Source: a virus
IMG/VR virus record: IMGVR_UViG_3300042332_000715
Location: 3,211 to 67,210 of that record
DNA: 64,000 nucleotides
Reading direction: 5' to 3' (one strand)
Part shown: positions 1-64,000 of the stretch, piece after piece
How the letters are laid out: each line of letters begins with the position of its first letter
Numbering within the stretch: position 1 is the stretch's first letter
Made by a program: the position numbers and the translations under genes
Notes under the pieces: model-generated
Told to the model about the DNA's origin: nothing
Databases searched by the model: none
What the model saw: the letters and a program-made list of their open reading frames with translations, nothing else

Positions 1-121
1 CAAACTGGACCGCTATCACCCAATCGCTATCTGGAATGGTAAACGCTGGAAGCGTGTAAGTCCTTGCCGATATATTGACCGGACCGAAATTGACAGAGCC
101 TTGATTGAATGATGCTGGCAT
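1..121 (-). CDS. 5' part of a hypothetical, probably structural, protein running off the window edge
   Basis: ATG at 121 on the - strand opens MPASFNQGSVNFGPVNISARTYTLPAFTIPDSDWVIAVQF, open to position 1; co-directional with the two upstream genes. Confidence 0.45.
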   Translation of the reverse strand, partial: MPASFNQGSVNFGPVNISARTYTLPAFTIPDSDWVIAVQF

Positions 122-202
122 GTTAGATTAGCCCCCCGCCATCGCCTACGATTGGACGGACGATGGAGCGAATTATCGGTTGTATGATGCTGCGTGTGGT
201 CA

Positions 203-571
203 TTATGAGTAGGCAACTCCCGTTACGTTGTCACCGGTGTATGTGTATGTCTTGGTCAGGCTGATACCTGATGGAGTCGCACCGGATAGCACAATCGAGG
301 TCACTTTGTCGCCGGTGTAGTTAATCGTTTTCGTGATCGTGGTCGTGTTAGGTAAGGTATAAACCACCGTCGAGATTCGGCTAGCCGAATAAGTAACGGC
401 GAATGGATATGCCGAAAGATTACTAGCCACCGATTCAAATGTAGAAGCGGCTGTGCCGCTACCGGACCCCGGCGGACCTTCCGGCCCGACTGGTCCCTGC
501 GGACCTCGCTCTATAACCTCTATAACGGTCGATACCGCGTCGTCTGAGACGACTTCGATAATATCACTCAT
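203..571 (-). CDS. hypothetical virion-associated protein with a short collagen-like G-X-Y stretch
   Basis: RGPQGPVGPEGPPG followed by repeated beta-strand-like motifs (KTINYTGDKVT / KTYTYTGDNVT). Confidence 0.6.
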   Translation of the reverse strand: MSDIIEVVSDDAVSTVIEVIERGPQGPVGPEGPPGSGSGTAASTFESVASNLSAYPFAVTYSASRISTVVYTLPNTTTITKTINYTGDKVTSIVLSGATPSGISLTKTYTYTGDNVTGVAYS

Positions 572-968
572 CGATGTTCGCCCCGCCTTTCAGCTTTAAT
601 TTGCCCCATATCCAGGTCTTTTCGGTCGTGCCGTCGAACGTCTCGACCTCATAGACCGGCGAATCGCCTTCCGCATAATCGCCGTTAGCGATAGAGCGGG
701 TGTCATCGGGAGTCAAAATGGCTAGAATCTCGTTGTCACTATCTCCGCTTACTACAACATCAGGTGTAGGAGTAGTGTCAGTCGATTTTAGAACTAGCCT
801 AGTACCCCCCGCTTGGGGGGCTTTATCGTAAACAGTCACGTTAACGCGAATACCCGTTAACGGGTAAGGCGTGGTCGTGCCGGTAGTGCTTCCGGTCCAA
901 AGACGGAATTCTAGCCGTTTGTGATTGCCTACCCAGAGATCTTGGTCGTTGCGAGGTGGTGTTGCCAT
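564..968 (-). CDS. hypothetical structural protein, BppU N-terminal-like beta sandwich
   Basis: pattern YPLTG...ILAILTPDDT...VYEVE...TWIWGKL resembles small phage baseplate-upper-like proteins; promoter directly upstream. Confidence 0.5.
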   Translation of the reverse strand: MATPPRNDQDLWVGNHKRLEFRLWTGSTTGTTTPYPLTGIRVNVTVYDKAPQAGGTRLVLKSTDTTPTPDVVVSGDSDNEILAILTPDDTRSIANGDYAEGDSPVYEVETFDGTTEKTWIWGKLKLKGGANIDE

Positions 969-976
969 AAGTTTTG

Positions 977-1005
977 ATTATAGCATCATAGGCTAGCCGA
1001 TGCAA
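977..1005 (-). promoter_or_regulatory. sigma70-type promoter TTGCAT-N17-TATAAT with CGGCTAGCC in the spacer
   Basis: reverse complement ttgcat-cggctagcctatgatgc-tataat, 8 nt upstream of the 968 start codon. Confidence 0.7.
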
Positions 1006-1173
1006 GAGAATTGTAACCTTGGGTTCCGCCTAGCGGAACTTCGGTGCAAAAAAGTACGCATTTGTTCAAAAGGCATTAGGTCATTTTTGAGAGGCGTCCA
1101 CCAAGGAAAACATTGGGTGTTTCTGATTTTAGGTACAGTTTGTGTCACATATTGGAGATAACCCATTTATATG

Positions 1174-1303
1174 GGTGTGTGTGGAGGTGTAACCTCCTGT
1201 GGTGTCCTGGTGTGTGTGGAGGTGTAACCTCCTGTGGTGTCCTGGTGTGTGTGGAGGTGTAACCTCCTGTGGTGTCCTGGTGTGTGTGGAGGTGTAACCT
1301 CCT
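1174..1303. repeat. 35-bp perfect tandem repeat x3.7, each unit with a GGAGGT-GTA-ACCTCC hairpin
   Basis: unit GGTGTGTGTGGAGGTGTAACCTCCTGTGGTGTCCT starts at 1174, 1209, 1244 and 1279 (last one partial). Confidence 0.95.
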
Positions 1304-1326
1304 TTTAGCTTTTTTTTGCCGAAATT

Positions 1327-1401
1327 TTGCAGACTACCCGCTAAGTCGGTATACTGGATAGAAATGCGAAAAGCTGTATCGCGCAAACGACACAGCTTTT
1401 C
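1327..1401 (+). promoter_or_regulatory. promoter TTGCAG-N17-TATACT plus leader hairpin upstream of the mini-polymerase gene
   Basis: -35 at 1327-1332, -10 at 1350-1355; stem GAAAAGCTGT 1368-1377 / ACAGCTTTTC 1392-1401. Confidence 0.55.
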
Positions 1402-1444
1402 TGGCCCATTCCATTACCAGAACTAACGAAATGAGATACCATCT

Positions 1445-2554
1445 ATGGTACGCAAAAAGGTTGCTTTAAGCAACAGAATCTACCAGATTCCGATCCCAAA
1501 AAATGCAGTTTTTTCCGGTCCGCTAGCGGACCATCTAGCCTATCTTAGCTACCGCATCCTGATGATGACTTCGCAACGCGAAGATTATCGTGAAAAAGGA
1601 TTCTTCATTCCATTTAGCCGTGATTACGGCAGGCGGATTTTCGGTGGTCAATGGGATCAAGTTAAGCGGCTAGCCGCTTCTGAGTATTCCCACATATTCC
1701 ATTTCAATGAGAAGTATTCTTACCTAGAAGGGCAAAAAGGTTTCCCTAAATCCGTCCGCTTAGAGGACGAATATCGTACTGGTGAGGTTGAACTATACAC
1801 CCTACGCCGGTCTAGACCGGCAAAAGGTGTCATAGGGATCGAAGAAAACGATAAAACAGGCATGAAGCTCGTCGAAGATTTCGACCACTTCTATCTGCCA
1901 GAGTGTCCACCGGACTTCGATAACGCTTGGCAAGCGTTCACTTGGAGCCGCATAGCGGCTAAAGACTTCTACGCATCGAAGTGTGAGTTCGGCAGGTTCC
2001 ACTCGAACTTCACCGCTTTTAAGCACCGTGACAGGCTCCAATGCGACGGTGGAGCGACCGCAATAGATATTGTGGCTTGCCAGCCACTTATCTTAGGCGG
2101 ACTCGTCCTAGAGCATTTTGGGCCCCTTCCTGACGTTGTTGAATGGATACGCCTCTGCTCTGAGGAAGATCCCTATGAGCGGCTAGCCGCTCTAAATGGC
2201 ACAGATCGCTCTACGACGAAGGCGAATCTGATTCAGTGTATCTTCGAGCGAAGATTCCATATGCAGGCTATGGCTATCTACCGGCTGCTAGCAGCCGAAT
2301 TTCCGACGATTGCTCGGTACTTACTTGAGATCAAGGAAGTACACTATGAGCGAGTCGCTCATAATTGCCAACGGCGTGAATCACTTTTACTTATAGAGCA
2401 AGCAGTAAAAGATCTGGGTGAGATCCCAGTTGTTACCGTTCATGACGAATTTATTGTTCCCAGCAAGTACGCGGATAAGGTCCAGAACAAGATCAATCGC
2501 CGTTTCCTTGCTGCGGGGCTAAAGCCCCAGTTCAAGAGAACGGAACATTTCTAA
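1445..2554 (+). CDS. small family-A DNA polymerase / single-subunit RNA polymerase-like protein (palm and fingers only)
   Basis: GRFHSNFT, motif A-like AIDIVACQP, motif B-like K-x-x-L-x-x-x-F, FPTI, Q-x-x-ES, motif C VTVHDEFIV; no exonuclease domain. Confidence 0.65.
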   Translation: MVRKKVALSNRIYQIPIPKNAVFSGPLADHLAYLSYRILMMTSQREDYREKGFFIPFSRDYGRRIFGGQWDQVKRLAASEYSHIFHFNEKYSYLEGQKGFPKSVRLEDEYRTGEVELYTLRRSRPAKGVIGIEENDKTGMKLVEDFDHFYLPECPPDFDNAWQAFTWSRIAAKDFYASKCEFGRFHSNFTAFKHRDRLQCDGGATAIDIVACQPLILGGLVLEHFGPLPDVVEWIRLCSEEDPYERLAALNGTDRSTTKANLIQCIFERRFHMQAMAIYRLLAAEFPTIARYLLEIKEVHYERVAHNCQRRESLLLIEQAVKDLGEIPVVTVHDEFIVPSKYADKVQNKINRRFLAAGLKPQFKRTEHF

Positions 2555-2572
2555 TAAATTTCTATTTTCCCG

Positions 2573-2601
2573 TTGTCGGCTAGCCGACATATGGCTATAG
2601 T
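2573..2601 (+). promoter_or_regulatory. promoter TTGTCG-N17-TATAGT overlapped by a 16-bp CTAG palindrome
   Basis: TGTCGGCTAGCCGACA at 2574-2589 covers the -35 box and spacer; SD GAAAGGG precedes the 2622 ATG. Confidence 0.55.
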
Positions 2602-2621
2602 ATTGGTGAAAGGGAAATACG

Positions 2622-2942
2622 ATGATCTGTACGATTGCCGGTTTTGACACTTATGACATGCAGGCAGGTAGACGATTGTTCTACTTGAACAAGGTAATTC
2701 ATGTAGGTGCAACCTACTACCAATACAAGCCGGTCTACTACGGACACCAGACCAAATCCGGTCTTTATGTCGTGTACCACGACGAGAAGATCGAGGTTCC
2801 TGCTCGGCACATCCGAGAAGATAGCTACTGGGTTAGATTTTTGAACCACAAGGAAGATCGAGCGTGCCGCTCATCGCTTCCAAAGTGGATGTTGTTTACT
2901 GATATTTCTGAGGACGAAAGGAAAACTAGGGCACTAAAATGA
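2622..2942 (+). CDS. hypothetical protein
   Basis: ORF with SD; ATGA overlap with the next gene. Confidence 0.65.
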   Translation: MICTIAGFDTYDMQAGRRLFYLNKVIHVGATYYQYKPVYYGHQTKSGLYVVYHDEKIEVPARHIREDSYWVRFLNHKEDRACRSSLPKWMLFTDISEDERKTRALK

Positions 2943-3601
2943 GCGAAATCGAAATGAAGGTTGGGGAATGGTATGAAAATACACGTTGCGAACGTCTGTA
3001 TTGCGGACTTGAAATACCAGTCACAGTCAGAAAGGGTACTAGATTTGTTTGTTACAGGAAAGACGGAGGATTGAAGTCGTTTACTGATGACGGTAGATAC
3101 TACGACGACAGAACACAAAGCAGCCAGGATATAGTTCGCCATCTGCCCGGTTGCACCGGGTTTGACTGGGAAGAACCCAAGTTCAAGGTCGGCGATGTCG
3201 TCTATGCGACCAAGCCGGAAAACACCAGACAATACCCAATCTGGGCTTGTTCTATGGATGAACTACAAGGCAAAGCCTTGACTGTAACACATGTAAGGAA
3301 AGAAACGCTAGATGTCAAAGGAAGTGTGTACTCTTTTCACCATGATTGGCTATCCAAAGAGCCGCCAGCGGCTCAATATAGAGCATTTGCCAATGAAGAG
3401 GAATACGCACCCCACTTCGACCGAAAGGTCTTGCGTCAGAGTAAGGCTTCGCCTGAGGCGAAGGGGCAGTATCGGATCGGCGCGTTCGACGAGTCTAAAG
3501 TGTGGACGACAGATGGTGTCCAATGCACTTACGCGCAGATGCTCAAAGACGGACGTAAGTTCGCTGACACGAACGAACCGTTTGGGGTAAAGATAAACTA
3601 G
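2939..3601 (+). CDS. hypothetical protein with an SH3-like FKVGDVV module
   Basis: 220-aa ORF coupled to the upstream gene. Confidence 0.7.
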   Translation: MSEIEMKVGEWYENTRCERLYCGLEIPVTVRKGTRFVCYRKDGGLKSFTDDGRYYDDRTQSSQDIVRHLPGCTGFDWEEPKFKVGDVVYATKPENTRQYPIWACSMDELQGKALTVTHVRKETLDVKGSVYSFHHDWLSKEPPAAQYRAFANEEEYAPHFDRKVLRQSKASPEAKGQYRIGAFDESKVWTTDGVQCTYAQMLKDGRKFADTNEPFGVKIN

Positions 3602-3606
3602 TTACT

Positions 3607-3834
3607 ATGGATAGACGAACTGCAATTAGAACCATAGGAGCGGCTACCGCCGCTCTTGGAATGGGTGGCCTATCCTCGGTGAAACCGAGTAGCGGCTGCG
3701 TGCTGCCTAAAAGCGAATGGCAAACACTTGAGGATGTCATCCTAGTAGAGTGTATTCCATTCGACTTAAAGAATGCTCAGCACATGGATTTACTTCTAGC
3801 GTATCACGCTAGCGGTGAAATAGACAGCAGATAG
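3607..3834 (+). CDS. small protein with a twin-arginine (Tat)-like signal
   Basis: N-terminus MDRRTAIRTIGAATAALG. Confidence 0.55.
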   Translation: MDRRTAIRTIGAATAALGMGGLSSVKPSSGCVLPKSEWQTLEDVILVECIPFDLKNAQHMDLLLAYHASGEIDSR

Positions 3835-3894
3835 GTGAGTGGATGCGAAACCAAGATAGAAGAACTTATAGGTACTTAAAGGAGATAGAGTGAT

Positions 3895-4698
3895 ATGTCC
3901 GTGTATTTTACAGCCATCGGGGGATTTGCGAATCAAGCTATCCAATACCTTGCAGCATCCAAACTTGCTCTAGAGCAAGGAACAGATGTAGTCTGTGATC
4001 TGAGCTTCCTAAATTCTCAAAATGAGAACCAGGGCTTCACTATGCGAAGTTATATGCTCGATAAATTACAGAACGCACCCAAGACCTGCGATTATCCGCC
4101 AGCGGATTGCGAGGTGTTTCCGTGGGAAACCAACGACAACCCAAGCGGCAGATGCTTAGGCAACGTAAAGCTGCAAGGCTATTTCCAAAGGCTTTCAGCC
4201 TTACCAGATCGATATACTTCCTGTGGCATTTTGAAGGTTTACCTTCCGTTTAATGCTATGAAGGAGATTACCGATGGGCCGATGGCAATCGGCATCCACG
4301 TAAGACGTGGCGATTACGTCTCGAATCCTTCCGCGAACGCCTTTCATGGCGTATGCAGTATTGATTATTATATGGAAGCGTTGGACCATATTAAGCGGGA
4401 GCAACTAGCTCATGATAAGGCTGTTTGCTGGATCGCCACCGACGATAGAGACTGGTGTTTTGAACGTCTGATCCCGAAGTTGAAACGGGACTTCCTGTTC
4501 ATTTCCGATTACACTAACAACGACGTAGAGGAATGGGATATGCTCTCAAACTGCGACGTTGGTATAATGGCCAATTCCAGCTATAGCTGGCTGGCCGCTT
4601 ACGTTAGTGGCCATAACGAGTGGATTTATCCGCGTGATTGGCGAACTGGCTCGGGTCGGCTAGCCGACCATTGCCCTGACGCCTGGATTTGTATTTAA
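3895..4698 (+). CDS. glycosyltransferase family 11 (alpha-1,2-fucosyltransferase-like)
   Basis: GGFANQAIQY, LQGYFQ, GIHVRRGDY, ATDD and NSSYSWLAAY motifs. Confidence 0.92.
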   Translation: MSVYFTAIGGFANQAIQYLAASKLALEQGTDVVCDLSFLNSQNENQGFTMRSYMLDKLQNAPKTCDYPPADCEVFPWETNDNPSGRCLGNVKLQGYFQRLSALPDRYTSCGILKVYLPFNAMKEITDGPMAIGIHVRRGDYVSNPSANAFHGVCSIDYYMEALDHIKREQLAHDKAVCWIATDDRDWCFERLIPKLKRDFLFISDYTNNDVEEWDMLSNCDVGIMANSSYSWLAAYVSGHNEWIYPRDWRTGSGRLADHCPDAWICI

Positions 4699-4711
4699 CT
4701 AGAGAGGAGAA

Positions 4712-4978
4712 TTGAAAGTGATTACGATTAAGCACAAAGAGAAACGATTGACTGTTCTATCTGCTGTGTACCAAGCATTTATACACGACGGGAAGACGTA
4801 TGTTGTTATCAGAAAACCTAATTCAACGTATATGACTATGGACGTGACAGGTACTCGTATTCCGTGCTTGAACATCAAATCTTTGTCCGTAGTGGCTTTC
4901 GAGCGTAACACGCTCGTTGAGCCTGTGGACTTGGAAATAACTGTCGCGCCGATGGATATCCCACTACCGGAAGCATAA
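4712..4978 (+). CDS. hypothetical protein
   Basis: SD GAGGAG; in operon context. Confidence 0.55.
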   Translation: MKVITIKHKEKRLTVLSAVYQAFIHDGKTYVVIRKPNSTYMTMDVTGTRIPCLNIKSLSVVAFERNTLVEPVDLEITVAPMDIPLPEA

Positions 4979-5425
4979 ATGGTTAGAATAATCCCATCTG
5001 CCAAAGCAAAAGCCGAAGTTAGGTCCGCTATGCGGACGCTAGGGGCTAATTGCACGTTAGACGAAATCAAGGAATTAACAGGCTATCAGCCTGCCTTGAT
5101 TCGGCAGATCATCAAGGAATCCAAGACTAAGCCCAAGAAAACTGGCGTTGTCTCCAAGACTCCCGAGGAGCGGGACGCTCCTGTGTTTATTAAGGAAATC
5201 CAAAAGAACACTGGACTTGAATGTGTCAAGTTAGTTACGATTAGAGGCATGGACGAATGGATGCTACTTGCCCCTACAGGAGTGCCGCTATTGCGGCTTA
5301 TCGGAAAGGGCGATTTGATTCAATTCGCTAGAGCAGGTAAAGAGCCGTCAAAAGTCCTGCAAGGACTCAAGACGAGTGTTATTGAAGGTAGACGCCAAGC
5401 AAGGAAAAGGAAACGAAAAGTCTAA
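4979..5425 (+). CDS. hypothetical basic protein, possible N-terminal HTH
   Basis: TLDEIKELTGYQPALIRQII is HTH-like; Lys/Arg-rich. Confidence 0.55.
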   Translation: MVRIIPSAKAKAEVRSAMRTLGANCTLDEIKELTGYQPALIRQIIKESKTKPKKTGVVSKTPEERDAPVFIKEIQKNTGLECVKLVTIRGMDEWMLLAPTGVPLLRLIGKGDLIQFARAGKEPSKVLQGLKTSVIEGRRQARKRKRKV

Positions 5426-6072
5426 AGTCCCTTGAGTGCTGAGAGCACCTCGACGATAACTGGATGACGCATATTACAGCTTGCATCAAATCGTTGGATA
5501 CCAACGCTAGGCAGGCCGTCAACGGCCTTTAAGAAGATCGGATAACCTCCCATGCCTCTAGTATCCTGGGCGCAGTCGCCAATGATAGCTAGGCGACTGT
5601 CTTTGCCTAATCTAGTGACGAGTGCCCGAAACTCCTCTATAGATAAGTTCTGGGCTTCGTCAAGGATTACGAAGGCATTAGAGAACGTCATTCCTTGGAT
5701 GTAGGGAAGCGGATACGCTTCTATTAGGTCTGGATGAATCCCGAGGTCTTTGGCTATAGCGTGCATTGGTGCCAAGTATGGAGCCATTTTTTCGCTGGCC
5801 GTTCCTGGGATCGCCCCTAATTTCGATCTTCCCATTTCAAGCGGAGATCTGACATAGATGATCTTCTCAAATAGCCCCGATTCAATGGCTTGCTTTCCCC
5901 AGGCAAGGGCACACCAGCTTTTCCCTGTTCCTGCATCCCCTTCCAAGCAAACGATTGGTAGATTCTGAAAGAGGTACCAAGCGTTCTGCTGACTATCATT
6001 CAATCGAAATCTTTTGGGCATCTCGTGGAATGACTCAAGTTCCTGGTTTACTGGCCGTTTTCGCTTCGCCAT
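5422..6072 (-). CDS. phoH: PhoH-family ATPase
   Basis: GDAGTGKS, LGAIPG..EKMAPY, GMTFSNAFVILDEAQN, TRLG, GDCAQ, RHP. Confidence 0.93.
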   Translation of the reverse strand: MAKRKRPVNQELESFHEMPKRFRLNDSQQNAWYLFQNLPIVCLEGDAGTGKSWCALAWGKQAIESGLFEKIIYVRSPLEMGRSKLGAIPGTASEKMAPYLAPMHAIAKDLGIHPDLIEAYPLPYIQGMTFSNAFVILDEAQNLSIEEFRALVTRLGKDSRLAIIGDCAQDTRGMGGYPIFLKAVDGLPSVGIQRFDASCNMRHPVIVEVLSALKGL

Positions 6073-6139
6073 AAATGACTTTCTAAGGTATGGAGGTACT
6101 TTTGATTATACCGTATTCATCCCAAACTTGACACCAAAA

Positions 6140-6436
6140 TCAATCCTCATCGCCGAGATCGGCGGAACGGTAGCCGAGATCCCAGAGAATTTTAACCAAA
6201 TCGGCTTCTAATTCTAAGACTGCTTGCTCGCTGAATCGCGGCTCGATTATGTGAATCAGCTCATGGAGCAAGGCACCTAGAAGGGCTTTGCCCTTCAGTT
6301 TGTGGTTGATCCAGATATGCTTGTGGGCTGTCCTCGAATCGTTCTCAACTAACCCGTCGTAGCCGGGAATGTTGGCGGTAGTTAGAGTCCAGTACCTTCC
6401 TCCTATTTTGACTCTGCGTGGATGGATTTCTGGCAT
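6140..6436 (-). CDS. small zincin-like metallopeptidase domain protein
   Basis: LLHELIH (HExxH) with downstream SEQAV. Confidence 0.7.
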   Translation of the reverse strand: MPEIHPRRVKIGGRYWTLTTANIPGYDGLVENDSRTAHKHIWINHKLKGKALLGALLHELIHIIEPRFSEQAVLELEADLVKILWDLGYRSADLGDED

Positions 6437-6453
6437 TTTGAATCTCTTTATGT

Positions 6454-6526
6454 TATAATACGAAAGGCCGCAAGTCGTTCACTCTTGCGGCCTTTCTAAC
6501 CATTATCAACTGAATAGGAGTATCAA
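6454..6526 (+). promoter_or_regulatory. -10 box plus leader hairpin of HNH gene 1
   Basis: TATAAT 6454-6459; stem GAAAGGCCGCAAG 6462-6474 / CTTGCGGCCTTTC 6484-6496; same layout as the elements at 9213 and 13043. Confidence 0.7.
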
Positions 6527-7219
6527 ATGGCTAAGCCCATTATACCGTCTGAATCGTGGATTGCACCTGATTTTTCGCCAGAAACTTTCGGTCGTTTAAC
6601 GACCATTAGTTCTCCTTATAAACCCGAAGGGGCGAAATCGCCCGTACAGGACTTTGTTTGTAGCTGCGGGAATAAGGTGACTAAGCCAGTATCCAGCGTA
6701 AGATCCGGCAACACATCTAGCTGTGGTTGCATTAAAAGGGAGATACTAGAGAAACGAAACTATCGTCACGGAGGTTGTGGTAGCCTAGAACATCAAAATT
6801 ATACGGCTATGCTACAACGCTGCTACTACGAAGCAGGTGAGACGTACAAAAATTACGGAGCACGCGGTATAAAAGTCTGCGACCGGTGGCTTGAGCCAGA
6901 TGGTCGCGGCTTCGCTAATTTCCTCGCTGATATGGGTCCACGACCCGAACTCACATCAACAGTAGAGAGAAAAGATCCAAACAAGGACTACAGCCCAGAT
7001 AACTGCTGCTGGCTTCCCAAGAGATTACAAGGCCGGAATCAAAGGAGAAGCCACATGGTCACTATAGGAGACAGAACGCAATGCGTTGCAGCATGGGCAG
7101 AAGAATACGGCATAAAGGCGTCTACTGTATTCGACAGAATATATTTCGGATGGGAACCAGAAGAAGCTATAACCCTACCTGTAGGAGCTAAGAGGAAAAA
7201 ACCTTTGATCCGAAACTAG
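6527..7219 (+). CDS. free-standing HNH homing endonuclease 1, antisense within a - strand gene run
   Basis: FGRLT, CSCG, SCGC, YGARGIKVCDRW, DMGPRP, Y-x-P-x-NC-x-W motifs. Confidence 0.85.
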   Translation: MAKPIIPSESWIAPDFSPETFGRLTTISSPYKPEGAKSPVQDFVCSCGNKVTKPVSSVRSGNTSSCGCIKREILEKRNYRHGGCGSLEHQNYTAMLQRCYYEAGETYKNYGARGIKVCDRWLEPDGRGFANFLADMGPRPELTSTVERKDPNKDYSPDNCCWLPKRLQGRNQRRSHMVTIGDRTQCVAAWAEEYGIKASTVFDRIYFGWEPEEAITLPVGAKRKKPLIRN

Positions 7220-7940
7220 CGACTCCATCGCTAATGATTACTGGGTATAGATTGAAAGTCCCATCCTCCCTGAAGTAGCATAAACCGACGCAATGCACCC
7301 ATTTGTTCGGTGCATTGCGCATGTAACTTGGGTTTCTGTCGCACAAGCATCCAAGCGATGTGGCGACATGCTTGATAGACACGTCGATAGGGCTTACAGC
7401 CGTACTTTGCTGGAAATCGTGAATGTGACCGTAGATTAGGTTACGTCCGAAGCTACTAACATGCTTGGCAGCATGATTTTGGGTCGTGTACAGACCGTGA
7501 GTGGAGTACAAATTGCCGATTCGATGGCATTCGTTGTACTGCAAGTGCTTGATTTTGTAGCCAGCTTTACGCCTTTCCTTGAACTGTAACCCTTTGTCTA
7601 CTTCGACCAGACCTCGCACAGCGGGGTTTTGGTCTATGTAGGTATAGGCTCTATTTTCGTGATTGCCTTCATGGTACACCACGTTTTGGCAATGCTTAGT
7701 CAATCGGTCAAATAACTTGTTCCCTTCGTCAAATTCCTTGGCCATATCGATACTGGCCTTATGCACCACAGATTCGCGTATGTGCCTAGAACAAGGATCA
7801 TAATCAAGATAATCGCCCAATATGGTTATCACGTCAGGCTTAAACCAGTGGACGATCTTTAGGGCCGTTTCCACGGCCTGTTCGCTGTGGTAAGGAACGT
7901 GTGTATCGGGCCAGTAGACTACTTTCAATGGTTCAGCCAT
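7188..7940 (-). CDS. calcineurin-like metallophosphoesterase
   Basis: DTHVP, GDYLD, GNHE, THG, GHIH. Confidence 0.88.
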   Translation of the reverse strand: MAEPLKVVYWPDTHVPYHSEQAVETALKIVHWFKPDVITILGDYLDYDPCSRHIRESVVHKASIDMAKEFDEGNKLFDRLTKHCQNVVYHEGNHENRAYTYIDQNPAVRGLVEVDKGLQFKERRKAGYKIKHLQYNECHRIGNLYSTHGLYTTQNHAAKHVSSFGRNLIYGHIHDFQQSTAVSPIDVSIKHVATSLGCLCDRNPSYMRNAPNKWVHCVGLCYFREDGTFNLYPVIISDGVASFGSKVFSS

Positions 7941-7983
7941 TTTTTCTTTTTACCCTTATTTTGATAAATTTCCATCTACGGCA

Positions 7984-8012
7984 TTGACGATAACGGCTAA
8001 TAGCCGTATCAT
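7984..8012 (+). promoter_or_regulatory. promoter TTGACG-N17-TATCAT with inverted repeat ACGGCTA-A-TAGCCGT in the spacer
   Basis: read directly; upstream of the sigma-like gene. Confidence 0.6.
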
Positions 8013-8053
8013 TCGGGGGTCAGCAACAATTCACTTAAAGGAGACTGAGAACT

Positions 8054-8521
8054 ATGGTTACAATCACCCCTGAAATGGATGCCGCCTTGGATCACCAAGC
8101 CAAATGGATGATATCCATTATAGGTAAATACGTTCGTAAATACCACAGATTTGCAGATGCCGAAGAACTTTTTGCGGACTTTGTGGCGTTTTATCTCGAA
8201 AACCGCCACCATTTCAATCCAGAGCGTGGAGCACGCTCGACGTTTGTGTTCCAGCTATTCAGATCGTTCACGTTCCGAAAAGCAAGAAAAATTAGAATAA
8301 CTACACGGAATGTTGTCGCCGACGTGCCGGTGGTTGCACTAGAATACGATGAGGATGAGATTGAACTGCTAGAGCAGTTCGCTGTCCAACCGAGGAAGTC
8401 GGCTAGCCGACTCGCTAAAGATATGGGCCGCAAAGAGCGGCATATTGAAGAAACGCTTGATTCGCTGAAAGCGAAAATAGCACAACGACAACGTAAAGAA
8501 AGGGCAGTAGTATGCAAGTAG
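8054..8521 (+). CDS. putative phage sigma-factor-like protein
   Basis: region-2-like DAEELF...HHFNPERGARSTF and a C-terminal HTH-like SASRLAKDMGRKERHIEE. Confidence 0.6.
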   Translation: MVTITPEMDAALDHQAKWMISIIGKYVRKYHRFADAEELFADFVAFYLENRHHFNPERGARSTFVFQLFRSFTFRKARKIRITTRNVVADVPVVALEYDEDEIELLEQFAVQPRKSASRLAKDMGRKERHIEETLDSLKAKIAQRQRKERAVVCK

Positions 8522-8880
8522 ATTTACAAGTAGAAGTCCCGAAGGGATATGAGTTGACTGGGGAATATCGGGCACCTGCAATAAAGGAGCACTTCCTCAA
8601 TACAAACGGCGATGCTGAAATGTGCTACAGAGAGTATGATGTCGCACGGTTGATTCTCCGCAAAGTCGATACGTGGCGTGACGCCACCTTGGATGATCTC
8701 AAACGGGTTATGGACGGTGAAACCGTCGAATGTCGATACGTTGATAGAAATCACGCATATTACGGATTCCGGCTAGCCGGATGGAACACAAATGACAACA
8801 AACGCCCGGTGTGGGCTATGTTGATGCTAGAAATGCCATCAGAACTGTATTATGCTTCAGTAGTACAAGTCAAAGAATGA
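8512..8880 (+). CDS. hypothetical protein, paralogous to 8877-9206 and 61222-61569
   Basis: VPKGYELTGEYRAP and WRDAT motifs shared with 61222. Confidence 0.7.
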   Translation: MQVDLQVEVPKGYELTGEYRAPAIKEHFLNTNGDAEMCYREYDVARLILRKVDTWRDATLDDLKRVMDGETVECRYVDRNHAYYGFRLAGWNTNDNKRPVWAMLMLEMPSELYYASVVQVKE

Positions 8881-9206
8881 TCTCCGGCATACCAGAGGGC
8901 TACGCCCTCGACCGTATCGGCTATCCAATGCCTGGCGAGAAATTCATCGGGCACACCGGAGTCGTTTACGACTATCCAGATTGCGATGTAGAGATTCAGC
9001 ATCCAGTGGCGATTGTATCGCCGAAGGAAGGCTGGAAGATACTACGAGCTATCGCCTGGGACGGCCAGCCGACTAGAGCGAGATTCAGAACCCGCAAGAA
9101 CGACCCTTGGCATTTCGGGTACTTAGTTTCCTATCGGCCTGGGGTTTGTAAATGGCAGGCCGACGATGGTAGATGGTTTAGAGTTTGCGAAACGTGGAGA
9201 GTGTAG
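8877..9206 (+). CDS. hypothetical protein
   Basis: start reassigned to the ATGA overlap at 8877 (MISGIPEGY). Confidence 0.65.
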   Translation: MISGIPEGYALDRIGYPMPGEKFIGHTGVVYDYPDCDVEIQHPVAIVSPKEGWKILRAIAWDGQPTRARFRTRKNDPWHFGYLVSYRPGVCKWQADDGRWFRVCETWRV

Positions 9207-9212
9207 TTAATT

Positions 9213-9306
9213 TTGACAATCCCATCGAAATACTGTAGAATACGAAAGGCTAGTAAGGTGGTACTTACTAGCCTTTCTAACCACTCAAAATAGGACAGTA
9301 TTTCAA
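9213..9306 (+). promoter_or_regulatory. promoter TTGACA-N17-TAGAAT plus leader hairpin of HNH gene 2
   Basis: -35 at 9213-9218, -10 at 9236-9241; 14-bp stem 9244-9257 / 9264-9277. Confidence 0.8.
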
Positions 9307-9405
9307 ATGGCTGATTACATTGTAATCAACGGTATCCGTATTGCAAGTGATTTTGAACCAGAAACCTTCGGTCGTTTAACGACCATAGGTCCGAGGTTTA
9401 TGGTA
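9271..9405 (+). repeat. 135-bp direct repeat, identical to 13101-13235
   Basis: leader plus first 33 codons of HNH2 and HNH3 identical by direct comparison. Confidence 0.9.
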
Positions 9406-9987
9406 GGGAGAAGATCTTATCAAGTGTGTCAATGTAACTGTGGTGCGATTAAGGTGATAGCTACGTCGTCTTTAATGTCCGGCTATACTGTAAGTTGCGG
9501 ATGCCAACGTAACGAAACTAATAGCAAACGCCTAACCAGACATGGTAAAGTACGAACTTCTGTATATAGGGCTTGGCAACACATGAAAGGTCGTTGTTAC
9601 GATAAAAACGATGTAATGTATCCATGCTATGGCGGGCGTGGCATCAAAGTATGCGACCGCTGGCTTGAGCCAGATGGTCGCGGCTTTATAAATTTCTTAG
9701 AAGACATGGGACAGAAGCCCAGTCCGAAACATTCGATTGATCGAATAGATAACGACGGCAACTACGAGCCAGATAATTGCCGTTGGGCAACTTTGTCTGA
9801 GCAGGCACGCAATAAAACTACTAATCGTTATGTAACTGCGTTCGGCCAAACGCGACCATTGGTGGAATTAGTCGAGCAGTATTCCTTACCTTATTCCATT
9901 GTATTTTATAGGATACAAGATGGCTGGTCGCCAGAAGATGCACTTACTAAGCCGCTTGGGAGCAGACGTGACAAGAAAAACCCTTAA
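9307..9987 (+). CDS. free-standing HNH homing endonuclease 2
   Basis: YGGRGIKVCDRW, HSIDRIDNDGNYEPDNCRWAT. Confidence 0.9.
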   Translation: MADYIVINGIRIASDFEPETFGRLTTIGPRFMVGRRSYQVCQCNCGAIKVIATSSLMSGYTVSCGCQRNETNSKRLTRHGKVRTSVYRAWQHMKGRCYDKNDVMYPCYGGRGIKVCDRWLEPDGRGFINFLEDMGQKPSPKHSIDRIDNDGNYEPDNCRWATLSEQARNKTTNRYVTAFGQTRPLVELVEQYSLPYSIVFYRIQDGWSPEDALTKPLGSRRDKKNP

Positions 9988-11305
9988 ACAGCACCAGATC
10001 GAAGCCGTCGATTTTGCCGTCAAGAATAACGGCAAAATCATTAACGGCGATACGGTCGGTCTTGGCAAGAGCCTCAGCACTATCGGCTACTTCGAAAAGC
10101 TGGACAAGTGGCCAGTATTGGTCGTATGTCCGTCTAGTGTTAAGTATCACTGGAAGAATGAGTTTGAGGAATACATCGGCGACAAGGCTATCGTAGTAGA
10201 GGGCGAAACGCTCTGCGAGGGCGAAATACGCCACAGATGCGTAATCATTAACTACGACATTCTAGCTTCCCAGCTAGCTTGGCTTTGTGAACAGAACTTC
10301 GAATGTGTAGTGTTTGATGAATGCCAGATGCTAGCCAACCTTACGACCGGATGGACAAAAGCTGCTCGTATCCTCGCAAAGCGATGTCCGAGGGTCATGG
10401 GTTTAAGTGCTACTCCGATAAACAATCGGCCAGCCGATTTCTGGCCTGTGTTGAACATGGTTCGACCTGACCTATTCCCGTCTTTCAAAGAGTACGCATG
10501 GAAGTATTGTGCTCCGACACTCAACTTCGGGCGTTGGGAATATAAAGGTGCTGAGAACATGGATCAGTTACACGGAATCCTGAAAGGATTTATGATCCGC
10601 AGGAACAAGAGCGTCCTTAATCTCCCGCCGCAAACCTTGCGGATAGAGTTCGTGGACATGGTAAACAGAGAAGCCTACGATCTATTGCACCGAGAGTACG
10701 TTACTGCGTCTAGACGCAGCAGGTTCGGCGGAAAGAATGCCGGTGCATACCGGCTAACTTTATTGCAAAATCTGCTTATGCTGGTGGCTCGCTGTAAAGC
10801 GAGAAGCACAGTCGAATGGATTCGGAACTACCTCGACACAAATCCTAATGAAAAGCTGATAGCTTTCTGCACGCATACGCAGATGCTAGACGTTATCCAT
10901 CGACGTGGAGCACCGGAAGGGCAGTCGATGTTCATTAACGGTAGTGTCGCTTCGAAGCGACGAACCGAACTAATACAGAGGTTCCAGACTGATCCTAGCT
11001 GTAGGCTAGCCGTATGTAACATTAAGGCCGCAGGAGCGGGTATCACGCTCACAGCGGCTACTAAGGCGGTAGTCTGCGAACTTCCCTGGACAGCCAAAGA
11101 TATCACGCAGATCATGGGAAGGAATCACCGGATCGGTCAGACCCGCGAAACGGAGATGATTTTTCTCTTGACCAAAGATACTATCGAAGAAAAACTTTGT
11201 AGGGTGATTCAGGAGAAGCAGGCTATCCACGAAGCGATCATCGAAGGCAAGAAACTAAACGACCTACCGATCCACAAGATGCTGGAAATGGAGATGGGAA
11301 AATAA
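9968..11305 (+). CDS. SNF2/SWI2-family helicase
   Basis: GDTVGLGKS, DECQ, LSATP, GAGITLT, QIMGRNHRIGQ; likely GTG start at 9968. Confidence 0.92.
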   Translation: MTRKTLKQHQIEAVDFAVKNNGKIINGDTVGLGKSLSTIGYFEKLDKWPVLVVCPSSVKYHWKNEFEEYIGDKAIVVEGETLCEGEIRHRCVIINYDILASQLAWLCEQNFECVVFDECQMLANLTTGWTKAARILAKRCPRVMGLSATPINNRPADFWPVLNMVRPDLFPSFKEYAWKYCAPTLNFGRWEYKGAENMDQLHGILKGFMIRRNKSVLNLPPQTLRIEFVDMVNREAYDLLHREYVTASRRSRFGGKNAGAYRLTLLQNLLMLVARCKARSTVEWIRNYLDTNPNEKLIAFCTHTQMLDVIHRRGAPEGQSMFINGSVASKRRTELIQRFQTDPSCRLAVCNIKAAGAGITLTAATKAVVCELPWTAKDITQIMGRNHRIGQTRETEMIFLLTKDTIEEKLCRVIQEKQAIHEAIIEGKKLNDLPIHKMLEMEMGK

Positions 11306-11604
11306 TGGGAACGGTATACGCAATCGTCTGCGACGAAGTCAGAGAGAAAATAGACCCTAGCTCAATTAGTGGCAATCACAATAAACTACATCGCATATGC
11401 GAGCCTGGGCATCCCATCGGAGCTGTCGCGTTGTTCGCCTTATGGAGTAGATGGGAGTGGTTCCCGATTACGCTAGCGGCGGATACCGCCGTGGAAGATC
11501 CCCTTACCGGGCTTCAACCCTACGACGACTACCGCGACGTAACGTCGCAGGTACTTGCGGCCTATAATGACTATTACGACACAGACCTACAATACACACC
11601 ATGA
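11305..11604 (+). CDS. hypothetical protein
   Basis: TAATG coupling to the helicase gene. Confidence 0.6.
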   Translation: MGTVYAIVCDEVREKIDPSSISGNHNKLHRICEPGHPIGAVALFALWSRWEWFPITLAADTAVEDPLTGLQPYDDYRDVTSQVLAAYNDYYDTDLQYTP

Positions 11605-11828
11605 CCAAACAAGTCCCCCTCACAGAAGTTCCGACCGATCTACAGGAAAATTTCAAGGATTTCTGTAGAATAAACGATTGGACCGAAGCAGAAGTGCTGA
11701 CGCACCTAATGCTTTATGCACTGAAACAAGATGTAAACCTAGCGATTCCACTTCATTCTCAACGGACAGGTATGTACCTGAAAAAAGAAAAATGGTTACA
11801 CGAACAATTGCAGCGTTTGGGTTGGTAG
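11601..11828 (+). CDS. hypothetical protein, possible ribbon-helix-helix DNA binder
   Basis: ATGA overlap; pattern V-P-x-D-L...F...C...T-x-A-E-V-L. Confidence 0.5.
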   Translation: MTKQVPLTEVPTDLQENFKDFCRINDWTEAEVLTHLMLYALKQDVNLAIPLHSQRTGMYLKKEKWLHEQLQRLGW

Positions 11829-12520
11829 TAGTTCTACTTATATCGCAGGTCGCTTTTGGGATTGATCCCGAGGCTAACGCGGTATTCCGCGTGCGAACTC
11901 CGGCTATGGCCGATGGATCATATGGCCAGGGAACTTGCTTCGCCATTAAGCAAACTGATACTACTTTGTACTTAGGTACTGCTTTCCACGTCGTCGAGAC
12001 GACGAAGGGCAACATTACTACGGGCTATGCCTATCAGTTGGAGAGCGATACGCTCAAGGACTTACCTAAGGCTAAGGTGGTGGCAGTAGACATCAAGGCC
12101 GATATAGCTGTGCTGGCGTGCCAGCTTGAGCGGAAGTTCGATATTCTGCCTTTGGTATCGGTGGAGAACATGAAAGACGTAAGGAAAATAGGCTTTGCCT
12201 ATGGACCTTCGGGACGTGAAGTAAAGTTCCACGGATATGCTTCGGGATTCTGGCTAGAAACTTCTGGGATTTTATCGTTCGCATACGAGAACTATGTGTA
12301 TAGTGATGGAGTAGTCGCCCCTGGTCAAAGCGGCGGACCCGCAACGACCGATGGCGTAATTATAGGTGTTGTATCAGGAGGTAGTTCTTGGTACGATGCC
12401 GTCGAGGACAAAGAAAAGCCGGTGACTTGGCCTGCTCGACTAGGGAGCGCAAGGCGGCTCCAAGAAATACTAGATTGGGCAGTTAAGCAGAATGACGTTT
12501 CAAAGCCTACAACAAAATAA
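11792..12520 (+). CDS. secreted trypsin-like serine protease
   Basis: signal peptide from the ATG at 11792; catalytic triad motifs TAFHVV, DIAVL, PGQSGGP. Confidence 0.88.
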   Translation: MVTRTIAAFGLVVVLLISQVAFGIDPEANAVFRVRTPAMADGSYGQGTCFAIKQTDTTLYLGTAFHVVETTKGNITTGYAYQLESDTLKDLPKAKVVAVDIKADIAVLACQLERKFDILPLVSVENMKDVRKIGFAYGPSGREVKFHGYASGFWLETSGILSFAYENYVYSDGVVAPGQSGGPATTDGVIIGVVSGGSSWYDAVEDKEKPVTWPARLGSARRLQEILDWAVKQNDVSKPTTK

Positions 12521-13040
12521 ATCGGGTCCAAGCCCCGCTGTAGAACTCCATACCAGATACGGTCGATTAACGAATGGCAAGTCCAAAATCGGCGACTGGA
12601 GGAATCTTCTACAGCGGGATTTTTCTTTTGACGAACTATCCAGCCTGATTAACTGGCTAGAAGTTCACAGGGCAGGAGCGTTTCCTTCATCGACTACCAT
12701 ACTAAGGAACATCAAGGATATGCTTGCTGAAAGCAAGAACGATCCGGTAGCCTGCCGTATCAATGTATCTATGATGGCTATGGACATGTGTGAGTTGATT
12801 CACCATGCAGGGCATCCGGTCGAACCAGAACTGGTTCAAGATGCTCTTGATAAGTACAGAGAATACTTAACCAGCCATCCACCTGAGTTTGATTTCTTAG
12901 ATTCTCCATCTACTTTCGTGCATGACTGGTTCGTAGTACGCGCTCGTTATGGCTCGCCGCGAATGCGGCGTTTCCATCTTGAGCATGTAAAGTTCAAGGA
13001 ATACATTGCGCTCGTGAAACGAGCTATGGAAAGAGGGTAA
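12492..13040 (+). CDS. hypothetical protein
   Basis: 182-aa ORF in the replication region. Confidence 0.65.
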   Translation: MTFQSLQQNKSGPSPAVELHTRYGRLTNGKSKIGDWRNLLQRDFSFDELSSLINWLEVHRAGAFPSSTTILRNIKDMLAESKNDPVACRINVSMMAMDMCELIHHAGHPVEPELVQDALDKYREYLTSHPPEFDFLDSPSTFVHDWFVVRARYGSPRMRRFHLEHVKFKEYIALVKRAMERG

Positions 13041-13042
13041 TT

Positions 13043-13136
13043 TTGACAATCACGCCAGAATACTGTAGAATACGAAAGGCCGCGAGTAACCACACTCACG
13101 GCCTTTCTAACCACTCAAAATAGGACAGTATTTCAA
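13043..13136 (+). promoter_or_regulatory. promoter TTGACA-N17-TAGAAT plus leader hairpin of HNH gene 3
   Basis: -35 at 13043-13048, -10 at 13066-13071; stem 13074-13086 / 13095-13107. Confidence 0.8.
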
Positions 13137-13829
13137 ATGGCTGATTACATTGTAATCAACGGTATCCGTATTGCAAGTGATTTTGAACCAGAAACCTTCG
13201 GTCGTTTAACGACCATAGGTCCGAGGTTTATGGTATCCAGCGGATCAGGTAAACGATACGTTTACCAAGTGTGTAGATGTGTGTGCGGTACAATCAAAGT
13301 AGTTAATATATCCGAAGCCAAACAACGAAAAATAGCCAGTTGCGGTTGTCTTAAACGAGAAGAAAACATAGGCAATCGATTCGCTTATAAACACGGAGAA
13401 ACACACCGCACGCCTGAATACAACACATGGACTGATATACGAAAACGATGTAACTGTAAATCATGTAATGATTACCCAGATTACGGCGGACGTGGGATCA
13501 AAATATGTGACAGATGGGCATTACTGAAAGGTATCGGCTATTCGAATTTTCTAGAGGACATGGGTAGACGCCCTAGCACGAAACATTCGATTGATCGAAT
13601 AGACGTGAATGGCGATTATTGCCCAGAGAACTGTAGATGGGCAACAATGCACGAGCAAAACGCAAACAAACGCAACAATGTATTGCTGACATACAACGGA
13701 GAGACTAAGACACAGGCTCAGTGGGCGAGAGACATAGGCATAACGACTCAAACCCTGTACGCCCGCCTTAGGCGGGGATGGTCATTAGAAAAAGCCCTTA
13801 CAGAGCCGGTAACGCAACCCAAGAAATGA
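13137..13829 (+). CDS. free-standing HNH homing endonuclease 3
   Basis: same motif set as HNH2; C-terminal HTH-like segment. Confidence 0.9.
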   Translation: MADYIVINGIRIASDFEPETFGRLTTIGPRFMVSSGSGKRYVYQVCRCVCGTIKVVNISEAKQRKIASCGCLKREENIGNRFAYKHGETHRTPEYNTWTDIRKRCNCKSCNDYPDYGGRGIKICDRWALLKGIGYSNFLEDMGRRPSTKHSIDRIDVNGDYCPENCRWATMHEQNANKRNNVLLTYNGETKTQAQWARDIGITTQTLYARLRRGWSLEKALTEPVTQPKK

Positions 13830-14698
13830 TTACTGACTTTCTTACAAAATACGGCGTGGAATACTCGACAACATCGAAACATTCCCGCCCAGGCTGGCTG
13901 CAAACTTACTGTCCGCGATGCCATTCAGATCGTTGGCATTGCGGCATCAAAGAGACGCTTGACCGTAGTTCGTGTTATGTTTGTGGAGGTTGGCACCTTC
14001 CTAAGTTGTTGAAGGCGCTAACTAATGCGTCTTGGCAGGAGATCAGTGAACTCCTAGGCCAGAGAGCGTATGTGCGAGCAGAAGCTAATGATGTTCCATT
14101 AGGTACGTATACTCCGCCCACCAATCTAGTCGGCATAGCCGAATGTGATGCGGTCCATGCTTACGTCCTAGAGCGGGGTCTAGACCCCGATTACCTAGAA
14201 TCTGTGTGGGATATACGGGCCACAGGTCCATTCTCCAATTACCCATTCCGCTTGTTCATCCCGATTCACAAAGGCAAACGGATCGTTTCGTGGACGGCTA
14301 GGGCCGCGTGCGGCCAAGAGCCTCGCTACCAAACGGCTTCGGCTATGCAGAAGTCGTTCGACGAGAAAAAAATGCTTTTCGGGAATCAGTTTATCCGCGA
14401 AGCGGCTATAATAGTCGAGGGTCCGTTATCAGCTATCAATGTAGGGCGAGGGGCAGTTGCTACGCTAGGCGTAGCCTACACTCAGCAGCAAGTTAACTTG
14501 ATGGCCGACATTTGGAGGAGAATCATTGTGTTCGATAACGAACCCAAGGCACAGGCTCGGGCAAGACAACTAGCTGACCAGCTAGCCGTCTTTCCTGGCG
14601 AGACATTTGTTGTTAATCTAGATGCGCCAGATCCCGGTTCGGCTAGCCGAACAGAGGTCAGACAGTTACGCGATTTCGCGTTTGGGAAAGGAAAGTAA
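13826..14698 (+). CDS. DNA primase (zinc finger plus TOPRIM)
   Basis: CPRC...CYVC, IIVEGP, VFDNE; ATGA overlap start at 13826. Confidence 0.85.
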   Translation: MITDFLTKYGVEYSTTSKHSRPGWLQTYCPRCHSDRWHCGIKETLDRSSCYVCGGWHLPKLLKALTNASWQEISELLGQRAYVRAEANDVPLGTYTPPTNLVGIAECDAVHAYVLERGLDPDYLESVWDIRATGPFSNYPFRLFIPIHKGKRIVSWTARAACGQEPRYQTASAMQKSFDEKKMLFGNQFIREAAIIVEGPLSAINVGRGAVATLGVAYTQQQVNLMADIWRRIIVFDNEPKAQARARQLADQLAVFPGETFVVNLDAPDPGSASRTEVRQLRDFAFGKGK

Positions 14699-14699
14699 A

Positions 14700-15035
14700 A
14701 TGGCTGAATTCGAAAAGAAATCGATTCATTTCATGGATCATCATCTAAAGGAAGAAACGACTATTACCATCAAGCCAGGAATGGGCTGGTGTCTGTGGAC
14801 AGACAAAGGCCCATCTGGACCTTGCGCACAGTCTATGGACACTACGATGCCGTGGGGCGGCATTCTATTCTTCCCTGATTACGACGCTTGCGTCGAATTC
14901 CTAAAGAACAAGAAAGTACGCCCTGGCGTACAAACTAACCTTCTATGGGGTGAGGTAGGTAGCTTTGGTACGGGCAACATAACCCTAACAGTCGTGGAAC
15001 GACTACCGGGGGAGAGTGAAATAAATGCAGATTGA
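14700..15035 (+). CDS. hypothetical protein
   Basis: SD GAAAGGAAAG before the ATG at 14700. Confidence 0.6.
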   Translation: MAEFEKKSIHFMDHHLKEETTITIKPGMGWCLWTDKGPSGPCAQSMDTTMPWGGILFFPDYDACVEFLKNKKVRPGVQTNLLWGEVGSFGTGNITLTVVERLPGESEINAD

Positions 15036-16413
15036 GGAGGTAAATGGCAGCGATGAACGGCTAGCCGTTACTGCGTTGTGCCTAGATACTGCTACGCTAG
15101 CTAAGGTAGCTCCGGCATTGCCGGAGAATCCTTTTCCTAGTAAGTGGAGCAATCGAGTCGCCTCTTGGTGCGTATCGCACTACCAGCAATTTTCGGAGGC
15201 TCCCGGTCCTGTAGCCCTAACAGCGATTTACGCTGAATGGGCATCTACGGCAGATGAAACCATATCACAACTTGTCGGTAAATTTCTTTCATCGCTTTCA
15301 GCGATAGACATGAATACCGAGTATTGCGTGGACTTAATCGAGCGTCTAGTACGCAAGACCGCTACGCGGTCAATCGTAGATAAGGCAATGGCGGCTCTCT
15401 CTAACGGGAAACTAGAGGAAGCCGTAAGTGCCATACAGGGCTGGAAGCCCCCTAAAATCGCGCAGGACGCTGAATTTGTCGAACCCCTTGATGATATCAG
15501 TGTTATCGAGGACGCGTTCGAGAAGGCCCATTACGAGCCTTTAATCACGTTCAAAGCCGATTCAGCGATTGGCCGATTCTTCGGCCCTACGCTCCATCGA
15601 GATGCTTTGGTCGTGTTTTGCGGTCCCGACAAGTCGGGTAAAAGCTCGCACTTGGCGAGCCTATGTCAAAGGGCTATGGTACAAGGCAAGCGGGTCGCTT
15701 ATATCAACATAGGCGATTTGAGCCAAGAACAAGCCCTGAAGCGATGGACTACAGCTTTCGTCGGGCGACCGGCGTATCGCTGCAAGTACAACCTGCCGAC
15801 TGAAATTGAATACAAAGAGAAAGAATTTTCCCTGAAATACGAAACTCGGCTTGCCGAGTCTGGCTATAGTATGGATGATGCTAAACTCGCTTGGCAGCGA
15901 CTAAGCGAGTTAGCACCGAAAAGGCTGCGATTCGTTAGCCGACCAGCAAACACGATGACCGTCGAGGACTTGCGTGATATGCTGCTAGGCTGGGCGAATC
16001 AAGGCTGGGTGGCCGATGTAGTCGGCGTGGATTATGCCGCCCTTCTCGCCCCTTCCAGGGGCATTAAGGAAAGGCATGAAGCACTCGATCACATTTGGAA
16101 GTCGTTAAGGCAGATAAGCCAAGAGCTAAAAGTCCTGATGCTTACAGCATCCCAGACTAATGCTGACGCTTATAATGCCGCGACGTACTGGATCACTAAG
16201 GCTAACTTTTCGGGTAGCAAAGGCATTTGGGCACACTGTAACGCGGCAATCGGTATCAATATAACTAATACTGAAAGACGGCAGCAGGTGTGTAGGTTTA
16301 ATTTCATAGCTCAGCGAGAGCGAGAGTATATGTCGGATCTTCCGACTGAATACATCGCTGTTGCTGGATGTCCGCATATCGGACGTTTTCATTTACTTTC
16401 GGAGTTTATTTGA
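15025..16413 (+). CDS. DnaB-like replicative helicase
   Basis: Walker A GPDKSGKS, VGVDY, LTASQTN. Confidence 0.85.
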   Translation: MQIEEVNGSDERLAVTALCLDTATLAKVAPALPENPFPSKWSNRVASWCVSHYQQFSEAPGPVALTAIYAEWASTADETISQLVGKFLSSLSAIDMNTEYCVDLIERLVRKTATRSIVDKAMAALSNGKLEEAVSAIQGWKPPKIAQDAEFVEPLDDISVIEDAFEKAHYEPLITFKADSAIGRFFGPTLHRDALVVFCGPDKSGKSSHLASLCQRAMVQGKRVAYINIGDLSQEQALKRWTTAFVGRPAYRCKYNLPTEIEYKEKEFSLKYETRLAESGYSMDDAKLAWQRLSELAPKRLRFVSRPANTMTVEDLRDMLLGWANQGWVADVVGVDYAALLAPSRGIKERHEALDHIWKSLRQISQELKVLMLTASQTNADAYNAATYWITKANFSGSKGIWAHCNAAIGINITNTERRQQVCRFNFIAQREREYMSDLPTEYIAVAGCPHIGRFHLLSEFI

Positions 16414-16414
16414 A

Positions 16415-16978
16415 ATGGCGAAGTTTAAGGTAGGGGATTTGGTTAGGTGCTTAGATTCAGACGATGCCGTAGGCATCACAAAGCATACCTACTACATGGT
16501 AATGAAGGTCAGCGAAAGCTATCCTACCATCACAATTCGTGATGACGACGGAGAGGAAAGTGAATATCTAAGAGAGCGATTTGAACTAGTTCCACAAACT
16601 CATAGCGATCTCATTGAGTTACCTTTGAAATACGTCTGCGTTAACGAACTATGTCAGATGATCCACGCTTCTAATTTGAAGGCAGGATGGTGGGACGCTG
16701 CCGATAACGCCCTCGTCGTGCCAACGAAGCTAGCGTTGATTCATAGCGAAATCAGCGAAGCATTGGAAAGTCACCGCAAGAACACCAAGGACGACAAGCT
16801 ACCGCAATACGACGGCATCGCCGTCGAGCTAGCGGACGCTGTTATCCGCATTTTCGATCTAGCAGGCTTCCTCGGAATCCCACTTGGCACTATCATGGCA
16901 GAGAAGGAAGCCTTCAACGCCAAACGTGAAGATCACAAAGTCGAAAACCGGGCAAAGCCCCAAGGAAAAAGATACTAA
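16415..16978 (+). CDS. MazG-like nucleotide pyrophosphohydrolase with an N-terminal SH3-like module
   Basis: LALIHSEISEALE, VELADAVIRIFD, FNAKR; start reassigned to 16415. Confidence 0.85.
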   Translation: MAKFKVGDLVRCLDSDDAVGITKHTYYMVMKVSESYPTITIRDDDGEESEYLRERFELVPQTHSDLIELPLKYVCVNELCQMIHASNLKAGWWDAADNALVVPTKLALIHSEISEALESHRKNTKDDKLPQYDGIAVELADAVIRIFDLAGFLGIPLGTIMAEKEAFNAKREDHKVENRAKPQGKRY

Positions 16979-16979
16979 C

Positions 16980-17207
16980 ATGAAAACTGCAATCGTAACT
17001 CTCTGTCTGTTACTGTGCGTAAATACTGTTACGGCCAATGATCGCATAACGATCAGGGACAAAGCAGGTCGCATCCAGTCTACTATTCAATCTTCTGGTA
17101 ATGGACGACTAGTCGTCCGAAACCAAAAGGGTCAAATCACAGGTTCAATAACGATCAAGGGCGGTAACGCCCAATATCGCAATTCGAAAGGTCAGATAGG
17201 GAAGTAG
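16980..17207 (+). CDS. small secreted beta-repeat protein
   Basis: signal peptide MKTAIVTLCLLLCV; repeats RDKAGRI / RNQKGQI / RNSKGQI. Confidence 0.65.
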   Translation: MKTAIVTLCLLLCVNTVTANDRITIRDKAGRIQSTIQSSGNGRLVVRNQKGQITGSITIKGGNAQYRNSKGQIGK

Positions 17208-17210
17208 ACT

Positions 17211-18608
17211 ATGCCGTATCAACCTGCAACAGCCGGAGCCTACAAATTATTCCATCAAGGGACTCTCGCCCTGTCCCGAATGGAAGCAGTAGGCATGCCG
17301 ATTAACCTGCCTAAAATGCAGGCTAATCGAGAGGAAGTCGCACTAAAGATACGTGAAGGCGAAGCTAAGCTGCGCAAACACGAAGTCTATAAGACGCAGC
17401 AGAAGATCTTTGGTAAGGAAACATCTCTCGGTTCCCGAGATCAATTAGCTCATGTGCTGTTCCAGCACATGAAACTAAAGGGTGCGAAACGCACCAAGAA
17501 TGGTAAGTACAAGTTGGACGACGATACTTTACGCTTGCTCGACATGGAGTATTGCGACTCTTTTTTATCACTACAGAAGCTCGTTAAACTTAAAGGGACG
17601 TACCTAGATGCTTTATGCAATCTAGCGGTGGACGGAAGAATACACGGAAGCCTTAACCTACATAAAGTAAAGTCATTCAGAGGATCGGCAGAAGAACCCA
17701 ATCTAAATAATTTACCTAGCAGAAACAAAATTGTCACGGCGTATGTAAAAGGGGCCGTTTGTCCTTCTCCTGGTTATTTGATTGTAGAGTCTGATTACGG
17801 GGCACTTGAAGTTAGAGTCGCTGCGACATACCACAAAGACTCCACAATGTTGTCGTATCTGGAAACAGGGTATGATATGCACAGAGAGATTGCTAAGCAA
17901 TGCTTTCTGTATGACGACGAGTTTATAGAAGCCAATACTTCGCTTGCGAAGGATCTTAGAACAGAAGCTAAGGGAGCAGCTACCTTTGCATTTTGTTATG
18001 GCTCTACGCACCCAGAAGTCGCACAGCGACTATGGAAAATAGCCAACAAGAAAAACATGCTTGCACATTTAGCATCAAAAGGCATTAAACGCCTCGGTAT
18101 GGAATACGATGCTGTAGAAAGTAGGTGGATAATAAATCATGGCCCAGATGCTTTAGTTACCCATATTAAAGCAGTCGAGTACGACTTCTGGAATGTACGA
18201 TTCCCGTTTTATGGTCAATGGAGATTGGATTGGTACAGAGCATACATGCAAAAAGGTTTCTGTATGAACCATACAGGCTTTATGTGGTATGGCGTAGAAC
18301 GTAAGACGTTTATAAATAATTTTCCGATCCAAAGTACGGCTTTTCATATACTATTACAAGCTATCATACTAATACAACAAGAACTTATAAAGAGAAAGAT
18401 GAAGTCTAGGCTGTTCTTAGAGATACACGACTCCATCTTGGCAGAAGTCTACGAGCCTGAACTAGAGGAGTACATAGCATTGACTACAGACATAATGACG
18501 AATAAAATGCGTCAGATGTACGACTGGCTTTGCTTGGATCTGGTCGTGGAGCACGAATACTCACCGCTTTCTTGGGCGGATAAGAAGCCATACGAAGGGA
18601 AATACTAG
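17211..18608 (+). CDS. polA: family A DNA polymerase, polymerase domain only
   Basis: PNLNNLP, DYGALEVR, DMH, AKGAATFAFCYG, NFPIQSTA, EIHDS; no N-terminal exonuclease. Confidence 0.92.
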   Translation: MPYQPATAGAYKLFHQGTLALSRMEAVGMPINLPKMQANREEVALKIREGEAKLRKHEVYKTQQKIFGKETSLGSRDQLAHVLFQHMKLKGAKRTKNGKYKLDDDTLRLLDMEYCDSFLSLQKLVKLKGTYLDALCNLAVDGRIHGSLNLHKVKSFRGSAEEPNLNNLPSRNKIVTAYVKGAVCPSPGYLIVESDYGALEVRVAATYHKDSTMLSYLETGYDMHREIAKQCFLYDDEFIEANTSLAKDLRTEAKGAATFAFCYGSTHPEVAQRLWKIANKKNMLAHLASKGIKRLGMEYDAVESRWIINHGPDALVTHIKAVEYDFWNVRFPFYGQWRLDWYRAYMQKGFCMNHTGFMWYGVERKTFINNFPIQSTAFHILLQAIILIQQELIKRKMKSRLFLEIHDSILAEVYEPELEEYIALTTDIMTNKMRQMYDWLCLDLVVEHEYSPLSWADKKPYEGKY

Positions 18609-19328
18609 ATGCCAAAAAGAAAGCACGACCGTACAGGATTTTTGTTGGTAAATTCTAGCTATACGGAGCAGCGATACGGAAAATGGACTACTCTTGGCCC
18701 TGTATTTTACTTACCAGAAAAAACAGGAAGCAAAGTACGTCACGCTTTTCAAGTCTGTCAATGCGAATGCGGTACATGCAAAATAGTCAAAGTAGGAACG
18801 CTGAAGCGATCTCTGTCTCAAAGTTGCGGCTGCGAAAGAAATAAACTACACAAAGAGAGAAGAACTACTCATGGACACGCAGGAGGCACAAACAAGAAAA
18901 TGAGCGGCGTATACGCCGTGTGGCACGCCATGCGACGTAGGTGCTATGGAGAAAATACTAAGGCATATCCAGATTATGGAGGTCGTGGCATCAAGGTTTG
19001 CGACCGCTGGCTTGAGCCAGATGGTCGAGGCTTTATAAACTTCCTGGCGGACATGGGACCGAAGCCTAGCACGAAACATTCGATTGATCGAATAGACGTG
19101 AATGGCAATTACGAACCGGCAAATTGTCGATGGGCAACTAGGTCTGAGCAGAACAGAAACAGAAGGGATACTCGTTACATAGAATACAATGGACAAAAGA
19201 AATCTCTAACATGCTGGTCCGAACAGACTGGATTAAATGCTAGTTGCATATCTTTTCGCCTTAAAAGCGGTTGGAGCGTTGAAGATGCTTTGACGAAGCC
19301 TTCCGCATACAGAAAACCAAATACATAA
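18609..19328 (+). CDS. free-standing HNH homing endonuclease 4
   Basis: YGGRGIKVCDRW, HSIDRIDVNGNYEPANCRWAT. Confidence 0.9.
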   Translation: MPKRKHDRTGFLLVNSSYTEQRYGKWTTLGPVFYLPEKTGSKVRHAFQVCQCECGTCKIVKVGTLKRSLSQSCGCERNKLHKERRTTHGHAGGTNKKMSGVYAVWHAMRRRCYGENTKAYPDYGGRGIKVCDRWLEPDGRGFINFLADMGPKPSTKHSIDRIDVNGNYEPANCRWATRSEQNRNRRDTRYIEYNGQKKSLTCWSEQTGLNASCISFRLKSGWSVEDALTKPSAYRKPNT

Positions 19329-19945
19329 TGTTTCTCTACCCTCTAATAAATAGCACACAGCACGAAATGAAACCAACCATATTTGCTTGCATCGGAAACC
19401 AAGGAGCAGGAAAGGACGAAATCTGCAACTATTTGCGAGACAAGTATTCCTTCGCCAAGGTCGGATTCTCCGACCCGATCTATGCGTTACTTGAGGAAAT
19501 GAATCCAGCAGTATACGTCCGTTCCGCAAATAAATACTTCCCCTACAATTCCTTAGTAGCTAATCACGGACTTGACTGGGCTAAACGACTTTACCCCGAA
19601 ATACGCCGATGGCTTCAAATCATAGGGACCGAGTACGGTCGTGATGTATTCGGCCCAGATTGTTGGGTCAGAGCGTTAGACGCTCGCATCAAAGATTTAC
19701 CGTTTGTCGCGGTACGCGACGTTCGGTTCGAAAACGAGATTGATTATATCCGCTCACGCGGTGGGTTTATCGTATGGGTACAGTCTAACCGAGCACCAGA
19801 ACGAGATACCTCGCATACCAGCGAGAAACTCGTATTCGCCGACCACGCCGATTACACTGTACAAAACAACGGAACTCTGGTAGAACTTTACCGGCAGTTG
19901 GATGTAATCTTGGCTGATTGGAATAACTTGGGAGTTAGTGAATAA
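19328..19945 (+). CDS. deoxynucleoside monophosphate kinase
   Basis: GNQGAGKD, LQIIGTEYGR, DVRFENE, HTSE, NNGT. Confidence 0.88.
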   Translation: MFLYPLINSTQHEMKPTIFACIGNQGAGKDEICNYLRDKYSFAKVGFSDPIYALLEEMNPAVYVRSANKYFPYNSLVANHGLDWAKRLYPEIRRWLQIIGTEYGRDVFGPDCWVRALDARIKDLPFVAVRDVRFENEIDYIRSRGGFIVWVQSNRAPERDTSHTSEKLVFADHADYTVQNNGTLVELYRQLDVILADWNNLGVSE

Positions 19946-20875
19946 ATGGATCTCCACATCAAATATCGACCAACAGACCTAGCCTCAGTCGTTGGACAAC
20001 CGCAAGCGGTTAAACAACTCAAAGGCTTCCTCGACGCTAATACTGTTCCCCATGTAATGGGGTTCTACGGGCCACCGGGCGTCGGTAAAACGACGATGGC
20101 AAGGATCATGGCTAATGCAGTCGGTGCAACCGACATGAACATTACCGAGATCAACCTAGCCGTTAAAAACGGCATCGATGACGTTCGCTCGCTTCAAGAG
20201 CGTTGTGCCTTACGTCCTTTAGGCGGCAAGAATGCCGCATTCATCTTGGACGAAGCACATTCGCTGACGAAGCAGGCGTACCAAGGATTGCTCAAGCTAT
20301 TCGAGGATACGCCCAAGCACGTCTACTTTTTTCTTTGCACAAGCCAGCCCGAGAAGATCGACAAAGCGATTAAAACCCGCGTAACGGGTATCAATCTACA
20401 TGCTGTAACTCAATCAGTATTAGTAAAGCTAATATCAGACGTATGCTTTGCGGAATCTAGTATAGTGCTAGACGCTGAGCACGCTGAGCCTATCGCCAGA
20501 GCCGCTAACGGCTCCCCGCGACAAGCTCTAGTGTATCTCGGGCAGGCGTTAGCCTGCGGATTTGATCCTGTAGCGATGGCCTCGCTGTTCGCTGAAACCG
20601 ATGAGAAGGTAAGCTATTTCCCGATCTGCGAAGCGATTATGTTCCCGAAGCAGAACGATTGGAGCCGCGTATACGGCTTGATTACGTCGATACCGGATGA
20701 GGAAGTTGAGGCAGCACGGTGGATGATTCTTTCATACGCCAAGTCCTGTATGAAGAATCCGAAGAACGCCGAGCGGGGGGCTAGAGTCATTCAGGCGATG
20801 AAGTCGCCATTTTTTGACTCAAAACTTGCTGGATTTTTGTCGAATTACTATCTCGTCTGGTCGAAAAATGTGTAA
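19946..20875 (+). CDS. clamp-loader AAA+ ATPase (DnaX gamma/tau-like)
   Basis: KYRP, VVGQ, GPPGVGKTT, LDEAH, GSPR. Confidence 0.92.
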   Translation: MDLHIKYRPTDLASVVGQPQAVKQLKGFLDANTVPHVMGFYGPPGVGKTTMARIMANAVGATDMNITEINLAVKNGIDDVRSLQERCALRPLGGKNAAFILDEAHSLTKQAYQGLLKLFEDTPKHVYFFLCTSQPEKIDKAIKTRVTGINLHAVTQSVLVKLISDVCFAESSIVLDAEHAEPIARAANGSPRQALVYLGQALACGFDPVAMASLFAETDEKVSYFPICEAIMFPKQNDWSRVYGLITSIPDEEVEAARWMILSYAKSCMKNPKNAERGARVIQAMKSPFFDSKLAGFLSNYYLVWSKNV

Positions 20876-20920
20876 AGTATGGTTGTTGACCTAACGTGTC
20901 CAAGAGAAAGGTATAATTGA

Positions 20921-21304
20921 ATGTCCAAGATTGAATTGAAAGTAACTAGAGAAAACATTCCCGAACAGCTTGAGTCGCTTCCCAGCGACATTAGCTACTG
21001 GGAAACTGCTCTGGCCGAAGCTCAGAACAAGTTGTACTTGGCTGAGCTAGAGAAGGATGTCCTTGTTGCGAATACCAACATTGAGATCCGAACCAATCCA
21101 CTCGCGTTCGGTAATCCAAAGATTACCGATGCTTCCGTGGCTGCCATTTGCCAAACGCAGCAGAACGTGATCGACGCTGAGAAGGCCGTGATAGCGGCCA
21201 AGCTCGAAGTCGCAAATACGAAAGCTGTGGTGAATGCACTTGACTGCAAGCGTTCCGCTTGTAAGTATTTGTGTGAACTACTGGTTTCCGGTAGATTCAA
21301 CTAA
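20921..21304 (+). CDS. UvsY-like recombination mediator (putative)
   Basis: helical protein with a KITD-x-x-V motif, located before the SSB gene. Confidence 0.5.
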   Translation: MSKIELKVTRENIPEQLESLPSDISYWETALAEAQNKLYLAELEKDVLVANTNIEIRTNPLAFGNPKITDASVAAICQTQQNVIDAEKAVIAAKLEVANTKAVVNALDCKRSACKYLCELLVSGRFN

Positions 21305-21361
21305 CCTGTTTTACTTGTTAACCTGTTTTACCTGTTTCCTTACTAGGAGTTTTGTTTAGCT

Positions 21362-22219
21362 ATGTCTTACGAAGATGACTTTGACAATATCGATGCCAGC
21401 CTTTTCGAAAAGAAAGGCAACGATTTCTACTACATGATCGACCTACCTGCTGAGTTCAAGAAATTGAAGCTCGAAAAGGAAGGTGTCTTGAAGGCAGTTA
21501 TTGTACCTTACGTTTCTACCCAATCACCGTACCGCGAAAGCGGTAAGTTGTGGTTCTTCCGCGATTACTACGCCCATAATGGGCTAGGTCCGACACAAAA
21601 AGACAGATACTTCGATTGTGTCAAGACGTTCGGCGATGATAAGTGTCCAATCGGAGACGCTTTGGCGTCTATGGGTGTTAAGAAAAAGGCACAGCGTCTT
21701 GGACTTGTCAATATGTTCGTCTTGTCTTACGCGGGGCAAGAGATTAACGAGCTAATGCTCGTCGATCATTCGTTCTCGAATTTCTTGGAAGTGATCCACA
21801 AAGCTGCCCAGGATATGTACGAAATGGAGCAGGAGCCGTACATCAAAAAGTACATGCACCATACTGAAGGTGCCGTGCTTTCGATCAAGCTCAGCGAAGA
21901 TTCGTTCGAGAAAAGCAAGTACCGTTACGCTTCGGCAGTTACCTTCAAGCCGCACAAGGGACTTGACGGCAAGATCGAAGAACTCATTCCAAAGGCTCTC
22001 GACCTCGACACTGCTCTGAACAAGCTCAGCTACGAGGACGCCTACAAGCGTTTCATTAGCGGCAAGCCGCCAGTCACCAAAAAGGCTGAAGGCGAGACTG
22101 CTGCTGCCAAGACAGAAACCAAGTCCACTAAGGCGGAATCCGCCAAAGCGGATAAGGCTGTCGAGGAAGCGGTCGCTGCGGCTAAAGACGAATCTGCGTT
22201 TGACGCAGGTTGGGAATAG
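21362..22219 (+). CDS. single-stranded DNA-binding protein (gp32-like)
   Basis: H..C..CPI zinc-like residues, acidic C-terminus DESAFDAGWE, codon style typical of highly expressed genes, strong terminator after it. Confidence 0.65.
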   Translation: MSYEDDFDNIDASLFEKKGNDFYYMIDLPAEFKKLKLEKEGVLKAVIVPYVSTQSPYRESGKLWFFRDYYAHNGLGPTQKDRYFDCVKTFGDDKCPIGDALASMGVKKKAQRLGLVNMFVLSYAGQEINELMLVDHSFSNFLEVIHKAAQDMYEMEQEPYIKKYMHHTEGAVLSIKLSEDSFEKSKYRYASAVTFKPHKGLDGKIEELIPKALDLDTALNKLSYEDAYKRFISGKPPVTKKAEGETAAAKTETKSTKAESAKADKAVEEAVAAAKDESAFDAGWE

Positions 22220-22254
22220 TTGTCGGCTAGCCGACGTTTTACGTTAATCTAAAC

Positions 22255-22283
22255 AAAGCCCTGCTAGCAGGGCTTTTCTTTTG
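22255..22283 (+). terminator. rho-independent terminator built on a 22-bp CTAG palindrome
   Basis: AAAGCCCTGCTAGCAGGGCTTT followed by TCTTTT. Confidence 0.8.
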
Positions 22284-22296
22284 GGATCACAAGGAA

Positions 22297-22932
22297 ATGA
22301 CACAAGCAATCAAAAAACTACGCACGATCTATTTGGACATGGACGGTGTTTTAGTGGATTTCGTCGGTGGCGTGTTACGCCATTTTAATATCAGCCCGAA
22401 CGAACAGGCTAACACCAAGTCATGGGATTTCTTCTCGCAGTTTGAGATCGACCAGAAATTCTTCTGGAACAATGTCGCAGCGAGCACCGGCTTCTGGCGC
22501 GACTTAGACCCGTATCCATACACGCAAGGCGTAATGGACTTATGCCTCAAATACGCGGAGGAAGTCAAGCTATGTACTAGCTGCGGCTGTTCCGCTGCCG
22601 CTAGCGGCAAGAACGAGTGGGCTAAGCGGCATCTTGGCATGGAATCGAAGGATGTAATCCACATAGTGGATAAATGGCGGCTTGCATATATGCCGAGAAC
22701 CATTCTAATTGACGATAGCGAAAGTAATCTAGCCCTTTGGCATGATGCGTGTACCGCCGCGAATCGCGGCTTATACGCTTGGAGCATTCTGTTCCCGCAA
22801 CCTTGGAACACCAGCAGGCATTTCGCGGACACGCGATTAGCCTTTTTACAACGAAATTTGAGAGTTCATACAACGAGAAAAGAAAATGGCGAAAGCAAAG
22901 AAACCACTGGAAGAACTACAAGCTGCAATTAA
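22297..22932 (+). CDS. HAD-family 5'(3')-deoxyribonucleotidase
   Basis: YLDMDGVLVDF, ILIDD, PWN. Confidence 0.85.
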   Translation: MTQAIKKLRTIYLDMDGVLVDFVGGVLRHFNISPNEQANTKSWDFFSQFEIDQKFFWNNVAASTGFWRDLDPYPYTQGVMDLCLKYAEEVKLCTSCGCSAAASGKNEWAKRHLGMESKDVIHIVDKWRLAYMPRTILIDDSESNLALWHDACTAANRGLYAWSILFPQPWNTSRHFADTRLAFLQRNLRVHTTRKENGESKETTGRTTSCN

Positions 22933-23956
22933 CGAAGTACCCAAATCGATTGCTCTGGCACCGCCAGACTTATCGCTAGGGTGTGATTTGCTCGACCTGC
23001 ACGTCAGCGGGAAGATCGGACAAGCCGTTTCACCCGGCACGTTCCTATGGCTGCATGGGCCTAGCGGTAGCGGCAAGAGTTTCCATGCCAAGACCGTGAT
23101 GGCCGAGGCAGCTAATTCAGACATCTACCGCGACCACCGATTCGTCGTTATCGACGGCGAGAACGGGTCTAACTTCGACACGGCCAAGTTCTTCGGGCGT
23201 CGGCTAGCCGACAGGATGGAACTGGTTGAAGTTGAATCTCTCGATCACTTGTACGACAAGCTAGACGAGATATTCCAAGAACCTGCGATTGTTATTGTCG
23301 ATAGCTTCGACTCTTGGATGCCGCAAGCGGCAAAGAAAAAGCTGGAAGATGATAAGAAACGACGAGCCGAAGGCAAGGAGCCAGATGGCGATTACGGCAT
23401 GGCCCACGGTAAAATCCACTCCAACCGCTTGCGGTTGCTGATACCGAGCCTATCGAAAACCAATTCCATCCTAGCTGGCATAAGCCAGCACCGGGATAAC
23501 GTCAATAAGGCCAATCCGTATTCGCCCAAGGACGTTGTGCCCGGTGGCCGGGCCATTAAGTTCTGGTGTCACATTGAGATCGAAACGCAGATAGGAACCA
23601 AGATCAAGCGTAAGATCAACGGCGTCGAGACGCCGATTGGCGATAATATCTTGGTGAAGGTAGTCAAGAACCGTGTTAACGGTTTACGACTTAGCTTCGA
23701 AGAACAGTTCTACCCTACGCTCGGGATAGACAATACAGGCACTAGCCTGTCATGGCTTGAAGCCAACAAGTACATTACTCAAACTTCTGGTAGATACTCG
23801 CTGCCGTTTCTCGGCGACAAGTCCTACTTCCGCGAGGAAGTTATCTCCAAGATTGAGGATGGTAATTTAGAGAATGAGCTACGTTCGATCCTCGAACAAG
23901 GCTATAGTGATTACATGAGTCAAATGACTGTTTCAAGGAAATCGAGGTACGAGTAA
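22886..23956 (+). CDS. RecA/UvsX-like recombinase
   Basis: GPSGSGKS, IDGE, IVDS, PGGRAIKF, VKNR. Confidence 0.88.
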   Translation: MAKAKKPLEELQAAINEVPKSIALAPPDLSLGCDLLDLHVSGKIGQAVSPGTFLWLHGPSGSGKSFHAKTVMAEAANSDIYRDHRFVVIDGENGSNFDTAKFFGRRLADRMELVEVESLDHLYDKLDEIFQEPAIVIVDSFDSWMPQAAKKKLEDDKKRRAEGKEPDGDYGMAHGKIHSNRLRLLIPSLSKTNSILAGISQHRDNVNKANPYSPKDVVPGGRAIKFWCHIEIETQIGTKIKRKINGVETPIGDNILVKVVKNRVNGLRLSFEEQFYPTLGIDNTGTSLSWLEANKYITQTSGRYSLPFLGDKSYFREEVISKIEDGNLENELRSILEQGYSDYMSQMTVSRKSRYE

Positions 23957-24157
23957 ATGGAAATCGGCGAGATGATATGGCAGATAATTAAATTCATGGC
24001 ATTGTGGTGGATTGTCTGGCGATTTTTAGATTTCTGTAGCGATTTGCGGCAAGCAGTTATCGTTTGGAAAGAACGTAATGTGATTGAAAAAGAACTACTA
24101 GCAGTTCGCTACCTAATCGACAAAGAATGGCTAGAAAGGAAATCAAATGGAAACTAG
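23957..24157 (+). CDS. small membrane protein
   Basis: Trp-rich hydrophobic N-terminus; abuts the recombinase stop codon. Confidence 0.55.
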   Translation: MEIGEMIWQIIKFMALWWIVWRFLDFCSDLRQAVIVWKERNVIEKELLAVRYLIDKEWLERKSNGN

Positions 24158-24428
24158 AGAGCAGATTGAATCAAAAATCAAAACCACCGAAGCCAGAATT
24201 GCTAAACTGAAGCGTGAAATATTCTGGCTAGATTTGTTGAGTTGGCTATTGCTGGGCTTACTCGGCGGGATTGTTTTCTATCACTGCAACACAGCTATGG
24301 TAGAGGCGTATAACCATAAACTCCAATGGCAACGCATAGCGATAATCGCATTCAGTGCCTTTGCCTGCGGCTTCGCGGCTTTTAATAAGGCGGAGGAGGT
24401 GTGTAAGTGGATATTCAATCAGCGATAA
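24147..24428 (+). CDS. small two-helix membrane protein
   Basis: SD GAAAGGA; two hydrophobic segments. Confidence 0.6.
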   Translation: METREQIESKIKTTEARIAKLKREIFWLDLLSWLLLGLLGGIVFYHCNTAMVEAYNHKLQWQRIAIIAFSAFACGFAAFNKAEEVCKWIFNQR

Positions 24429-24498
24429 TCGCTGCCTTTTGTGCGTTGATGTTCTACATGGCTGGCGTCTTGATTTTGATTGACTCGGAGAAAGACAA

Positions 24499-25347
24499 GT
24501 GAAAACCAACCTTTACCTACTAATCGACACTTCTGCGTTGGCCCATAGAGCCCTCCATACCGTAGGGGAGCTTACGCACCCAGACGATCCCGAGCAGTAC
24601 ACAGGCGTTCTATACCAGATCTGGAAAACGGCTTCGTCCGTTTCTGGTTACTTGCGTAGTCGGAATCTAGTGTTCTGCTTCGATAGCAAGCAGTCTATGC
24701 GACGGGAATCATACCCATCGTACAAATCGCAACGGCTAGCCGATAAAGCAAAAGAGTCTAGTGACCAAGCCGCGAAGCGACAAGGCATGTACGACCAGAT
24801 GAAGGTCTTGCCTAAGCTACTCCATGAGATGGGAGCCAAGAACATCTACGGTCAAACAGGCTACGAGGCTGACGACCTCATTGCCTCTGCGATCAAATGG
24901 AATCCCGATAAGGATTTCATTATCGTCGGACGCGATAAAGACCTCTACCAGCTTCTAGCTGCGAATGTCAGAATGTATGACGTGCAGAATGAAGTATTCT
25001 ACACCGAGAAGGACTTTCGAGCCGAATACGGCATCGACCCCGCACAATGGGCTAGCGTCAAGGCTTGGGCTGGCTGCACCAGCGATAGCGTAGACGGATT
25101 GCCCGGCGTAGGCGATAAGACTGCGATTAAATGGATCACAGGTAAATTACCACAGGAAAATAAGAAATACGCCACGTTCGTCGAGAACATTTCGGTCTAT
25201 AATAAAAACATACCAATCGTGCGGTTGCCGCTCGAAGGTACAAATCCGATCACTTTAGTTGAACAAGAGCGAATGATCGACTGGTCGATCCTAGCTCGGT
25301 TCATAGGTTCTACAGCATCTATTTCTGATGGAGTTGATTTTGACTAG
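24499..25347 (+). CDS. 5'-3' exonuclease / flap endonuclease
   Basis: LID, CFDS, YK..R, YEADDLIA, DKDLYQL, SDSVDGLPGVGDKTA. Confidence 0.93.
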   Translation: MKTNLYLLIDTSALAHRALHTVGELTHPDDPEQYTGVLYQIWKTASSVSGYLRSRNLVFCFDSKQSMRRESYPSYKSQRLADKAKESSDQAAKRQGMYDQMKVLPKLLHEMGAKNIYGQTGYEADDLIASAIKWNPDKDFIIVGRDKDLYQLLAANVRMYDVQNEVFYTEKDFRAEYGIDPAQWASVKAWAGCTSDSVDGLPGVGDKTAIKWITGKLPQENKKYATFVENISVYNKNIPIVRLPLEGTNPITLVEQERMIDWSILARFIGSTASISDGVDFD

Positions 25348-25669
25348 ACAAGAGACTAAAAGGCTGAAAGCCATTATCGCCAAGCAAAACAAAGTAAAGC
25401 AGAAAGCTGCGGAACGCAGCAATCAGCGAACACTTTACTGGTTGAACAAGAAAAGCAGCCCGAAAACGCCTGAGATCAAGCGTGGAGTCCGCATCAAGGA
25501 CAAGCACGTGTTGCAGATCTTGCTCGGGTCGCTGAACGACCGTAACCTTGACCGTTACAGCAAGCAGGGTATGACCCGCGAACTAGCGAAAGAGATCATC
25601 GAGACTCGACCTTCGCTTATGGCGAAGTACGAAGCCATCGTCCTCGGCTTACAGCCGATTGGAGGCTAA
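25328..25669 (+). CDS. hypothetical basic protein
   Basis: ORF in operon context. Confidence 0.6.
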   Translation: MELILTRQETKRLKAIIAKQNKVKQKAAERSNQRTLYWLNKKSSPKTPEIKRGVRIKDKHVLQILLGSLNDRNLDRYSKQGMTRELAKEIIETRPSLMAKYEAIVLGLQPIGG

Positions 25670-25870
25670 GGTGAGCGGACTGGGCGAATGCATAATGGTG
25701 TGTATAGTAGGCTGCATAGTAGCAGGATTTGCTGTAGTGGCTAACTCAATTGAAGATAGAAGGTGAAATCGTGAGCGAATTCGTTCAAGGTATCCTAGTC
25801 GGTGGCTTCTTACTAGCAGTCACCGAGCTACTAGGCTCGATACTGCTGTTTTTGATTTTGACTCGTAAGC

Positions 25871-26389
25871 ATGAGCGGGATAATGGCTAAAGGCTCGCAG
25901 TTTGAAAGGAACATCTCCGTGCAGCTATCGCTGTGGTGGAGTGACGGCAAAGATGATTCATGGTTCTGGCGATCTAGCACGTCGGGGGCGCGAGCGACCC
26001 AGCGTGCCAAGCAAGGCAAGAATACCCTTAACGCTGCGGGCGACTTAGCCGCCCAATGCGCAGAGGGGCAAAAATTACTGGACTTGATTACCTTCGAATT
26101 GAAGCGAGGATACCCCAAGATCTGCATAGCAGATATATGGGAGAAAGACTCTGGTGGCTTCCACGATTTCATCGAACAGGCCCGTAAGTCAGCTAGCCTA
26201 GCAGGAACCCGCTGGTTCGCCGTTCTTCATAAACGGGACAGGCGAGAGCCTGTAATTTATGTCGAAGATATGCGAGATCATTCGTTCGAGATCATGGCAT
26301 GGGCCGACTTCCTTACCCCTCAGAACCGCGATAAGTGGCTAGCCACTTGGGACAATGAATATGCCGAAGAAAAAACCAAAGCCGAGTAA
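25871..26389 (+). CDS. Holliday junction resolvase (Hjc-like PD-(D/E)xK)
   Basis: KGSQFER, SGA, GDL, FELK. Confidence 0.8.
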   Translation: MSGIMAKGSQFERNISVQLSLWWSDGKDDSWFWRSSTSGARATQRAKQGKNTLNAAGDLAAQCAEGQKLLDLITFELKRGYPKICIADIWEKDSGGFHDFIEQARKSASLAGTRWFAVLHKRDRREPVIYVEDMRDHSFEIMAWADFLTPQNRDKWLATWDNEYAEEKTKAE

Positions 26390-26870
26390 CGACCTAGATC
26401 GATATGTATCGATAACAGTCGCAGACGCGTTCTATACCAAGCCGGTCGTAGCGTTAGACAATATGTACCACCCGCATCCGATGCCTCGGAAGTGGTGGTC
26501 ACAAAGGCTGGCACTTGATCTGGAAATTGATACGGTAGTGCATACTGCCGTCCACGGCGAAACTAAAATCGTCATGGGATACATCGTTTCTAGCTGGGAT
26601 GGGCAGTCGGATAGTGTTAGCATAACACGCTTGCTTGTGGCTCCGAGTTTTCGGAGAACCAAGATTGCGACCATGCTAGTGCTTCGCGTCCAGGCGGACA
26701 TGCCGCCTATTACGAACAAGCTGACGTTTCTTGTACCGGAACTAGACCTTGACACGCAACTGTTTCTGAAGGACACTGGCTTCCGAGCCAAAGTGCCGTT
26801 GAAGGCGAATGCCTTCCCTGGCTACGTCAACGAGAACGGCATCTTGTTTATACGAAAGGAAAGCAAGTGA
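26355..26870 (+). CDS. GNAT-family acetyltransferase (RimI-like)
   Basis: LLVAPSFRRTKIATML, LFLKDTGF. Confidence 0.75.
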   Translation: MNMPKKKPKPSNDLDRYVSITVADAFYTKPVVALDNMYHPHPMPRKWWSQRLALDLEIDTVVHTAVHGETKIVMGYIVSSWDGQSDSVSITRLLVAPSFRRTKIATMLVLRVQADMPPITNKLTFLVPELDLDTQLFLKDTGFRAKVPLKANAFPGYVNENGILFIRKESK

Positions 26871-27898
26871 AATTCTACCGACAAGCATTACTCAGAACGC
26901 TGGAAAGCGTTTCGCCTGGGCTAAATTCGAAGGATACGCTGGAACAGAGTTCGTGCTTCGTCTTTACGGACGGAGAGGTAACGACCTATAATAGCGAGAT
27001 CCTTTGCATCGCTAGCGTCAAGAATGACGAGGGCGAGCTGTTCAAATGCTATGGAGCAGTACCGGCGAAGCCGCTGCTAGAAACCTTACGCAAGAGTCCA
27101 GACGAAGAAATCGAAGTCAAAGCTGCCGAAGATCATATTTCGATCAAAGGCACAGGACGCAAGCAGAAGATCGTCATGTCGAGCCAAATTCTGCTAGATA
27201 CGCAGGAGGTAGAACGACCCAGCGAGTTCTCTGATCTTCCGCCAGTGTTTTCAGAGGCTTTGACGCTTGCAGCGTCGTATGCCGCTAAGGATGCTGACGA
27301 GTTCGCTTTGAACTGCGTAGCAGTTAGTGCGAAAGGCTTACAAGCCACCAACAAACTAGCTGCCATTCGTTATGCCGTAAGCACCGGCCTAGCCGGCGGG
27401 ACGGCTTTGATTCGGGCATCGAGTGCTAAGAACATCGCGGGCCTTGGACTCGCTACAGCGAGTTATGGCAAAGAATTCGTGTGGTTTACGACCTATGCTG
27501 GAACCAAAGTCGCTTTGCGGTTACTGGAATCCGAGTATCCTACGGCTAGTATGACTGCAATCTTCACAGAGCCGTTGACCATGAAGCTAGAGCTTCCAGG
27601 GTCGGTAGCGGACATCGTGGCTAGGACTGTACCGTTCTTGGCGGAAAATGCTGTAGGTAAAGTAGTCGAGATTCACGTTGACACCGATCTGCTAACTGTG
27701 CGAGCACAGAATGCAGTAGGTGAATTCGTTGAGGAAAAACAGATTGTTTACAAAGGAGAACGCTTAGCGTTCAAGGTTAATCCAGAATCACTTGCGGGTA
27801 TATTCCGCACCGGATCACATTTAGAAGTTACGCCATCGTCCCTTCGGACAAAAGGCGATGGATATTGTTTGGTCATTAGTGCGGAGCAGATTGAATAA
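26867..27898 (+). CDS. DNA sliding clamp (DnaN/beta-like)
   Basis: 343 aa; TYNSEI, AVPAKPLLE, ATN, YP, FKVNP correspond to beta-clamp motifs; a clamp loader is present. Confidence 0.75.
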   Translation: MKFYRQALLRTLESVSPGLNSKDTLEQSSCFVFTDGEVTTYNSEILCIASVKNDEGELFKCYGAVPAKPLLETLRKSPDEEIEVKAAEDHISIKGTGRKQKIVMSSQILLDTQEVERPSEFSDLPPVFSEALTLAASYAAKDADEFALNCVAVSAKGLQATNKLAAIRYAVSTGLAGGTALIRASSAKNIAGLGLATASYGKEFVWFTTYAGTKVALRLLESEYPTASMTAIFTEPLTMKLELPGSVADIVARTVPFLAENAVGKVVEIHVDTDLLTVRAQNAVGEFVEEKQIVYKGERLAFKVNPESLAGIFRTGSHLEVTPSSLRTKGDGYCLVISAEQIE

Positions 27899-29119
27899 AT
27901 GTTCACATTCTTTGTCCAGCAAGATAAAAAGCCGTTGGCTTTAGTACCTGACTGCCGCTCCTGCGGACTGGCTCTCAAATGCCAGAACCCAGTTCTAAAA
28001 GCCGTCAAACGACCGTCTAAGACGGTCATCGTCGTAAATGGACCTAACGAAGATCTTCCCGATGGGGTAAAACACCAGAAGCGGCTCGCAGCCGCTTTAG
28101 AGAAGGCTGGGCTGTCGATACACGACTACAGTATCGTACCAGCAATCGCTTGCCCAGGCGATAAGCTGAACCCGAAAGTCCAGTATTGGAAGTATTGCCA
28201 ACCCCTAATGATCCAACAAATCAAGGCTTTAGAGCCTGAAAAGATCATAGTGTACGGCAAGCACGCTATCGCTAGCGTGATCGACTGGCTCTACCGCGAA
28301 CACGCGGAACTGCCAGATCGTTGGATCGGGCGTAAGATTCCCTGCCGGGAACTGAACGCATGGATCTTACCGATAGGGAATAAGGGTATGGTGGTCAATC
28401 CTGCGGTAGCTCAGACTTGGCTCTATCGCTTTATTAGAGAAGCTGATAGTATCCAAGGTCGTCCATATGACCAAGTGCCGGACTACAATAAGACAATCAA
28501 GATCCTACACGACGCTGAAAGCGTCAAACAGGCATTAGGGGCGGCTAGCCGCTCACCGTTGTCTGCGTTTGACTACGAAACGAATTGCCTACGGCCCGAG
28601 AAGCCAAAAGCGAAGATCTTCACAGCTAGCGTAGCTTGGCTCGAAGGAACCGAATCGAAGTGCGTAGCCTTCCCGATGAAAGCGGAGTTCATCCAGTATT
28701 GGATTGAATACTTACTTTCTGATTCGGCGAAAATCGCCGCCAACATGAAGTTCGAGCATCGCTGGTCTAAGAAGCATTTCGGTGTAGACGTGAAACGTCT
28801 TATGTGGGATACGAATCTAGTCGGGCATATGTACGACCCGCAGCCCGGCGTAACTAGCCTGAAATTTCAGGCTTTCCGTGATTTGGGCGTGCCGTTTTAC
28901 GCAGGTGAGGTAGAAAAATACTTCACTACGCAAGACGAAGCGGGCTATAATTCTATTCACTTGGCTAACACGCGGTCGCTGCTGGAATACAACGCGATTG
29001 ACTCATTGGCTGAGCTGGACCTGGGGATCTTGCAAATGTATCAATCCCCGATTGGTAGCGAGTTTTGGAGTTCGGCATTGCCGAACAAACGGTTTTATAC
29101 GAAAGGTATGTGGTTATGA
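27899..29119 (+). CDS. uracil-DNA-glycosylase-like domain fused to a DEDDy 3'-5' exonuclease (detached N-terminal part of the DNA polymerase)
   Basis: CRSCGL..C and ACP..C in the N-terminal half; AFDYET, ANMKFE, WDT, SLK, YNAID in the C-terminal half. Confidence 0.8.
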   Translation: MFTFFVQQDKKPLALVPDCRSCGLALKCQNPVLKAVKRPSKTVIVVNGPNEDLPDGVKHQKRLAAALEKAGLSIHDYSIVPAIACPGDKLNPKVQYWKYCQPLMIQQIKALEPEKIIVYGKHAIASVIDWLYREHAELPDRWIGRKIPCRELNAWILPIGNKGMVVNPAVAQTWLYRFIREADSIQGRPYDQVPDYNKTIKILHDAESVKQALGAASRSPLSAFDYETNCLRPEKPKAKIFTASVAWLEGTESKCVAFPMKAEFIQYWIEYLLSDSAKIAANMKFEHRWSKKHFGVDVKRLMWDTNLVGHMYDPQPGVTSLKFQAFRDLGVPFYAGEVEKYFTTQDEAGYNSIHLANTRSLLEYNAIDSLAELDLGILQMYQSPIGSEFWSSALPNKRFYTKGMWL

Positions 29120-30258
29120 TCCAAGAAATTCGCTACCAAAACGTACAACCGCACCGGCAACGAAGGCTAGCCTTCGAACCCGGCCTGAACGTAATCGTCG
29201 GTGAAACCGACAAGGGTAAGTCCTCGTTAATTCGAGGACTTCGCTGGCTCGCCTTACATGAGTCCGCTAGCGGACTGATTACCCACGGCGAAACCGTGAT
29301 GAAGGTAGGCGTGAAAACGCCTAATGGTACGATCATCCGTTTTAAGGATTCCAAGGAATCGGGCTATAAGCTAGGCGAGGAATACTTCAAGGCCTGTAAG
29401 ACGGATCAGCCCAAGGAAGTCCAAGACCGTTTGTCGCTAACCGAGATCAACTTTCAGTCGCAATTCGACTCTATGTTCCTCCTGGCAGCGACAGGCGGTC
29501 AACGTGCTAAGGAAATCAATAAGCTGGTTGCCTTAGAGGACATCGATCTAGCAACTACGTGGCTCAAATCCAAATCCGCTAAATTAGCTACGCTAATGCA
29601 GGCGGCAGAGGATAAGATTAGTAAATGTAATGCTGATCTAGGGGCATACGTCGATCTCGACGAACGCCTAAAGATCTATGCTTCGCTACGCGAAGTCTTT
29701 GATAGGATTAGCGAAAATAATACTAGAGCGAGAGCATTAACGCAGTTTATCTGCGAGCTAGAAACTATCGATGGCTTTCTTCGCACAAACTTAGCCGCTA
29801 CGATGCGGCTGGAAAAGCTGATTGCCGCTCTAGAGCGGCTAGAGGCCACCAAAGCCGCTAAAGCGGCTCTAGAATCGCTTGTCAGCGATCAGAAGGCCGT
29901 AGAGTCGCTTCCGCGTCTAGACGCGGCTATCAAAGCGTTAGACGGCTTAATTGCGGTACGCGAAAGACAGTCCAAACTGCAAGTTCTGTTTGGCGAGCAT
30001 AGCGTAAACGAAACCCATATTTTCGTATTAAATGGAAAAATTCCTGTTCTAGTGGAGGGTGGATTGGCTATAGTAGAAGCAACAAAGAAAAAGCGTGAAA
30101 CGCTTAAAAACATTCTAGGCTCGATACGAGCGGTTCGTGACGAGTTCGATCTAGCCGCTACAGCGGCTAAGGAAACTGAAGCTCGGCTAGCCGAGCTAGA
30201 AAAGCCTACACGCTGTCAAGCGTGCGGGAAATGCGTAATGTACTGCGAAACTTGTTGA
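29116..30258 (+). CDS. SbcC/Rad50-like ATPase, N-terminal half
   Basis: GLNVIVGETDKGKSS Walker A, Q-loop FQSQFD, coiled coil, terminal CQAC zinc hook. Confidence 0.85.
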   Translation: MIQEIRYQNVQPHRQRRLAFEPGLNVIVGETDKGKSSLIRGLRWLALHESASGLITHGETVMKVGVKTPNGTIIRFKDSKESGYKLGEEYFKACKTDQPKEVQDRLSLTEINFQSQFDSMFLLAATGGQRAKEINKLVALEDIDLATTWLKSKSAKLATLMQAAEDKISKCNADLGAYVDLDERLKIYASLREVFDRISENNTRARALTQFICELETIDGFLRTNLAATMRLEKLIAALERLEATKAAKAALESLVSDQKAVESLPRLDAAIKALDGLIAVRERQSKLQVLFGEHSVNETHIFVLNGKIPVLVEGGLAIVEATKKKRETLKNILGSIRAVRDEFDLAATAAKETEARLAELEKPTRCQACGKCVMYCETC

Positions 30259-30269
30259 TCTAGATCGAT

Positions 30270-30344
30270 GCTTCCGTGGTGTAATCAAGCCAACACAGCT
30301 TCGGCTAGCCGAAGAAATTACGGGTTGGACTCCCGTAGGCGGCA
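30270..30344 (+). pseudogene. degenerate tRNA-like element within a longer stem and T-tract
   Basis: D-stem GTGT/ACAC, T-arm ACGGG-TTGGACT-CCCGT, imperfect acceptor stem, no CCA, 6-nt anticodon loop. Confidence 0.5.
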
Positions 30345-30371
30345 TCGATCTTTTTATTTGAAAGGGAAATA

Positions 30372-30641
30372 ATGAAAGCATTCGACATTCAGTTGGAAGA
30401 ATCCGACTACTACAAGCATTGGCGATTCAAGGTGCATGGATTTTGGTCGAGATCGACCGTATCCGTATATCAATTCCGCAAGATGGACGAAAACGAAGTA
30501 TGGGTAGAGCCTACTTTGAACTGGTCTTGCGGTGGCAGGGACTACGAGGAAGAACCTTCTGATTCCCAAGCAGCAAGAAATTTCGCGTCAGCAATGCTAA
30601 AAGCCGCTCAAATACTGGATGAAATCAAGGAAGCAAAGTGA
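30372..30641 (+). CDS. hypothetical protein
   Basis: SD AAAGGG; GTGA overlap with the next gene. Confidence 0.65.
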   Translation: MKAFDIQLEESDYYKHWRFKVHGFWSRSTVSVYQFRKMDENEVWVEPTLNWSCGGRDYEEEPSDSQAARNFASAMLKAAQILDEIKEAK

Positions 30642-31531
30642 ATAAACCAATCCTAATTACCACCAGCGATTGGCATTTGCGTAGCACCGTTCCGGTGAGT
30701 CGCTTGGCCAAATGCTGGTATGCAGTCATGGAACTACGCATCGAGCAACTACGGCAGCAGTATCCAGACGTGCCTATCGCAATCGCAGGCGATTTATTTG
30801 ATCGTCCCGATCCGCCTTCCAGTCTAGTATCATGGGCTATTTCCATCTTACAGGGAATGGAGATCTACGCGATTCCAGGGCAGCACGATCTACCGTATCA
30901 CCGCTATCAAGCCCGCGACGAGGGTGCTTACGGCGCACTCATAAAGGCCGGAACGATAAAGGACTTGCCTGCTTATCAGTGGACTGTCGTTGGGAATATG
31001 GCTGCTGCGGTCGCTATGTATTCGATGCCTTGGGAGCATTATGCTCCGCCGAAAGAGAGTGCCCTAGAAGGGCCATTTAGATTGGCTTTGATGCACAAGT
31101 ACCTCTGGACGGATGCGAGCAATGCATACGTTGGTGCCGACCAAGATACCCACGTCGTAGGCATGACCGAGCACCTGAAACAATTTGACCTAATCGCCGT
31201 AGGCGATAATCATATTCCGTGGAAAGTTCCCAAGATCGTGAATCACGGTAGCCTATTCTCGATGACTTCCGCCCAGGTGGGGCATGTGCCCCTCATTGGC
31301 GTAGTATACGAGGATGGAACCTACAAGGTGGAACCTTTCCCTGAAATCGACGTACAATGGCAACCAACTGCGATTTCGCAGAAAGTTGATTCTGTGTTGG
31401 AAAGCCTTTCGACGATGACCGTCGTTACGGCTGGATTCCGTGAAACTATTTCTACTTGGGTGGAGCAGTCCAATGGACAAGAACGAGTCCTCTACGAAGA
31501 TCTCCTCGATCATCTCGCATCCAAAGATTAA
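30638..31531 (+). CDS. SbcD/Mre11-like nuclease
   Basis: SDWH, AGDLFD, PGQHD, GDNH, NHGS. Confidence 0.88.
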   Translation: MNKPILITTSDWHLRSTVPVSRLAKCWYAVMELRIEQLRQQYPDVPIAIAGDLFDRPDPPSSLVSWAISILQGMEIYAIPGQHDLPYHRYQARDEGAYGALIKAGTIKDLPAYQWTVVGNMAAAVAMYSMPWEHYAPPKESALEGPFRLALMHKYLWTDASNAYVGADQDTHVVGMTEHLKQFDLIAVGDNHIPWKVPKIVNHGSLFSMTSAQVGHVPLIGVVYEDGTYKVEPFPEIDVQWQPTAISQKVDSVLESLSTMTVVTAGFRETISTWVEQSNGQERVLYEDLLDHLASKD

Positions 31532-31618
31532 GTGCCGCAAATGCGGCGAGATTCTGGTAACTTCGCGTAGCGAAGAAACAGTCGAGGAGGTAGACTGCCC
31601 CTTCGACAGAAAAGGTAA

Positions 31619-31879
31619 ATGCGAACTACGAAAGGAAAAGTGCAATTGTCCCTCGATAAACTAAAGGCTGAGCTAGCTCAGCATAATGCCAAGCGTAACC
31701 AATTGATCGGCAAGCGTGACACGCTTCTAGATCGACTAAAGAGCGAGTTCGGGTTAAAGTCATTCGCCGAAGCCGAAGCCGAAATCGAGCGTCTAGACGC
31801 TCAGGCAACGGCTGAAATGGCCGAATACGAAAAGCTCAAAAAGGAATATGAGAATGTTAGCACAGGAATGGCTAAATAA
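31619..31879 (+). CDS. short coiled-coil protein
   Basis: heptad-rich; lies between sbcD and the C-terminal sbcC half. Confidence 0.65.
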   Translation: MRTTKGKVQLSLDKLKAELAQHNAKRNQLIGKRDTLLDRLKSEFGLKSFAEAEAEIERLDAQATAEMAEYEKLKKEYENVSTGMAK

Positions 31880-32438
31880 AGTAGCCGACGATCTCGCCGA
31901 AAGACGGCGTAATCGAGATGCTATTCTAGGCTTACGTGACGCGGCTAGCCGCGAATTGCTGGAGCTATGTGCTACTGAAAATTCGCTGAAAGCGGTAGAT
32001 GAACGAGTCAAGGCGTTAGCCTTGCTATGTCAGCAGAACTGCAAAGCAAGTATCGAGGAACTTGTGACTCGATGCTTGGCAGCAGTATTCCCCGAGAACC
32101 GATACCGCTTTAACCTAGTGTTCGAGCGGAAACGGGATCAGACCGAAGCCCGTATCGTCCTCACGGACGGTGACGGGAACGAGTACGATCCTTTGCGGAA
32201 TAACGGTGGAGGAGTAGCAGATATAATAGCGTTCGCTCTTAGATTAGCTACGCTAATGTTGAGAGTTCCGCAGCCTGCTAAGGTGCTCGTCTTAGACGAG
32301 CCATTCAGGTGCGTTAGTGCCGATCATAGACAACGAATTGCCGATCTCCTAGTCTCGCTAACAAGCGAGTTAGGGTTTCAGATCATTATGGTTACTCATA
32401 TGCGCGAGCTAGCTCGCGGGAATGTTATTGAGCTATAG
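31848..32438 (+). CDS. SbcC/Rad50-like ATPase, C-terminal half
   Basis: signature-like NGGG, AFALR, Walker B VLVLDEPF, MVTH. Confidence 0.85.
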   Translation: MRMLAQEWLNKVADDLAERRRNRDAILGLRDAASRELLELCATENSLKAVDERVKALALLCQQNCKASIEELVTRCLAAVFPENRYRFNLVFERKRDQTEARIVLTDGDGNEYDPLRNNGGGVADIIAFALRLATLMLRVPQPAKVLVLDEPFRCVSADHRQRIADLLVSLTSELGFQIIMVTHMRELARGNVIEL

Positions 32439-32759
32439 ATGCCACCAATCAGACGACATAGGGATTCGCTGCCGGAAGCGGAACGCTTCATACCAGCTAG
32501 TCCCGAGGAAGCCTTGCTTGTATTCGGTAATCTCGGGACACCCGAGTTTCCGAACTACCAAGTATCGACGGACACGCTACCGGGTTCATTTGAGCGGTTA
32601 GAAGTTTATCGGCTAAGGGCGGAACGCCGGGAGCCGATCTTCAATCCGCACGATAGGAACGATTTTACAGGGGTTGGAATGGCACCTAAGACATTCAAAG
32701 ACCCCATCAAACAAATTCTTCACAACATGGAACAGAGAGAAAAATGTCGAAATCACTAA
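32439..32759 (+). CDS. hypothetical protein
   Basis: T..LPGS.ER.EVY..R......FNP.D motif, recalled from small planctomycete proteins (not verified). Confidence 0.65.
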   Translation: MPPIRRHRDSLPEAERFIPASPEEALLVFGNLGTPEFPNYQVSTDTLPGSFERLEVYRLRAERREPIFNPHDRNDFTGVGMAPKTFKDPIKQILHNMEQREKCRNH

Positions 32760-33508
32760 CACCTTTCGTTTGCGTTTGTGCCATTTGGAACCATCGCCAA
32801 GAATGGACTGAGAACTTGATTCAGTTGTTCTTAGATCAGGATTACGAAGGCCATAAATCATTGTTTCTACTGGACGATAGACCAGGGAGATTTGAATCAC
32901 AAACGCTCGTTAGCGAGCTAGGTACTTTCGTAGGCGTAGAATCGTTCGACGAGCGATTTCCTTGCCTGCCGTGCAAGTACGATAAGATTCTGTATTGGGC
33001 GACAATAGCCGGTATTAGAATGCGTAAAGATCCATACGTTGCAGTTTTAGATGACGACGATCTCTATCTACCCCATTACCTCTCTGACCACGCAGCGGTC
33101 CTTGAGGAACATCCTTGGAGTTATCCCGCCGAAATCTTCAGCAGTTATGGCGGTAGATTCAATGTGGAGCCAACCGGGGGCCGGTTCTGGACTTCCTCCG
33201 CCTATCGCCTATCATCGCTGGAAGCGATTGGAGGCTACGGCGATTCGAAGAACATGGCATACGACCAGGGCTTCCTAGATCGAATGGAAAGGAAATTCGG
33301 TAAAGCAGGGACGCCTAAGCGTCCGAACTTTGTGTATAACTGGGATGTGACTTTCGATTCGCACGTATCCGCTGAAGGCGGAAAGACCGAAAGTGCTTGG
33401 TACGATAATTGTCAACCTTCGGTCCCTACGGGACCATTGGTTCCAAAGTACAACGACATTACCATCGAACTACTCAAGAAAGCAAAGGAACATCCACTGT
33501 GCGTATAG
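32744..33508 (+). CDS. GT-A fold (GT2-like) glycosyltransferase
   Basis: FLDQDY, LLDD, VAVLDDDDLYLP, IGGY, D. Confidence 0.8.
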   Translation: MSKSLTPFVCVCAIWNHRQEWTENLIQLFLDQDYEGHKSLFLLDDRPGRFESQTLVSELGTFVGVESFDERFPCLPCKYDKILYWATIAGIRMRKDPYVAVLDDDDLYLPHYLSDHAAVLEEHPWSYPAEIFSSYGGRFNVEPTGGRFWTSSAYRLSSLEAIGGYGDSKNMAYDQGFLDRMERKFGKAGTPKRPNFVYNWDVTFDSHVSAEGGKTESAWYDNCQPSVPTGPLVPKYNDITIELLKKAKEHPLCV

Positions 33509-34026
33509 ACATCTACGGCCCTAGCCATTGCAACTACTTCGTTGCTAAAGCAGCGGCCAAATCGATTGATAATGCCATTTCGTTATTCTTCGGCCAGCCG
33601 AAGGAAATACGGTTACACAATCGATGGACAGAAAAGAATACGTTTAACGATGCGATTAAATCGCATTACCAGCATCGAGCCAGCGTGCAGGCTATTACGC
33701 TTGAGGAATCAGATGCGGAAGTATTCTGGTTTGTTCACGAAGATCGCGTACCTACGCTGCCCTTCACGCCTAAGCGTGCTATCAGCATGGTTAAGGATAA
33801 GGTAGTTAGATCTTGGGGTATTTCTGCCGTAAAATTCTGCGAAGTCTACGGATGGCAAGTAGGCGACGTGCTAGAATGTATGGACGAGCCGATAGTGCTC
33901 AAGATCGAAACGATTGACCAATCAACAGGCACCGTCTACGGTGGACGTTGCAATGAATTCCAGCAGGACTTCGGGGCAGTCCAAGAGATCTTCCCTAATT
34001 TCCGATTTAGAAAGGTAGAGCTATGA
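33499..34026 (+). CDS. hypothetical protein
   Basis: likely GTG start at 33499 (VRIDIYGP). Confidence 0.6.
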   Translation: MRIDIYGPSHCNYFVAKAAAKSIDNAISLFFGQPKEIRLHNRWTEKNTFNDAIKSHYQHRASVQAITLEESDAEVFWFVHEDRVPTLPFTPKRAISMVKDKVVRSWGISAVKFCEVYGWQVGDVLECMDEPIVLKIETIDQSTGTVYGGRCNEFQQDFGAVQEIFPNFRFRKVEL

Positions 34027-34286
34027 GCACAACCGAAGATATTCGCAAATGGTTTGACGATGGAGCAGAGAGCGGCTATGACTTCATGCTCATCGTATGT
34101 CAAGTTAACGGAGACAATCCGTTTCCTATCTACACTTACGTCGCAAATCACGCGCAGCGTATTGCGGAGTATGAGCAGATACAGCATAAAGTGCTCGAAT
34201 CATACGATCTCTCGGTCGATATCGACCTTCAGATTAGAATGAAACGAGCGTATTTTGGCATGAATACACCGAATCCGAACGTGTAA
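34023..34286 (+). CDS. hypothetical protein
   Basis: ATGA overlap with the previous gene. Confidence 0.65.
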   Translation: MSTTEDIRKWFDDGAESGYDFMLIVCQVNGDNPFPIYTYVANHAQRIAEYEQIQHKVLESYDLSVDIDLQIRMKRAYFGMNTPNPNV

Positions 34287-34295
34287 AGGGAAACT

Positions 34296-34649
34296 ATGTT
34301 ACAAGTAGAAAAAACCAAGACATTTTACGCAGCTCACAGCGTAAAATGTTTCGGACCAGAGCACAAGTGCGCTAGAAAGCACGGCCACAGCTATACCGTA
34401 ACGGTATGGGCAACTACATACCAAGAAAATCCATTGGAATTTTCGACGCTTGAGCAATCTGTGGATTCTCTAATATCGCAATGGGATCACAATGATCTGA
34501 ATGAGGTCTACCCGAAATTCGACCCTACGGTAGAATTCCTGTGTGTTCGGCTAGCCGAACATTTACTGGATAGCGGAATACCTGTAACTAAACTTCGCAT
34601 ACAAGAAACTCAATCCTCTGCGGTGGTATGGAATGCGTTTTCTGTTTGA
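34296..34649 (+). CDS. queD: 6-carboxytetrahydropterin synthase
   Basis: FYAAH, CARKHGHSY, WDH..LN, PTVE, ET. Confidence 0.92.
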   Translation: MLQVEKTKTFYAAHSVKCFGPEHKCARKHGHSYTVTVWATTYQENPLEFSTLEQSVDSLISQWDHNDLNEVYPKFDPTVEFLCVRLAEHLLDSGIPVTKLRIQETQSSAVVWNAFSV

Positions 34650-35235
34650 TGTTTCCAAGGCCAAAGAGCAGTCGTTGATTCCTATACTCACCGCAGGGCA
34701 GTTAATAACGCCTTTGACTAGGTACAGGAAATGGATGGACGTGTACGCCATTGATAACGGCTGTTACGGAGGACTGCGAGAAAAGGATTTTCTTTCTTTA
34801 TTGAGACGGGAAGATACAAATAAAGCATCGTGCTTATACGTTACTTGCCCTGATGTAGTCGGAGATGTAAAGGCGACTCTAGCCTCTTTTGCTGTATGGA
34901 ATCCACGCATACTTGATCTAGGGTTCAAGACCGCCTATGTAGCACAAGATGGAGCTACCATAGCAAATACGCCTTGGGATGAATTTACCGCTTTATTTCT
35001 AGGTGGTAAAGATCCTTGGAAAGACAGTCTAGAGGCTAAGGCATTAGTTAGGGAATCCGTAGTGAGGGGTAAACATACGCACATAGGGCGTGTAAACGCC
35101 CTTGATCGATTCATCCGATATTCTGAACTGGGTGCCCATACGTGCGATGGAAGCGGCGTGAGTCGCTATCCTAACGCAAAGCTACCCCAATTCCTACCTT
35201 ACCAAATCAAGCGATATGAACAACCAAATACCTGA
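34633..35235 (+). CDS. compact TGT-like DNA transglycosylase (DpdA-like)
   Basis: IDNG, PDVVGD, VAQDG, LFLGG, HIGRVN, CDGS; embedded among que genes. Confidence 0.65.
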   Translation: MRFLFDVSKAKEQSLIPILTAGQLITPLTRYRKWMDVYAIDNGCYGGLREKDFLSLLRREDTNKASCLYVTCPDVVGDVKATLASFAVWNPRILDLGFKTAYVAQDGATIANTPWDEFTALFLGGKDPWKDSLEAKALVRESVVRGKHTHIGRVNALDRFIRYSELGAHTCDGSGVSRYPNAKLPQFLPYQIKRYEQPNT

Positions 35236-35890
35236 AAACTATTCTAACCTAAAGAACGTTCTGGACGTTCACAGCATTTTCTACACCATCCAAGGCGAAG
35301 GTCCGTATGCCGGACATCCCGCCATATTTATCCGGCTAGCCGGATGTAATTTACAATGTCCTAACTGCGATACTGACTACACATCCAAACGGATAGCCTA
35401 CTCGGTATCCGAGTTAGCTACAATAGTAGATGGTTTAGGGGAATTGCATAACTGCCTTCTAGTAGTCATCACGGGAGGGGAGCCATTACGCCAAGCCGCA
35501 ACAATAGACTTAATCGAGCAGTTTATTATTTGGGGTATGGTAGTGCAAATAGAAACTAACGGCATGTACCCAATAGCGGACTTACCAGAAGAAACTACTA
35601 TCGTATGTAGTCCAAAGACGAGCCGCATACATGAATCATTACTAAACAATCCTGCGGTACACTTTAAGTACGTTGTCCGCGAGTTTGAAGTAGATGGAAA
35701 CGGATTGCCTTCGTTAGTCTTAGGCAAAAAAGTAGCTATGCAAAAACCTAAAGGCATGATCTGGCTGCAAGCTGAGGACGAGAAAGACGAAGAAAAAAAT
35801 CGCAAAAACCTGCGATACGTCGCAGATCTGTGTGTAAGATATGGGTACAGATTTTCTGTTCAGTTACATAAACTAGGAGGATTGGAATGA
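35216..35890 (+). CDS. queE: 7-carboxy-7-deazaguanine synthase (radical SAM)
   Basis: FYTIQGEG, FIRLAGCNLQCPNCDT, ITGGEP, IETNG, SPK, QLHK. Confidence 0.95.
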   Translation: MNNQIPENYSNLKNVLDVHSIFYTIQGEGPYAGHPAIFIRLAGCNLQCPNCDTDYTSKRIAYSVSELATIVDGLGELHNCLLVVITGGEPLRQAATIDLIEQFIIWGMVVQIETNGMYPIADLPEETTIVCSPKTSRIHESLLNNPAVHFKYVVREFEVDGNGLPSLVLGKKVAMQKPKGMIWLQAEDEKDEEKNRKNLRYVADLCVRYGYRFSVQLHKLGGLE

Positions 35891-36513
35891 AAACGGTATT
35901 AGCTTTATCAGGCGGTATGGATTCAGTTACACTACTTTACGACTTACTTTCGCAAGGTCATCAGGTGTTTCCGGTATTTTTCGATTACGGCCAAAAGCAC
36001 AGGGATGGCGAGCGATATTTCGCTAGATACCATGCCGATAAGAGCGGACTGGTACTACAGCACGTAGAAGCTAAGTATTTCTACGATATAGATTCTGCTC
36101 TGACTAGCTCTGTTGTTGAAGTACCTGAAGGTCACTACGAATCGCCCGCCATGTCGAAAAACGTCGTACCTGGACGTAACTTACTTTTCGGTACTTTAAT
36201 GGCGATTCACGCTTGTCGTGTAGGAGCTTCGGGCATAGCAATAGCGGCCCATGCAGGTGATTACGCGGTGTACGCTGATTGCCGTGGAGCATTCCTAACT
36301 ACGCTTAAATGTGCCATCCGCATTTCGACAGATGATAAGGTCAACCGGATCGAATCACCATACTTGGAAGTACGGAAGCAGGAAATCGTAAAACGCGGAT
36401 TGGAGTTAGGTATTGACTACTCTACGACTTGGAGCTGTTATGTAGGCGGTAGGACGCCTTGTGGTAAGTGCGGAGCTTGCGTAGAACGCATGGAGATTCT
36501 GGGGAATGTGTAA
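35887..36513 (+). CDS. queC: 7-cyano-7-deazaguanine synthase
   Basis: SGGMDS, YGQKH, VPGRN, YADCR, TWSCY, CGKCGAC. Confidence 0.95.
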   Translation: MKTVLALSGGMDSVTLLYDLLSQGHQVFPVFFDYGQKHRDGERYFARYHADKSGLVLQHVEAKYFYDIDSALTSSVVEVPEGHYESPAMSKNVVPGRNLLFGTLMAIHACRVGASGIAIAAHAGDYAVYADCRGAFLTTLKCAIRISTDDKVNRIESPYLEVRKQEIVKRGLELGIDYSTTWSCYVGGRTPCGKCGACVERMEILGNV

Positions 36514-37042
36514 CTACGAGGACGCCTTAAAAGCTAGAGGCGAATGGCGAGAAGGGACTTATGAAAGTCCTGCTAGGGCTAAAAAAGCCTTAGCCGAAAT
36601 GACAGCAGGATACGATACAGACGTGTCGGATTTGTTTACTCTGTTTGATAGTCCCAATAATATGCCGGTAATCTGCGCGAACATTGAATTTAGCTCGCTA
36701 TGCGAGCATCATTTACTGCCGTTCTTAGGTAGTATATCCGTTGCCTATACGCCAAACGGTAAGGTAGTAGGGCTATCTAAGATAGGGCGTGTGGTCGAAG
36801 CCCTCAGTAAGAGATTTCAAATTCAAGAACGACTAGGACAGGAGATAGCTGATGCTATAAACTGCAATGTCGGAGCCTCGGGATGTACCGTATTGATCGA
36901 TGCGATACATACTTGCATGTGCTGTAGAGGGGTAAGTAAAAGAGCCGTAACTAGGACAATCGCAAATGTAGGCGATGCCTACGATCTGCGATTGTCCCTA
37001 TTGCTGTCAACGCACAGACTAGCTACACTTACCGTTAGCTAG
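36506..37042 (+). CDS. folE: GTP cyclohydrolase I
   Basis: SLCEHHLLPF, GLSK, QIQERL, HTCM.CRG. Confidence 0.95.
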   Translation: MCNYEDALKARGEWREGTYESPARAKKALAEMTAGYDTDVSDLFTLFDSPNNMPVICANIEFSSLCEHHLLPFLGSISVAYTPNGKVVGLSKIGRVVEALSKRFQIQERLGQEIADAINCNVGASGCTVLIDAIHTCMCCRGVSKRAVTRTIANVGDAYDLRLSLLLSTHRLATLTVS

Positions 37043-39046
37043 TTTCTTTCTAGCCCGTTTGATTGCTTGTTTCACCGCAATCTTCACGGCGGGCCTAAAG
37101 AAAAACTTCTCTAAACCTCTTGCCTGAGCTTGGTCGCGTAACCAATCAAGTATCTCATCCATGATTTCTTCGCACTTATCGGGGCCGATAGCATCCATCT
37201 TTGCTGCCATTGCGTTGCAAGAACAGTTTTCGGTGGCTGTGATGCCTAGCGTTGCTAAGATTGCCTTGAGTTCCTGCCCGCTTCCGCATGGACGCCCTTC
37301 ATCATCGGACTTGGGCCAAATGACGATAGGCGTCTCTGGCCGTTCGTCCTCAACGCAAGTTAGTACGGTGTAACCGTACTGATCTTGACTATGGTAGGAA
37401 ATAAACCAGTTCGGATTCTTTTTGATGAACATTCGCACCGCGAAGAACATCCCAGGCTTCTTACCATCCTCGCCGGTGATACCGGCATGGTTGACTATAG
37501 CCCCGCGAAGTACGATGTACTTTTTGATTCGAGGACTTAGCTTGTCTAAGATCTCAGTGATTCTACCGTAGGAGTTATCATCGTTAACATAGAGCAAGTC
37601 GAAGTCCCGATCTAGATCGGGGATCGGATCGCTCACTTGTCTAGGGACGTTGATGTATTCGGTCAACCGTCCAGCACCTTTGGCAACGGTTTCACCGATG
37701 ATATCAAGTAAGGTATCCTGCTCACTTTGGTATGAAACGAGCGTAGAAGGCGACGTACAGTCGCAGCTACCTCCATTAGTGCATGATCCCGAGCACTTAA
37801 CCCGATCAAGCCCCGCCGCCCAGAACAGCGTCGTTTCACGACGTTTGTTCAATTCAACAATGCTGTTACATTTGGTTCCTAACTCGACGTACTTAGCGAA
37901 ATGCTGTTCCGCATCCCGTGGTTCGCTAGCAACTTCAACGGCCATGCCGTTTAGATTGGTTGCAACAATCGGTAGCTTCATTCCGAGGTTGGAAAGCATT
38001 ACAGGCTTCATATTGCTTGGGGCCGTGTTTGGAGCCCAATTGGAATAGGGATCGTAGTTGATCGGATCAGCCACGCACTTGTCCCATTCTTCCTGCTTGA
38101 CCTTTATATCCTCTACGAAGTGCTTGCGGACTTGTTCTAGGTCTAGACCTAGCTCCATGAATTCAAGCACGTAGTTTCGCATCTTGCCGACTGTGGTGAT
38201 TGGATACCGTGGGCCTTCGGGACGCCCGAAGCGGTGGTTCCATCCCATGAAGGGAAGGCATAAGGTCTTGCGACCTGCTTGCCTGTACTTCTCATGGATA
38301 TAGCATTCCTCGCCGCCGAAGTGTTTGTGGTGCGGATTGAACCCGAGCCAGTGTTCCTTGGCTGCGATGAATAGTCCTAGCCCTTGGGCTGGCACTTCGA
38401 AAATGTCGTCATCGGCTACGCCTGCCTCGGTGAAACCGAGTTTGCGGAGTGCCATTTCGTGCCCCGGCCAGCCGTGGTTGAATTCCAGTTCGTAGTTGTC
38501 CGTCATTACCTGCTTGAGCTGGACCTTAGTGCCGTCCTCGGACGGCTTGGCAACGTAGTATTTGCCGTCTTTCTTCCAGGCATTAGCCCACGTTCCCCAC
38601 ATTTCGCCACGCCATTCGCACTCAAAGTGCGTTTGTTGGTAGTTCAACGTGTCCATAAGCAGCGGGCCTGTGAACATATTCTTCTTCATTTGCTCGTCGG
38701 CCTTTTCCCAGAAAGCCTTCAGCTTTGCGATGGCTCCGGCCTTGAGCATGACGTGGCAGTCCATGACCACTACTAGCTCGCCTTTGGCGAGTTCGAATAG
38801 GTGGTGGCGTGTCCGGCTGGTGCCGGTATCGCCTTCTAACGTATGGTAGGAGATAGGAACGCCAGTTCCTTGGATGTTTTCGATGAATTGGCGTGTATCG
38901 CGTCCGTGGATATGCTCAGGTGCATTATCCAAAACGATGATCTCGCAATCAGTAAGATCCTGGTACATACGCAACGCCTGGACTGTAGAGAAAACTCCGT
39001 AGAAGTCCGTATGGGTTGCCATGCAAAGCGACAGCTTTATTGACAT
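37019..39046 (-). CDS. multidomain glycosyltransferase (GT2-like N-terminus, possible methyltransferase-like domain, Cys-containing C-terminal domain); last gene of the virion operon
   Basis: IIVLDN, VVVMDCHV, GLGLF, FGGEE; DFDLLYV; CSC..M...MD. Confidence 0.75.
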   Translation of the reverse strand: MSIKLSLCMATHTDFYGVFSTVQALRMYQDLTDCEIIVLDNAPEHIHGRDTRQFIENIQGTGVPISYHTLEGDTGTSRTRHHLFELAKGELVVVMDCHVMLKAGAIAKLKAFWEKADEQMKKNMFTGPLLMDTLNYQQTHFECEWRGEMWGTWANAWKKDGKYYVAKPSEDGTKVQLKQVMTDNYELEFNHGWPGHEMALRKLGFTEAGVADDDIFEVPAQGLGLFIAAKEHWLGFNPHHKHFGGEECYIHEKYRQAGRKTLCLPFMGWNHRFGRPEGPRYPITTVGKMRNYVLEFMELGLDLEQVRKHFVEDIKVKQEEWDKCVADPINYDPYSNWAPNTAPSNMKPVMLSNLGMKLPIVATNLNGMAVEVASEPRDAEQHFAKYVELGTKCNSIVELNKRRETTLFWAAGLDRVKCSGSCTNGGSCDCTSPSTLVSYQSEQDTLLDIIGETVAKGAGRLTEYINVPRQVSDPIPDLDRDFDLLYVNDDNSYGRITEILDKLSPRIKKYIVLRGAIVNHAGITGEDGKKPGMFFAVRMFIKKNPNWFISYHSQDQYGYTVLTCVEDERPETPIVIWPKSDDEGRPCGSGQELKAILATLGITATENCSCNAMAAKMDAIGPDKCEEIMDEILDWLRDQAQARGLEKFFFRPAVKIAVKQAIKRARKKLANGKCS

Positions 39047-39112
39047 AGAAATTCCTTATGGGTAAGAGACTGAATCAGTATACCTGATTCCGTCGTAAAT
39101 TGCAAGAGCCTA

Positions 39113-42100
39113 CTAGAGCGGGGGCGGTGCCCCAGTAGTGGTTGTTGTGGTTGTGGTTGTGGTTGTGGTTGTGGTTGTGGTAGGGGCTGGTGTGGTCGTA
39201 GCCACGCAGCCGCAAGAACCGCAACTGAACTCAGTGCCAGGAGGGCAAATCCCAACTGGACCTGAACTGCAACCACACTGGAAGGCCCAGCAGCTATCGC
39301 ACGGATTAGGGGTAGTCGTAGGAGGCGTTCCCGTAGTTGTCGTAGTAGTCGTGGTACTGGTCCCTGGACCTACGGTAGTCGTAGTCGTACTGGTGGTTGT
39401 AGTCGTAGTTGTAGGGCCTTCGCACGCATTACAGTTAGATATTACTACGCCGCCATCGGCGATGCAGGCACTTGAACCGTATCCAACATAGCAATAGGCC
39501 GGGCTGCTATTACGGAAGCAACAATCCGCTAGCGGGTTATTAGTGGTTGTAGTAGTGGTAGGCGGTGTGAACGTCGTAGTCGACGTAGTCGATGTTGACG
39601 CTAGACCACAAGGATCGGTACTGCAATCTTGATTAACAAAGAATAGCCCTCCGATTTGGTTACAGGGAGTCCGCTCGGTGTCGTTGAGGCATTGCCACGT
39701 AGGAGCGGCGGTGCCCATGCGAGAAGCAACACAGCAAGCACCTTTAGGTATTGCAGTTGTCGTAGGGGATGCACAAGAGCTACCTAAATTGGAGCAATTA
39801 CATGGGCCAGGACCGGGCCATCCCGTACAGTTCGTAAAGCGAACCTCTACAGCTTTGGGAAGGCTTGGGTTCTCTGGATTCGTCGGATTTTTACCTACGG
39901 CACATGCACAATCGCAAGTGTCATCCACGCAGAACCAGCTACCATTAGTCGTGAACCTATGGCAGCAGACGCCACGTCTAGCTGTAGGGCAGGTAACATT
40001 GCTGCAAGGCGGCTGTGTAGTAGGATTTTGAGTAGTCGGAGGAAATACATATCCGCATGCCACTGTTATCGTATCACAAGATCCACTTATAGGCAGCGTT
40101 ACGCTGCTAGCGGGCGGGCAGGCACAATTAGTTGGGCATTTATTATCCCGCAATGTCCAGGTGTTAGATACTGTGGAGGAGTACCGGCAATAGCCGGTAA
40201 GGCAAGGGTCTGGTGTCGAACTGCAACAACCGCAAGGATTAGGGGTAGTCGATGTTGTTGATGTCACTTGGCTGCTGCACATGGTTATAGCGGTACGCAC
40301 GCAATCCGATCCAGATCCCGATGGGGGCGGATTAGCCGCTGCATCGCTAGGTCTGGGGCAACCGCAATTAGTGCTGTACAGCACATCATTTGTACCGTTG
40401 CTGCCGGTAATGCCCGTATCAGCGGGAGGCACGCAAGAAGCACTTATCGATCCATTATTACCTGTGGTTAAATTAAAGGTCCAGCCAGAAAAGTAATAGG
40501 TACTGCCGCTTTGCAGTAACCAAAGACCTGTCCAAGAACAAACGCCGGAGCAAGTAGGATCAGGCGGAGGTCCAGGAGGCTCATCCTTAACGCATTTAAT
40601 CGTACCGCAAAGCGGTGGCTCACCCTCTATTATACGTCTATACCCAGGAGGGCATGTCCCGCCGCTAGGGGGCTGTGTGGATTGTGTAGGGCATATACAT
40701 ACCCTACCGTCAGTGCCGATGCACTGATTGGGTGCGTTTGTAGTGCTAGGGGTACTAGTAGACGTTGATGTAGTTGTGTTAGAAGGGAAACACGGAAGGC
40801 CATCAGACGGTGGAACCGTCGTTTGGCTTACGCCGCTAGGGAATACTGCTGCCCCTTCTTTACTACAAACTGTTCTAGTGCATTCGAATGGTTTGGGACA
40901 GAAACTCGGGCGGCTACATCCGCAATGGGGATTTCTAGTAGTGGTACTAGTCGTCGAAGTAGTTCCAGGCGGTAATGGGGGATCTATGACTGTTGGCGGG
41001 AATATGCGGCCTCGCTTACATTGATCGCAATCGAAATCACTGAATTGCCTGCATTGTGTATAGTAGATGTACGTATTGGTTTCTACATCCAGCCACGCGC
41101 CTTCATCCGTACCGTCTCCGGTGACTATGCCCCTGCCGTTATTGGTGTCAATCCAGATTGGCGGTGGATTAAACGGTCTGTATCCTTCGGGGCAAGTGAC
41201 ACATTGAAACCAGTTAGCTACGAACTGGTTTGTATCCCTATCCACCCGAATCGTACCGTCACGCGACAGTTTATTCACGCCGTCTATTTTCCATAAATCT
41301 AGCTGCCTATCGTAAGGGTAGGCTCTGTATATAGCATACTTCTGGCTGTCCTGCTGGTTGGCACTTATGTCTATTAGATTTTGCATCTGCTCGCCTCGCG
41401 GTTCGTCGCAAGGTGATGCCACGCAAGGTGATTCAAAGACAGACGCTAGTTTATCCCAATTATGCTCACGCAAATAGACAAAATCGCGGAAAAGCGGATA
41501 CTTACCGTCTGGGCATTGCTTACAATTCTGCCATGTACCAAACTCTGCCCCTTGGCGGTTTATAGCCGATCTGTAGGTATCTGGACTGGCCGTACCGAAT
41601 ATAAAATCAGCTTGGCTACATGGCGAAGAATTCGGGGCTGGTGTGGTCGGAGCCGGTGTGGTGGTCGGCCCTGTGCCTATGCAATTAGACACTAACTCGC
41701 CTTCGACGAGAAAGCAGGGGTCGCCTAATCCATAACAGGTGCAACCTGTAGGACATACAGATCCGTCTTTAAGTGCGTATCTAAACCTTTGGTACGGTGT
41801 AGGTACTCCATACTCGTTAGGGGCAGGGGTTGTGGACGTATCTATGCAAACTAAAGTACATTTAGTGTTGATACACGGCGAAACCGTGACGGGAGGCTCC
41901 AATCCGTTGTCTCCTGGATTGTTGGGATCATAAGACGTAGTAGGAGAGCTGGTCGTCGTAGTGGTGGTCGATGTAACATTCTGGCACCCGCCAGTAGGCA
42001 TTTGCCATACACCGTGCTGGTCAGCCTGCCAAAAACAATCTCCTTCACATCCGTAACTAGCTGTATGTGTATCTCCTGGATTTTGGCCTGGGCGTAAGGT

Positions 42101-42529
42101 AGTATTGCTTGCCGACACTACATCAGGTTTTTCACAACTCCAAGATCCGTCTTTTTTCTGCCATATCTGTGTGATATCATTCTGATTCCGCGAGTGATAA
42201 TCACTGACCGGAACGCGTACCGGAACTCCGTTAATGTCCAATACCGGTTCTAGTATAGAACCTCCTATAAGATTCTGCTGTTTTGTGCTTCGCCATAAAC
42301 AGCAATAGCTCGGCATAGTAGATACGGACAAAGAACCATCCGGCAGTCGCTCTTGCTTACCTGCTTGAATGCCTACCTCGCAAGTAGGCAAAGCCCAATA
42401 GCTGTCGCCTTCTTCATGTACTACCTTCTGGCTCTCTTTGATCGGATTCGGAGGCGGAGCAGAGTATTGCCTAGAAAGCAAGGCGGCGATTTCACGCCGA
42501 TCTGCTTCATTGAGAAGGTATTTTTTCAT
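39113..42529 (-). CDS. mucin-like Thr/Pro- and Cys-rich putative tail fibre or adhesin
   Basis: 1138 aa with many poly-Thr tracts separating Cys-rich modules; located after tape-measure and hub genes. Confidence 0.7.
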   Translation of the reverse strand: MKKYLLNEADRREIAALLSRQYSAPPPNPIKESQKVVHEEGDSYWALPTCEVGIQAGKQERLPDGSLSVSTMPSYCCLWRSTKQQNLIGGSILEPVLDINGVPVRVPVSDYHSRNQNDITQIWQKKDGSWSCEKPDVVSASNTTLRPGQNPGDTHTASYGCEGDCFWQADQHGVWQMPTGGCQNVTSTTTTTTSSPTTSYDPNNPGDNGLEPPVTVSPCINTKCTLVCIDTSTTPAPNEYGVPTPYQRFRYALKDGSVCPTGCTCYGLGDPCFLVEGELVSNCIGTGPTTTPAPTTPAPNSSPCSQADFIFGTASPDTYRSAINRQGAEFGTWQNCKQCPDGKYPLFRDFVYLREHNWDKLASVFESPCVASPCDEPRGEQMQNLIDISANQQDSQKYAIYRAYPYDRQLDLWKIDGVNKLSRDGTIRVDRDTNQFVANWFQCVTCPEGYRPFNPPPIWIDTNNGRGIVTGDGTDEGAWLDVETNTYIYYTQCRQFSDFDCDQCKRGRIFPPTVIDPPLPPGTTSTTSTTTRNPHCGCSRPSFCPKPFECTRTVCSKEGAAVFPSGVSQTTVPPSDGLPCFPSNTTTSTSTSTPSTTNAPNQCIGTDGRVCICPTQSTQPPSGGTCPPGYRRIIEGEPPLCGTIKCVKDEPPGPPPDPTCSGVCSWTGLWLLQSGSTYYFSGWTFNLTTGNNGSISASCVPPADTGITGSNGTNDVLYSTNCGCPRPSDAAANPPPSGSGSDCVRTAITMCSSQVTSTTSTTPNPCGCCSSTPDPCLTGYCRYSSTVSNTWTLRDNKCPTNCACPPASSVTLPISGSCDTITVACGYVFPPTTQNPTTQPPCSNVTCPTARRGVCCHRFTTNGSWFCVDDTCDCACAVGKNPTNPENPSLPKAVEVRFTNCTGWPGPGPCNCSNLGSSCASPTTTAIPKGACCVASRMGTAAPTWQCLNDTERTPCNQIGGLFFVNQDCSTDPCGLASTSTTSTTTFTPPTTTTTTNNPLADCCFRNSSPAYCYVGYGSSACIADGGVVISNCNACEGPTTTTTTTSTTTTTVGPGTSTTTTTTTTGTPPTTTPNPCDSCWAFQCGCSSGPVGICPPGTEFSCGSCGCVATTTPAPTTTTTTTTTTTTTTTTGAPPPL
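39137..39181. repeat. (GTGGTT)n microsatellite encoding the C-terminal poly-Thr
   Basis: about 6 hexamer units read directly. Confidence 0.8.
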
Positions 42530-42532
42530 TGT

Positions 42533-42988
42533 TTACTCGGTAACTGGATATGCAGTAATCGACAGTAATGCAGTCGCGGACTCTGCCTTAGCGAAAACAG
42601 GAAATGGGTATTCTACCACACTCGCTCTGCGATGCCGTAAAATACCGACTACTACGCCGTCAGCATTAGTTAATGTAATCTTATTCAAAGCCATTGCTTC
42701 TTTCAAGGCGTCTGGCGAGTCTTTGGCTATTTTTACTGGATCGTGCGATAGAATGAGCATACATTTACCCCATTCACAGGGGCCGATGTTTAGTTCGACA
42801 GCATTAGACGGACTGATCTTCTGTGCCGTTTGGAAGGCTTCTGCTTCCTGCGGATTTGTGTAATCAAACGCGTGAGTAACAGATTTCATGGAAGATACGG
42901 CATACTCCTCGTATCTACCGTTAATGATGATCGTTGCACGATCATTACTGAAGCCTTTGGCTTCCTGATTGAGTGTGTTTATTTCCAT
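42533..42988 (-). CDS. hypothetical tail-region protein
   Basis: position in the virion operon. Confidence 0.65.
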   Translation of the reverse strand: MEINTLNQEAKGFSNDRATIIINGRYEEYAVSSMKSVTHAFDYTNPQEAEAFQTAQKISPSNAVELNIGPCEWGKCMLILSHDPVKIAKDSPDALKEAMALNKITLTNADGVVVGILRHRRASVVEYPFPVFAKAESATALLSITAYPVTE

Positions 42989-42989
42989 G

Positions 42990-43943
42990 TTAACTCAGTG
43001 AGCTTGGGATACCTAAAAGTAGTAAATTGCCTTGATAGTGAACTTGGGGCGTTTGGATATACTGGGGATCTCGGTAGACTGGCTGGCCGAAATCGTCATA
43101 CCCTGTTTGCTTTAGCTGCCTGCCAAGGAAGTCCAGCGGGACTGATACGTTCTCGTCTGTCGACGACTTCGCGGGTATGAATGACTTGGGGTCTAGGTAA
43201 CTGCCTGAGCCGCCATAGACCTTTGTGCCTTCTGCCGGAACAGGTTTATCAAAGCCTTGTATATCAAACTCGAATGTGTACGTAGTCGTGAAGTAGTAGA
43301 AGCAACTACCGTAGACCTTTCTAGACCATTTAGCGTCCGCAAATCTAACGCAACGGGCAGGTAAACCCCACAGCGGAGCGTCATTGAGCTTATTCACCAA
43401 TTGCACGTAAGTAGACAGAGGCAACGTGACCGAATTAAAAGTTATGTTGATCGTCGGGTACGCGTATCTATATTCTACAGCAGGTCCAGTAATTGGCTCA
43501 AAGTTTGGATGGCGAAGCGGTTTGCCGAATCTATCTAAGCTGGCTTGTCTGGCTTCGTGTACGAAGTCGCCGCTAATATCCACTGGCTCAAGTAGCGGAT
43601 TTTCGACTGGGAATGTCTGGCAACGCCACGATTGCTTGGTAGACCAATACTGCGTGATTACCCAATTAGTATACGGTCCTAGTTCTTTAACGTCGCGGTG
43701 CGGAGCTATGTTAAGCTGCGGCGTACAGAACGCCCATAGATCATTGCCCGTCACAGCGGGCCATAATGCGGTAAGATTAAAAGGCGATCCTACCGCAAAG
43801 AGCGGCCAGTTGTTGAGGATGAATGCTATGTTATCGTGCTGCGAAAACGTCTGTATATGCCAATCGATCTCATAGTAACGATGACCTTCATCGTCTCTAT
43901 TGAATCGCTGGGCGATTGGACCTACTACTCGCGGTGCCGTCAT
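42990..43943 (-). CDS. distal tail / hub-like protein
   Basis: immediately after the tape measure gene; aromatic beta-rich composition. Confidence 0.55.
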   Translation of the reverse strand: MTAPRVVGPIAQRFNRDDEGHRYYEIDWHIQTFSQHDNIAFILNNWPLFAVGSPFNLTALWPAVTGNDLWAFCTPQLNIAPHRDVKELGPYTNWVITQYWSTKQSWRCQTFPVENPLLEPVDISGDFVHEARQASLDRFGKPLRHPNFEPITGPAVEYRYAYPTINITFNSVTLPLSTYVQLVNKLNDAPLWGLPARCVRFADAKWSRKVYGSCFYYFTTTYTFEFDIQGFDKPVPAEGTKVYGGSGSYLDPKSFIPAKSSTDENVSVPLDFLGRQLKQTGYDDFGQPVYRDPQYIQTPQVHYQGNLLLLGIPSSLS

Positions 43944-43955
43944 ATTCGTATTCTG

Positions 43956-46421
43956 CTATACTAAAGCAGCCTCCTCTATGTTTCCGTCTAAGGGTAAGGT
44001 GGAGCCGCGTGTGTTACGCTCGATTCGCCCCAGCAGATCTTCCATTTTCTGGTTGGGGTTTTTCTTTTCGTCTATTTTCATCATAGCTGCTTGGTCTTGG
44101 CCGTACTGATACATACGCATAGCATGATCTGCTGATCCTAGTACCGCATGTTCACGTAACTTTGCTGGGTCTGCCGCTTCGCCCTCTCCGGCACCTTTTA
44201 CGAATTTCTTAAAATCAATATCAGGCTTATCCTTTAGGGTCGAATCTATATCTGGCGGTAGGAAAGGCTTTAACGCTTCTTTTATTTTATCTACGCCCAA
44301 CATATCGTTCATATTCGGCCCATCGAATTTGAACATGCTAGTATCGTACTCAGCCTTAATACCTGCTATATCCGCCATCTGCTTACGTAGATTTTCAGTC
44401 AAGTTGAGTACAGAGTCCGGTATTTGCGTTCCAAATGCGTATGCAATTGTATTTGCTAGCCACATTATAGGATCGTAAAGCATATACAATGGTGTGAGTA
44501 TACCGTCGATTATCATTAGCCCCCAGTTGTTGGCTATGAAATCGAATATAGCTGATATGTTATGCCCGAAATTATACATAAATCCTAACAAATACCCGAA
44601 CGCTGTCATAGCGTCTGTGGCTAAGCCCCAGAATCCCCTTTCGTTACGTACTGCGGCGATGGCTAATCCTATACCTGCAATAGCTATTATGAGCCAGCCT
44701 ATAGGACCGATGGCTGCGATCCACGCTAATACCATACCTGATCGAAGTAACGCTATACTGGCCGTGACTGCTTGTATAGCCAAGCGGAGCGGTGCAAATA
44801 AAAGCATTAGCGATCCTAATAGCCATTTCGTTGTAGCCAGTGCAGCACCCAATAAATGAAATCCTACAACGTATTTAAGTATCTGAATACCAAGTAGTAC
44901 GTACTGCTTGACGACTTCCTTATTTGCCTTCATCCACCCTACGGTAGCTGTTGTGTATCGCACAACCGTTTCGAGTCCTTTCTTTAAGTCGTCGGCAAAC
45001 GTCTCAGTGATCTGAATCTTAATGAGGTCTAGCGTTTCAAGAAACTGGTTGGCCCAGCCCGTCAAGCTCTTAGCTTGCTCCGCTGTAACGCCTGCAAAAT
45101 CGCCTCCCTTGGCTGTTTCGACTTCGAGAGCTGCTTTAATTATATCTGAATCTAACTGCCTTTTACGCATAGCAGTTAGCAGGAAGTCCATCTGCTTCTC
45201 TATCTCCTCGTCTGTGGCTACGCCCTTGCCTCCGGCAAGTTCCCTAGCGGCGGTCTTTAATGGATTGAAGCCCGCGTTAACCATCTGACGTAATTCTTGT
45301 CCCTGTAGTCGCCCGAATCCCGTAGCTTGCCCTACTGCCAAGCCGAGTGACTTTAGCTTGTCTGTATTCCCCCCTGCAACGTCTCCGAGCATCCGAGTCA
45401 GCTCCATAGCATTCTCGGCAGACTGCCCGTATTTCATCATAATAGACGTGGCCTCAAGTACGCCTTCTAGCTTATACGGCGATTGAATAGCGAACTGCTG
45501 CATCTCCTCGACGACTTTCTTAGCCGCTTCTGCCGATCCCGCATACGCACGCATTTGAATGGTGGCGTTTTCTACTTCTGCGTATGGCGTCAGGAAATCC
45601 TTGCCCATAGACACCATGTTCTGTAATGCTCCGGTATGCATGAACATATCTGCTCTTGCACCCATCATACCGCCACCTCCCCCTCCTCCGCCGCCAGTGG
45701 AGCCTCGGCGTCTATTACGGAAAGGGGGGAAGTTCGTGAGGCTTGCATTGGCGTTAGCCATGTATTGACGCATAAGCCTCTGCATCGCCGCGTGGAATGT
45801 ACGCGCAAATGCTCTGTATTGATTACCTGATGAGGCCGCTAATAGCGATGCAGATATGCCTTGGACTAAGAGGCGTAGAACTTGGCGTACAGTAGCGAGG
45901 AGGAGCCTTCGTACCATTCCGACGTACGGAACACTCGAAGCGATATTAGCCGCAGCGGCGACCGCTACATTACCCACGACTTGTGTGATGGCACGTAAAA
46001 GTGGTCGGACAGCTCTGCGTATCTGGGCGGTAACGCTTCTAGATCCTGCCGTGTTGGCTGGCATGGACGACACCACACTTTGGATGTATGCGGTAATGCC
46101 TGTATTTATGGCCCTTACTGCTTGGCGGAAAGTGTATTGTATCTGCCTCTTGCCTACACTAGTCGACCCTATGTTGGTCGTTATGTTCTTTATGTTGGCC
46201 GAGATCGCTTTCGCTACTGCGGCGGTGCCTTGCTTTACCGCATCCCTTACGGTTCTCCGTATGAACCTTGTGTTGACCCCACTCCCTGATGCGGCGGCGT
46301 TAAACACCTGTTGGACCTGCTTCAGTCCCGCAATGGTGTCTGCCACTATCCGTTTAGCATGGGAGTTATCTCCCATGATTTTAATGACAAGTGGCGGTAG
46401 TTCGCGTTTAGGTCCGGTCAT
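43956..46421 (-). CDS. tail tape measure protein
   Basis: FAIQSPY, MLGDVAGG, GRLQGQELRQMVNAGFNP tape-measure domain; Ala/Gly-rich with hydrophobic stretches. Confidence 0.92.
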   Translation of the reverse strand: MTGPKRELPPLVIKIMGDNSHAKRIVADTIAGLKQVQQVFNAAASGSGVNTRFIRRTVRDAVKQGTAAVAKAISANIKNITTNIGSTSVGKRQIQYTFRQAVRAINTGITAYIQSVVSSMPANTAGSRSVTAQIRRAVRPLLRAITQVVGNVAVAAAANIASSVPYVGMVRRLLLATVRQVLRLLVQGISASLLAASSGNQYRAFARTFHAAMQRLMRQYMANANASLTNFPPFRNRRRGSTGGGGGGGGGMMGARADMFMHTGALQNMVSMGKDFLTPYAEVENATIQMRAYAGSAEAAKKVVEEMQQFAIQSPYKLEGVLEATSIMMKYGQSAENAMELTRMLGDVAGGNTDKLKSLGLAVGQATGFGRLQGQELRQMVNAGFNPLKTAARELAGGKGVATDEEIEKQMDFLLTAMRKRQLDSDIIKAALEVETAKGGDFAGVTAEQAKSLTGWANQFLETLDLIKIQITETFADDLKKGLETVVRYTTATVGWMKANKEVVKQYVLLGIQILKYVVGFHLLGAALATTKWLLGSLMLLFAPLRLAIQAVTASIALLRSGMVLAWIAAIGPIGWLIIAIAGIGLAIAAVRNERGFWGLATDAMTAFGYLLGFMYNFGHNISAIFDFIANNWGLMIIDGILTPLYMLYDPIMWLANTIAYAFGTQIPDSVLNLTENLRKQMADIAGIKAEYDTSMFKFDGPNMNDMLGVDKIKEALKPFLPPDIDSTLKDKPDIDFKKFVKGAGEGEAADPAKLREHAVLGSADHAMRMYQYGQDQAAMMKIDEKKNPNQKMEDLLGRIERNTRGSTLPLDGNIEEAALV

Positions 46422-46732
46422 CTTTCCTTAACTCCGAAAATGGCAAGGAATGCCTCTTTCATTTCTTCATCACCTAGTTTACGTTTACGGGGCTGTTCGA
46501 ATTTAATTAAATGATCTTCGAGTTTCGTTTTAGCCCCGCCCATCGTGCGGTAAACTGCTTGAGCAGTGGCCGCTTGGTAGTATTCCCACTTTTCCACTTT
46601 TCCTCGCCTAATAACAAAATAGGCTTGCCACTTCTCGAACTCCTCGACGGTTGTGTACCGTTTAGCGAGTTGGACAGGCAAGCCTAGTTCATGTGCTAGG
46701 TTGTACCAAAGGTACTCCTCATCACTTAGGAC
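46418..46732 (-). CDS. tail assembly chaperone, -1 frameshift extension (gpT-like)
   Basis: the -1 frame after the slippery site reads VLSDEEYLWYNLAHELGLPVQLAKRY... to the stop at 46418. Confidence 0.8.
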   Translation of the reverse strand, partial: VLSDEEYLWYNLAHELGLPVQLAKRYTTVEEFEKWQAYFVIRRGKVEKWEYYQAATAQAVYRTMGGAKTKLEDHLIKFEQPRKRKLGDEEMKEAFLAIFGVKER

Positions 46733-47082
46733 TTTTTTGGGTCGGCTTCTCCGTCATCGCTCCGATCCATCTTATTGAGCTTCAAGGCTAGTTTGTGTAG
46801 CTCTTGTAGCGTTTCATCTGGCCAAGTCTTTAGCACATCTTTGGCTACCAACTTACCGTCTGGACCCTTCAAGCACCTGCAAAGCAGATCAGTGAATTGG
46901 CCAGTAAAGTCGTTGAACTTTACCACGTTGCCGTCTTTGTCGAGATCGACTTTAGCGGCTTGTGATACGCGGAAATCGTCTGCCTGTTCACCAGTAAGCT
47001 GGCACAGCTTGTAGGTGACTTCAACATCATCGTCTCCGACGATAACGACAGGCTCGGACTTAGTTTTGATTGAAAATAACAT
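46726..47082 (-). CDS. tail assembly chaperone (gpG-like)
   Basis: between the tail tube and tape measure genes; ends GAC CCA AAA AAG TCC TAA. Confidence 0.82.
   Translation of the reverse strand: MLFSIKTKSEPVVIVGDDDVEVTYKLCQLTGEQADDFRVSQAAKVDLDKDGNVVKFNDFTGQFTDLLCRCLKGPDGKLVAKDVLKTWPDETLQELHKLALKLNKMDRSDDGEADPKKS
46732..46741 (-). other. programmed -1 ribosomal frameshift site (C CCA AAA AAG)
   Basis: A AAA AAG heptamer in the canonical G/GT position with an open -1 frame. Confidence 0.82.
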
Positions 47083-47100
47083 ACACGTCTCGCAAGAGTA

Positions 47101-47137
47101 AAAGAAACAAAGAATCGGCGGTCACTAGCCGCCGATT
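47101..47137 (-). terminator. terminator after the tail tube gene
   Basis: stem AATCGGCGG / CCGCCGATT followed by a U-rich tail on the - strand. Confidence 0.7.
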
Positions 47138-47160
47138 TATAGTTAGACTGAAAGTCAGGA

Positions 47161-47616
47161 CTACGGTGCAACCGTAGTGGTCGTACCGGTGGTGTAAACG
47201 TAACCGAATTCAGCAGGCGGATTGCTGGTGGTCAAGTTGCTTGGCTTCAAGGTCAAAGTAGCCGTAGGCTTCTCGTTGATAGTAAGAGCCGAAGGCTCTA
47301 AGCCTTGAACGATGCAGTAAACGAGCAAGCTGGAACCATCGCGGAATCGGATAGTAACTGCTCGGTTTTGGCGAGCGACCGCTTTGATCTGATCGAATGC
47401 TCCGACCGCGTAGTGGACAGTAACGCTGACATCGCCCATAGTGAGCAAAGCACCGCCTAGAAATGTCCGCCAGTTGTTATTGAGCATATTAGTCTGCTCA
47501 ACTGGATCGTCCGACATGATCGAAGGTGGCGTGATGTCTACTGGTTCGAAAAGTGCCGAAACGCCGTCGATGGCAATCGTGGTTTTGAAACCATTGGACA
47601 GGATTGTGTTTGACAT
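47161..47616 (-). CDS. major tail (tube) protein
   Basis: size, position before the chaperone and terminator, DITPP and TATLTLKPS motifs. Confidence 0.75.
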   Translation of the reverse strand: MSNTILSNGFKTTIAIDGVSALFEPVDITPPSIMSDDPVEQTNMLNNNWRTFLGGALLTMGDVSVTVHYAVGAFDQIKAVARQNRAVTIRFRDGSSLLVYCIVQGLEPSALTINEKPTATLTLKPSNLTTSNPPAEFGYVYTTGTTTTVAP

Positions 47617-47617
47617 A

Positions 47618-48055
47618 TTAAGAAATGGCTATCAAAAAGGATTGTGTGAAACGCCAGCGGCGTGTTTGAGGCTCTTGGCCCATACATCCTATTGTATTAG
47701 CTTTGCTGATACATTGCACGATTTTCCCACCTGTGGAGGTCGCTACCACGTTCTTCAGCACGTCCTCCCAGATCACAGGTAAGGCGTTAAACGCCTCATT
47801 GTGGTCGTGGGCTCGGACGTGGACCTCGACCAAATTCCGCTCGGTGTGCTCTCCGCTCATATTTCGGTCGTCTAGACGACCCTTACCGTCAAAGCAGAGA
47901 ATAGCCTTGTCAGGCTGATCTTGCATGTGATTCACGTACACGGCGAAGCCGAGATTAGTTGCCTTAGTTAAAATGACATTGGCGAATAAGCCCGCAGGTG
48001 ACTGTTGTGGGGGTAAAGTCGTAGTAGTTGTCATGCTGAAGCTATTGCCTGCCAA
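47618..48055 (-). CDS. tail terminator / completion protein
   Basis: position; DQPDKAI, VEVHVRA; likely starts at MTTTTTLPP. Confidence 0.6.
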   Translation of the reverse strand: MAGNSFSMTTTTTLPPQQSPAGLFANVILTKATNLGFAVYVNHMQDQPDKAILCFDGKGRLDDRNMSGEHTERNLVEVHVRAHDHNEAFNALPVIWEDVLKNVVATSTGGKIVQCISKANTIGCMGQEPQTRRWRFTQSFLIAIS

Positions 48056-48417
48056 AAGAGGTACGAAGCGTCGTCTACGTTATTTTCGACTGCCACTTCG
48101 AGGTATTTTACCTCGTATGGTTCATCGTGCTGGTAAACGGCGTATTGAGCGGGAACCCGCTCTCTGCCGTCCTTGAAGAATCCCTTGACTGGAAAGCCAA
48201 ACCCGACAACGGCTACGGCGTCCCAGCCGCTACCTTCGACGAAATAATCACCTGAAGCACGCAAAGCACCTGTATCGACAGGCGTAATATCGAGGGAATC
48301 CTTGAGGATTTGGCGAGCAACGCCGCCTAGCCCTTGGGCATATGCCTTGCCAGTATCCTTGTGGTACTTGCGTAGGGCTTTCTCTAGTTCTTTTATTCCC
48401 TCGACTTTTACCTTCAT
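48031..48417 (-). CDS. HK97 gp10-like neck protein
   Basis: VEGIKEL, TPVDTGALRAS, YAVYQH, KYLE. Confidence 0.8.
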   Translation of the reverse strand: MKVKVEGIKELEKALRKYHKDTGKAYAQGLGGVARQILKDSLDITPVDTGALRASGDYFVEGSGWDAVAVVGFGFPVKGFFKDGRERVPAQYAVYQHDEPYEVKYLEVAVENNVDDASYLFWQAIASA

Positions 48418-48689
48418 GGATCAGTCTTTAAGTTAGGTATTTTCTTGTCGATCTTGTCAAGAGCGCATTTAAGTCCGTCCAATGCGTCAGCATTTCGCTC
48501 TAAGTGAACTGCCGTCTTATCTAAGTGCTTCGAGGTTTCTTCGAGGTGCTTAACAGCAGCATCCTTCAATGGGATCGCTACGTGGTCGAGGAGAATCTTT
48601 GTGAACTTGTAGATGCCATATAGAAGGGCACAGAGAACGGCAAAGGCTACGCCATTGTTTATGATGAATTGGATTGTTTGTTCGGACAT
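48414..48689 (-). CDS. single-TM plus coiled-coil protein (holin-like candidate)
   Basis: NNGVAFAVLCALLYGIY followed by an amphipathic helix. Confidence 0.5.
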   Translation of the reverse strand: MSEQTIQFIINNGVAFAVLCALLYGIYKFTKILLDHVAIPLKDAAVKHLEETSKHLDKTAVHLERNADALDGLKCALDKIDKKIPNLKTDP

Positions 48690-49036
48690 TATGCATACGC
48701 TTCAAATAGAGTAACGGAACGGGTTTTCAGCATCGGCGTCTCCTCTACCATGATTATCTCATGTACTCCGGTATTGCTTTTTGGTACTGTAGGGCTGGTC
48801 AGGCTGGCTAAAGACCCTTTACGGACCATGCCTTTAGGCTGTAGCCGCGATTGGGTGATTAGCTCGATCTTGGAGAATACAGGAGATCCATCTTCGGCGA
48901 ATACTTGTTTGATGGCTTCGTCCCATCTACAAGTCATCTGTGCTGGTGCGGCATACGTTGGTTGGCCGTATCTATCGGCCCCTGTATACGCCCAGTACAC
49001 CATCGTATCTTTCTGTACTTCTCTTATGATTCTCAT
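48689..49036 (-). CDS. head-closure / head-tail adaptor protein
   Basis: DRYGQPTY..P...CRW motif; position. Confidence 0.65.
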   Translation of the reverse strand: MRIIREVQKDTMVYWAYTGADRYGQPTYAAPAQMTCRWDEAIKQVFAEDGSPVFSKIELITQSRLQPKGMVRKGSLASLTSPTVPKSNTGVHEIIMVEETPMLKTRSVTLFEAYA

Positions 49037-49416
49037 GCGACTTCTGTACCTGCCCAGAAGAATTGCTTCAATCCTCCACCCGTAATGACTCGGTTGTTCC
49101 AGGCGGCTAGCCGCCCCGAGCTATCGAGCATCATGGCAGTTGCTCCGAAGTGCGTAATACCAAGGCCGCTATCGAGCTTGGTATCGTATCGTACTTGCAG
49201 ACTCTTGACCTTTTCCATGCTCACACGCGGGTCGCTTACGGCGACGAGGTGTGCTGCAAGGTATCGCGTAACTAGGTCAAACGTGGCATCGTCTAAACGA
49301 TCTCCTACGACGTTCGTAAGCATCAGTACAGCATCGTCGATGAACGGCTGTACTTCTGGTATTCTGTCAGCAGCAAACGCCACTAATCGCCTTACGTCGT
49401 CCTCGGTGGTTGCCAT
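49033..49416 (-). CDS. head-tail connector protein
   Basis: RYLAAHL, T.FG...LD motifs; position. Confidence 0.65.
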   Translation of the reverse strand: MATTEDDVRRLVAFAADRIPEVQPFIDDAVLMLTNVVGDRLDDATFDLVTRYLAAHLVAVSDPRVSMEKVKSLQVRYDTKLDSGLGITHFGATAMMLDSSGRLAAWNNRVITGGGLKQFFWAGTEVA

Positions 49417-49991
49417 TAGTTCTTCCAGGTAAGTAAAGAGCCTTTATGTATTTTCTTGACGCCGTTGGCGTCGTAGATCTCGTAGAACGGATAAGCACCC
49501 TTAGTCGGCTTCGCCGTCTCGTCGATTACGTGCTCGGAATCGTTCTTCCAATCCCAGCCATTCTTGACCCATTGCGGTAATACACGCTCTCGGTCGTAGT
49601 CGCACCAGCGACAGGACTTGATGGTGTATTGGATGACCGTGTTGCGTAGTTTCTTGGGCTCCGCTGGCGGAGCAGCTTTTGCCGCTTCATGCAGGCTATC
49701 GTGCAGGTCCAACATTTCCTCGCGGCTCAGGCCGCTAACATCTTGCTTATGGTCGTTCTGTAAGTGATCTTCGATCTTACCTGGAAAGGACCAATGGCGA
49801 TTCGATTTTGGTTTTACCTCAGGTTTTACCTCAGGTTTTACCTCAGGAGCCGGTGAACCGGAATCGATAGTTTTGTCTTTTGGCTGGTCATCTGTGATGA
49901 TGTTAATAGGTTGGTCTAGTTCGATTGGTCGAACAGTAACCGTACATCCTACAGCAAACAAACATAAAACGATCAGTAGTAAATTTTTCAT
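49416..49991 (-). CDS. lipoprotein with a C-terminal thioredoxin-like CxxC domain
   Basis: lipobox AVGC, PEVK x3 linker, YTIKSCRWC, YPFY. Confidence 0.65.
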   Translation of the reverse strand: MKNLLLIVLCLFAVGCTVTVRPIELDQPINIITDDQPKDKTIDSGSPAPEVKPEVKPEVKPKSNRHWSFPGKIEDHLQNDHKQDVSGLSREEMLDLHDSLHEAAKAAPPAEPKKLRNTVIQYTIKSCRWCDYDRERVLPQWVKNGWDWKNDSEHVIDETAKPTKGAYPFYEIYDANGVKKIHKGSLLTWKN

Positions 49992-50896
49992 ATTGAACCT
50001 GGATTCACTTTAGAGCCTGGGAATACCCAGAAAACGTGTGTTTTGGCACATTGCCACAAGCTGCTCATCGTGATTAGTCCGAAGCCATCTTCTCCCCACC
50101 CAGAGCCGCCTACGCGACCTAAGAGTGGATTCTTGGATGGACCCCAAGAGTTCTGGATGTCGGGATGGACTAGATCCTCGCCACCTACCCATTTACCACT
50201 GTGCAATAGCACAGCATGATTTCCGAAACCTGCCGACTGTTGAACATAGCCTTGACGTAACGCCGAAAAAGATCGGCCTGCGTGGACGGCTATTTCAACT
50301 TGGTGATCCCGAGCCAAAGCGGAAGCAATGGCGATCTTGAATGTCTGATAGTCGGTATTAGGGACTCGAAAAGGCTCGAACGATTGGAATGTTTTTGCCG
50401 CTTCATCTGCTGCCTTCAGCAGCGGTTGATTGACTTGGCGGCGGTTGAATGCTGTTAGCGGGAACAGCATCTCGACTCCGTTTACTCGGAGTTTTACGGG
50501 AGCTACGCCCCCTTGCATCGTATAGTTCATGTTGTCTATCAACTGTGAACCACCATCGCGTCCGCGATTGACGTTCATGTATAAGTGGCTATCAGCCAGA
50601 AATACTTCCGCCATGCCGTCAAGGGCTCGACGATTGTGATATGCAGCAATAGTTGCGCTGCTGGCACACTTACCGACCGAGCCTTGGTTGACAATCAAGC
50701 CACTTCGCAGTCGTCTAAACGACTTGTATTTATCGCCCTTCAGCGACTTCTCTATATCAGCCGGATCGAGAAATCGATCTTCGCCGTATAGCGGATAACG
50801 CAAAGCGTTTTCGGTATCTTCCTTGGTAGGCATCAAAAGCCCAGTGGCTACTTGCGAGCCATCGGGCAATGTGATTACGTCGTACTCGTTACTCAT
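49988..50896 (-). CDS. papain-like (C1) cysteine peptidase
   Basis: NQGSVGKCASSA (Gln/Cys), GNHAV (His), IQNSWG (Asn), WGEDGFG. Confidence 0.88.
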   Translation of the reverse strand: MSNEYDVITLPDGSQVATGLLMPTKEDTENALRYPLYGEDRFLDPADIEKSLKGDKYKSFRRLRSGLIVNQGSVGKCASSATIAAYHNRRALDGMAEVFLADSHLYMNVNRGRDGGSQLIDNMNYTMQGGVAPVKLRVNGVEMLFPLTAFNRRQVNQPLLKAADEAAKTFQSFEPFRVPNTDYQTFKIAIASALARDHQVEIAVHAGRSFSALRQGYVQQSAGFGNHAVLLHSGKWVGGEDLVHPDIQNSWGPSKNPLLGRVGGSGWGEDGFGLITMSSLWQCAKTHVFWVFPGSKVNPGSI

Positions 50897-51276
50897 TTAA
50901 GTATGTCCTCAAGTCCGTTCTGCCATTTGACGACTTTGCGTAGGCCAGTAACCTTACTGTCGGCAACCTCTGCCGCTGCTAGCAGCGGAGGCTCGACTTT
51001 AAGGCTTGCAGCCTTCGCAATCACTTCCTGCCAGTTAGGATCGTCTTGGTCGATGACTAGCCACCCCTTGAAGCCATGCTTCTCTACGAAGCTCTTAGCT
51101 TCACGAATGGCGATTACCTCATCGACGCTTGGCGTCTGCTTTTCGTGTACACAAAGTAGTAAGGTGCCGTTAAGCGATTTACCGCTATCCGGCGATTTAC
51201 TCGGTAGTAAATAACTCGCCCCGAAGATAAACAAAGCGAGGAATATGACCGCTAACGGTCCTGGTTTGTTGTCCAT
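50893..51276 (-). CDS. membrane-anchored hypothetical protein
   Basis: N-terminal TM segment. Confidence 0.65.
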   Translation of the reverse strand: MDNKPGPLAVIFLALFIFGASYLLPSKSPDSGKSLNGTLLLCVHEKQTPSVDEVIAIREAKSFVEKHGFKGWLVIDQDDPNWQEVIAKAASLKVEPPLLAAAEVADSKVTGLRKVVKWQNGLEDILK

Positions 51277-51279
51277 CGT

Positions 51280-51600
51280 TTACTCCTTTGGAGGAGTAGG
51301 CGATGCAATCTCGGATAGAACAGTGACCAAGGCCGCAACGCCTTCCTTCGAGCCGTGCTTTTCCATGTAACGCAGAACGGCTTCGGTGTATTGTAATGCT
51401 ACGGCTCGGTCAGGGACGCTAGGAGCGTCCGGCTGGCCTTTCATAGATTGCTTATGTAGACGTTCTAAAACGTCCTCAATAATTGAATCACGTTTGTCGT
51501 TAACTGGCAACAAGGGCTTCACAAGCCGCCAGATTGCCCAGATACCACCAGAACCGCCGACTACGGCGGCGATGACTGCAAGAATTGTTTGTAGATCCAT
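51280..51600 (-). CDS. membrane protein
   Basis: N-terminal TM segment ILAVIAAVVGGSGGIWAIW. Confidence 0.65.
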   Translation of the reverse strand: MDLQTILAVIAAVVGGSGGIWAIWRLVKPLLPVNDKRDSIIEDVLERLHKQSMKGQPDAPSVPDRAVALQYTEAVLRYMEKHGSKEGVAALVTVLSEIASPTPPKE

Positions 51601-51602
51601 AT

Positions 51603-51878
51603 TTATGCCCCGTATCGGATTGCTCCGACAAATACTTCATCGTCTTTTTGGTCTAAAACAGACAAGCCCGATACTTGCCTGTTGGAAAAATACTGAAACA
51701 CCGCCATAAGCACTTGAATGAACAATGCGATTAAGGCAGGATCAATAGCTTTGGTTCTGCGATCTTCCTTGACTAGCCGCTCGTATTCGACTCGATTGCC
51801 GCTTGCAGCGGCCCAGTGAGTCCTAGCGACCTGTACTGCAAGTCGCTTGTGTGCCAATGACAGTTTCTTTCTGAACAT
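51603..51878 (-). CDS. membrane-associated hypothetical protein
   Basis: IDPALIALFIQVLMAVF hydrophobic segment. Confidence 0.6.
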   Translation of the reverse strand: MFRKKLSLAHKRLAVQVARTHWAAASGNRVEYERLVKEDRRTKAIDPALIALFIQVLMAVFQYFSNRQVSGLSVLDQKDDEVFVGAIRYGA

Positions 51879-51883
51879 TTCGT

Positions 51884-52114
51884 TTAGCCTTGTACTAGCT
51901 CAAACTTAGGTCGGCCCCAGATTGCAATTAGGTCATCGTCGGATTCGACGATATCACCTGTGAAATAAGCCTTAGATCCGACGCGGTGCTTTCCGCCTAG
52001 AACCTTGAACTTGCGTTTAGTGCTCTTTACTTCGGGAACCGAAGCAGGAGCCTCAACGACAGGAGCCTCAACGACAGGCTCGGTAGATGTAACTTCGTCT
52101 TTGGATTTCGCCAT
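51884..52114 (-). CDS. small virion protein
   Basis: follows the capsid gene; VVEAP repeats. Confidence 0.6.
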   Translation of the reverse strand: MAKSKDEVTSTEPVVEAPVVEAPASVPEVKSTKRKFKVLGGKHRVGSKAYFTGDIVESDDDLIAIWGRPKFELVQG

Positions 52115-52136
52115 GATAGATAATCACCCTTGGTAC

Positions 52137-52178
52137 AAAAATACCGCCCACTCAGGGGTGAAGCTGAATGAGCGGTAT
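52137..52178 (-). terminator. terminator after the major capsid gene
   Basis: ATACCGC / GCGGTAT outer stem followed by TTTTT on the - strand. Confidence 0.7.
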
Positions 52179-52207
52179 GGCGGGACGAGGATTTGAACGA
52201 CTGCTAA

Positions 52208-53320
52208 TTAAGCAGTTGTTGCGTTTCCAGTGAAGTGAACAATACCGCACTTGGAGTTTTGATCCGTTTTCATCAACGGAACCATCATCGCCATGACTCG
52301 GAAGTTAATGGTTTCACCGCCATCGGTTGACCATTGAACTGTTCGAAGATCCATACCCATCAAGACCGAAGCGGTCATTGGGTCGCGTTGAACCATGAGC
52401 AATTGGTTTCCAGTCAAGTAGTCCAATTGTTGGACACTTGCGATGCCTGGAATTCCCAGCAACTTGTTGTAGACGTTAGGTCCAGCATAGTTAGCTGTGT
52501 AATCTTGCATCATGTACTGCATCAACGCTGGGCTATAGAACAGGTTGTAAGGCCCGTACTGATAATCATCGTGAGCTTCCTGAATCATCTTCAGAACGCT
52601 GTTGAACAGCATGCTTGGGGTCCATCCAGCAACCGTTGGGTTGAGGAATGCACCAGTCGTTCGTCCTGGGAAGTTGGTCAAACCATAAAGGCTTTGTCCA
52701 CCGTAGGAGTACGATCCCCAAGTACCGAGAACTAGCTTCTCAGCAGCTTCAGCGACCTTACGTCCGCAGTATTCGAGCATGTGAACAGGAAGTCGCTGTC
52801 CGGTCTTACGAGCGATAGCGATTTCGCGTGCTTCGAGGCTGAATTCCTTGTGGATGATCGGCAATGGAATGCTGACCAAATCAACAACAGTTCGGTCGTT
52901 ACCAGTGTTCGACTTAGGCGACATGCTGATAGTAGCATCGTCGATGTCGCTAACTCGTTCGTACTGATAGATCGAGTGGCTGTAAGCCTCTGGGAAGTTG
53001 ACCGATTGGCCAGCAGCTTGCAGAGCGTTAATCAATTGGAGACGAGGACGCGCGACTTCTACGAGTCGTTGATCCAAGAACTCCCATTCATTCTTGCGGA
53101 GCACGGCTCCGGCGTTGGTTGCCAACTGTGCTTGATACTGACGATTACCGTTATCGTCGTACTTGCCGTTCCATACTGGAACGTAATCGCGTCCGTCGCT
53201 TCCGACGAAAGGTCGGAACGACATATAGTCGCCTGCTTTAAGCAAACGGCTTGCAACGGAGCCAGAAGCGTCGAAGCCTTGCCCGTTGTTTACAATAAAC
53301 TCTGTTTGTACTTCACTCAT
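52208..53320 (-). CDS. major capsid protein (HK97 fold, linocin/encapsulin-like)
   Basis: IPLPIIHKEF, LYGLTNFP, GPYNL; position after protease and decoration genes; terminator downstream. Confidence 0.85.
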   Translation of the reverse strand: MSEVQTEFIVNNGQGFDASGSVASRLLKAGDYMSFRPFVGSDGRDYVPVWNGKYDDNGNRQYQAQLATNAGAVLRKNEWEFLDQRLVEVARPRLQLINALQAAGQSVNFPEAYSHSIYQYERVSDIDDATISMSPKSNTGNDRTVVDLVSIPLPIIHKEFSLEAREIAIARKTGQRLPVHMLEYCGRKVAEAAEKLVLGTWGSYSYGGQSLYGLTNFPGRTTGAFLNPTVAGWTPSMLFNSVLKMIQEAHDDYQYGPYNLFYSPALMQYMMQDYTANYAGPNVYNKLLGIPGIASVQQLDYLTGNQLLMVQRDPMTASVLMGMDLRTVQWSTDGGETINFRVMAMMVPLMKTDQNSKCGIVHFTGNATTA

Positions 53321-53347
53321 TTTTGATCTGTGAGGCTTTCTTTGGGA

Positions 53348-53809
53348 TTAGGCAATTCGAACGAGCATTAGTTGTTCACCAGAAGTCGTTCCTGCTTCTT
53401 CAGCAGTAGCGAAAACTTTAGGAACAGGAGTTGTACCGATTCCGGTAGCTGCTACGAGCAATCCGGCGTTGTTGACCATCAACCTGTCGCCGATAGCGAG
53501 AGTCACGCCAGTTGGAACTCTTGCGTAACGCAAGGCACCAGCAGGGCTATACTCAGCTCGGGCAGGGGCACCTGCGGCATAAGCCACATCGACGCCTCCG
53601 GTGGACCCGTCACCTTGGAACTTATCCTCGATAACGAGGAGAGTCGGAACCGAAAGTCCTTGTGTCGCTACAGGAGTTAGTTCGTCAGCGGAAGTCCGAG
53701 CAACGAAAGTTCCTGGCTTGATCGAAGTACCAGAAGCGGTAGGCTTCTCGATCATTGGTCCTTCGACTTCGGTATTCTTGATAATTGTTCTTGCGTTTGC
53801 AGTCGTCAT
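53348..53809 (-). CDS. head decoration / cement protein
   Basis: Ala/Gly/Thr-rich, 153 aa, between protease and capsid genes. Confidence 0.7.
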   Translation of the reverse strand: MTTANARTIIKNTEVEGPMIEKPTASGTSIKPGTFVARTSADELTPVATQGLSVPTLLVIEDKFQGDGSTGGVDVAYAAGAPARAEYSPAGALRYARVPTGVTLAIGDRLMVNNAGLLVAATGIGTTPVPKVFATAEEAGTTSGEQLMLVRIA

Positions 53810-53816
53810 GGCTTAA

Positions 53817-55169
53817 TTAGCTCTTTGCGAAAGAAGGAGGAGGAAGGGGAACCGATTCGCTGGAAGCGGTGGAACCGCTTGCTTGGTTGCCCACGAAAGC
53901 CTCGCCAGCGTAAACGCCGGAGTTTTGCTTAGGAGCAGGAGCAGCGATAACAGTTGCCAACTTGTTAAGGTGTGCGGTCGAGAAGGAAGCTAGTTCTTCC
54001 TTGGTGAATGAATCCTTGGTGTTCGCCACGATCTTGTCGATCAGAGCTTCTCGCGTCTTGACTGCTAAATCAATCGCGTCGTTGACTTGGTTCTTAACGC
54101 CTTCCGAAGCATGTTCGAGCAATTCGGAAACCGAATTACAAACGATCTTCGCGGGCGATTGAACTGGTGCGGGAGCGGGAGCCGGTGCAAGGGCTTTCTC
54201 GAAAGCCTTGAACTGGTCGTCGCTCATGTTCGTTACGAACTCAGCGTGTTCGCTGCCGAGCTTGTTGATGAGGTCTTTTCGTTCCATGTTCTCTTGTTTT
54301 TGGTTTTGGACTGAGTAAGTAACTTTGCGAGTTACAGGTGTCGCATTACCTATTAGTTTAACTAATCCAGATTCTATTGCATAATTTTGGCGAAAATAGG
54401 AAGATTCCCCTTGACTGGACTTTTCGAACACGACATATTTGTCATATACGGCTACGATGTAGGCGTAAATATTCGGGCCTTCAGCCGTCATTACTTCATG
54501 CTCTGCATATACAGCCTGCCTTACCTGATCTACAATTTCGGTGAGGTTCTTAGCATTACCTACCAGCTCCGGTAGCTGTTCAGGTCTAGAAGGCTTCTCA
54601 GCCTTATTGACGAGAAGCCCCGCACCATCTTTAAGTGAGCAGGCACCTTCCCCTGATAGGATGATTGCCAAGTGGTCAGGACGATAGTTCGTCGCCTTTG
54701 CGACGTATTCGTTGTTAGCAAACGTACCTTGTAAGGGCTGTGCATCGATATACAATCCTGTAGATACTTCGAGCTTCTCGCCTGCGTGTAACGCAGCTTG
54801 AACAATCTCGGCTCCTGGTACTTTGCCTAAGCGGTCGATCTCGAACCACGCTTCAGCGACTAGTCGCTTTTTGCGTTTATCGTACTTGGTGTTGAGGACC
54901 ATCCCTACAGCGTGCTTCTCTAGGGATTCGGGCGAAGCCCCCGACACCTTAGTACCATCGGACGTTTCAGGGTGGTTAATGGTGATTGGCTTGGCATTCC
55001 AAGCAGGCACCGACATAGCAATGTCATTGCCCTCGTAATACACTGGACCCGCAGAACCTTTCCAGACGCCTTCGACGATCATGGAAACAGGAGCTACTAG
55101 GTAGTTTCGGCCTTGTAAAGTCTTTTGGGATACCTTAGCCGACGCTAGGTTCGCTATCAGTTTTTCCAT
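53817..55169 (-). CDS. prohead protease / scaffold (DUF2213-like)
   Basis: KPITINHP, LEVSTG, PDHLAI, GACS..DGAG; helical C-terminal scaffold region. Confidence 0.85.
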   Translation of the reverse strand: MEKLIANLASAKVSQKTLQGRNYLVAPVSMIVEGVWKGSAGPVYYEGNDIAMSVPAWNAKPITINHPETSDGTKVSGASPESLEKHAVGMVLNTKYDKRKKRLVAEAWFEIDRLGKVPGAEIVQAALHAGEKLEVSTGLYIDAQPLQGTFANNEYVAKATNYRPDHLAIILSGEGACSLKDGAGLLVNKAEKPSRPEQLPELVGNAKNLTEIVDQVRQAVYAEHEVMTAEGPNIYAYIVAVYDKYVVFEKSSQGESSYFRQNYAIESGLVKLIGNATPVTRKVTYSVQNQKQENMERKDLINKLGSEHAEFVTNMSDDQFKAFEKALAPAPAPAPVQSPAKIVCNSVSELLEHASEGVKNQVNDAIDLAVKTREALIDKIVANTKDSFTKEELASFSTAHLNKLATVIAAPAPKQNSGVYAGEAFVGNQASGSTASSESVPLPPPSFAKS

Positions 55170-55455
55170 CTTCGGAATACTCCAATACGTTCTTTTCGTT
55201 CCAGTAAGCTACAATTCCCACGAAAGCAGGAATGTGGATGTTCCATACAAAGTTGACGATACCTTTATCGATCTCACGGAGATGATATTCGCATTGCTCG
55301 ACGATTTCATCGTCACTCAATTCGCCTTCAACTTCGACCATGCTGTTGACGAGATAGAGGTCTGCAACATCCATAGCGAATAGTGCCGCAGACTCTACGT
55401 CTTTTTGTTTCATAGCTGCTACAAAAAGTTGAGCAGCAAGTGGGTTAAAGTGCAT
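55135..55455 (-). CDS. hypothetical protein
   Basis: TAATG coupling to the portal gene. Confidence 0.5.
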   Translation of the reverse strand: MHFNPLAAQLFVAAMKQKDVESAALFAMDVADLYLVNSMVEVEGELSDDEIVEQCEYHLREIDKGIVNFVWNIHIPAFVGIVAYWNEKNVLEYSEDGKTDSEPSVG

Positions 55456-56972
55456 TATCGTTTGGGCCTTTGTTGGGTATTAGTTGGGGTCTTGTTAGGG
55501 TCTTTCGATTGTCCTGGCTTCGGCATTTTGGGGATCGAGCTTGGGATATTGCCATTCGCCGAGCCTGATAGAACTGATTTCAGTTCAGCCAGGACTGGCG
55601 AGAATTCAGTCTTATCTGCGGCCATGATTGCTTGTACCATTTGGGCCGAGAAGCCCATGACCTTGCCAAGATATTCAGGCAATGGAATCAAGGCTTCGGC
55701 ACCCGAAGTCGCGTATCTTGCTAAGCCTTCGGACATCTTGGCAGCTACTTCGGCTTGCTCAATGATTGAGAGCGGAGCCATAGGCTCCCATCTCACCATA
55801 TAAGGTAATGGCTGATCTTGCTGCGGCTTTGGTTCTGGGAGAACCCCTGCCTGGATAAGACGATCAAGCGTTGGCCTAATGATGTATGGCGTTACGTGAC
55901 GCTCTTTTCTAAGAGCAATACGTTCTCGCCAAAGAATGGTGTCCTGCGGGCTGTCTAGCTGGCCTTGCTGCGATCCTATGAATGTCTGCATTGGGATGCC
56001 TTTATTCATGGCAATCAGCATCAATAGGTTCTTAGTGTGATTGGTAGGGTCGGCTACCTGTGGCAATAGCGATTTAACGCTTACGCCGACCATAGTGATG
56101 TACCGCTGCAATCCTTCGGCATACAGCTTTACGTCCTCACGTAACGCTTCGCGTTCTTCTGCGGAGAAATCGCCGTGTTTGGGATCAACTTCGAAGCTAA
56201 GCCCTGGGAAGGCACCCTTCCAGAACATCTCACCAGAGCCTCCTACGACCTTGCGTAGATCGAGGAGACGGTTGTACACGGATTCCATCCGTGGGGCACC
56301 GAAGATCTCGGATTCAATGCGATTGTCCGCTATGTGGACGACCCGCGACCAGTGGACTCGATGATTCTGAGCAGTTGTTTCGGTAGAGCTAGGATGCTCT
56401 TGGAACGTCAATGTGTAGTATCGTGGCTGTCCGTAACGCGGATTCGTCCGGTCGTCCTCAAATTCCATGATGGAAACAGAGCCTTCACCAAATACCCTGT
56501 AGTAGAGTATTTGTGCATCGCCACGCGATTCCAATGGTCCGGTTTCATCGAAGCCCGGTGCGGGCGTTTCAAACTCTCCGCCATCGTCGAAGCCGAGAAA
56601 TAGAATACCGAATCGTCCGATACCGCTTACGCGGTCAGCACGATGGAGGTAAGAATACAGATTGGTCTTGGCGTTTAGGCGGTCAACCGCCTTTTCGAAG
56701 TCGGTTTCGCGTTCTTCCTCGGTTTCATAGACGCTTGGATAGTCTTTCCAGCATTCGTCCGGCTGAATATCCACGACCCGATTGGCAATTTCATGGCGAC
56801 GATACATCGTCACGTAATCAGCAGGTGTGATAGTTTGGGGATAACCGCACATCTGATCGAGATTTCGATCTAGATTTTCGCCGTCCATAATAGGCACACC
56901 GGCTAACGCTCGGTCAAATAAGTTTGTGACCAGTTCTAGACTGCGAATGTGCTGAGTTGGATCGGGTTTCAC
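55455..56972 (-). CDS. portal protein (DUF1073-like)
   Basis: MYRR..IA.RVVD...ECW, PRYGQP, VHWSRVVHIA, GIP....G; position. Confidence 0.88.
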   Translation of the reverse strand: MKPDPTQHIRSLELVTNLFDRALAGVPIMDGENLDRNLDQMCGYPQTITPADYVTMYRRHEIANRVVDIQPDECWKDYPSVYETEEERETDFEKAVDRLNAKTNLYSYLHRADRVSGIGRFGILFLGFDDGGEFETPAPGFDETGPLESRGDAQILYYRVFGEGSVSIMEFEDDRTNPRYGQPRYYTLTFQEHPSSTETTAQNHRVHWSRVVHIADNRIESEIFGAPRMESVYNRLLDLRKVVGGSGEMFWKGAFPGLSFEVDPKHGDFSAEEREALREDVKLYAEGLQRYITMVGVSVKSLLPQVADPTNHTKNLLMLIAMNKGIPMQTFIGSQQGQLDSPQDTILWRERIALRKERHVTPYIIRPTLDRLIQAGVLPEPKPQQDQPLPYMVRWEPMAPLSIIEQAEVAAKMSEGLARYATSGAEALIPLPEYLGKVMGFSAQMVQAIMAADKTEFSPVLAELKSVLSGSANGNIPSSIPKMPKPGQSKDPNKTPTNTQQRPKR

Positions 56973-57056
56973 GGTACTTACCTGAGAAAGAATTAGAGAC
57001 GCTAATTCTGTATTGTACCATGATTGAAGATATTACCTCGATTTTCGAGGCTAAAC

Positions 57057-57240
57057 GAAAAACCCCGTCTAGGACGTAACTTATTTCCTAGACGGGGTAA
57101 TGCTGAAGCCGCGAAGCGACTTCGTTACAGATCCCACACATGGTAGGATTATACGAAAAACCCCCTCGGACGAAAGGATTAAAACTTCCGAGGGGGTCTA
57201 TGTAGCTTGCCGGTAAAGGAGGAGAGCAAACCCGGCAAGC
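57057..57240 (-). other. three consecutive long hairpins, two with U-tails on the - strand
   Basis: stems 57062-57074/57086-57098, 57160-57170/57187-57197 and 57205-57213/57232-57240. Confidence 0.7.
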
Positions 57241-57272
57241 AAGGAGGGGTTCAACCTGACAGTTGTACTTCC

Positions 57273-57301
57273 ATTGTACCCCGCTAGCGGGGCGGTGTCA
57301 A
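57273..57301 (-). promoter_or_regulatory. near-consensus promoter TTGACA-N17-TACAAT with CCCCGCTAGCGGGG in the spacer
   Basis: -35 at 57301-57296, -10 at 57278-57273. Confidence 0.8.
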
Positions 57302-57318
57302 GAGATGTAATAAAATTC

Positions 57319-57346
57319 TTGCCAAAGTCAAATCATTTGGTAGAAT
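57319..57346 (+). promoter_or_regulatory. promoter TTGCCA-N16-TAGAAT with extended -10 TG, driving the candidate ncRNA
   Basis: read directly; back-to-back with the - strand promoter. Confidence 0.7.
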
Positions 57347-57352
57347 GGTACG

Positions 57353-57830
57353 ATCCACGGCCTAGCCGTGGCGGGTGGACTCGGGGCTGGACGCTCCCCA
57401 TCCGGGCGCGTGTTAGCGTGAAAGCCAAGCCTACTAGGTGGCAGATCGGGTAGTCAAGCATTACGACTTGGGAAGCTGAAAGCTTCGGGGAATGACGTGA
57501 GATACGGCATCTTCCTACAGCGTGGTACTAGGAAGCGACAGGATTACGCTAACACATAGCCCGCATCTATATGCGGGTTGGGGAGTGTAGTAGGGGCACC
57601 TACTACGACGGGCAAAGAGAACTGAAGATCCTCTGTACATTACCTAGCGAAAAACTAAACCCAAGCTCTGTGTACCCTCACAACTTGGTCCCGTGGCATT
57701 CACCTATAAGGTGTAACTAGCTAGAGTAAGAACCCCTGGATAGGTAACACATCCATAGCCAAACAAGCCGTTACACGGCTAAAACAAACACCGCAAGGCA
57801 TAATGCCGGGCATAGAGGGTTCCCACGCAC
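57353..57830 (+). ncRNA. candidate large structured non-coding RNA (about 480 nt)
   Basis: no ORF of 60 aa or more; nested long-range helices and many hairpins; own promoter. Confidence 0.65.
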
Positions 57831-59258
57831 TTACTTCAAAACGCCTAATTTAACCGTTTGCTTGGTCAAAACATTGAATGCTAGCGAAGTGGCATCCACT
57901 TGGTCGTCATGCGACCCATCTGGGAAATACATGAATTCAGACTCGTAATCGTCCCAAACTTCACCGCCAATGGCGGTGTGGATGTTTCCCATGTTGATCT
58001 GAGTCGAGAGCGAATCCGCTCTAACTAGCTTACTGCCGCTGGAAGCGGCCTTTTCGACGTGGACGACGAAGCCATTTAGCCGCTTCACGGCTGCTTTGGC
58101 AGCGTCGATACCTGCGGAGCCTAGTTCTTGCTCTAGAGCGATCTTAACGTGCCTGCCATCGGCGTGAGCCGTTGCTACGATGATCTTCTCGCGTTCGTCC
58201 GTGTCCCACTGACCTCTGCGAATGTCGAGAATCCAGATCGTCCCATCGTCCATCATTCCCAGCTTGGCGCCGACCGTAAAGTCGCCGCTAGCCGCGAGAG
58301 CGGCTTTATCCCAAGCACGCACGATCTTTTTGAACGCTCGATCCGCTGGCGGAGCCAAGTGCTTAACGACTCTATCTATCTTGATAGCACCACCACCGGG
58401 CGGAATGGGCTGTTGCAGGATTTGTCCTGCGTAGCCCCAATCACCTAACTGGACCCGCAAATCGGCAAGAGCCTTCCGGCTCAATCGATCAGGGTCGAAC
58501 AAACCATCGACGTAGTGTTGACGTAGTTCAGGTGGATTGATAAAGTCGGATTCGACCCCCGGCAAGCAGATCAGCTTGACATTTGGATATTCTTTCAGCA
58601 TGACTGCCGTAGGGTCGCCAACGGAGATCCGTTGCATGACAAGGTAGGTGAAGGACACGTCCTTGTCCACTTTCCGGCTCGGCAGCGTTTCTTTCATAAA
58701 CCTAGCCGCCTCTAGCTGCGCTGCTGCCGATCTACCGCCCTGCGGGTCCAGAGGATCGTCGATGCCCAGAACGTGGGCGTGACGCCCCATGATACCGCCT
58801 TTGATGCCGTAGGCGTATCTATCGCCTCCGAGCGTATTACTCCAAAGGCTCATCTTGTTTAAGTCGCCGCGTAGCTCGATTTCGGGGAATAGCTTCTGGT
58901 AGAGCGGAGATTGAACCACACGTCTGCTCTTGACGGTGAGTTCGAATGCTAGATCTTCCGTAAAGCTGGCACCGAGGAACCGCAGCCCTGGAAACCTAGT
59001 CCACGCCCAAGGCGTGTAAAGGACCGTGAAGATCGATGACTTCGACGTACCGGGACTGATGTTGCAGATTAGATCGTATTCCTTCGGTTCGCCGCGAAAG
59101 ACCCTTTCGGATGCGACCTGAAGTTCGTTGCACAGGTACGGGATGTGCCAATTTACCTTTAGTTTCTGGTCGGAGATCACAGGCCAGAAGGTTTTGACGA
59201 AGTGGAAGTAGCTCTCTCTACAAAGGCGGCTTAGCTCGCCGTAGTAGTCAATTTGCAT
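57831..59258 (-). CDS. terL: terminase large subunit
   Basis: NISPGTSKS, GIDDP, VMQR, YAGQILQQP, WDKA, DFTVG, HDDQVDA. Confidence 0.95.
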   Translation of the reverse strand: MQIDYYGELSRLCRESYFHFVKTFWPVISDQKLKVNWHIPYLCNELQVASERVFRGEPKEYDLICNISPGTSKSSIFTVLYTPWAWTRFPGLRFLGASFTEDLAFELTVKSRRVVQSPLYQKLFPEIELRGDLNKMSLWSNTLGGDRYAYGIKGGIMGRHAHVLGIDDPLDPQGGRSAAAQLEAARFMKETLPSRKVDKDVSFTYLVMQRISVGDPTAVMLKEYPNVKLICLPGVESDFINPPELRQHYVDGLFDPDRLSRKALADLRVQLGDWGYAGQILQQPIPPGGGAIKIDRVVKHLAPPADRAFKKIVRAWDKAALAASGDFTVGAKLGMMDDGTIWILDIRRGQWDTDEREKIIVATAHADGRHVKIALEQELGSAGIDAAKAAVKRLNGFVVHVEKAASSGSKLVRADSLSTQINMGNIHTAIGGEVWDDYESEFMYFPDGSHDDQVDATSLAFNVLTKQTVKLGVLK

Positions 59259-59315
59259 TATTTGCCTCTATACATTAGAATTAACGCTTCTCTTACTCTA
59301 TCATAAGGTAAACTT

Positions 59316-59774
59316 ATGCCTAAGCCATCAAAAAAGCCGAAATCGGCTACTACAGTGTTCTTGGAGTCTTGTGCTCGCCGCGCGAAGCGGATTCTACTAG
59401 GAATGGGCGAAGAACCGGCAGAGCCGGTCAATCGCGGGTTCAACCGCACTAAGATCAAGCTATCCGAGAAATACGCACATACGATTCTCGACAGCACAAA
59501 AGAAGGGCCGTGTGCGGCCCTTGCTCGGAATATGATCGACTTAACTGTGTCCTTGGATAACTATTGGGCACAGTTGTTTCCCATTATGGAGGAAATCGAT
59601 CACAAGATTAAGACTCAGAACTGCTATCTTGAGATTGATCCGACTGGGTGGTACTTTCGGGATTCGGCTGGGAATCTTCTTTCTTCAGGCGAATCCCTCC
59701 GGCTCTGGTTAGCATCTCACGCACAGTTGTATACCGATTGGGAAGTCGAGGTGTTTGACCGCGAGGCGGAGTAA
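59316..59774 (+). CDS. hypothetical protein
   Basis: 152-aa ORF divergent from terL. Confidence 0.6.
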   Translation: MPKPSKKPKSATTVFLESCARRAKRILLGMGEEPAEPVNRGFNRTKIKLSEKYAHTILDSTKEGPCAALARNMIDLTVSLDNYWAQLFPIMEEIDHKIKTQNCYLEIDPTGWYFRDSAGNLLSSGESLRLWLASHAQLYTDWEVEVFDREAE

Positions 59775-60258
59775 GTGCTTCCCTCGGGATCGTTTCGGGA
59801 TCGACTACGATACCCTGCGAATCCAAGATATACTGAGCGATGCGTGCCCGATCTCGGGCCTCATCGTTCGCCTTCCATTGTTCGATCAGCTTCAGCTTGT
59901 GCAGGCGTGCCTGCTCGTAGCGTTCGTACTTGGTAGCATCCTTTTCGCATAGATACTCCAAGAATTCCTCGTTTTCGGGGTTCTTGGGTAGGTCTTTGAG
60001 CCAGTCTTTGAGCTTTTTCGCCGTTGTGAATCGGAAAAAGCTACGGGCTTCGCCCGATCTGATGGAGATGGAGAGGTCCATGATGCCCAATTGGGGGATT
60101 CGGACGTATCCAGTCTCTTTGAACTGAGCTACTAGCTCGATGAAAGCCGACTCAACGACTGCCTTAGCCAAACCCTTAGTAATCCCTTGCTGTTTGGCAA
60201 CAGCCTCGGATATCGACTTAATTGTTGTGGTTTTTTTCTTGATTTTACCCATCGTCAT
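59608..60258 (-). CDS. HU/IHF-like DNA-binding protein with C-terminal extension
   Basis: ISEAVAKQQGITKGLAKAVVES, VRIPQLG, FRFTTAKKLKD. Confidence 0.72.
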   Translation of the reverse strand: MTMGKIKKKTTTIKSISEAVAKQQGITKGLAKAVVESAFIELVAQFKETGYVRIPQLGIMDLSISIRSGEARSFFRFTTAKKLKDWLKDLPKNPENEEFLEYLCEKDATKYERYEQARLHKLKLIEQWKANDEARDRARIAQYILDSQGIVVDPETIPREALTPPRGQTPRLPNRYTTVREMLTRAGGIRLKKEDSQPNPESTTQSDQSQDSSSES

Positions 60259-60304
60259 GCCCTGTATTGTGTATATTAGGTGTCAGAAAGGGGTATATCA
60301 TACC

Positions 60305-60817
60305 ATGCAATTAGAAGAATTTCAGCAAAAAGTGTCGGAAATGTTGTCCGAGGTCGAATTCGAGGACTCCGATCAGGTTACTGTTCTCGCTAGCTACTTA
60401 GCTGCTTGCAGCAGCAATGTAGTCCGGCAGATCAACGAAGTCTACAATGAAGCCACCGGCTTCCCGGTAGACGATAACTACGACGAACACATGGCAAACC
60501 TCGACACTTTGTCGTTTGCTCTCGGTGTTGACGTAGTTACGCTAAACGAAGAACGACTTAGAGCGGCCCTGCTCGCTCTGCAATGCCGCTTAGCACGCAA
60601 AGCGTTGCTCGGCAACGTAGATCAGATTCAAGTGTTCGATTGTATGCTTGGGATGCTGACTGGATACGTCGCAGGTGTCTTGATCGCTTCGCGTTCGGAC
60701 GACCTTGAGAACAAGGAAAGATGGCAGGCTGTCGGGAATATGCTGCGAAAAGATCTATTTGATCGTATCATGGCAGAAATCAGCAAGCACAATCCAGATG
60801 TAGGACAGCTAAACTAG
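60305..60817 (+). CDS. hypothetical acidic helical protein
   Basis: start reassigned to the ATG at 60305 (MQLEEFQ). Confidence 0.6.
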   Translation: MQLEEFQQKVSEMLSEVEFEDSDQVTVLASYLAACSSNVVRQINEVYNEATGFPVDDNYDEHMANLDTLSFALGVDVVTLNEERLRAALLALQCRLARKALLGNVDQIQVFDCMLGMLTGYVAGVLIASRSDDLENKERWQAVGNMLRKDLFDRIMAEISKHNPDVGQLN

Positions 60818-61228
60818 ATGTTCAAGGCATTTTTGGCGTTAATTCTAGGCCTAACGCCGCTGTCTCAGCGGCTTCGGCCTGTGGAATACGTGGATATGAT
60901 CGAACTGAATCATTTCCACAACAAAAAAGGCCAGCACGTCTATTCTCAGGTCATTTTCTACGAAAGATTGGCCGATAACGGCCAGTTTCGTGTTAGGAGC
61001 TGGGCATTGATCGAGATGCGAGAGTCGTTAAACCGACTACCGCAATACGATCCTACGGTCGATAAGGTCGTGGTGGACATGAAAATGCCCGATGGTAAGG
61101 TAGTACGGCTGGAAAGCCGTCTTTTTAAGGAAACTTGGACTGATTTTGATCCTGAACGTCGGGATAAGGACAAGTTACCGGAGCAATTTAGACTACGGCT
61201 AGCCGTAGAAGGGATTAAGAAATGGTAA
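60818..61228 (+). CDS. hypothetical protein with a signal-like N-terminus
   Basis: VDMIELNHF...QVIFY...ETWT..DPE, recalled as a planctomycete-type family (not verified). Confidence 0.65.
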   Translation: MFKAFLALILGLTPLSQRLRPVEYVDMIELNHFHNKKGQHVYSQVIFYERLADNGQFRVRSWALIEMRESLNRLPQYDPTVDKVVVDMKMPDGKVVRLESRLFKETWTDFDPERRDKDKLPEQFRLRLAVEGIKKW

Positions 61229-61569
61229 AAGTACAGCTAGTTAAGCCAATCGAAGGCTTTGAGCCTTTCGCCGAACTCAGAGTACCTGAATTCTTAGATT
61301 ACTACATGGACTCCTACGGTGAAGTGCAGCAGAACTTCAATAGCGACTGTACCATACCTGTATTGGTACTTACCCCGCTGAAAGCGTGGAGGGATGCTAC
61401 ACAGATCGATATCGAAGCAGCCCTTGATGGCGTAGCCATCGAAGGCTTGTTTGGCGATGGTAAAAGTCCAAAGAAATCTATACTAATAGGCGGATACCGC
61501 CTTGCAGATCAATTGCGTTTCGTAGACGCAGATGGAGTCGATTGGCACTCCTGTAAGGTATACAAATAA
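61222..61569 (+). CDS. hypothetical protein, paralog of 8512-8880
   Basis: PIEGFE...RVP and WRDAT. Confidence 0.65.
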   Translation: MVKVQLVKPIEGFEPFAELRVPEFLDYYMDSYGEVQQNFNSDCTIPVLVLTPLKAWRDATQIDIEAALDGVAIEGLFGDGKSPKKSILIGGYRLADQLRFVDADGVDWHSCKVYK

Positions 61570-61712
61570 TGGTATTCACAGGCGTCTACATTTTCTTTGC
61601 CATCTGCGTGCTATGCCCGCCGATTGGCTTTTTGGTGGCGTTGTATTTACTGCTCGCCGTAATCGGCGATGTTATCGCACCTGCGTCTAGACGCAGAAGG
61701 AATAGGTGGTAA

Positions 61713-62273
61713 ATGATCTGGTTTACTAGCGATACCCACTTCAACCACGAAAACATCGTCAAATACTCCAATCGTCCGTTTACGGACCTCGGAGAAATGA
61801 CTGAGGTTCTAGTCAAGAACTGGAACGAAGTCGTGGAGAAGGGTGATACAGTGTACCATTTGGGCGATTTCGCCCTATCTTACGGTAAGCAGTCAGTCGA
61901 TGTAATCGACAAGCTGCTATCGCGTCTGAATGGCCAGAAGCACTTAATCAAGGGTAATCACGACAGAAAGCAGGTACTCGACAATCCGAGATGGGCTTCT
62001 GTTAGGGATTACCACGAAATCAAGGTAGACCTTGGTGGAATCCATAAGCAGCGTATCGTAATGTCCCATTACTGTATGCGTGTATGGAACCAAATGCACC
62101 GAGGAGCGTGGATGCTCCACGGTCACAGTCATGGCAACCTAGCCGACCCTGGCGGCAAAGTTCTGGACGTAGGCGTAGACGTATGGAATTACGGCCCGAT
62201 CTCATTGGATGCCCTACAAATCTGGATGGAAGCCAGAGAGGTAATCGCATACGATCACCACGTACCGGAGTAA
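61713..62273 (+). CDS. calcineurin-like phosphoesterase
   Basis: FTSDTHFNH, YHLGDF, KGNHD, MSHY, LHGHSH, DVGVD. Confidence 0.92.
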   Translation: MIWFTSDTHFNHENIVKYSNRPFTDLGEMTEVLVKNWNEVVEKGDTVYHLGDFALSYGKQSVDVIDKLLSRLNGQKHLIKGNHDRKQVLDNPRWASVRDYHEIKVDLGGIHKQRIVMSHYCMRVWNQMHRGAWMLHGHSHGNLADPGGKVLDVGVDVWNYGPISLDALQIWMEAREVIAYDHHVPE

Positions 62274-62278
62274 CTAGA

Positions 62279-62485
62279 ATGATAGCGTTTACCGAAGAAT
62301 CCCAAAAACCCAAGCCAAAGCAGGAGGCTACGCCTCCCTCGGAAGCTGCAACCTATTGCGGTGTATTAGGTACTGCTCTAGCTGTAGCCATCAGCTACAC
62401 AGCCTACAAGTCTATCGCCTGGGCGATACTTCATGGCTGCTGCGGTTGGCTCTTTGTCCTATGGTACTGGCTATTCCGCACCTAA
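62279..62485 (+). CDS. small two-TM membrane protein
   Basis: LGTALAVAISY...SIAWAILHG...W..V; start reassigned to 62279. Confidence 0.6.
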   Translation: MIAFTEESQKPKPKQEATPPSEAATYCGVLGTALAVAISYTAYKSIAWAILHGCCGWLFVLWYWLFRT

Positions 62486-62607
62486 TTAAACCTCCAAATT
62501 GGGCGTCTAGACGCCCTTTCTTCGTTTCCAAGTCCAATCACACCACTTTACCTTAAAACCGCTTCTACGAGGCCGCTAGCGGCCTTAAAATCGAAATTCA
62601 AACCACT

Positions 62608-63369
62608 ATGGCAAACCGAACCAGTATATCCGACTTCCAATCCTACCGCGATGCTTGCCAGCTAGCCGCTACCGACCCTGCTGCCTTCAGCAGCTTCCGT
62701 CGTAATCCGGCACTAACTCAGATCTGGGAACACGTATCCTACGATCTAGGGCAGCAATACCTGGATCTAATCGATCTAGATCGATATCATCCCAAGAATT
62801 TCGCCCAAAACGACACAATCGGCGGTGCCGATACCCACTACTATCCCAAGATAGACATGGCCATCAGTCCATCTACTCTACGGTATATCCACGTACTACA
62901 GGAACTTGACCGACATTTCGGTCTAGAATACATAGATTCCATCGCCGAGATCGGCGGAGGATATGGTGGTCAGGCTGCTGTGATATTCCAATACTTGAAC
63001 TGGAAGCTGGAATACAAGATCTTCGATCTGCCTGAAGTCCGGTGGCTAGCTCACCAGTACCTAGGGCAGCTAGGAGATAAACTCGGCTACCGAGTTGTGG
63101 ATACACGCTGGGAATTCGATCTTTTGATCTCCAATTACGCATTCTCCGAGCTATCGGAGCAAGTACAGCAACAATACTTCGACGATGTAATCGTCCACTC
63201 CAAGAACGTCTACATGGTTTACAACCATATCAGCGAGGTATTTGGCATCAAATCCTGGTCTGTAGCTGAATTTGGCCGTAAGCTCATGTCCGCAGGATTC
63301 CAAGTCCTCGTTCTCGACGAGGCACCTAAGACCCATGCACGCAACTTCGTGGTCGTGGCGACCAAGTAA
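62608..63369 (+). CDS. putative sugar O-methyltransferase (class I SAM-dependent)
   Basis: SPSTLRY, IAEIGGGYGG, IFDLPEV, DLLISNYAFSEL. Confidence 0.82.
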   Translation: MANRTSISDFQSYRDACQLAATDPAAFSSFRRNPALTQIWEHVSYDLGQQYLDLIDLDRYHPKNFAQNDTIGGADTHYYPKIDMAISPSTLRYIHVLQELDRHFGLEYIDSIAEIGGGYGGQAAVIFQYLNWKLEYKIFDLPEVRWLAHQYLGQLGDKLGYRVVDTRWEFDLLISNYAFSELSEQVQQQYFDDVIVHSKNVYMVYNHISEVFGIKSWSVAEFGRKLMSAGFQVLVLDEAPKTHARNFVVVATK

Positions 63370-63453
63370 AACATTGGGAATCGATCAACTTTACTAGCAG
63401 TCAGACACTACCCATCTTTTAAGAAAAACAGGGTAGTTTTTATTACAACATCT

Positions 63454-63480
63454 AGGCGGCATTAGCCGCCTTTCTTTTTT
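63454..63480 (+). terminator. rho-independent terminator
   Basis: AGGCGGC-ATTA-GCCGCCT followed by a T-tract. Confidence 0.8.
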
Positions 63481-63844
63481 ACCTCCCGATCTGCAAATGC
63501 GGAGGTATCTTGTACCTTAGTTACCTATGTCGTCCGGTCGGCTAGCTGACCATTTCTCTGTACTTGGCCGTGTAACGGCCCTATTGCCGCTGAAAGCGGC
63601 TGCTTCTGCGGGCTTCCTTTGCTCGGCGAAGCCGAGTTTTGAAGTTTGGTTTTTATAAAAAATTTGAATTCGGGACTAAGCAACCGAAGCGGCGTGCCGC
63701 TTATGATAAGCAGAACTAATATGACCCCCCTTATCAATCGAGCTTATCATCATTCGATCTACTGCCCACTATCTGGGCACTAGTGCCCAATAACTATGCT
63801 ACGTCCGATAATGTACATTATGTTCGCTTGCCTAGTACGTATGC

Positions 63845-64000
63845 GGGCTGCTAGCAGCCCTAGGTAGGTCGAGGGGCTGCTAGCAGCCCTAGGTAGGTCG
63901 AGGGGCTGCTAGCAGCCCTAGGTAGGTCGAGGGGCTGCTAGCAGCCCTAGGTAGGTCGAGGGGCTGCTAGCAGCCCTAGGTAGGTCGAGGGGCTGCTAGC
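63845..64000. repeat. 29-bp perfect tandem repeat (at least 5.4 copies, truncated by the window), each unit with the 16-bp palindrome GGGCTGCTAGCAGCCC
   Basis: unit GGGCTGCTAGCAGCCCTAGGTAGGTCGAG. Confidence 0.95.

Follow-up and report, generated by a model that had tools for sequence, protein, structure and literature searches.

Template switching was first observed in phage T4, and it has been proposed as the reason why perfect short inverted repeats are overabundant (PMC5941160). Palindromes within coding sequence have also been published for hairworm mitochondria (PMC6649704). The DNA analysed, hereafter the window, is a stretch of 64,000 nucleotides corresponding to positions 3,211 to 67,210 of the IMG/VR virus record IMGVR_UViG_3300042332_000715. 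A sequence-only reading of the window had pointed out about 43 perfect palindromes centred on CTAG, mostly of 16 bp, and held that no described system carries such a signature. The latter statement was too strong, since overabundant repeats of this type, together with template switching as their cause, had already been described (PMC5941160), as had the coding palindromes of hairworm mitochondria. The coordinates of the features are collected in Table 1.

Table 1. Palindromes, inverted repeats and associated features of the window. Labels beginning with L or G designate relatives.
Feature	Position	Strand	Context and state in relatives
Hairpin-free stretch, right end	1-374		part of a 3585-bp contig stretch with zero hairpins
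Inverted-repeat population	375-63976		perfect, stem at least 6 bp, loop 3 or 4 nt; 324 in ORFs, 29 outside
CTAG 16 bp	375-390		ORF 203-571(-); unchanged in L089
TTAA 16 bp, perfect	851-866		core GTTAAC, among the permitted six-mers
Tandem array, 35-bp units	1174-1303		3.7 identical copies, upstream of mini-PolA ORF
Mini family-A DNA polymerase (mini-PolA) ORF	1445-2554	+	369 aa; 14 hairpins, 5 being CTAG palindromes
CTAG 16 bp	1517-1532		mini-PolA ORF; G001: CATG-centred 16-mer, same codons, compensated pair
CTAG 16 bp	1664-1679		mini-PolA ORF; L085, L087, L089: compensated A-T to G-C pair
CTAG 16 bp	1806-1821		mini-PolA ORF
CTAG 16 bp	2177-2192		mini-PolA ORF
CTAG 16 bp	2282-2297		mini-PolA ORF; L085: centre TTAG
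CTAG 16 bp	2574-2589		intergenic, directly past mini-PolA ORF
CTAG 16 bp	3964-3979		glycosyltransferase-like ORF 3895-4698
CTAG 16 bp	4654-4669		glycosyltransferase-like ORF 3895-4698
CTAG 16 bp	8397-8412		ORF 8054-8521; L030: 1 stem mismatch
CTAG 14 bp	8768-8781		intergenic; L030: different GATC-centred 14-mer alongside
CTAG 16 bp	10704-10719		helicase ORF 9899-11305; L030: another CTAG 16-mer, shifted one codon, same ASRRSR peptide
TCGA 16 bp, perfect	10946-10961		retained in L030; L006: 3 mismatched pairs
CTAG 16 bp	14174-14189		primase-like ORF 13778-14698
CTAG 16 bp	14637-14652		primase-like ORF 13778-14698; G005, G001: 3-nt-loop hairpin instead, with compensated pair
CTAG 14 bp	15056-15069		DnaB-like ORF 15025-16413
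CTAG 16 bp	17103-17118		intergenic, upstream of PolA ORF
CTAG 14 bp	22222-22235		intergenic
CTAG 22 bp	22255-22276	+	intergenic, then T-rich run; looks like a putative intrinsic terminator
CTAG 14 bp	22596-22609		ORF 22297-22932
CTAG 14 bp	23199-23212		UvsX-like ORF 22886-23956
CTAG 16 bp	26333-26348		PDDEXK nuclease-like ORF 25871-26389
CTAG 16 bp	29161-29176		SbcC-like ORF 29065-30258
CTAG 16 bp	29261-29276		SbcC-like ORF 29065-30258
CTAG 16 bp	29824-29839		SbcC-like ORF 29065-30258
CTAG 16 bp	29911-29926		SbcC-like ORF 29065-30258
CTAG 18 bp	30180-30197		SbcC-like ORF 29065-30258
CTAG 16 bp	30299-30314		intergenic
CTAG 16 bp	31667-31682		ORF 31619-31879
CTAG 16 bp	31787-31802		ORF 31619-31879
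CTAG 14 bp	31940-31953		ATPase ORF 31848-32438
CTAG 16 bp	32403-32418		ATPase ORF 31848-32438
CTAG 18 bp	34544-34561		QueD-like ORF 34296-34649
CTAG 16 bp	35330-35345		QueE-like ORF 35216-35890
CTAG 16 bp	37606-37621		ORF 37019-39046(-)
CTAG 16 bp	38137-38152		ORF 37019-39046(-)
CTAG 16 bp	47866-47881		ORF 47618-48055(-); L063: 1 stem mismatch
CTAG 14 bp	49102-49115		structural-gene block
CTAG 16 bp	50973-50988		ORF 50893-51276(-)
CTAG 14 bp	54855-54868		ORF 53817-55169(-)
CTAG 14 bp	57279-57292		L063: complete 16 bp
CTAG 16 bp	61193-61208		ORF 60818-61228
CTAG 16 bp	61681-61696		between ORFs; 16-mer identical to that at 10704
CTAG 16 bp	62501-62516		small ORF 62356-62556
CTAG 16 bp	62570-62585		intergenic
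CTAG 16 bp	62770-62785		ORF 62608-63369
CTAG 16 bp	63774-63789		non-coding, hairpin-dense, ahead of terminal array
Tandem array, 29-bp units	63845-64000		5.4 identical copies, ends at contig end; one CTAG 16-mer per unit

All the palindromes listed previously are perfect and CTAG-centred (31/31 of 16 bp, 9/9 of 14 bp, 3/3 longer), but three 16-bp sites had been overlooked (3964, 26333 and 29161). Outside the terminal array, the correct total is therefore 46 palindromes of at least 14 bp (34 of 16 bp, 9 of 14 bp and 3 longer), as compared with about 0.1 expected in the window; the array adds five identical 16-mers. Enumeration by central tetramer, array included, gives 9, 39, 2 and 1 CTAG-centred palindromes of 14, 16, 18 and 22 bp, and the 15 remaining palindromic tetramers pooled give only the two 16-bp palindromes at 851 (TTAA) and 10946 (TCGA). 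Because CTAG-centred palindromes of 10 bp (n = 5) and 12 bp (n = 1) are few, the 16-bp peak is genuine. The commonest core, CGGCTAGCCG, estimated earlier at about 20 copies, was counted 20 times versus 0.05 per shuffle (100 dinucleotide shuffles). Within ORFs, 30 CTAG 16-mers are observed versus 0.1 in synonymous-codon shuffles (n = 30). Arm mismatches at the 331 fully flanked CTAG sites number zero in 42 cases, one in 15 (the outermost pair in 9 of these) and two in 10, the last figure being close to chance (about 9 by our own arithmetic). As had been proposed, the sites are mostly coding and occupy differing frames: using greedy ORF calls, 37/46 lie within ORFs, in two frames, with CTAG read as a CTA codon in 26 cases, as NCT-AGN in 11 and as an in-frame TAG in none. 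Contigs from four other independent metagenome runs, belonging to four studies, match the window without difference at eight sites (29161, 29261, 30299, 31667, 31787, 31940, 32403 and 34544), and related contigs show the same CTAG sites. Thus, the palindromes are not an assembly artefact.

The CTAG palindromes are, however, the symmetric-loop subset, about one tenth, of some 350 hairpin-forming repeats. The window contains 353 perfect inverted repeats with stems of at least 6 bp and loops of 3 or 4 nt, versus about 32-40 in shuffled sequences. Repeats with a six-bp stem number 198 for 3-nt loops and 150 for 4-nt loops (15.8 and 16.2 in dinucleotide shuffles), of which 189 and 138 are internal to ORFs (20.8 and 18.6 in synonymous-codon shuffles). 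CTAG forms the loop in only 37 of the 150 four-nt-loop hairpins, so that the specificity for CTAG initially proposed does not hold, and the apparent 16-bp ruler reduces to a constant 6-bp stem, for a total of 15 or 16 nt. Hairpins occur on either strand, about 5.5 in each kb, in nearly every gene and mostly in protein-coding sequence. Their placement looks random: neighbours lie about 180 bp apart on average and, one 3585-bp hole excepted, the largest gap is 1311 bp. Triloops of the GNA or TNC type account for 85/198 cases versus 12.5% by chance, and folding as single-stranded DNA gives -5.1 to -6.7 kcal/mol. Stems longer than 6 bp (61/348) are under-represented relative to random extension (P = 5e-4 at p = 0.25), and one-mismatch stems show no interior excess (41-58 per position versus about 47 expected, own arithmetic). 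G.T/T.G mismatches are not in excess over A.C/C.A in the window (60 versus 61 and 55 versus 55) or in the genomes G002 plus G003 (7 versus 16), and loop use is alike on both strands. Since there is neither an excess of wobble pairs nor a strand bias, pairing acts on DNA. This, together with compensated arm changes at orthologous sites, bears out the idea that symmetry rather than sequence is kept.

The dominance of CTAG is explained in part by the near-absence of 36 of the 64 six-bp palindromes, which is very strong restriction-site avoidance. Nevertheless, about 21 six-bp palindromes persist at half of expectation or more. Avoidance therefore cannot account for the fact that 51 of the 59 perfect palindromes of at least 14 bp are CTAG-centred, and the extent of the CTAG excess goes beyond what it explains.

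Some DNA is free, or nearly free, of hairpins. None occurs in the initial 3585 bp of the contig, versus about 19 expected; this stretch holds both CTGCAG sites of the genome and a minus-strand 895-aa ORF, with no family assigned, that starts at window position 127. In L089, the left part, which is non-homologous, shows no hairpin with a 3-4-nt loop in 1826 bp, whereas at least 14 perfect repeats with short gaps (0-5 nt) are present in the control region. The HNH gene (6527-7219) has one hairpin. In the 35-bp array, each unit carries one hairpin with a 6-bp stem and a GTA loop.

The hairpin trait is characteristic of one clade of uncultured phages, whose members have in common the 369-aa family-A mini-polymerase. 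The structure model of this protein (pLDDT 89.5) matches KlenTaq (E 6.7e-6), T7 DNA polymerase and Pol theta, and the predicted fold thereby confirms the family-A assignment made from sequence. Among the other genes named in that reading, the evidence supports a split SbcC-like gene, the DpdA-like one gave no match to the TGT/DpdA family, and HU yields only a sub-threshold match of 19.1 bits. As for gene content, homologues of the mini-polymerase mark the hairpin-rich clade, but G004, a close relative, has no hairpin excess despite a mini-polymerase 64% identical to that of G003 and the same core replication genes. Density is also low in L093 (1.6 per kb), L107 (1.6) and L095 (1.8). Lineages vary in the length of their stems, which is 6, 6-7 or 8-15 bp. 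G002 and G003 have 116 and 104 perfect stems of at least 10 bp versus 37 and 41 one-mismatch hairpins (paired runs totalling at least 9 bp). It is very probable that the set as a whole, CTAG palindromes included, consists of genome-wide perfect short DNA inverted repeats, each built of a 6-bp stem around a spacer of 3 or 4 nt, that are heritable in a clade of uncultured freshwater phages.

Comparison of relatives shows that stems are conserved, altered in compensated pairs, and turning over. G002 and G003 (75-87% DNA identity) share 164 aligned hairpins, 73 with identical stems and 14 in which each genome keeps a perfect stem but compensated changes separate them; in two of these 14, three adjacent pairs are compensated. 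Single compensated pairs occur at window positions 1664 and 1517 and in several comparisons among G000, G005 and G001, and two window hairpins are the cores of longer G003 hairpins with the same codons. When 170 window hairpins were compared with close relatives, 117 were identical, 11 differed in the loop only, 37 were broken, 5 had indels and none was fully compensated. Divergence is 0.020, 0.057, 0.085 and 0.038 in stems versus 0.087, 0.080, 0.103 and 0.064, respectively, in the remaining sequence. At greater distance, a hairpin coincides in G005 for 23/194 window hairpins versus 5.9 +/- 2.4 expected (0/2000 controls reach 23) and in G001 for 10/66 versus 2.4. Hairpin positions are therefore preserved across deep divergence.

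This raises the question of the origin of the hairpins. The sequence-only reading had opposed a protein that reads the structure to a process that writes palindromes; both ideas are still in contention for the whole hairpin set, and no evidence connects the sites to the nicking at CTAG that had been suggested. The best-supported mechanism, which we favour only tentatively, is short-range template switching, that is, Ripley's quasipalindrome mechanism, writing and homogenising the arms under the filter of coding constraint. During phage DNA replication or repair, a nascent 3' end would fold back onto a short complementary stretch, usually rich in G+C and adjoining the 3-4-nt turn, be extended by a few bases copied from its own or the sister strand, and then rejoin the original template. 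Such switches would generate short inverted repeats and make the arms match again after point mutation, so that perfect repeats should greatly outnumber imperfect ones and arms should change in compensated pairs or blocks. Coding constraint on the proteins would select the events that persist, and restriction-site avoidance would purge nearly all perfect palindromes with a restriction-type 6-bp core, so that chiefly GCTAGC and TCTAGA cores would be left. Lineages may differ in how long a tract is copied, or in how well long hairpins are tolerated. The exonuclease-less mini-polymerase marking the clade is a candidate enzyme, though this link is speculative. Recently arrived DNA would not yet have gained hairpins; the hairpin-free 3585 bp, the left part of L089 and the HNH gene were counted in support, as new DNA. 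Also counted in favour were the excess and perfection of the stems, pairing at the level of DNA, the joint evolution of the arms, the two longer G003 hairpins (read as growth of one hairpin), the random-looking placement and the published phage T4 precedent.

The main rival, somewhat less probable in our estimation, is that selection maintains DNA hairpins with a function; lower divergence in stems than in the surrounding sequence and deeply kept positions are also expected under selection for function. Several observations count against template switching. The shortage of stems beyond 6 bp is not predicted by a copying process alone, and the absence of excess in G004 and the low densities in L093, L107 and L095 were also counted against it, as were the lack of any fully compensated case among the 170 hairpins compared with close relatives and the part of the CTAG dominance that restriction avoidance leaves over. 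No direct trace of templated copying was detected. Alignment of orthologues, suggested earlier as a check, did reveal adjacent compensated pairs in G002/G003, but no bias of the changes to one arm: for the 48 G002/G003 hairpins perfect in one genome and with at least two mismatches in the other, differences are even across arms (summed |dL-dR| of 64 versus a null of 73.9; one-arm-only changes in 10/48 versus 10.5 expected). Changed loops are exact inversions in only 2/42 cases. Whether written by template switching or kept by selection, the genome-wide hairpin load is an unusual feature, present in this freshwater phage and in several of its relatives.

Enumeration of all maximal perfect palindromes in the window returned 9 of 14 bp, 39 of 16 bp, two of 18 bp and one of 22 bp centred on CTAG, and two 16-bp palindromes in total for the other 15 palindromic tetramers. 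Outside the terminal array of 29-bp units, which contributes five more identical copies, there are 46 CTAG palindromes, of which 34 measure 16 bp and nine 14 bp, the other three being longer. The sequence-only reading had listed such sites by eye; every coordinate that it gave is right, and the list is incomplete, the 16-bp sites at 3964, 26333 and 29161 having been overlooked. The excess that it described persists in a codon-preserving control, with 30 real CTAG 16-mers in ORFs against 0.1 in synonymous-codon shuffles. The commonest 10-mer core, CGGCTAGCCG, is present in 20 copies (0.05 in shuffles) and is found at 20 of the 46 sites. The arms vary between sites and are symmetric at all six positions: among the 331 CTAG sites, 42 have fully symmetric 6-bp arms, 15 carry one arm mismatch (9 of these at the outermost pair, so that 6 interior mismatches stand against 42 perfect sites) and 10 carry two, about 9 being expected by chance according to our own arithmetic. 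Thirty-seven of the 46 sites lie within ORFs, defined here by greedy calls of the longest non-overlapping open frames and not by a gene finder, and TAG is never in frame. The palindrome at 22255, an intergenic hairpin followed by a T run, fits and looks like an intrinsic terminator. Intrinsic terminators were rejected for the class as a whole, because ORFs contain 324 of the 353 hairpins and 37 of the 46 CTAG palindromes.

The CTAG palindromes are the symmetric-loop members of a far larger class of hairpins, taken here as perfect inverted repeats with a stem of at least 6 bp and a loop of 3-4 nt. The preference for CTAG is real (it forms the loop of 37 of the 150 hairpins with a 4-nt loop, the runner-up loop occurring four times), but the specificity for this tetramer assumed in the sequence-only reading does not extend to the larger class. 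The search for 6-bp-stem repeats, with any short spacer allowed, counted 198 triloop hairpins and 150 in which the loop has 4 nt, compared with 15.8 and 16.2 in 20 dinucleotide shuffles; in ORFs, 189 and 138 were found, compared with 20.8 and 18.6 in 30 synonymous-codon shuffles. With the array included, the window holds 353 hairpins (324 in ORFs and 29 outside, about 5.5 per kb), present in nearly every gene and on both strands. With a 3-nt loop, stems measure 6 bp in 158 cases, 7 bp in 33, 8 bp in 6 and 10 bp in one; with a 4-nt loop, they measure 6 bp in 134, 7 bp in 16, 8 bp in 3 and 9 bp in 2. In the count of 348 hairpins, 287 stems have exactly 6 bp, and the longer ones (61 of 348) are fewer than chance extension would give (P = 5e-4). 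Since 6-bp stems dominate, the 16-bp length ruler proposed from the sequence turns out to be a 6-bp stem rule, with 15 or 16 nt in total. GNA or TNC makes up 85 of the 198 triloops, the commonest centres being T-GNA-A and C-GNA-G; this bias may come in part from codon structure, and GNA loops are known to be stable. In the window, hairpin spacing looks random, without the regularity that priming sites would show, and the hairpins share no motif beyond pairing.

The distribution of the hairpins among related viruses was followed with the help of ORF 1445-2554 (plus strand, 369 aa), hereafter mini-PolA. This ORF has no match to Pfam or PHROG families and, in 5.8 billion proteins, only 28 relatives at E 1e-5 or better, none of them named. 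Its AlphaFold2 model (pLDDT 89.5) is matched by 118 PDB chains at E 0.001 or better, with TM scores on the query of only 0.32-0.44; the top matches are KlenTaq, T7 DNA polymerase, apicoplast Pol, Bst Pol I and Pol theta (8efc, 7zx0). The protein is therefore predicted to have a family-A DNA polymerase fold, and appears too short to have room for an exonuclease domain. D208, Q213, R255/K259 and H333-D334-E335 are invariant in the alignments and may represent polymerase motifs A, B and C.

The relatives reached through mini-PolA are metagenome contigs, mostly partial. The complete 70-kb contig G005 (39% identical) has the same spectrum of 6-7-bp stems as the window, at 4.6 hairpins per kb, and G001 (51% identical) also has 6-7-bp stems, with palindromes centred on CATG, CCGG, TATA, ATAT and CTAG. 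G002 and G003 (45-46% identical) have 203 and 194 perfect hairpins, the stems of which measure 8-15 bp; ORFs contain 178 and 168 of these. In these two contigs (loci L079-L081 and L076-L078, respectively), loops range from 2 to 6 nt, 87% of the hairpins are in ORFs and the trait is more extreme than in the window. G004, with about 60% protein identity to G003 and the same core genes, has no hairpin excess (1.26 per kb). A survey of 17 further loci, for which mini-PolA identity was measured to that of the window, found 2.8 or more hairpins per kb only at an identity of at least 42%. At an identity of at least 41%, 7 of 11 loci have 2.8-7.1 hairpins per kb, three others of this group (L093, L095 and L107) having 1.6-1.8; the six loci at 39% or less have 0.1-1.1. 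No gene was seen that is present in all the hairpin-rich contigs, which are 22-63% complete, and missing from G004. The hairpins are a clade-wide trait, the stem length of which is set by the lineage.

Pairing in these sites is a property of DNA, not of RNA. On the sense strand, one-mismatch near-hairpins of the window show no excess of G.T over A.C (60 v. 61 and 55 v. 55), nor do those of the long-stem relatives G002 and G003 (7 G.T/T.G, 16 A.C/C.A and 50 others). Interior mismatches are not in excess among all window hairpins with a single mismatch, and perfect stems of at least 10 bp number 116 in G002 and 104 in G003, against 37 and 41 one-mismatch hairpins. Loops are used about equally on the sense and antisense strands. 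As single-stranded DNA, the 6-bp hairpins have folding energies of -5.1 to -6.7 kcal/mol. A protein alignment of mini-PolA from six genomes has no gaps at hairpin-coded residues, which indicates that the hairpins are not insertions. An assembly artefact, against which the sequence-only reading had cautioned, is contradicted by eight palindromes that are unchanged in contigs of four other lake-water runs from four studies, these contigs matching the window at 99% or more; the same CTAG sites are also found in related contigs from other records. At 34259-34279, the contig from one of the other runs, X2, differs from the window at four positions in 21 nt and is otherwise identical. These differences, which touch no hairpin, lie near the end of the X2 contig, at low depth.

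The fate of individual hairpins was followed in close relatives of the window (L005, L006, L030 and L063, with 70-98% DNA identity). From 170 window hairpins compared, 117 are identical, 11 differ in the loop only, 37 are broken and 5 have indels; no compensated change was found among these 170 closest-relative comparisons. Divergence in stems compared with other sequence is 0.020 v. 0.087, 0.057 v. 0.080, 0.085 v. 0.103 and 0.038 v. 0.064. At 93% identity, 16 of 63 hairpins are broken. Between G002 and G003, which are 75-87% identical, 164 hairpins could be aligned. Seventy-three have identical stems, and 14 are perfect in both contigs with compensated changes, two of these involving three adjacent pairs; the remainder comprises 31 hairpins with one mismatch, 14 with two and 16 with at least three, as well as 16 with indels. 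Compensated replacement is illustrated by the window site 1517, where GGTCCG-CTAG-CGGACC corresponds, at the same codons of G001, to GGTCGG-CATG-CCGACC, through a synonymous Ala change in one arm and a matching Pro/Arg change in the other. At 1664, an A-T pair of the window is G-C in three relatives. At 10704, L030 has a different CTAG 16-mer shifted by one codon, the ASRRSR peptide being kept with different Ser and Arg codons. At the intergenic sites 8768 (in L030) and 57764 (in L063), a different hairpin is found at or beside the same place.

Over larger distances, 23 of 194 hairpins coincide between the window and G005 (5.9 +/- 2.4 expected) and 10 of 66 between the window and G001 (2.4 expected); in each case, none of 2000 shifted controls reached the observed coincidence. 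Between the window's own contig (G000) and G003, no positional excess is found (5 v. 4.7), and two window hairpins are the cores of longer stems in G003. Between G002 and G003, changes show no preference for one arm, with 10 one-arm cases among 48 compared with 10.5 expected. Of 42 changed loops, 2 are exact inversions, which is not significant by a rough estimate. The window has a hairpin at 17481 (region 17477-17499) that it shares with L030, a more distant relative. L005 and L006, which are closer to the window, have in its place a cluster of five changes in 10 nt, including a three-base change of an Arg to a Lys codon; a small patch of recombination or an event affecting several bases could account for this.

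Restriction-site avoidance in the contig is extreme. Over its whole length, GCGC is present in 34 copies where about 220 are expected, 36 of the 64 six-bp palindromes reach no more than one fifth of their expected number, many being absent altogether, and CTGGAG is present twice compared with 18 expected. In the relatives G001-G005, 30-48 of the 64 are avoided likewise. Perfect palindromes of at least 14 bp are confined to permitted cores, namely GCTAGC (64 copies), TCTAGA (27), GTTAAC, TTCGAA, CTATAG, GTATAC, GATATC and TGTACA, and most other centres are missing because of this filter. However, CTAG is at the centre of 51 of the 59 perfect palindromes of 14 bp or more, and with about 21 cores still permitted the filter has no power to explain this share. 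In G005, which has hairpins, CTAG palindromes of at least 14 bp number only 7; a strong excess of CTAG is peculiar to the lineage of the window.

The contig is a virus contig of 67,210 bp with an estimated completeness of 86%, the window being its bases 3211-67210. With positions 27000-34900 of the window as query, the phage collection held no DNA match, and the protein most similar to PolA there shares less than 30% identity with it. Terminase, portal, capsid-like and tape-measure genes identify a tailed phage. Its replication genes include a DnaB-like helicase, a primase, PolA in two ORFs, a clamp-like factor, a clamp loader and FEN, and further genes encode a UvsX-like recombinase, a split SbcC-like protein with a Mre11-like phosphoesterase, and HNH endonucleases. 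Two ORFs that lie 9 kb apart, 17211-18608 and 27899-29119, make up the main family-A polymerase and match different parts of one PHROG polymerase profile; a clamp-like factor and clamp loader are unusual company for PolA. A preQ0 synthesis cluster at 34296-37042 (QueD, QueE, QueC and FolE) points to 7-deazaguanine DNA modification. The DpdA-like gene read from the sequence did not find support, the TGT/DpdA family having no match on the 86%-complete contig, where divergent phage forms may escape the model; for the proposed HU gene there was one match, below threshold. Genes for a dNMP kinase, a pyrophosphatase and a deoxyribonucleotidase are also present and suggest altered nucleotide pools. 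The HNH endonuclease genes at 6527-7219 and 9307-9987, as well as 13137-13829 and 18609-19328 according to DNA cross-matches, share DNA segments; the gene at 6527-7219 has one hairpin (1.4 per kb) and ORF 13137-13829 has six. Searches of viral contigs found no relative of the SbcC-like protein, and the UvsX-like query reached only 25%-identical loci without hairpin excess. No tRNA gene and no Rfam match at gathering scores was found. An alignment scan found no mini-PolA relative in genome contigs, so prophages give no lead to the host, for which the only hints are the freshwater origin and the heavy restriction avoidance.

A 3585-bp stretch at the start of the contig (G000 1-3585, the right end of which is window 1-374) is devoid of hairpins, and the only two CTGCAG sites of the genome lie in it. 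Within it, an 895-aa ORF of no family has atlas leads to sugar-esterase or lectin-like proteins, all below 0.9; its product is perhaps a host-recognition protein, and the stretch resembles an exchangeable cassette of recent acquisition. In a related contig, L089, the non-homologous left part (1-1826) is also hairpin-free in a search for repeats that included a positive control. It carries GTGCAC, AAGCTT, GCATGC and CACGTG, which are nearly absent elsewhere. Hairpin-free stretches that contain avoided sites thus indicate that DNA that looks recently acquired is without both signatures.

Tandem arrays that bear hairpins recur in the clade, with relatives having the same stem (see the table). The 35-bp unit of the window and a 38-bp unit of G005 have in common a GGAGGT/ACCTCC-type stem, with different loops, that looks like a Shine-Dalgarno/anti-Shine-Dalgarno pair. 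The heptamer CTAGGTA, with at least 13 copies at the end of G005, is also in the 29-bp unit of the window. Being at contig ends, such arrays may break assemblies; they are candidates for an origin, a packaging site or an operator. The terminal array was also considered as a CRISPR array and rejected, as its units run head to tail with no unique spacers and no Rfam family is matched at gathering score. Another motif, GTCGGCTAGCCGAC, is fixed in sequence and found in 2-4 copies within a few kb in nine contigs (L014, L018, L020, L026, L042, L045, L046, L050 and L053), which have about 44-47% G+C and 1.1-3.2 hairpins per kb and do not match the window in tblastx at E 1e-8. This motif looks like a repeated regulatory site.

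Tandem arrays with hairpins in the window and in related contigs
Contig or locus	Position	Unit or period	Remarks
Window	1174-1303	35-bp unit	hairpin-bearing
Window	63845-64000	29-bp unit	identical head-to-tail units, 100% matches
L072	10378-10466		hairpin-bearing
L075	10151-10242		hairpin-bearing
L075	5438-5498		hairpin-bearing
G003	56-452	126-bp period	8-bp-stem hairpin; contig start

Several known systems resemble part of this picture. HIP1, the stoperators of mycobacteriophages and REP elements are short, dispersed and over-represented words, HIP1 being partly coding. These are fixed words, whereas in the window the arms vary freely and complementarity alone is kept; HIP1 itself has no copy in the contig, and the fixed-word class was rejected, since arms differ by site and the top core accounts for only 20 of 46 sites. 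The promoters of the virion RNA polymerase of phage N4 are DNA hairpins with a 5-7-bp stem and a 3-nt loop that are read as structure, and this polymerase belongs to the same structural superfamily as the family-A polymerases. However, N4 has few such hairpins, upstream of early genes and on one strand, whereas the window has 353 sites, in both orientations and in genes, and the extra polymerase of the clade is predicted to have a family-A DNA polymerase fold. Pol theta, a proofreading-free family-A enzyme that is among the fold matches of the mini-PolA model, performs snap-back synthesis in end joining and makes short inverted copies from microhomology. It leaves insertions at repaired breaks, whereas the repeats of the window replace sequence in frame without indels. 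Insertion elements of the MITE type, or others inserted in frame, were rejected as well, there being no extra residues at hairpins in the six-genome alignment of mini-PolA and no relationship between arms.

In a study of Proteobacteria that deals with template switching (Ripley's quasipalindrome correction), inverted repeats with 6-bp arms in non-coding E. coli DNA have observed/expected ratios of about 1.04-1.07, with a rise only for long arms (PMC5941160). The repeats attributed to template switching are like those of the window in that perfect ones outnumber imperfect ones, arms are conserved or change together and the process was first seen in phage T4; they differ in that the 6-bp arms of the window are at 9-13 times expectation, in genes, with a peak at exactly 6 bp. 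In hairworm (Nematomorpha) mitochondria, perfect repeats are found in protein-coding genes with both arms translated (PMC6649704), as is predicted for the window from the greedy ORFs. The hairworm palindromes reach 284 bp in an animal organelle, whereas the stems of the phage clade measure 6 bp, or 8-15 bp in the case of G002 and G003, with a density of about 5 per kb. A search of the full-text literature, with subscription journals and supplements outside its scope, found no description of a phage genome with this property. An excess of perfect short inverted repeats through template switching and the coding palindromes of hairworm mitochondria are known already; what is new is the magnitude, the placement within genes in a clade of double-stranded DNA phages, and a stem length that depends on the lineage.

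Pairing at the level of DNA has been kept over evolutionary time in nearly all genes, with turnover of sites and a lineage-specific length. The explanation that we favour, with a confidence that falls a little short of even, is that short-range template switching writes the hairpins. It would account for perfect arms and compensated blocks, for growth of the same hairpin in a sister lineage, and for random placement and hairpin-free new DNA, and no function would have to be assumed at hundreds of unrelated sites. Template switching is an established mechanism, observed first in phage T4 (PMC5941160). Its direct signatures are nevertheless absent or weak, given the lack of arm asymmetry and the mere two inverted loops among 42, and the 6-bp upper limit, the deep conservation of positions and the existence of a hairpin-free sister that has the polymerase argue against template switching in its simple form. 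Conservation, the length limit and the CTAG class would be explained by selection on functional DNA hairpins of a set size, on single-stranded DNA or in extruded cruciforms, which we consider possible and less probable. The reader could then be a phage or host protein, acting in priming, nicking, packaging or shielding from host defence, or else a bulk physical property would matter, a proposal about which we are just as doubtful; that CTAG loops form a special class read in the lineage of the window is to be taken with the same reserve. Selection is favoured by stems that diverge less than the remaining sequence and that are identical in 73 of 164 cases at 75-87% DNA identity, by the compensated changes, by positions kept over deep divergence (23 of 194 v. 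5.9; 10 of 66 v. 2.4), by the stem-length ceiling in the window (287 at 6 bp v. 61 longer), by the intergenic hairpins swapped for others nearby (8768 in L030 and 57764 in L063), by array hairpins with the same stem in relatives and by the 37 CTAG loops among 150 four-nt loops, a share beyond the neutral arguments considered. On the other hand, there is no motif beyond pairing, spacing is random, and about half of the hairpins are broken at 75-87% identity and 16 of 63 at 93%, which means that single hairpins are dispensable. Moreover, the sister G004 is without excess despite having the same core genes, no gene seen in the incomplete contigs tracks the trait, the coincidence of positions between G000 and G003 is at chance level (5 v. 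4.7), and the broad stems of G002 and G003 (8-15 bp) have no fixed size. Hairpins would also be costly if they are preferred sources of type III-A CRISPR spacers, as DNA hairpins are reported to be (PMC8860593), and they have no known reader or benefit. A structure-coded signal, read on single-stranded DNA by a phage enzyme (mini-PolA or the nucleases being candidates) or by host defence, is likewise a rather unlikely proposal; equally tentative is its corollary that CTAG would be the only loop identical on both strands that still escapes host restriction enzymes.

The other readings are disfavoured, be it RNA structure, operator sites for the whole set, mobile insertions or artefacts. A dimeric DNA-binding protein preferring CGGCTAGCCG could use the CTAG subset, or the arrays and intergenic copies, on top of a hairpin background; this is improbable, even though the 20 copies of the core against 0.05 expected, the identical copies in the 29-bp tandem array at the contig end, a contig group with the fixed GTCGGCTAGCCGAC motif and without tblastx match to the window at E 1e-8, and a CTAG excess peculiar to the lineage of the window (only 7 in G005) would suit it. 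A protein that reads bases would not impose symmetry at all six positions of variable arms, 37 of the 46 CTAG sites are in ORFs, and these sites resemble the other hairpins in their 6-bp stems, in their turnover and in having compensated changes. Still less credit can be given to RNA hairpins that act in transcripts, through mRNA stability, pausing or RNase protection. Most sites are transcribed, being in ORFs, and 22255 is terminator-like, but neither the window nor the long-stem relatives show an excess of G.U-compatible mismatches on the sense strand, loop use is alike on both strands and no Rfam match reaches gathering scores. Other genomes are known to have palindromic mini-elements inserted in frame; here, mobile insertions of small palindromes, or an assembly or amplification artefact, have the faintest chance, as the mini-PolA alignment has no gaps at hairpins, 16 nt is not a multiple of 3, arms of different sites are not copies of one another, and identical sites are present in four other runs and in related contigs.

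For annotators, these results are a warning that striking palindromes can be the tip of a larger class of repeats defined by structure only. The trait is easily scored, and close relatives range from no excess through 6-bp stems to stems of 8-15 bp, so that both comparative and bench work can test its cause. Should the hairpins be the work of the replication or repair machinery, one mutational process would have visibly reshaped a whole viral genome, amino-acid sequences included; stem length would then be a read-out of the enzyme, and the process would be open to study via the small family-A polymerase of the clade. If they are selected, hundreds of sequence-independent DNA structures within genes would amount to a genomic signal of a new kind for a phage with double-stranded DNA.

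Follow-up and report, generated by a model that had tools for sequence, protein, structure and literature searches.

A candidate structured RNA cassette among the alternative cargoes of the slot between the terminase and portal genes of a phage

The genes for the large terminase (terL) and the portal protein are separated, in the genome of the uncultured lake phage considered here, by 858 bp in which the longest start-to-stop open reading frame (ORF) amounts to 59 amino acids. The gap lies in a window of 64,000 nucleotides (the whole stretch of DNA that was analysed), taken from an IMG/VR virus record of 67 kb with an estimated completeness of 86%. The original prediction, made from the letters of the window, had described about 860 bp lacking any ORF of 60 amino acids or more in an otherwise gap-free genome, and had placed there a highly structured non-coding RNA of about 480 nucleotides, antisense to the virion operon and possibly linked to packaging. 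The measurements agree with the first part of this description: no other part of the window runs as far free of ORFs of at least 80 amino acids, and the next internal stretch of this kind spans 498 bp. This runner-up (51710-52207) adjoins an ORF of 370 amino acids at 52208-53320.

The phage is equipped with helicases, a primase, a DNA polymerase in two pieces, a clamp loader, a UvsX-like recombinase and PhoH, and no integrase was found among the ORFs scanned, which were a subset of those in the window; with replication genes of its own and no integrase in that subset, it looks virulent. The phrog_17 'DNA polymerase' is split over two + strand ORFs about 9 kb apart, of which 27899-29119 corresponds to profile positions 549-820 and 17211-18608 to positions 835-1237. 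The nearest named phages share at most 35% identity in terL, and the two genome matches obtained are distant MAGs.

When the gap is read in the direction of the virion genes, the structured stretch (57830 to 57353) comes first, followed by two back-to-back promoters and then by a leader on the - strand before the portal gene (Table 1). Two relatives are of particular use in the comparisons below, namely L003, an IMG/VR contig also recovered as L006 and L087, whose genome is 93% identical to the window overall (100-nt windows have a median identity of 96%), and L007, whose terL and portal are 97% and 88% identical, respectively. The spacer of the portal-facing promoter is filled by a 14-nt perfect palindrome, CCCCGCTAGCGGGG (57279-57292), which may be operator-like. 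The corresponding promoter reads TTGACA-17-TATGAT in L003; that of L007 differs (TTGCAA-17-TATGAT) and has its own palindrome in the spacer. The leader and its terminator, the latter formed by arms 57160-57170/57187-57197 and a T-run (inverted repeat I3), are conserved in all three sequences, the equivalent promoter-leader regions being 57153-57301 on the - strand of the window, 2462-2608 in L003 and 4929-5130 in L007. In appearance, promoter and leader suggest a late promoter under repressor control that works with antitermination or attenuation, or else a small RNA of about 100 nucleotides. The second terminator copy is absent from L003 and from a contig of run X13 (joint 57055->57153).

Table 1. 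Coordinates of the features at the terL-portal locus, as positions of the window
Feature	Position	Strand	Remarks
Portal gene	55455..56972	-	PF06381, E 2e-26; also phrog_146
Second terminator copy	57055..57152	-	Arms 57062-57079/57081-57098; 98-nt-spaced duplication
Leader	57153..57253	-	Hairpin 57206-57239 with two CCUCC motifs, then intrinsic terminator
Divergent promoter facing portal	57273..57301	-	TTGACA-17-TACAAT, 11/12 consensus positions
Cassette promoter	57303..57352	+	-35 TTGCCA 57319-57324, 16-nt spacer, TG-extended -10 TAGAAT 57341-57346
5' domain	57353..57583	+	Nearly invariant between alleles; from 100-nt window identities and consensus fold
P1 hairpin	57355-57371	+	5' domain
12-bp helix	57410-57421/57544-57555	+	Encloses multi-hairpin junction
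Hairpin	57559-57578	+	5' domain
3' domain	57584..57760	+	Conserved skeleton, swappable peripheral hairpins
Hairpin	57587-57606	+	GGCA loop kept in L003
Hairpin	57661-57688	+	Invariant
Hairpin	57701-57713	+	3' domain
Hairpin	57737-57755	+	Loop AGGUAACAC kept in L003
Proposed long-range pairs	GGGG 57580-83/CCCC 57733-36; ACCUAG 57642-47/CUAGAGU 57721-27	+	
3' tail	57761..57830	.	Small hairpins 57766-57780 and 57797-57807, swapped or kept in L003
terL (large terminase)	57831..59258	-	phrog_38, E 2e-65; stop codon abuts cassette

The + strand promoter that had been proposed at 57319-57346 is present as TTGCCA-16-TG-TAGAAT, a sigma-70-type promoter with an extended -10 that agrees with the consensus at 10 of 12 positions. 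It is found in L003 as well, where the alignment shows one upstream change and one at 57353. An A/T-rich stretch (57307-57318) precedes the -35 and may serve as an UP element, and transcription should begin near 57350-57353. No intrinsic terminator that would mark the 3' end of the RNA was detected on the + strand between 57353 and 59134 by a terminator scan. In the metatranscriptome library X19, one contig of 259 nt spans 57399-57583 and extends from there into a 3' half of the L003 type; as it is unstranded, has a depth of 2.5 and could stem from DNA carried over into the library, it gives only a hint at expression. The RNA-library runs X19 and X20 yielded no cover of the terL and portal sequence on either side, which has no bearing on expression. 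Part or all of the cassette occurs in 20 of the 22 runs listed, drawn from 16 lake or fresh-water studies.

Searches for relatives of the element gave a narrow distribution. The gap matched nothing in a blastn search of 50,697 phage records, and in the 116 locus entries of relatives collected by terL-based, protein-guided scans, blastn and nhmmer found the element in the window and the L003 contig only. Scans of IMG/VR for exact patterns (conserved pieces of 17-23 bases) returned the L003 contig and L124, which is of the L003 type and is cut after the first 138 nucleotides of the element (the equivalent of 57490), so that three IMG/VR contigs carry it in all. A further candidate, L123, was rejected, as its match was a chance 17-mer with no other similarity.

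The slot itself is more widely shared than the element. A terL-portal gap of 282-1341 bp is present in all 20 entries whose portal is at least 64% identical, several of these 20 being the same contig from two collections, and at portal identities of 55% or less terL and portal abut in most entries, with a few unrelated large gaps. The gap of L007 measures 290 bp and bears no trace of the element or of the cassette promoter. One DNA contig joins 57302 directly to 57831, so that promoter and RNA are absent together; 57303-57830 thus behaves as a unit with sharp boundaries, and near-identical phages dispense with it. Other relatives have filled the slot differently. HNH endonuclease genes of phrog_374 (E about 1e-62), antisense to the virion genes and 43% identical to each other, occupy it in L010 (4905-5618, - strand) and L092 (2085-2771, - strand), an unrelated antisense ORF of 223 amino acids with no family assigned in L008 (5032-5703, - strand), and short antisense ORFs, likewise with no family assigned, in L011 (2647-2928, - strand) and L095 (2092-2304, - strand). 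The products of the last two look, by eye, like small hydrophobic or membrane proteins. The L095 ORF is preceded by a TATAAT promoter with a TG extension and by AAGGAG as its ribosome-binding site, and a gene of the phrog_374 family is also found elsewhere in the window (6527-7219, + strand). The gaps of other relatives hold inserts that bear no relation to the element; a tblastn comparison of the cargo proteins of relatives with the element yielded a single match of 10 residues (E 7.0), and no coding frame is conserved with them. The terL-portal slot is a recombination and homing hot spot with alternative cargoes.

The two halves of the element differ in their conservation. The 5' domain shows 3 differing positions between the window and L003 (about 99% identity), and the 100-nt windows starting at 57320-57470 are 98-100% identical, compared with the genome-wide median of 96% and with 22-88% for the neighbouring non-coding sequence. 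A third allele, carried by a 187-nt contig of run X20, has six changes, among which C57561T and G57576A together convert a C-G pair into U-A in the hairpin at 57559-57578. At 57552 all the five other alleles seen (L003, X19, X20, X8 and X13) carry G in place of the A of the window. The hexamer UAACAC occurs twice, at 57550-57555, where it belongs to the 3' side of the 12-bp helix, and at 57751-57756, within the conserved 9-nt loop; either copy could pair with GUGUUA (57410-57415), which would permit an alternative pairing or a pseudoknot.

From 57584 to 57830 the identity to L003 falls to just 55-78%. Certain anchors are conserved throughout this part (ACCUAG, the hairpin at 57661-57688 with the following GGUCCCGUGGCAU, CUAGAGU, CCCC, the loop AGGUAACAC and UAGCCAA), and they alternate with replaced segments, each of which folds, in either allele, into a hairpin of comparable size and position. 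Five hairpins are matched by position, four with stems of 10 and 9 bp (sharing the GGCA loop), 4 and 6 bp, 5 and 6 bp, and 6 and 5 bp, and the remaining one identical in architecture, with its 9-nt loop unchanged and two pairs altered in a compensatory way. The RNAalifold consensus of the window and L003 contains 126 pairs, 10 of them changed on both sides, and when the window is folded by itself 7 double-sided changes are counted, versus 0-4 in six slid controls. In that window-only fold, 26 of the 37 varying pairs are broken in L003 as aligned, and the independent minimum-energy folds of the two alleles have just 14 column pairs in common in the 3' half. As the collections searched hold only two full-length alleles, the window and L003, the covariation is anecdotal and its counts are no more than suggestive. 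The local structure appears to be under selection, on good evidence from a small sample, and the global fold is uncertain. The 3' tail may be a part of the RNA or a terminator region of terL acting on the - strand; the motif GUGCG follows the terL stop on that strand in the window and not in L003. Some population variants have the stretch 57700-57832 missing or replaced, with a joint 57699->57833 in X8 and X13. Outside the element the only patch as divergent from L003, save a 97-nt indel around 57025-57174, is 54425-54574 (53-55% identity), within an ORF of 450 amino acids at 53817-55169.

All nine helices of the original prediction are complementary, with the CTTGG arm ending at 57688 and not at 57687, and two of them fare less well in the comparison. 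The long-range helix 57391-57400/57579-57588 keeps 8 of its 10 pairs in L003 and is rivalled by local pairings in the two-sequence consensus; the helix 57730-57735/57817-57822, which was to close the 3' domain, is complementary in the window and keeps just 3 of 6 pairs in L003. The folding energy does surpass that of dinucleotide shuffles, at -170.4 kcal/mol and z -2.47 on the + strand (4 of 100 shuffles were equally good) and -167.5 kcal/mol and z -1.61 on the - strand, and yet it is no better than the background of the genome. The 240-nt windows of the first 16.5 kb have a mean z of -1.98 (138 window-strands), and 40 random windows per strand from 17-56 kb have means of -1.47 (+) and -1.57 (-), with 23-28% of the 40 at or below -2.3. 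On the + strand the halves of the element score -2.29 (5') and -0.96 (3'), and the 3' domain alone about -0.8 to -1.0. Since coding windows of the same genome average z -1.5 to -2.0, folding energy carries little weight here. That coding windows throughout this genome fold, on both strands, far better than their dinucleotide shuffles (240-nt mean z -1.5 to -2.0) is in itself unusual.

The comparison with known RNA families bears out the absence of RNase P, tmRNA or intron signatures that had been noted at the outset, as none was found with Rfam and ARAGORN reported no tmRNA. No Rfam family was matched at the gathering score by the window or by the loci of ten relatives, and with E values up to 10 the regions 56950-57900 of the window and 1900-2450 of L003 gave two chance-level matches only, both outside the element. 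The Rfam models of RNase P RNA, group I and II introns, HEARO and the self-cleaving ribozymes were among those that gave no match, and even at E up to 10 the element matches neither the GOLLD model (RF01998) nor that of ROOL (RF03087). ARAGORN found no tRNA or tmRNA gene in the 64-kb window, and neither a tRNA-like domain nor a tag frame is seen; a repeat scan found no iterons or tandem repeats. A retron was considered and rejected, as PF00078 was not found at E up to 0.1 in the 67-kb record, which is about 86% complete. No published description of the element was found in the literature searched. One collection of candidate structured RNAs drawn from IMG/VR (PMC10690425), for which at least three regions there were required, could list it.

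The choice of the functional strand has to be made on other grounds than G-U pairs, which had been said to favour the + strand. Each consensus has wobbles of its own, 14 on the + strand versus 21 on the - strand, and because they occur in the folds of both strands, counting them fails as a test. The - strand deserves attention as the source of the functional molecule, since the stretch could act there as a structured 3' untranslated region or terminator cluster of terL that insulates the portal promoter, the + strand promoter being incidental. All the hairpins form on the - strand too, the consensus energy is -126.5 kcal/mol there (-135.9 on the + strand), its consensus has 11 double-sided changes, as many as that of the + strand, and the 5' domain even folds better (z -3.30 versus -2.29). 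T-rich runs follow both hairpins of the 3' tail, beside the terL stop, on that strand, and they count against the + strand together with its lack of a terminator. However, the terminator scan called neither of the two, its sole - strand call inside the element (hairpin 57577-57560) lying well within the 5' domain, and the terL of L007 ends without the element. In the 12-bp helix, which is the longest, the majority allele G57552 leaves a U-G pair on the + strand and produces a C-A mismatch on the - strand. The + strand is further favoured because the extended -10 promoter stands at its exact 5' edge, is conserved in the window and L003, and is lost together with the structured stretch in one DNA contig, and because the slot-filling ORFs of relatives run antisense to terL. 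The + strand is thus likely to be the functional one, though far from certainly so, and a 3' untranslated region of terL is regarded as an unlikely account.

An equally unlikely account dispenses with a functional RNA and takes the stretch for filler, a decayed cargo gene or a recombination scar at a homing-endonuclease hot spot, with incidental hairpins. It would explain folding scores no better than the coding background, the many predicted pairs lost in L003 and the existence of only two full alleles in a mosaic slot where relatives carry HNH endonuclease genes. Against it stand the five position-matched hairpins with unrelated stems between conserved anchors and loops (GGCA and AGGUAACAC), the compensatory change of X20, a 5' domain far better conserved than the non-coding sequence around it, and the failure of the cargo proteins of relatives to match anything beyond 10 residues. 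A regulator acting in cis, for which pairing or collision with the terL message and not the fold would matter, is suggested by the convergent arrangement and the want of a + strand terminator before terL. It leaves the conserved junctions and structure-preserving stem swaps unexplained, and the convergent layout is shared by the protein cargo of relatives and is therefore a property of the slot; the probability given to it is low. Translation of a small protein from the + strand frame 57571-57720 (49 codons; 55 in L003) is very improbable. The frame is the sole one open in both alleles, with net indels that sum to 6 nucleotides, but it has no Shine-Dalgarno sequence, its ATG is inside a hairpin stem, its divergent part changes by stem swaps, and 5.8 billion predicted proteins, among which the peptide itself is not recorded, contain no relative of it. 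The suggested link to packaging is not supported by the comparison with relatives. The position between terL and portal is all that speaks for an RNA forming a structural part of the DNA-packaging motor in the manner of the phi29 pRNA; L007 and the contig joining 57302 to 57831 lack the element, relatives have unrelated antisense genes in its place or nothing, and no Rfam pRNA match was obtained at E up to 10. With several alternative cargoes in the slot, of which 57303-57830 is one, neither a cis site (pac or ori) nor a packaging RNA can be essential here, and a packaging RNA of any kind is accorded hardly any probability at all.

A new structured RNA is the best reading of the element because it is non-coding, has a conserved promoter, preserves its hairpins through segment swaps and compensatory changes, and matches no Rfam family. 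To this extent the proposal of a new or divergent large RNA stands, the arguments from energy and G-U pairs not being decisive, and we consider the chances somewhat better than even that the element is a promoter-driven accessory RNA gene on the + strand that represents a new family. On that reading 57303-57830 would be a self-contained cargo cassette, consisting of a strong sigma-70-type promoter and a non-coding, multi-hairpin RNA gene of about 410-480 nucleotides, lodged between the stop codon of terL and the portal promoter and oriented opposite to the virion genes. Transcribed from the host-type promoter during infection, a stable, folded RNA would have its functional core in the invariant 5' domain, and the 3' domain would be a scaffold whose junctions and some loops are fixed, with peripheral stems that tolerate replacement or are selected for it. 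Such an RNA would most likely act in trans by binding or sequestering a host or phage factor and, by analogy with the other cargoes of such slots, would be of use in competing with the host or other phages and not in virion assembly. A bolder version, which we put forward tentatively and consider possible but distinctly less than probable, takes it for the founding member of a new class of large ornate phage RNAs, of a kind with GOLLD and ROOL, that is carried as RNA-only cargo at a hot spot of homing endonucleases in freshwater phages. The 5' domain would then be the working core, and the peripheral stems of the 3' domain, which differ from allele to allele in the population, would be under diversifying pressure, such as an arms race would exert on an RNA that inhibits a host defence or host factor or serves as its decoy.

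To our knowledge, very few large structured RNAs of phages have been described and none has an assigned function, so that a new one, if confirmed, would enlarge a small set. The variants with and without the element in near-identical phages, together with the promoter and the modular architecture, offer a genetic contrast between RNA-plus and RNA-minus phages. The accessory slots of virulent phages would then be able to hold RNA-only cargo, which gene-centred annotation overlooks. If the element should prove incidental, the locus would remain a clear hot spot for homing endonucleases and other cargo beside a regulated late promoter.

Several known systems resemble the element in part. The phi29 pRNA, with a length of roughly 174 nucleotides, is likewise a structured RNA encoded by a phage, but the present element is dispensable in near-identical phages, about three times longer and without a match to the pRNA model of Rfam. 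Morons, known from the lambdoid-phage literature, are independent cassettes of promoter and gene between conserved genes; like them, the element has its own promoter, lies between two conserved genes, is present or absent among close relatives and occupies a slot that is reused by unrelated cargo in others, and it differs from them in carrying an RNA without an ORF, in showing no terminator of its own in the scan and in residing in a phage that appears virulent. With free-standing homing endonuclease genes it has in common the slot and orientation of those in L010 and L092 and the mosaic flanks, whereas the cassette neither encodes an endonuclease nor resembles those genes. In kind, GOLLD and ROOL come closest to the element. 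They are described as large ornate RNAs of phages and prophages, often near tRNA islands, and GOLLD as having one conserved and one less conserved half (bioRxiv 10.1101/2024.12.08.627333). Unlike these, the element has no tRNA gene anywhere in its 64-kb window, its conserved half is the 5' one, and it is known from the sequence of two full alleles only. The element is like GOLLD and ROOL in measuring several hundred nucleotides with many helices, in being borne by a phage, and in having neither an adjacent partner protein nor an assigned function. The element is probably a new RNA family within a known kind.
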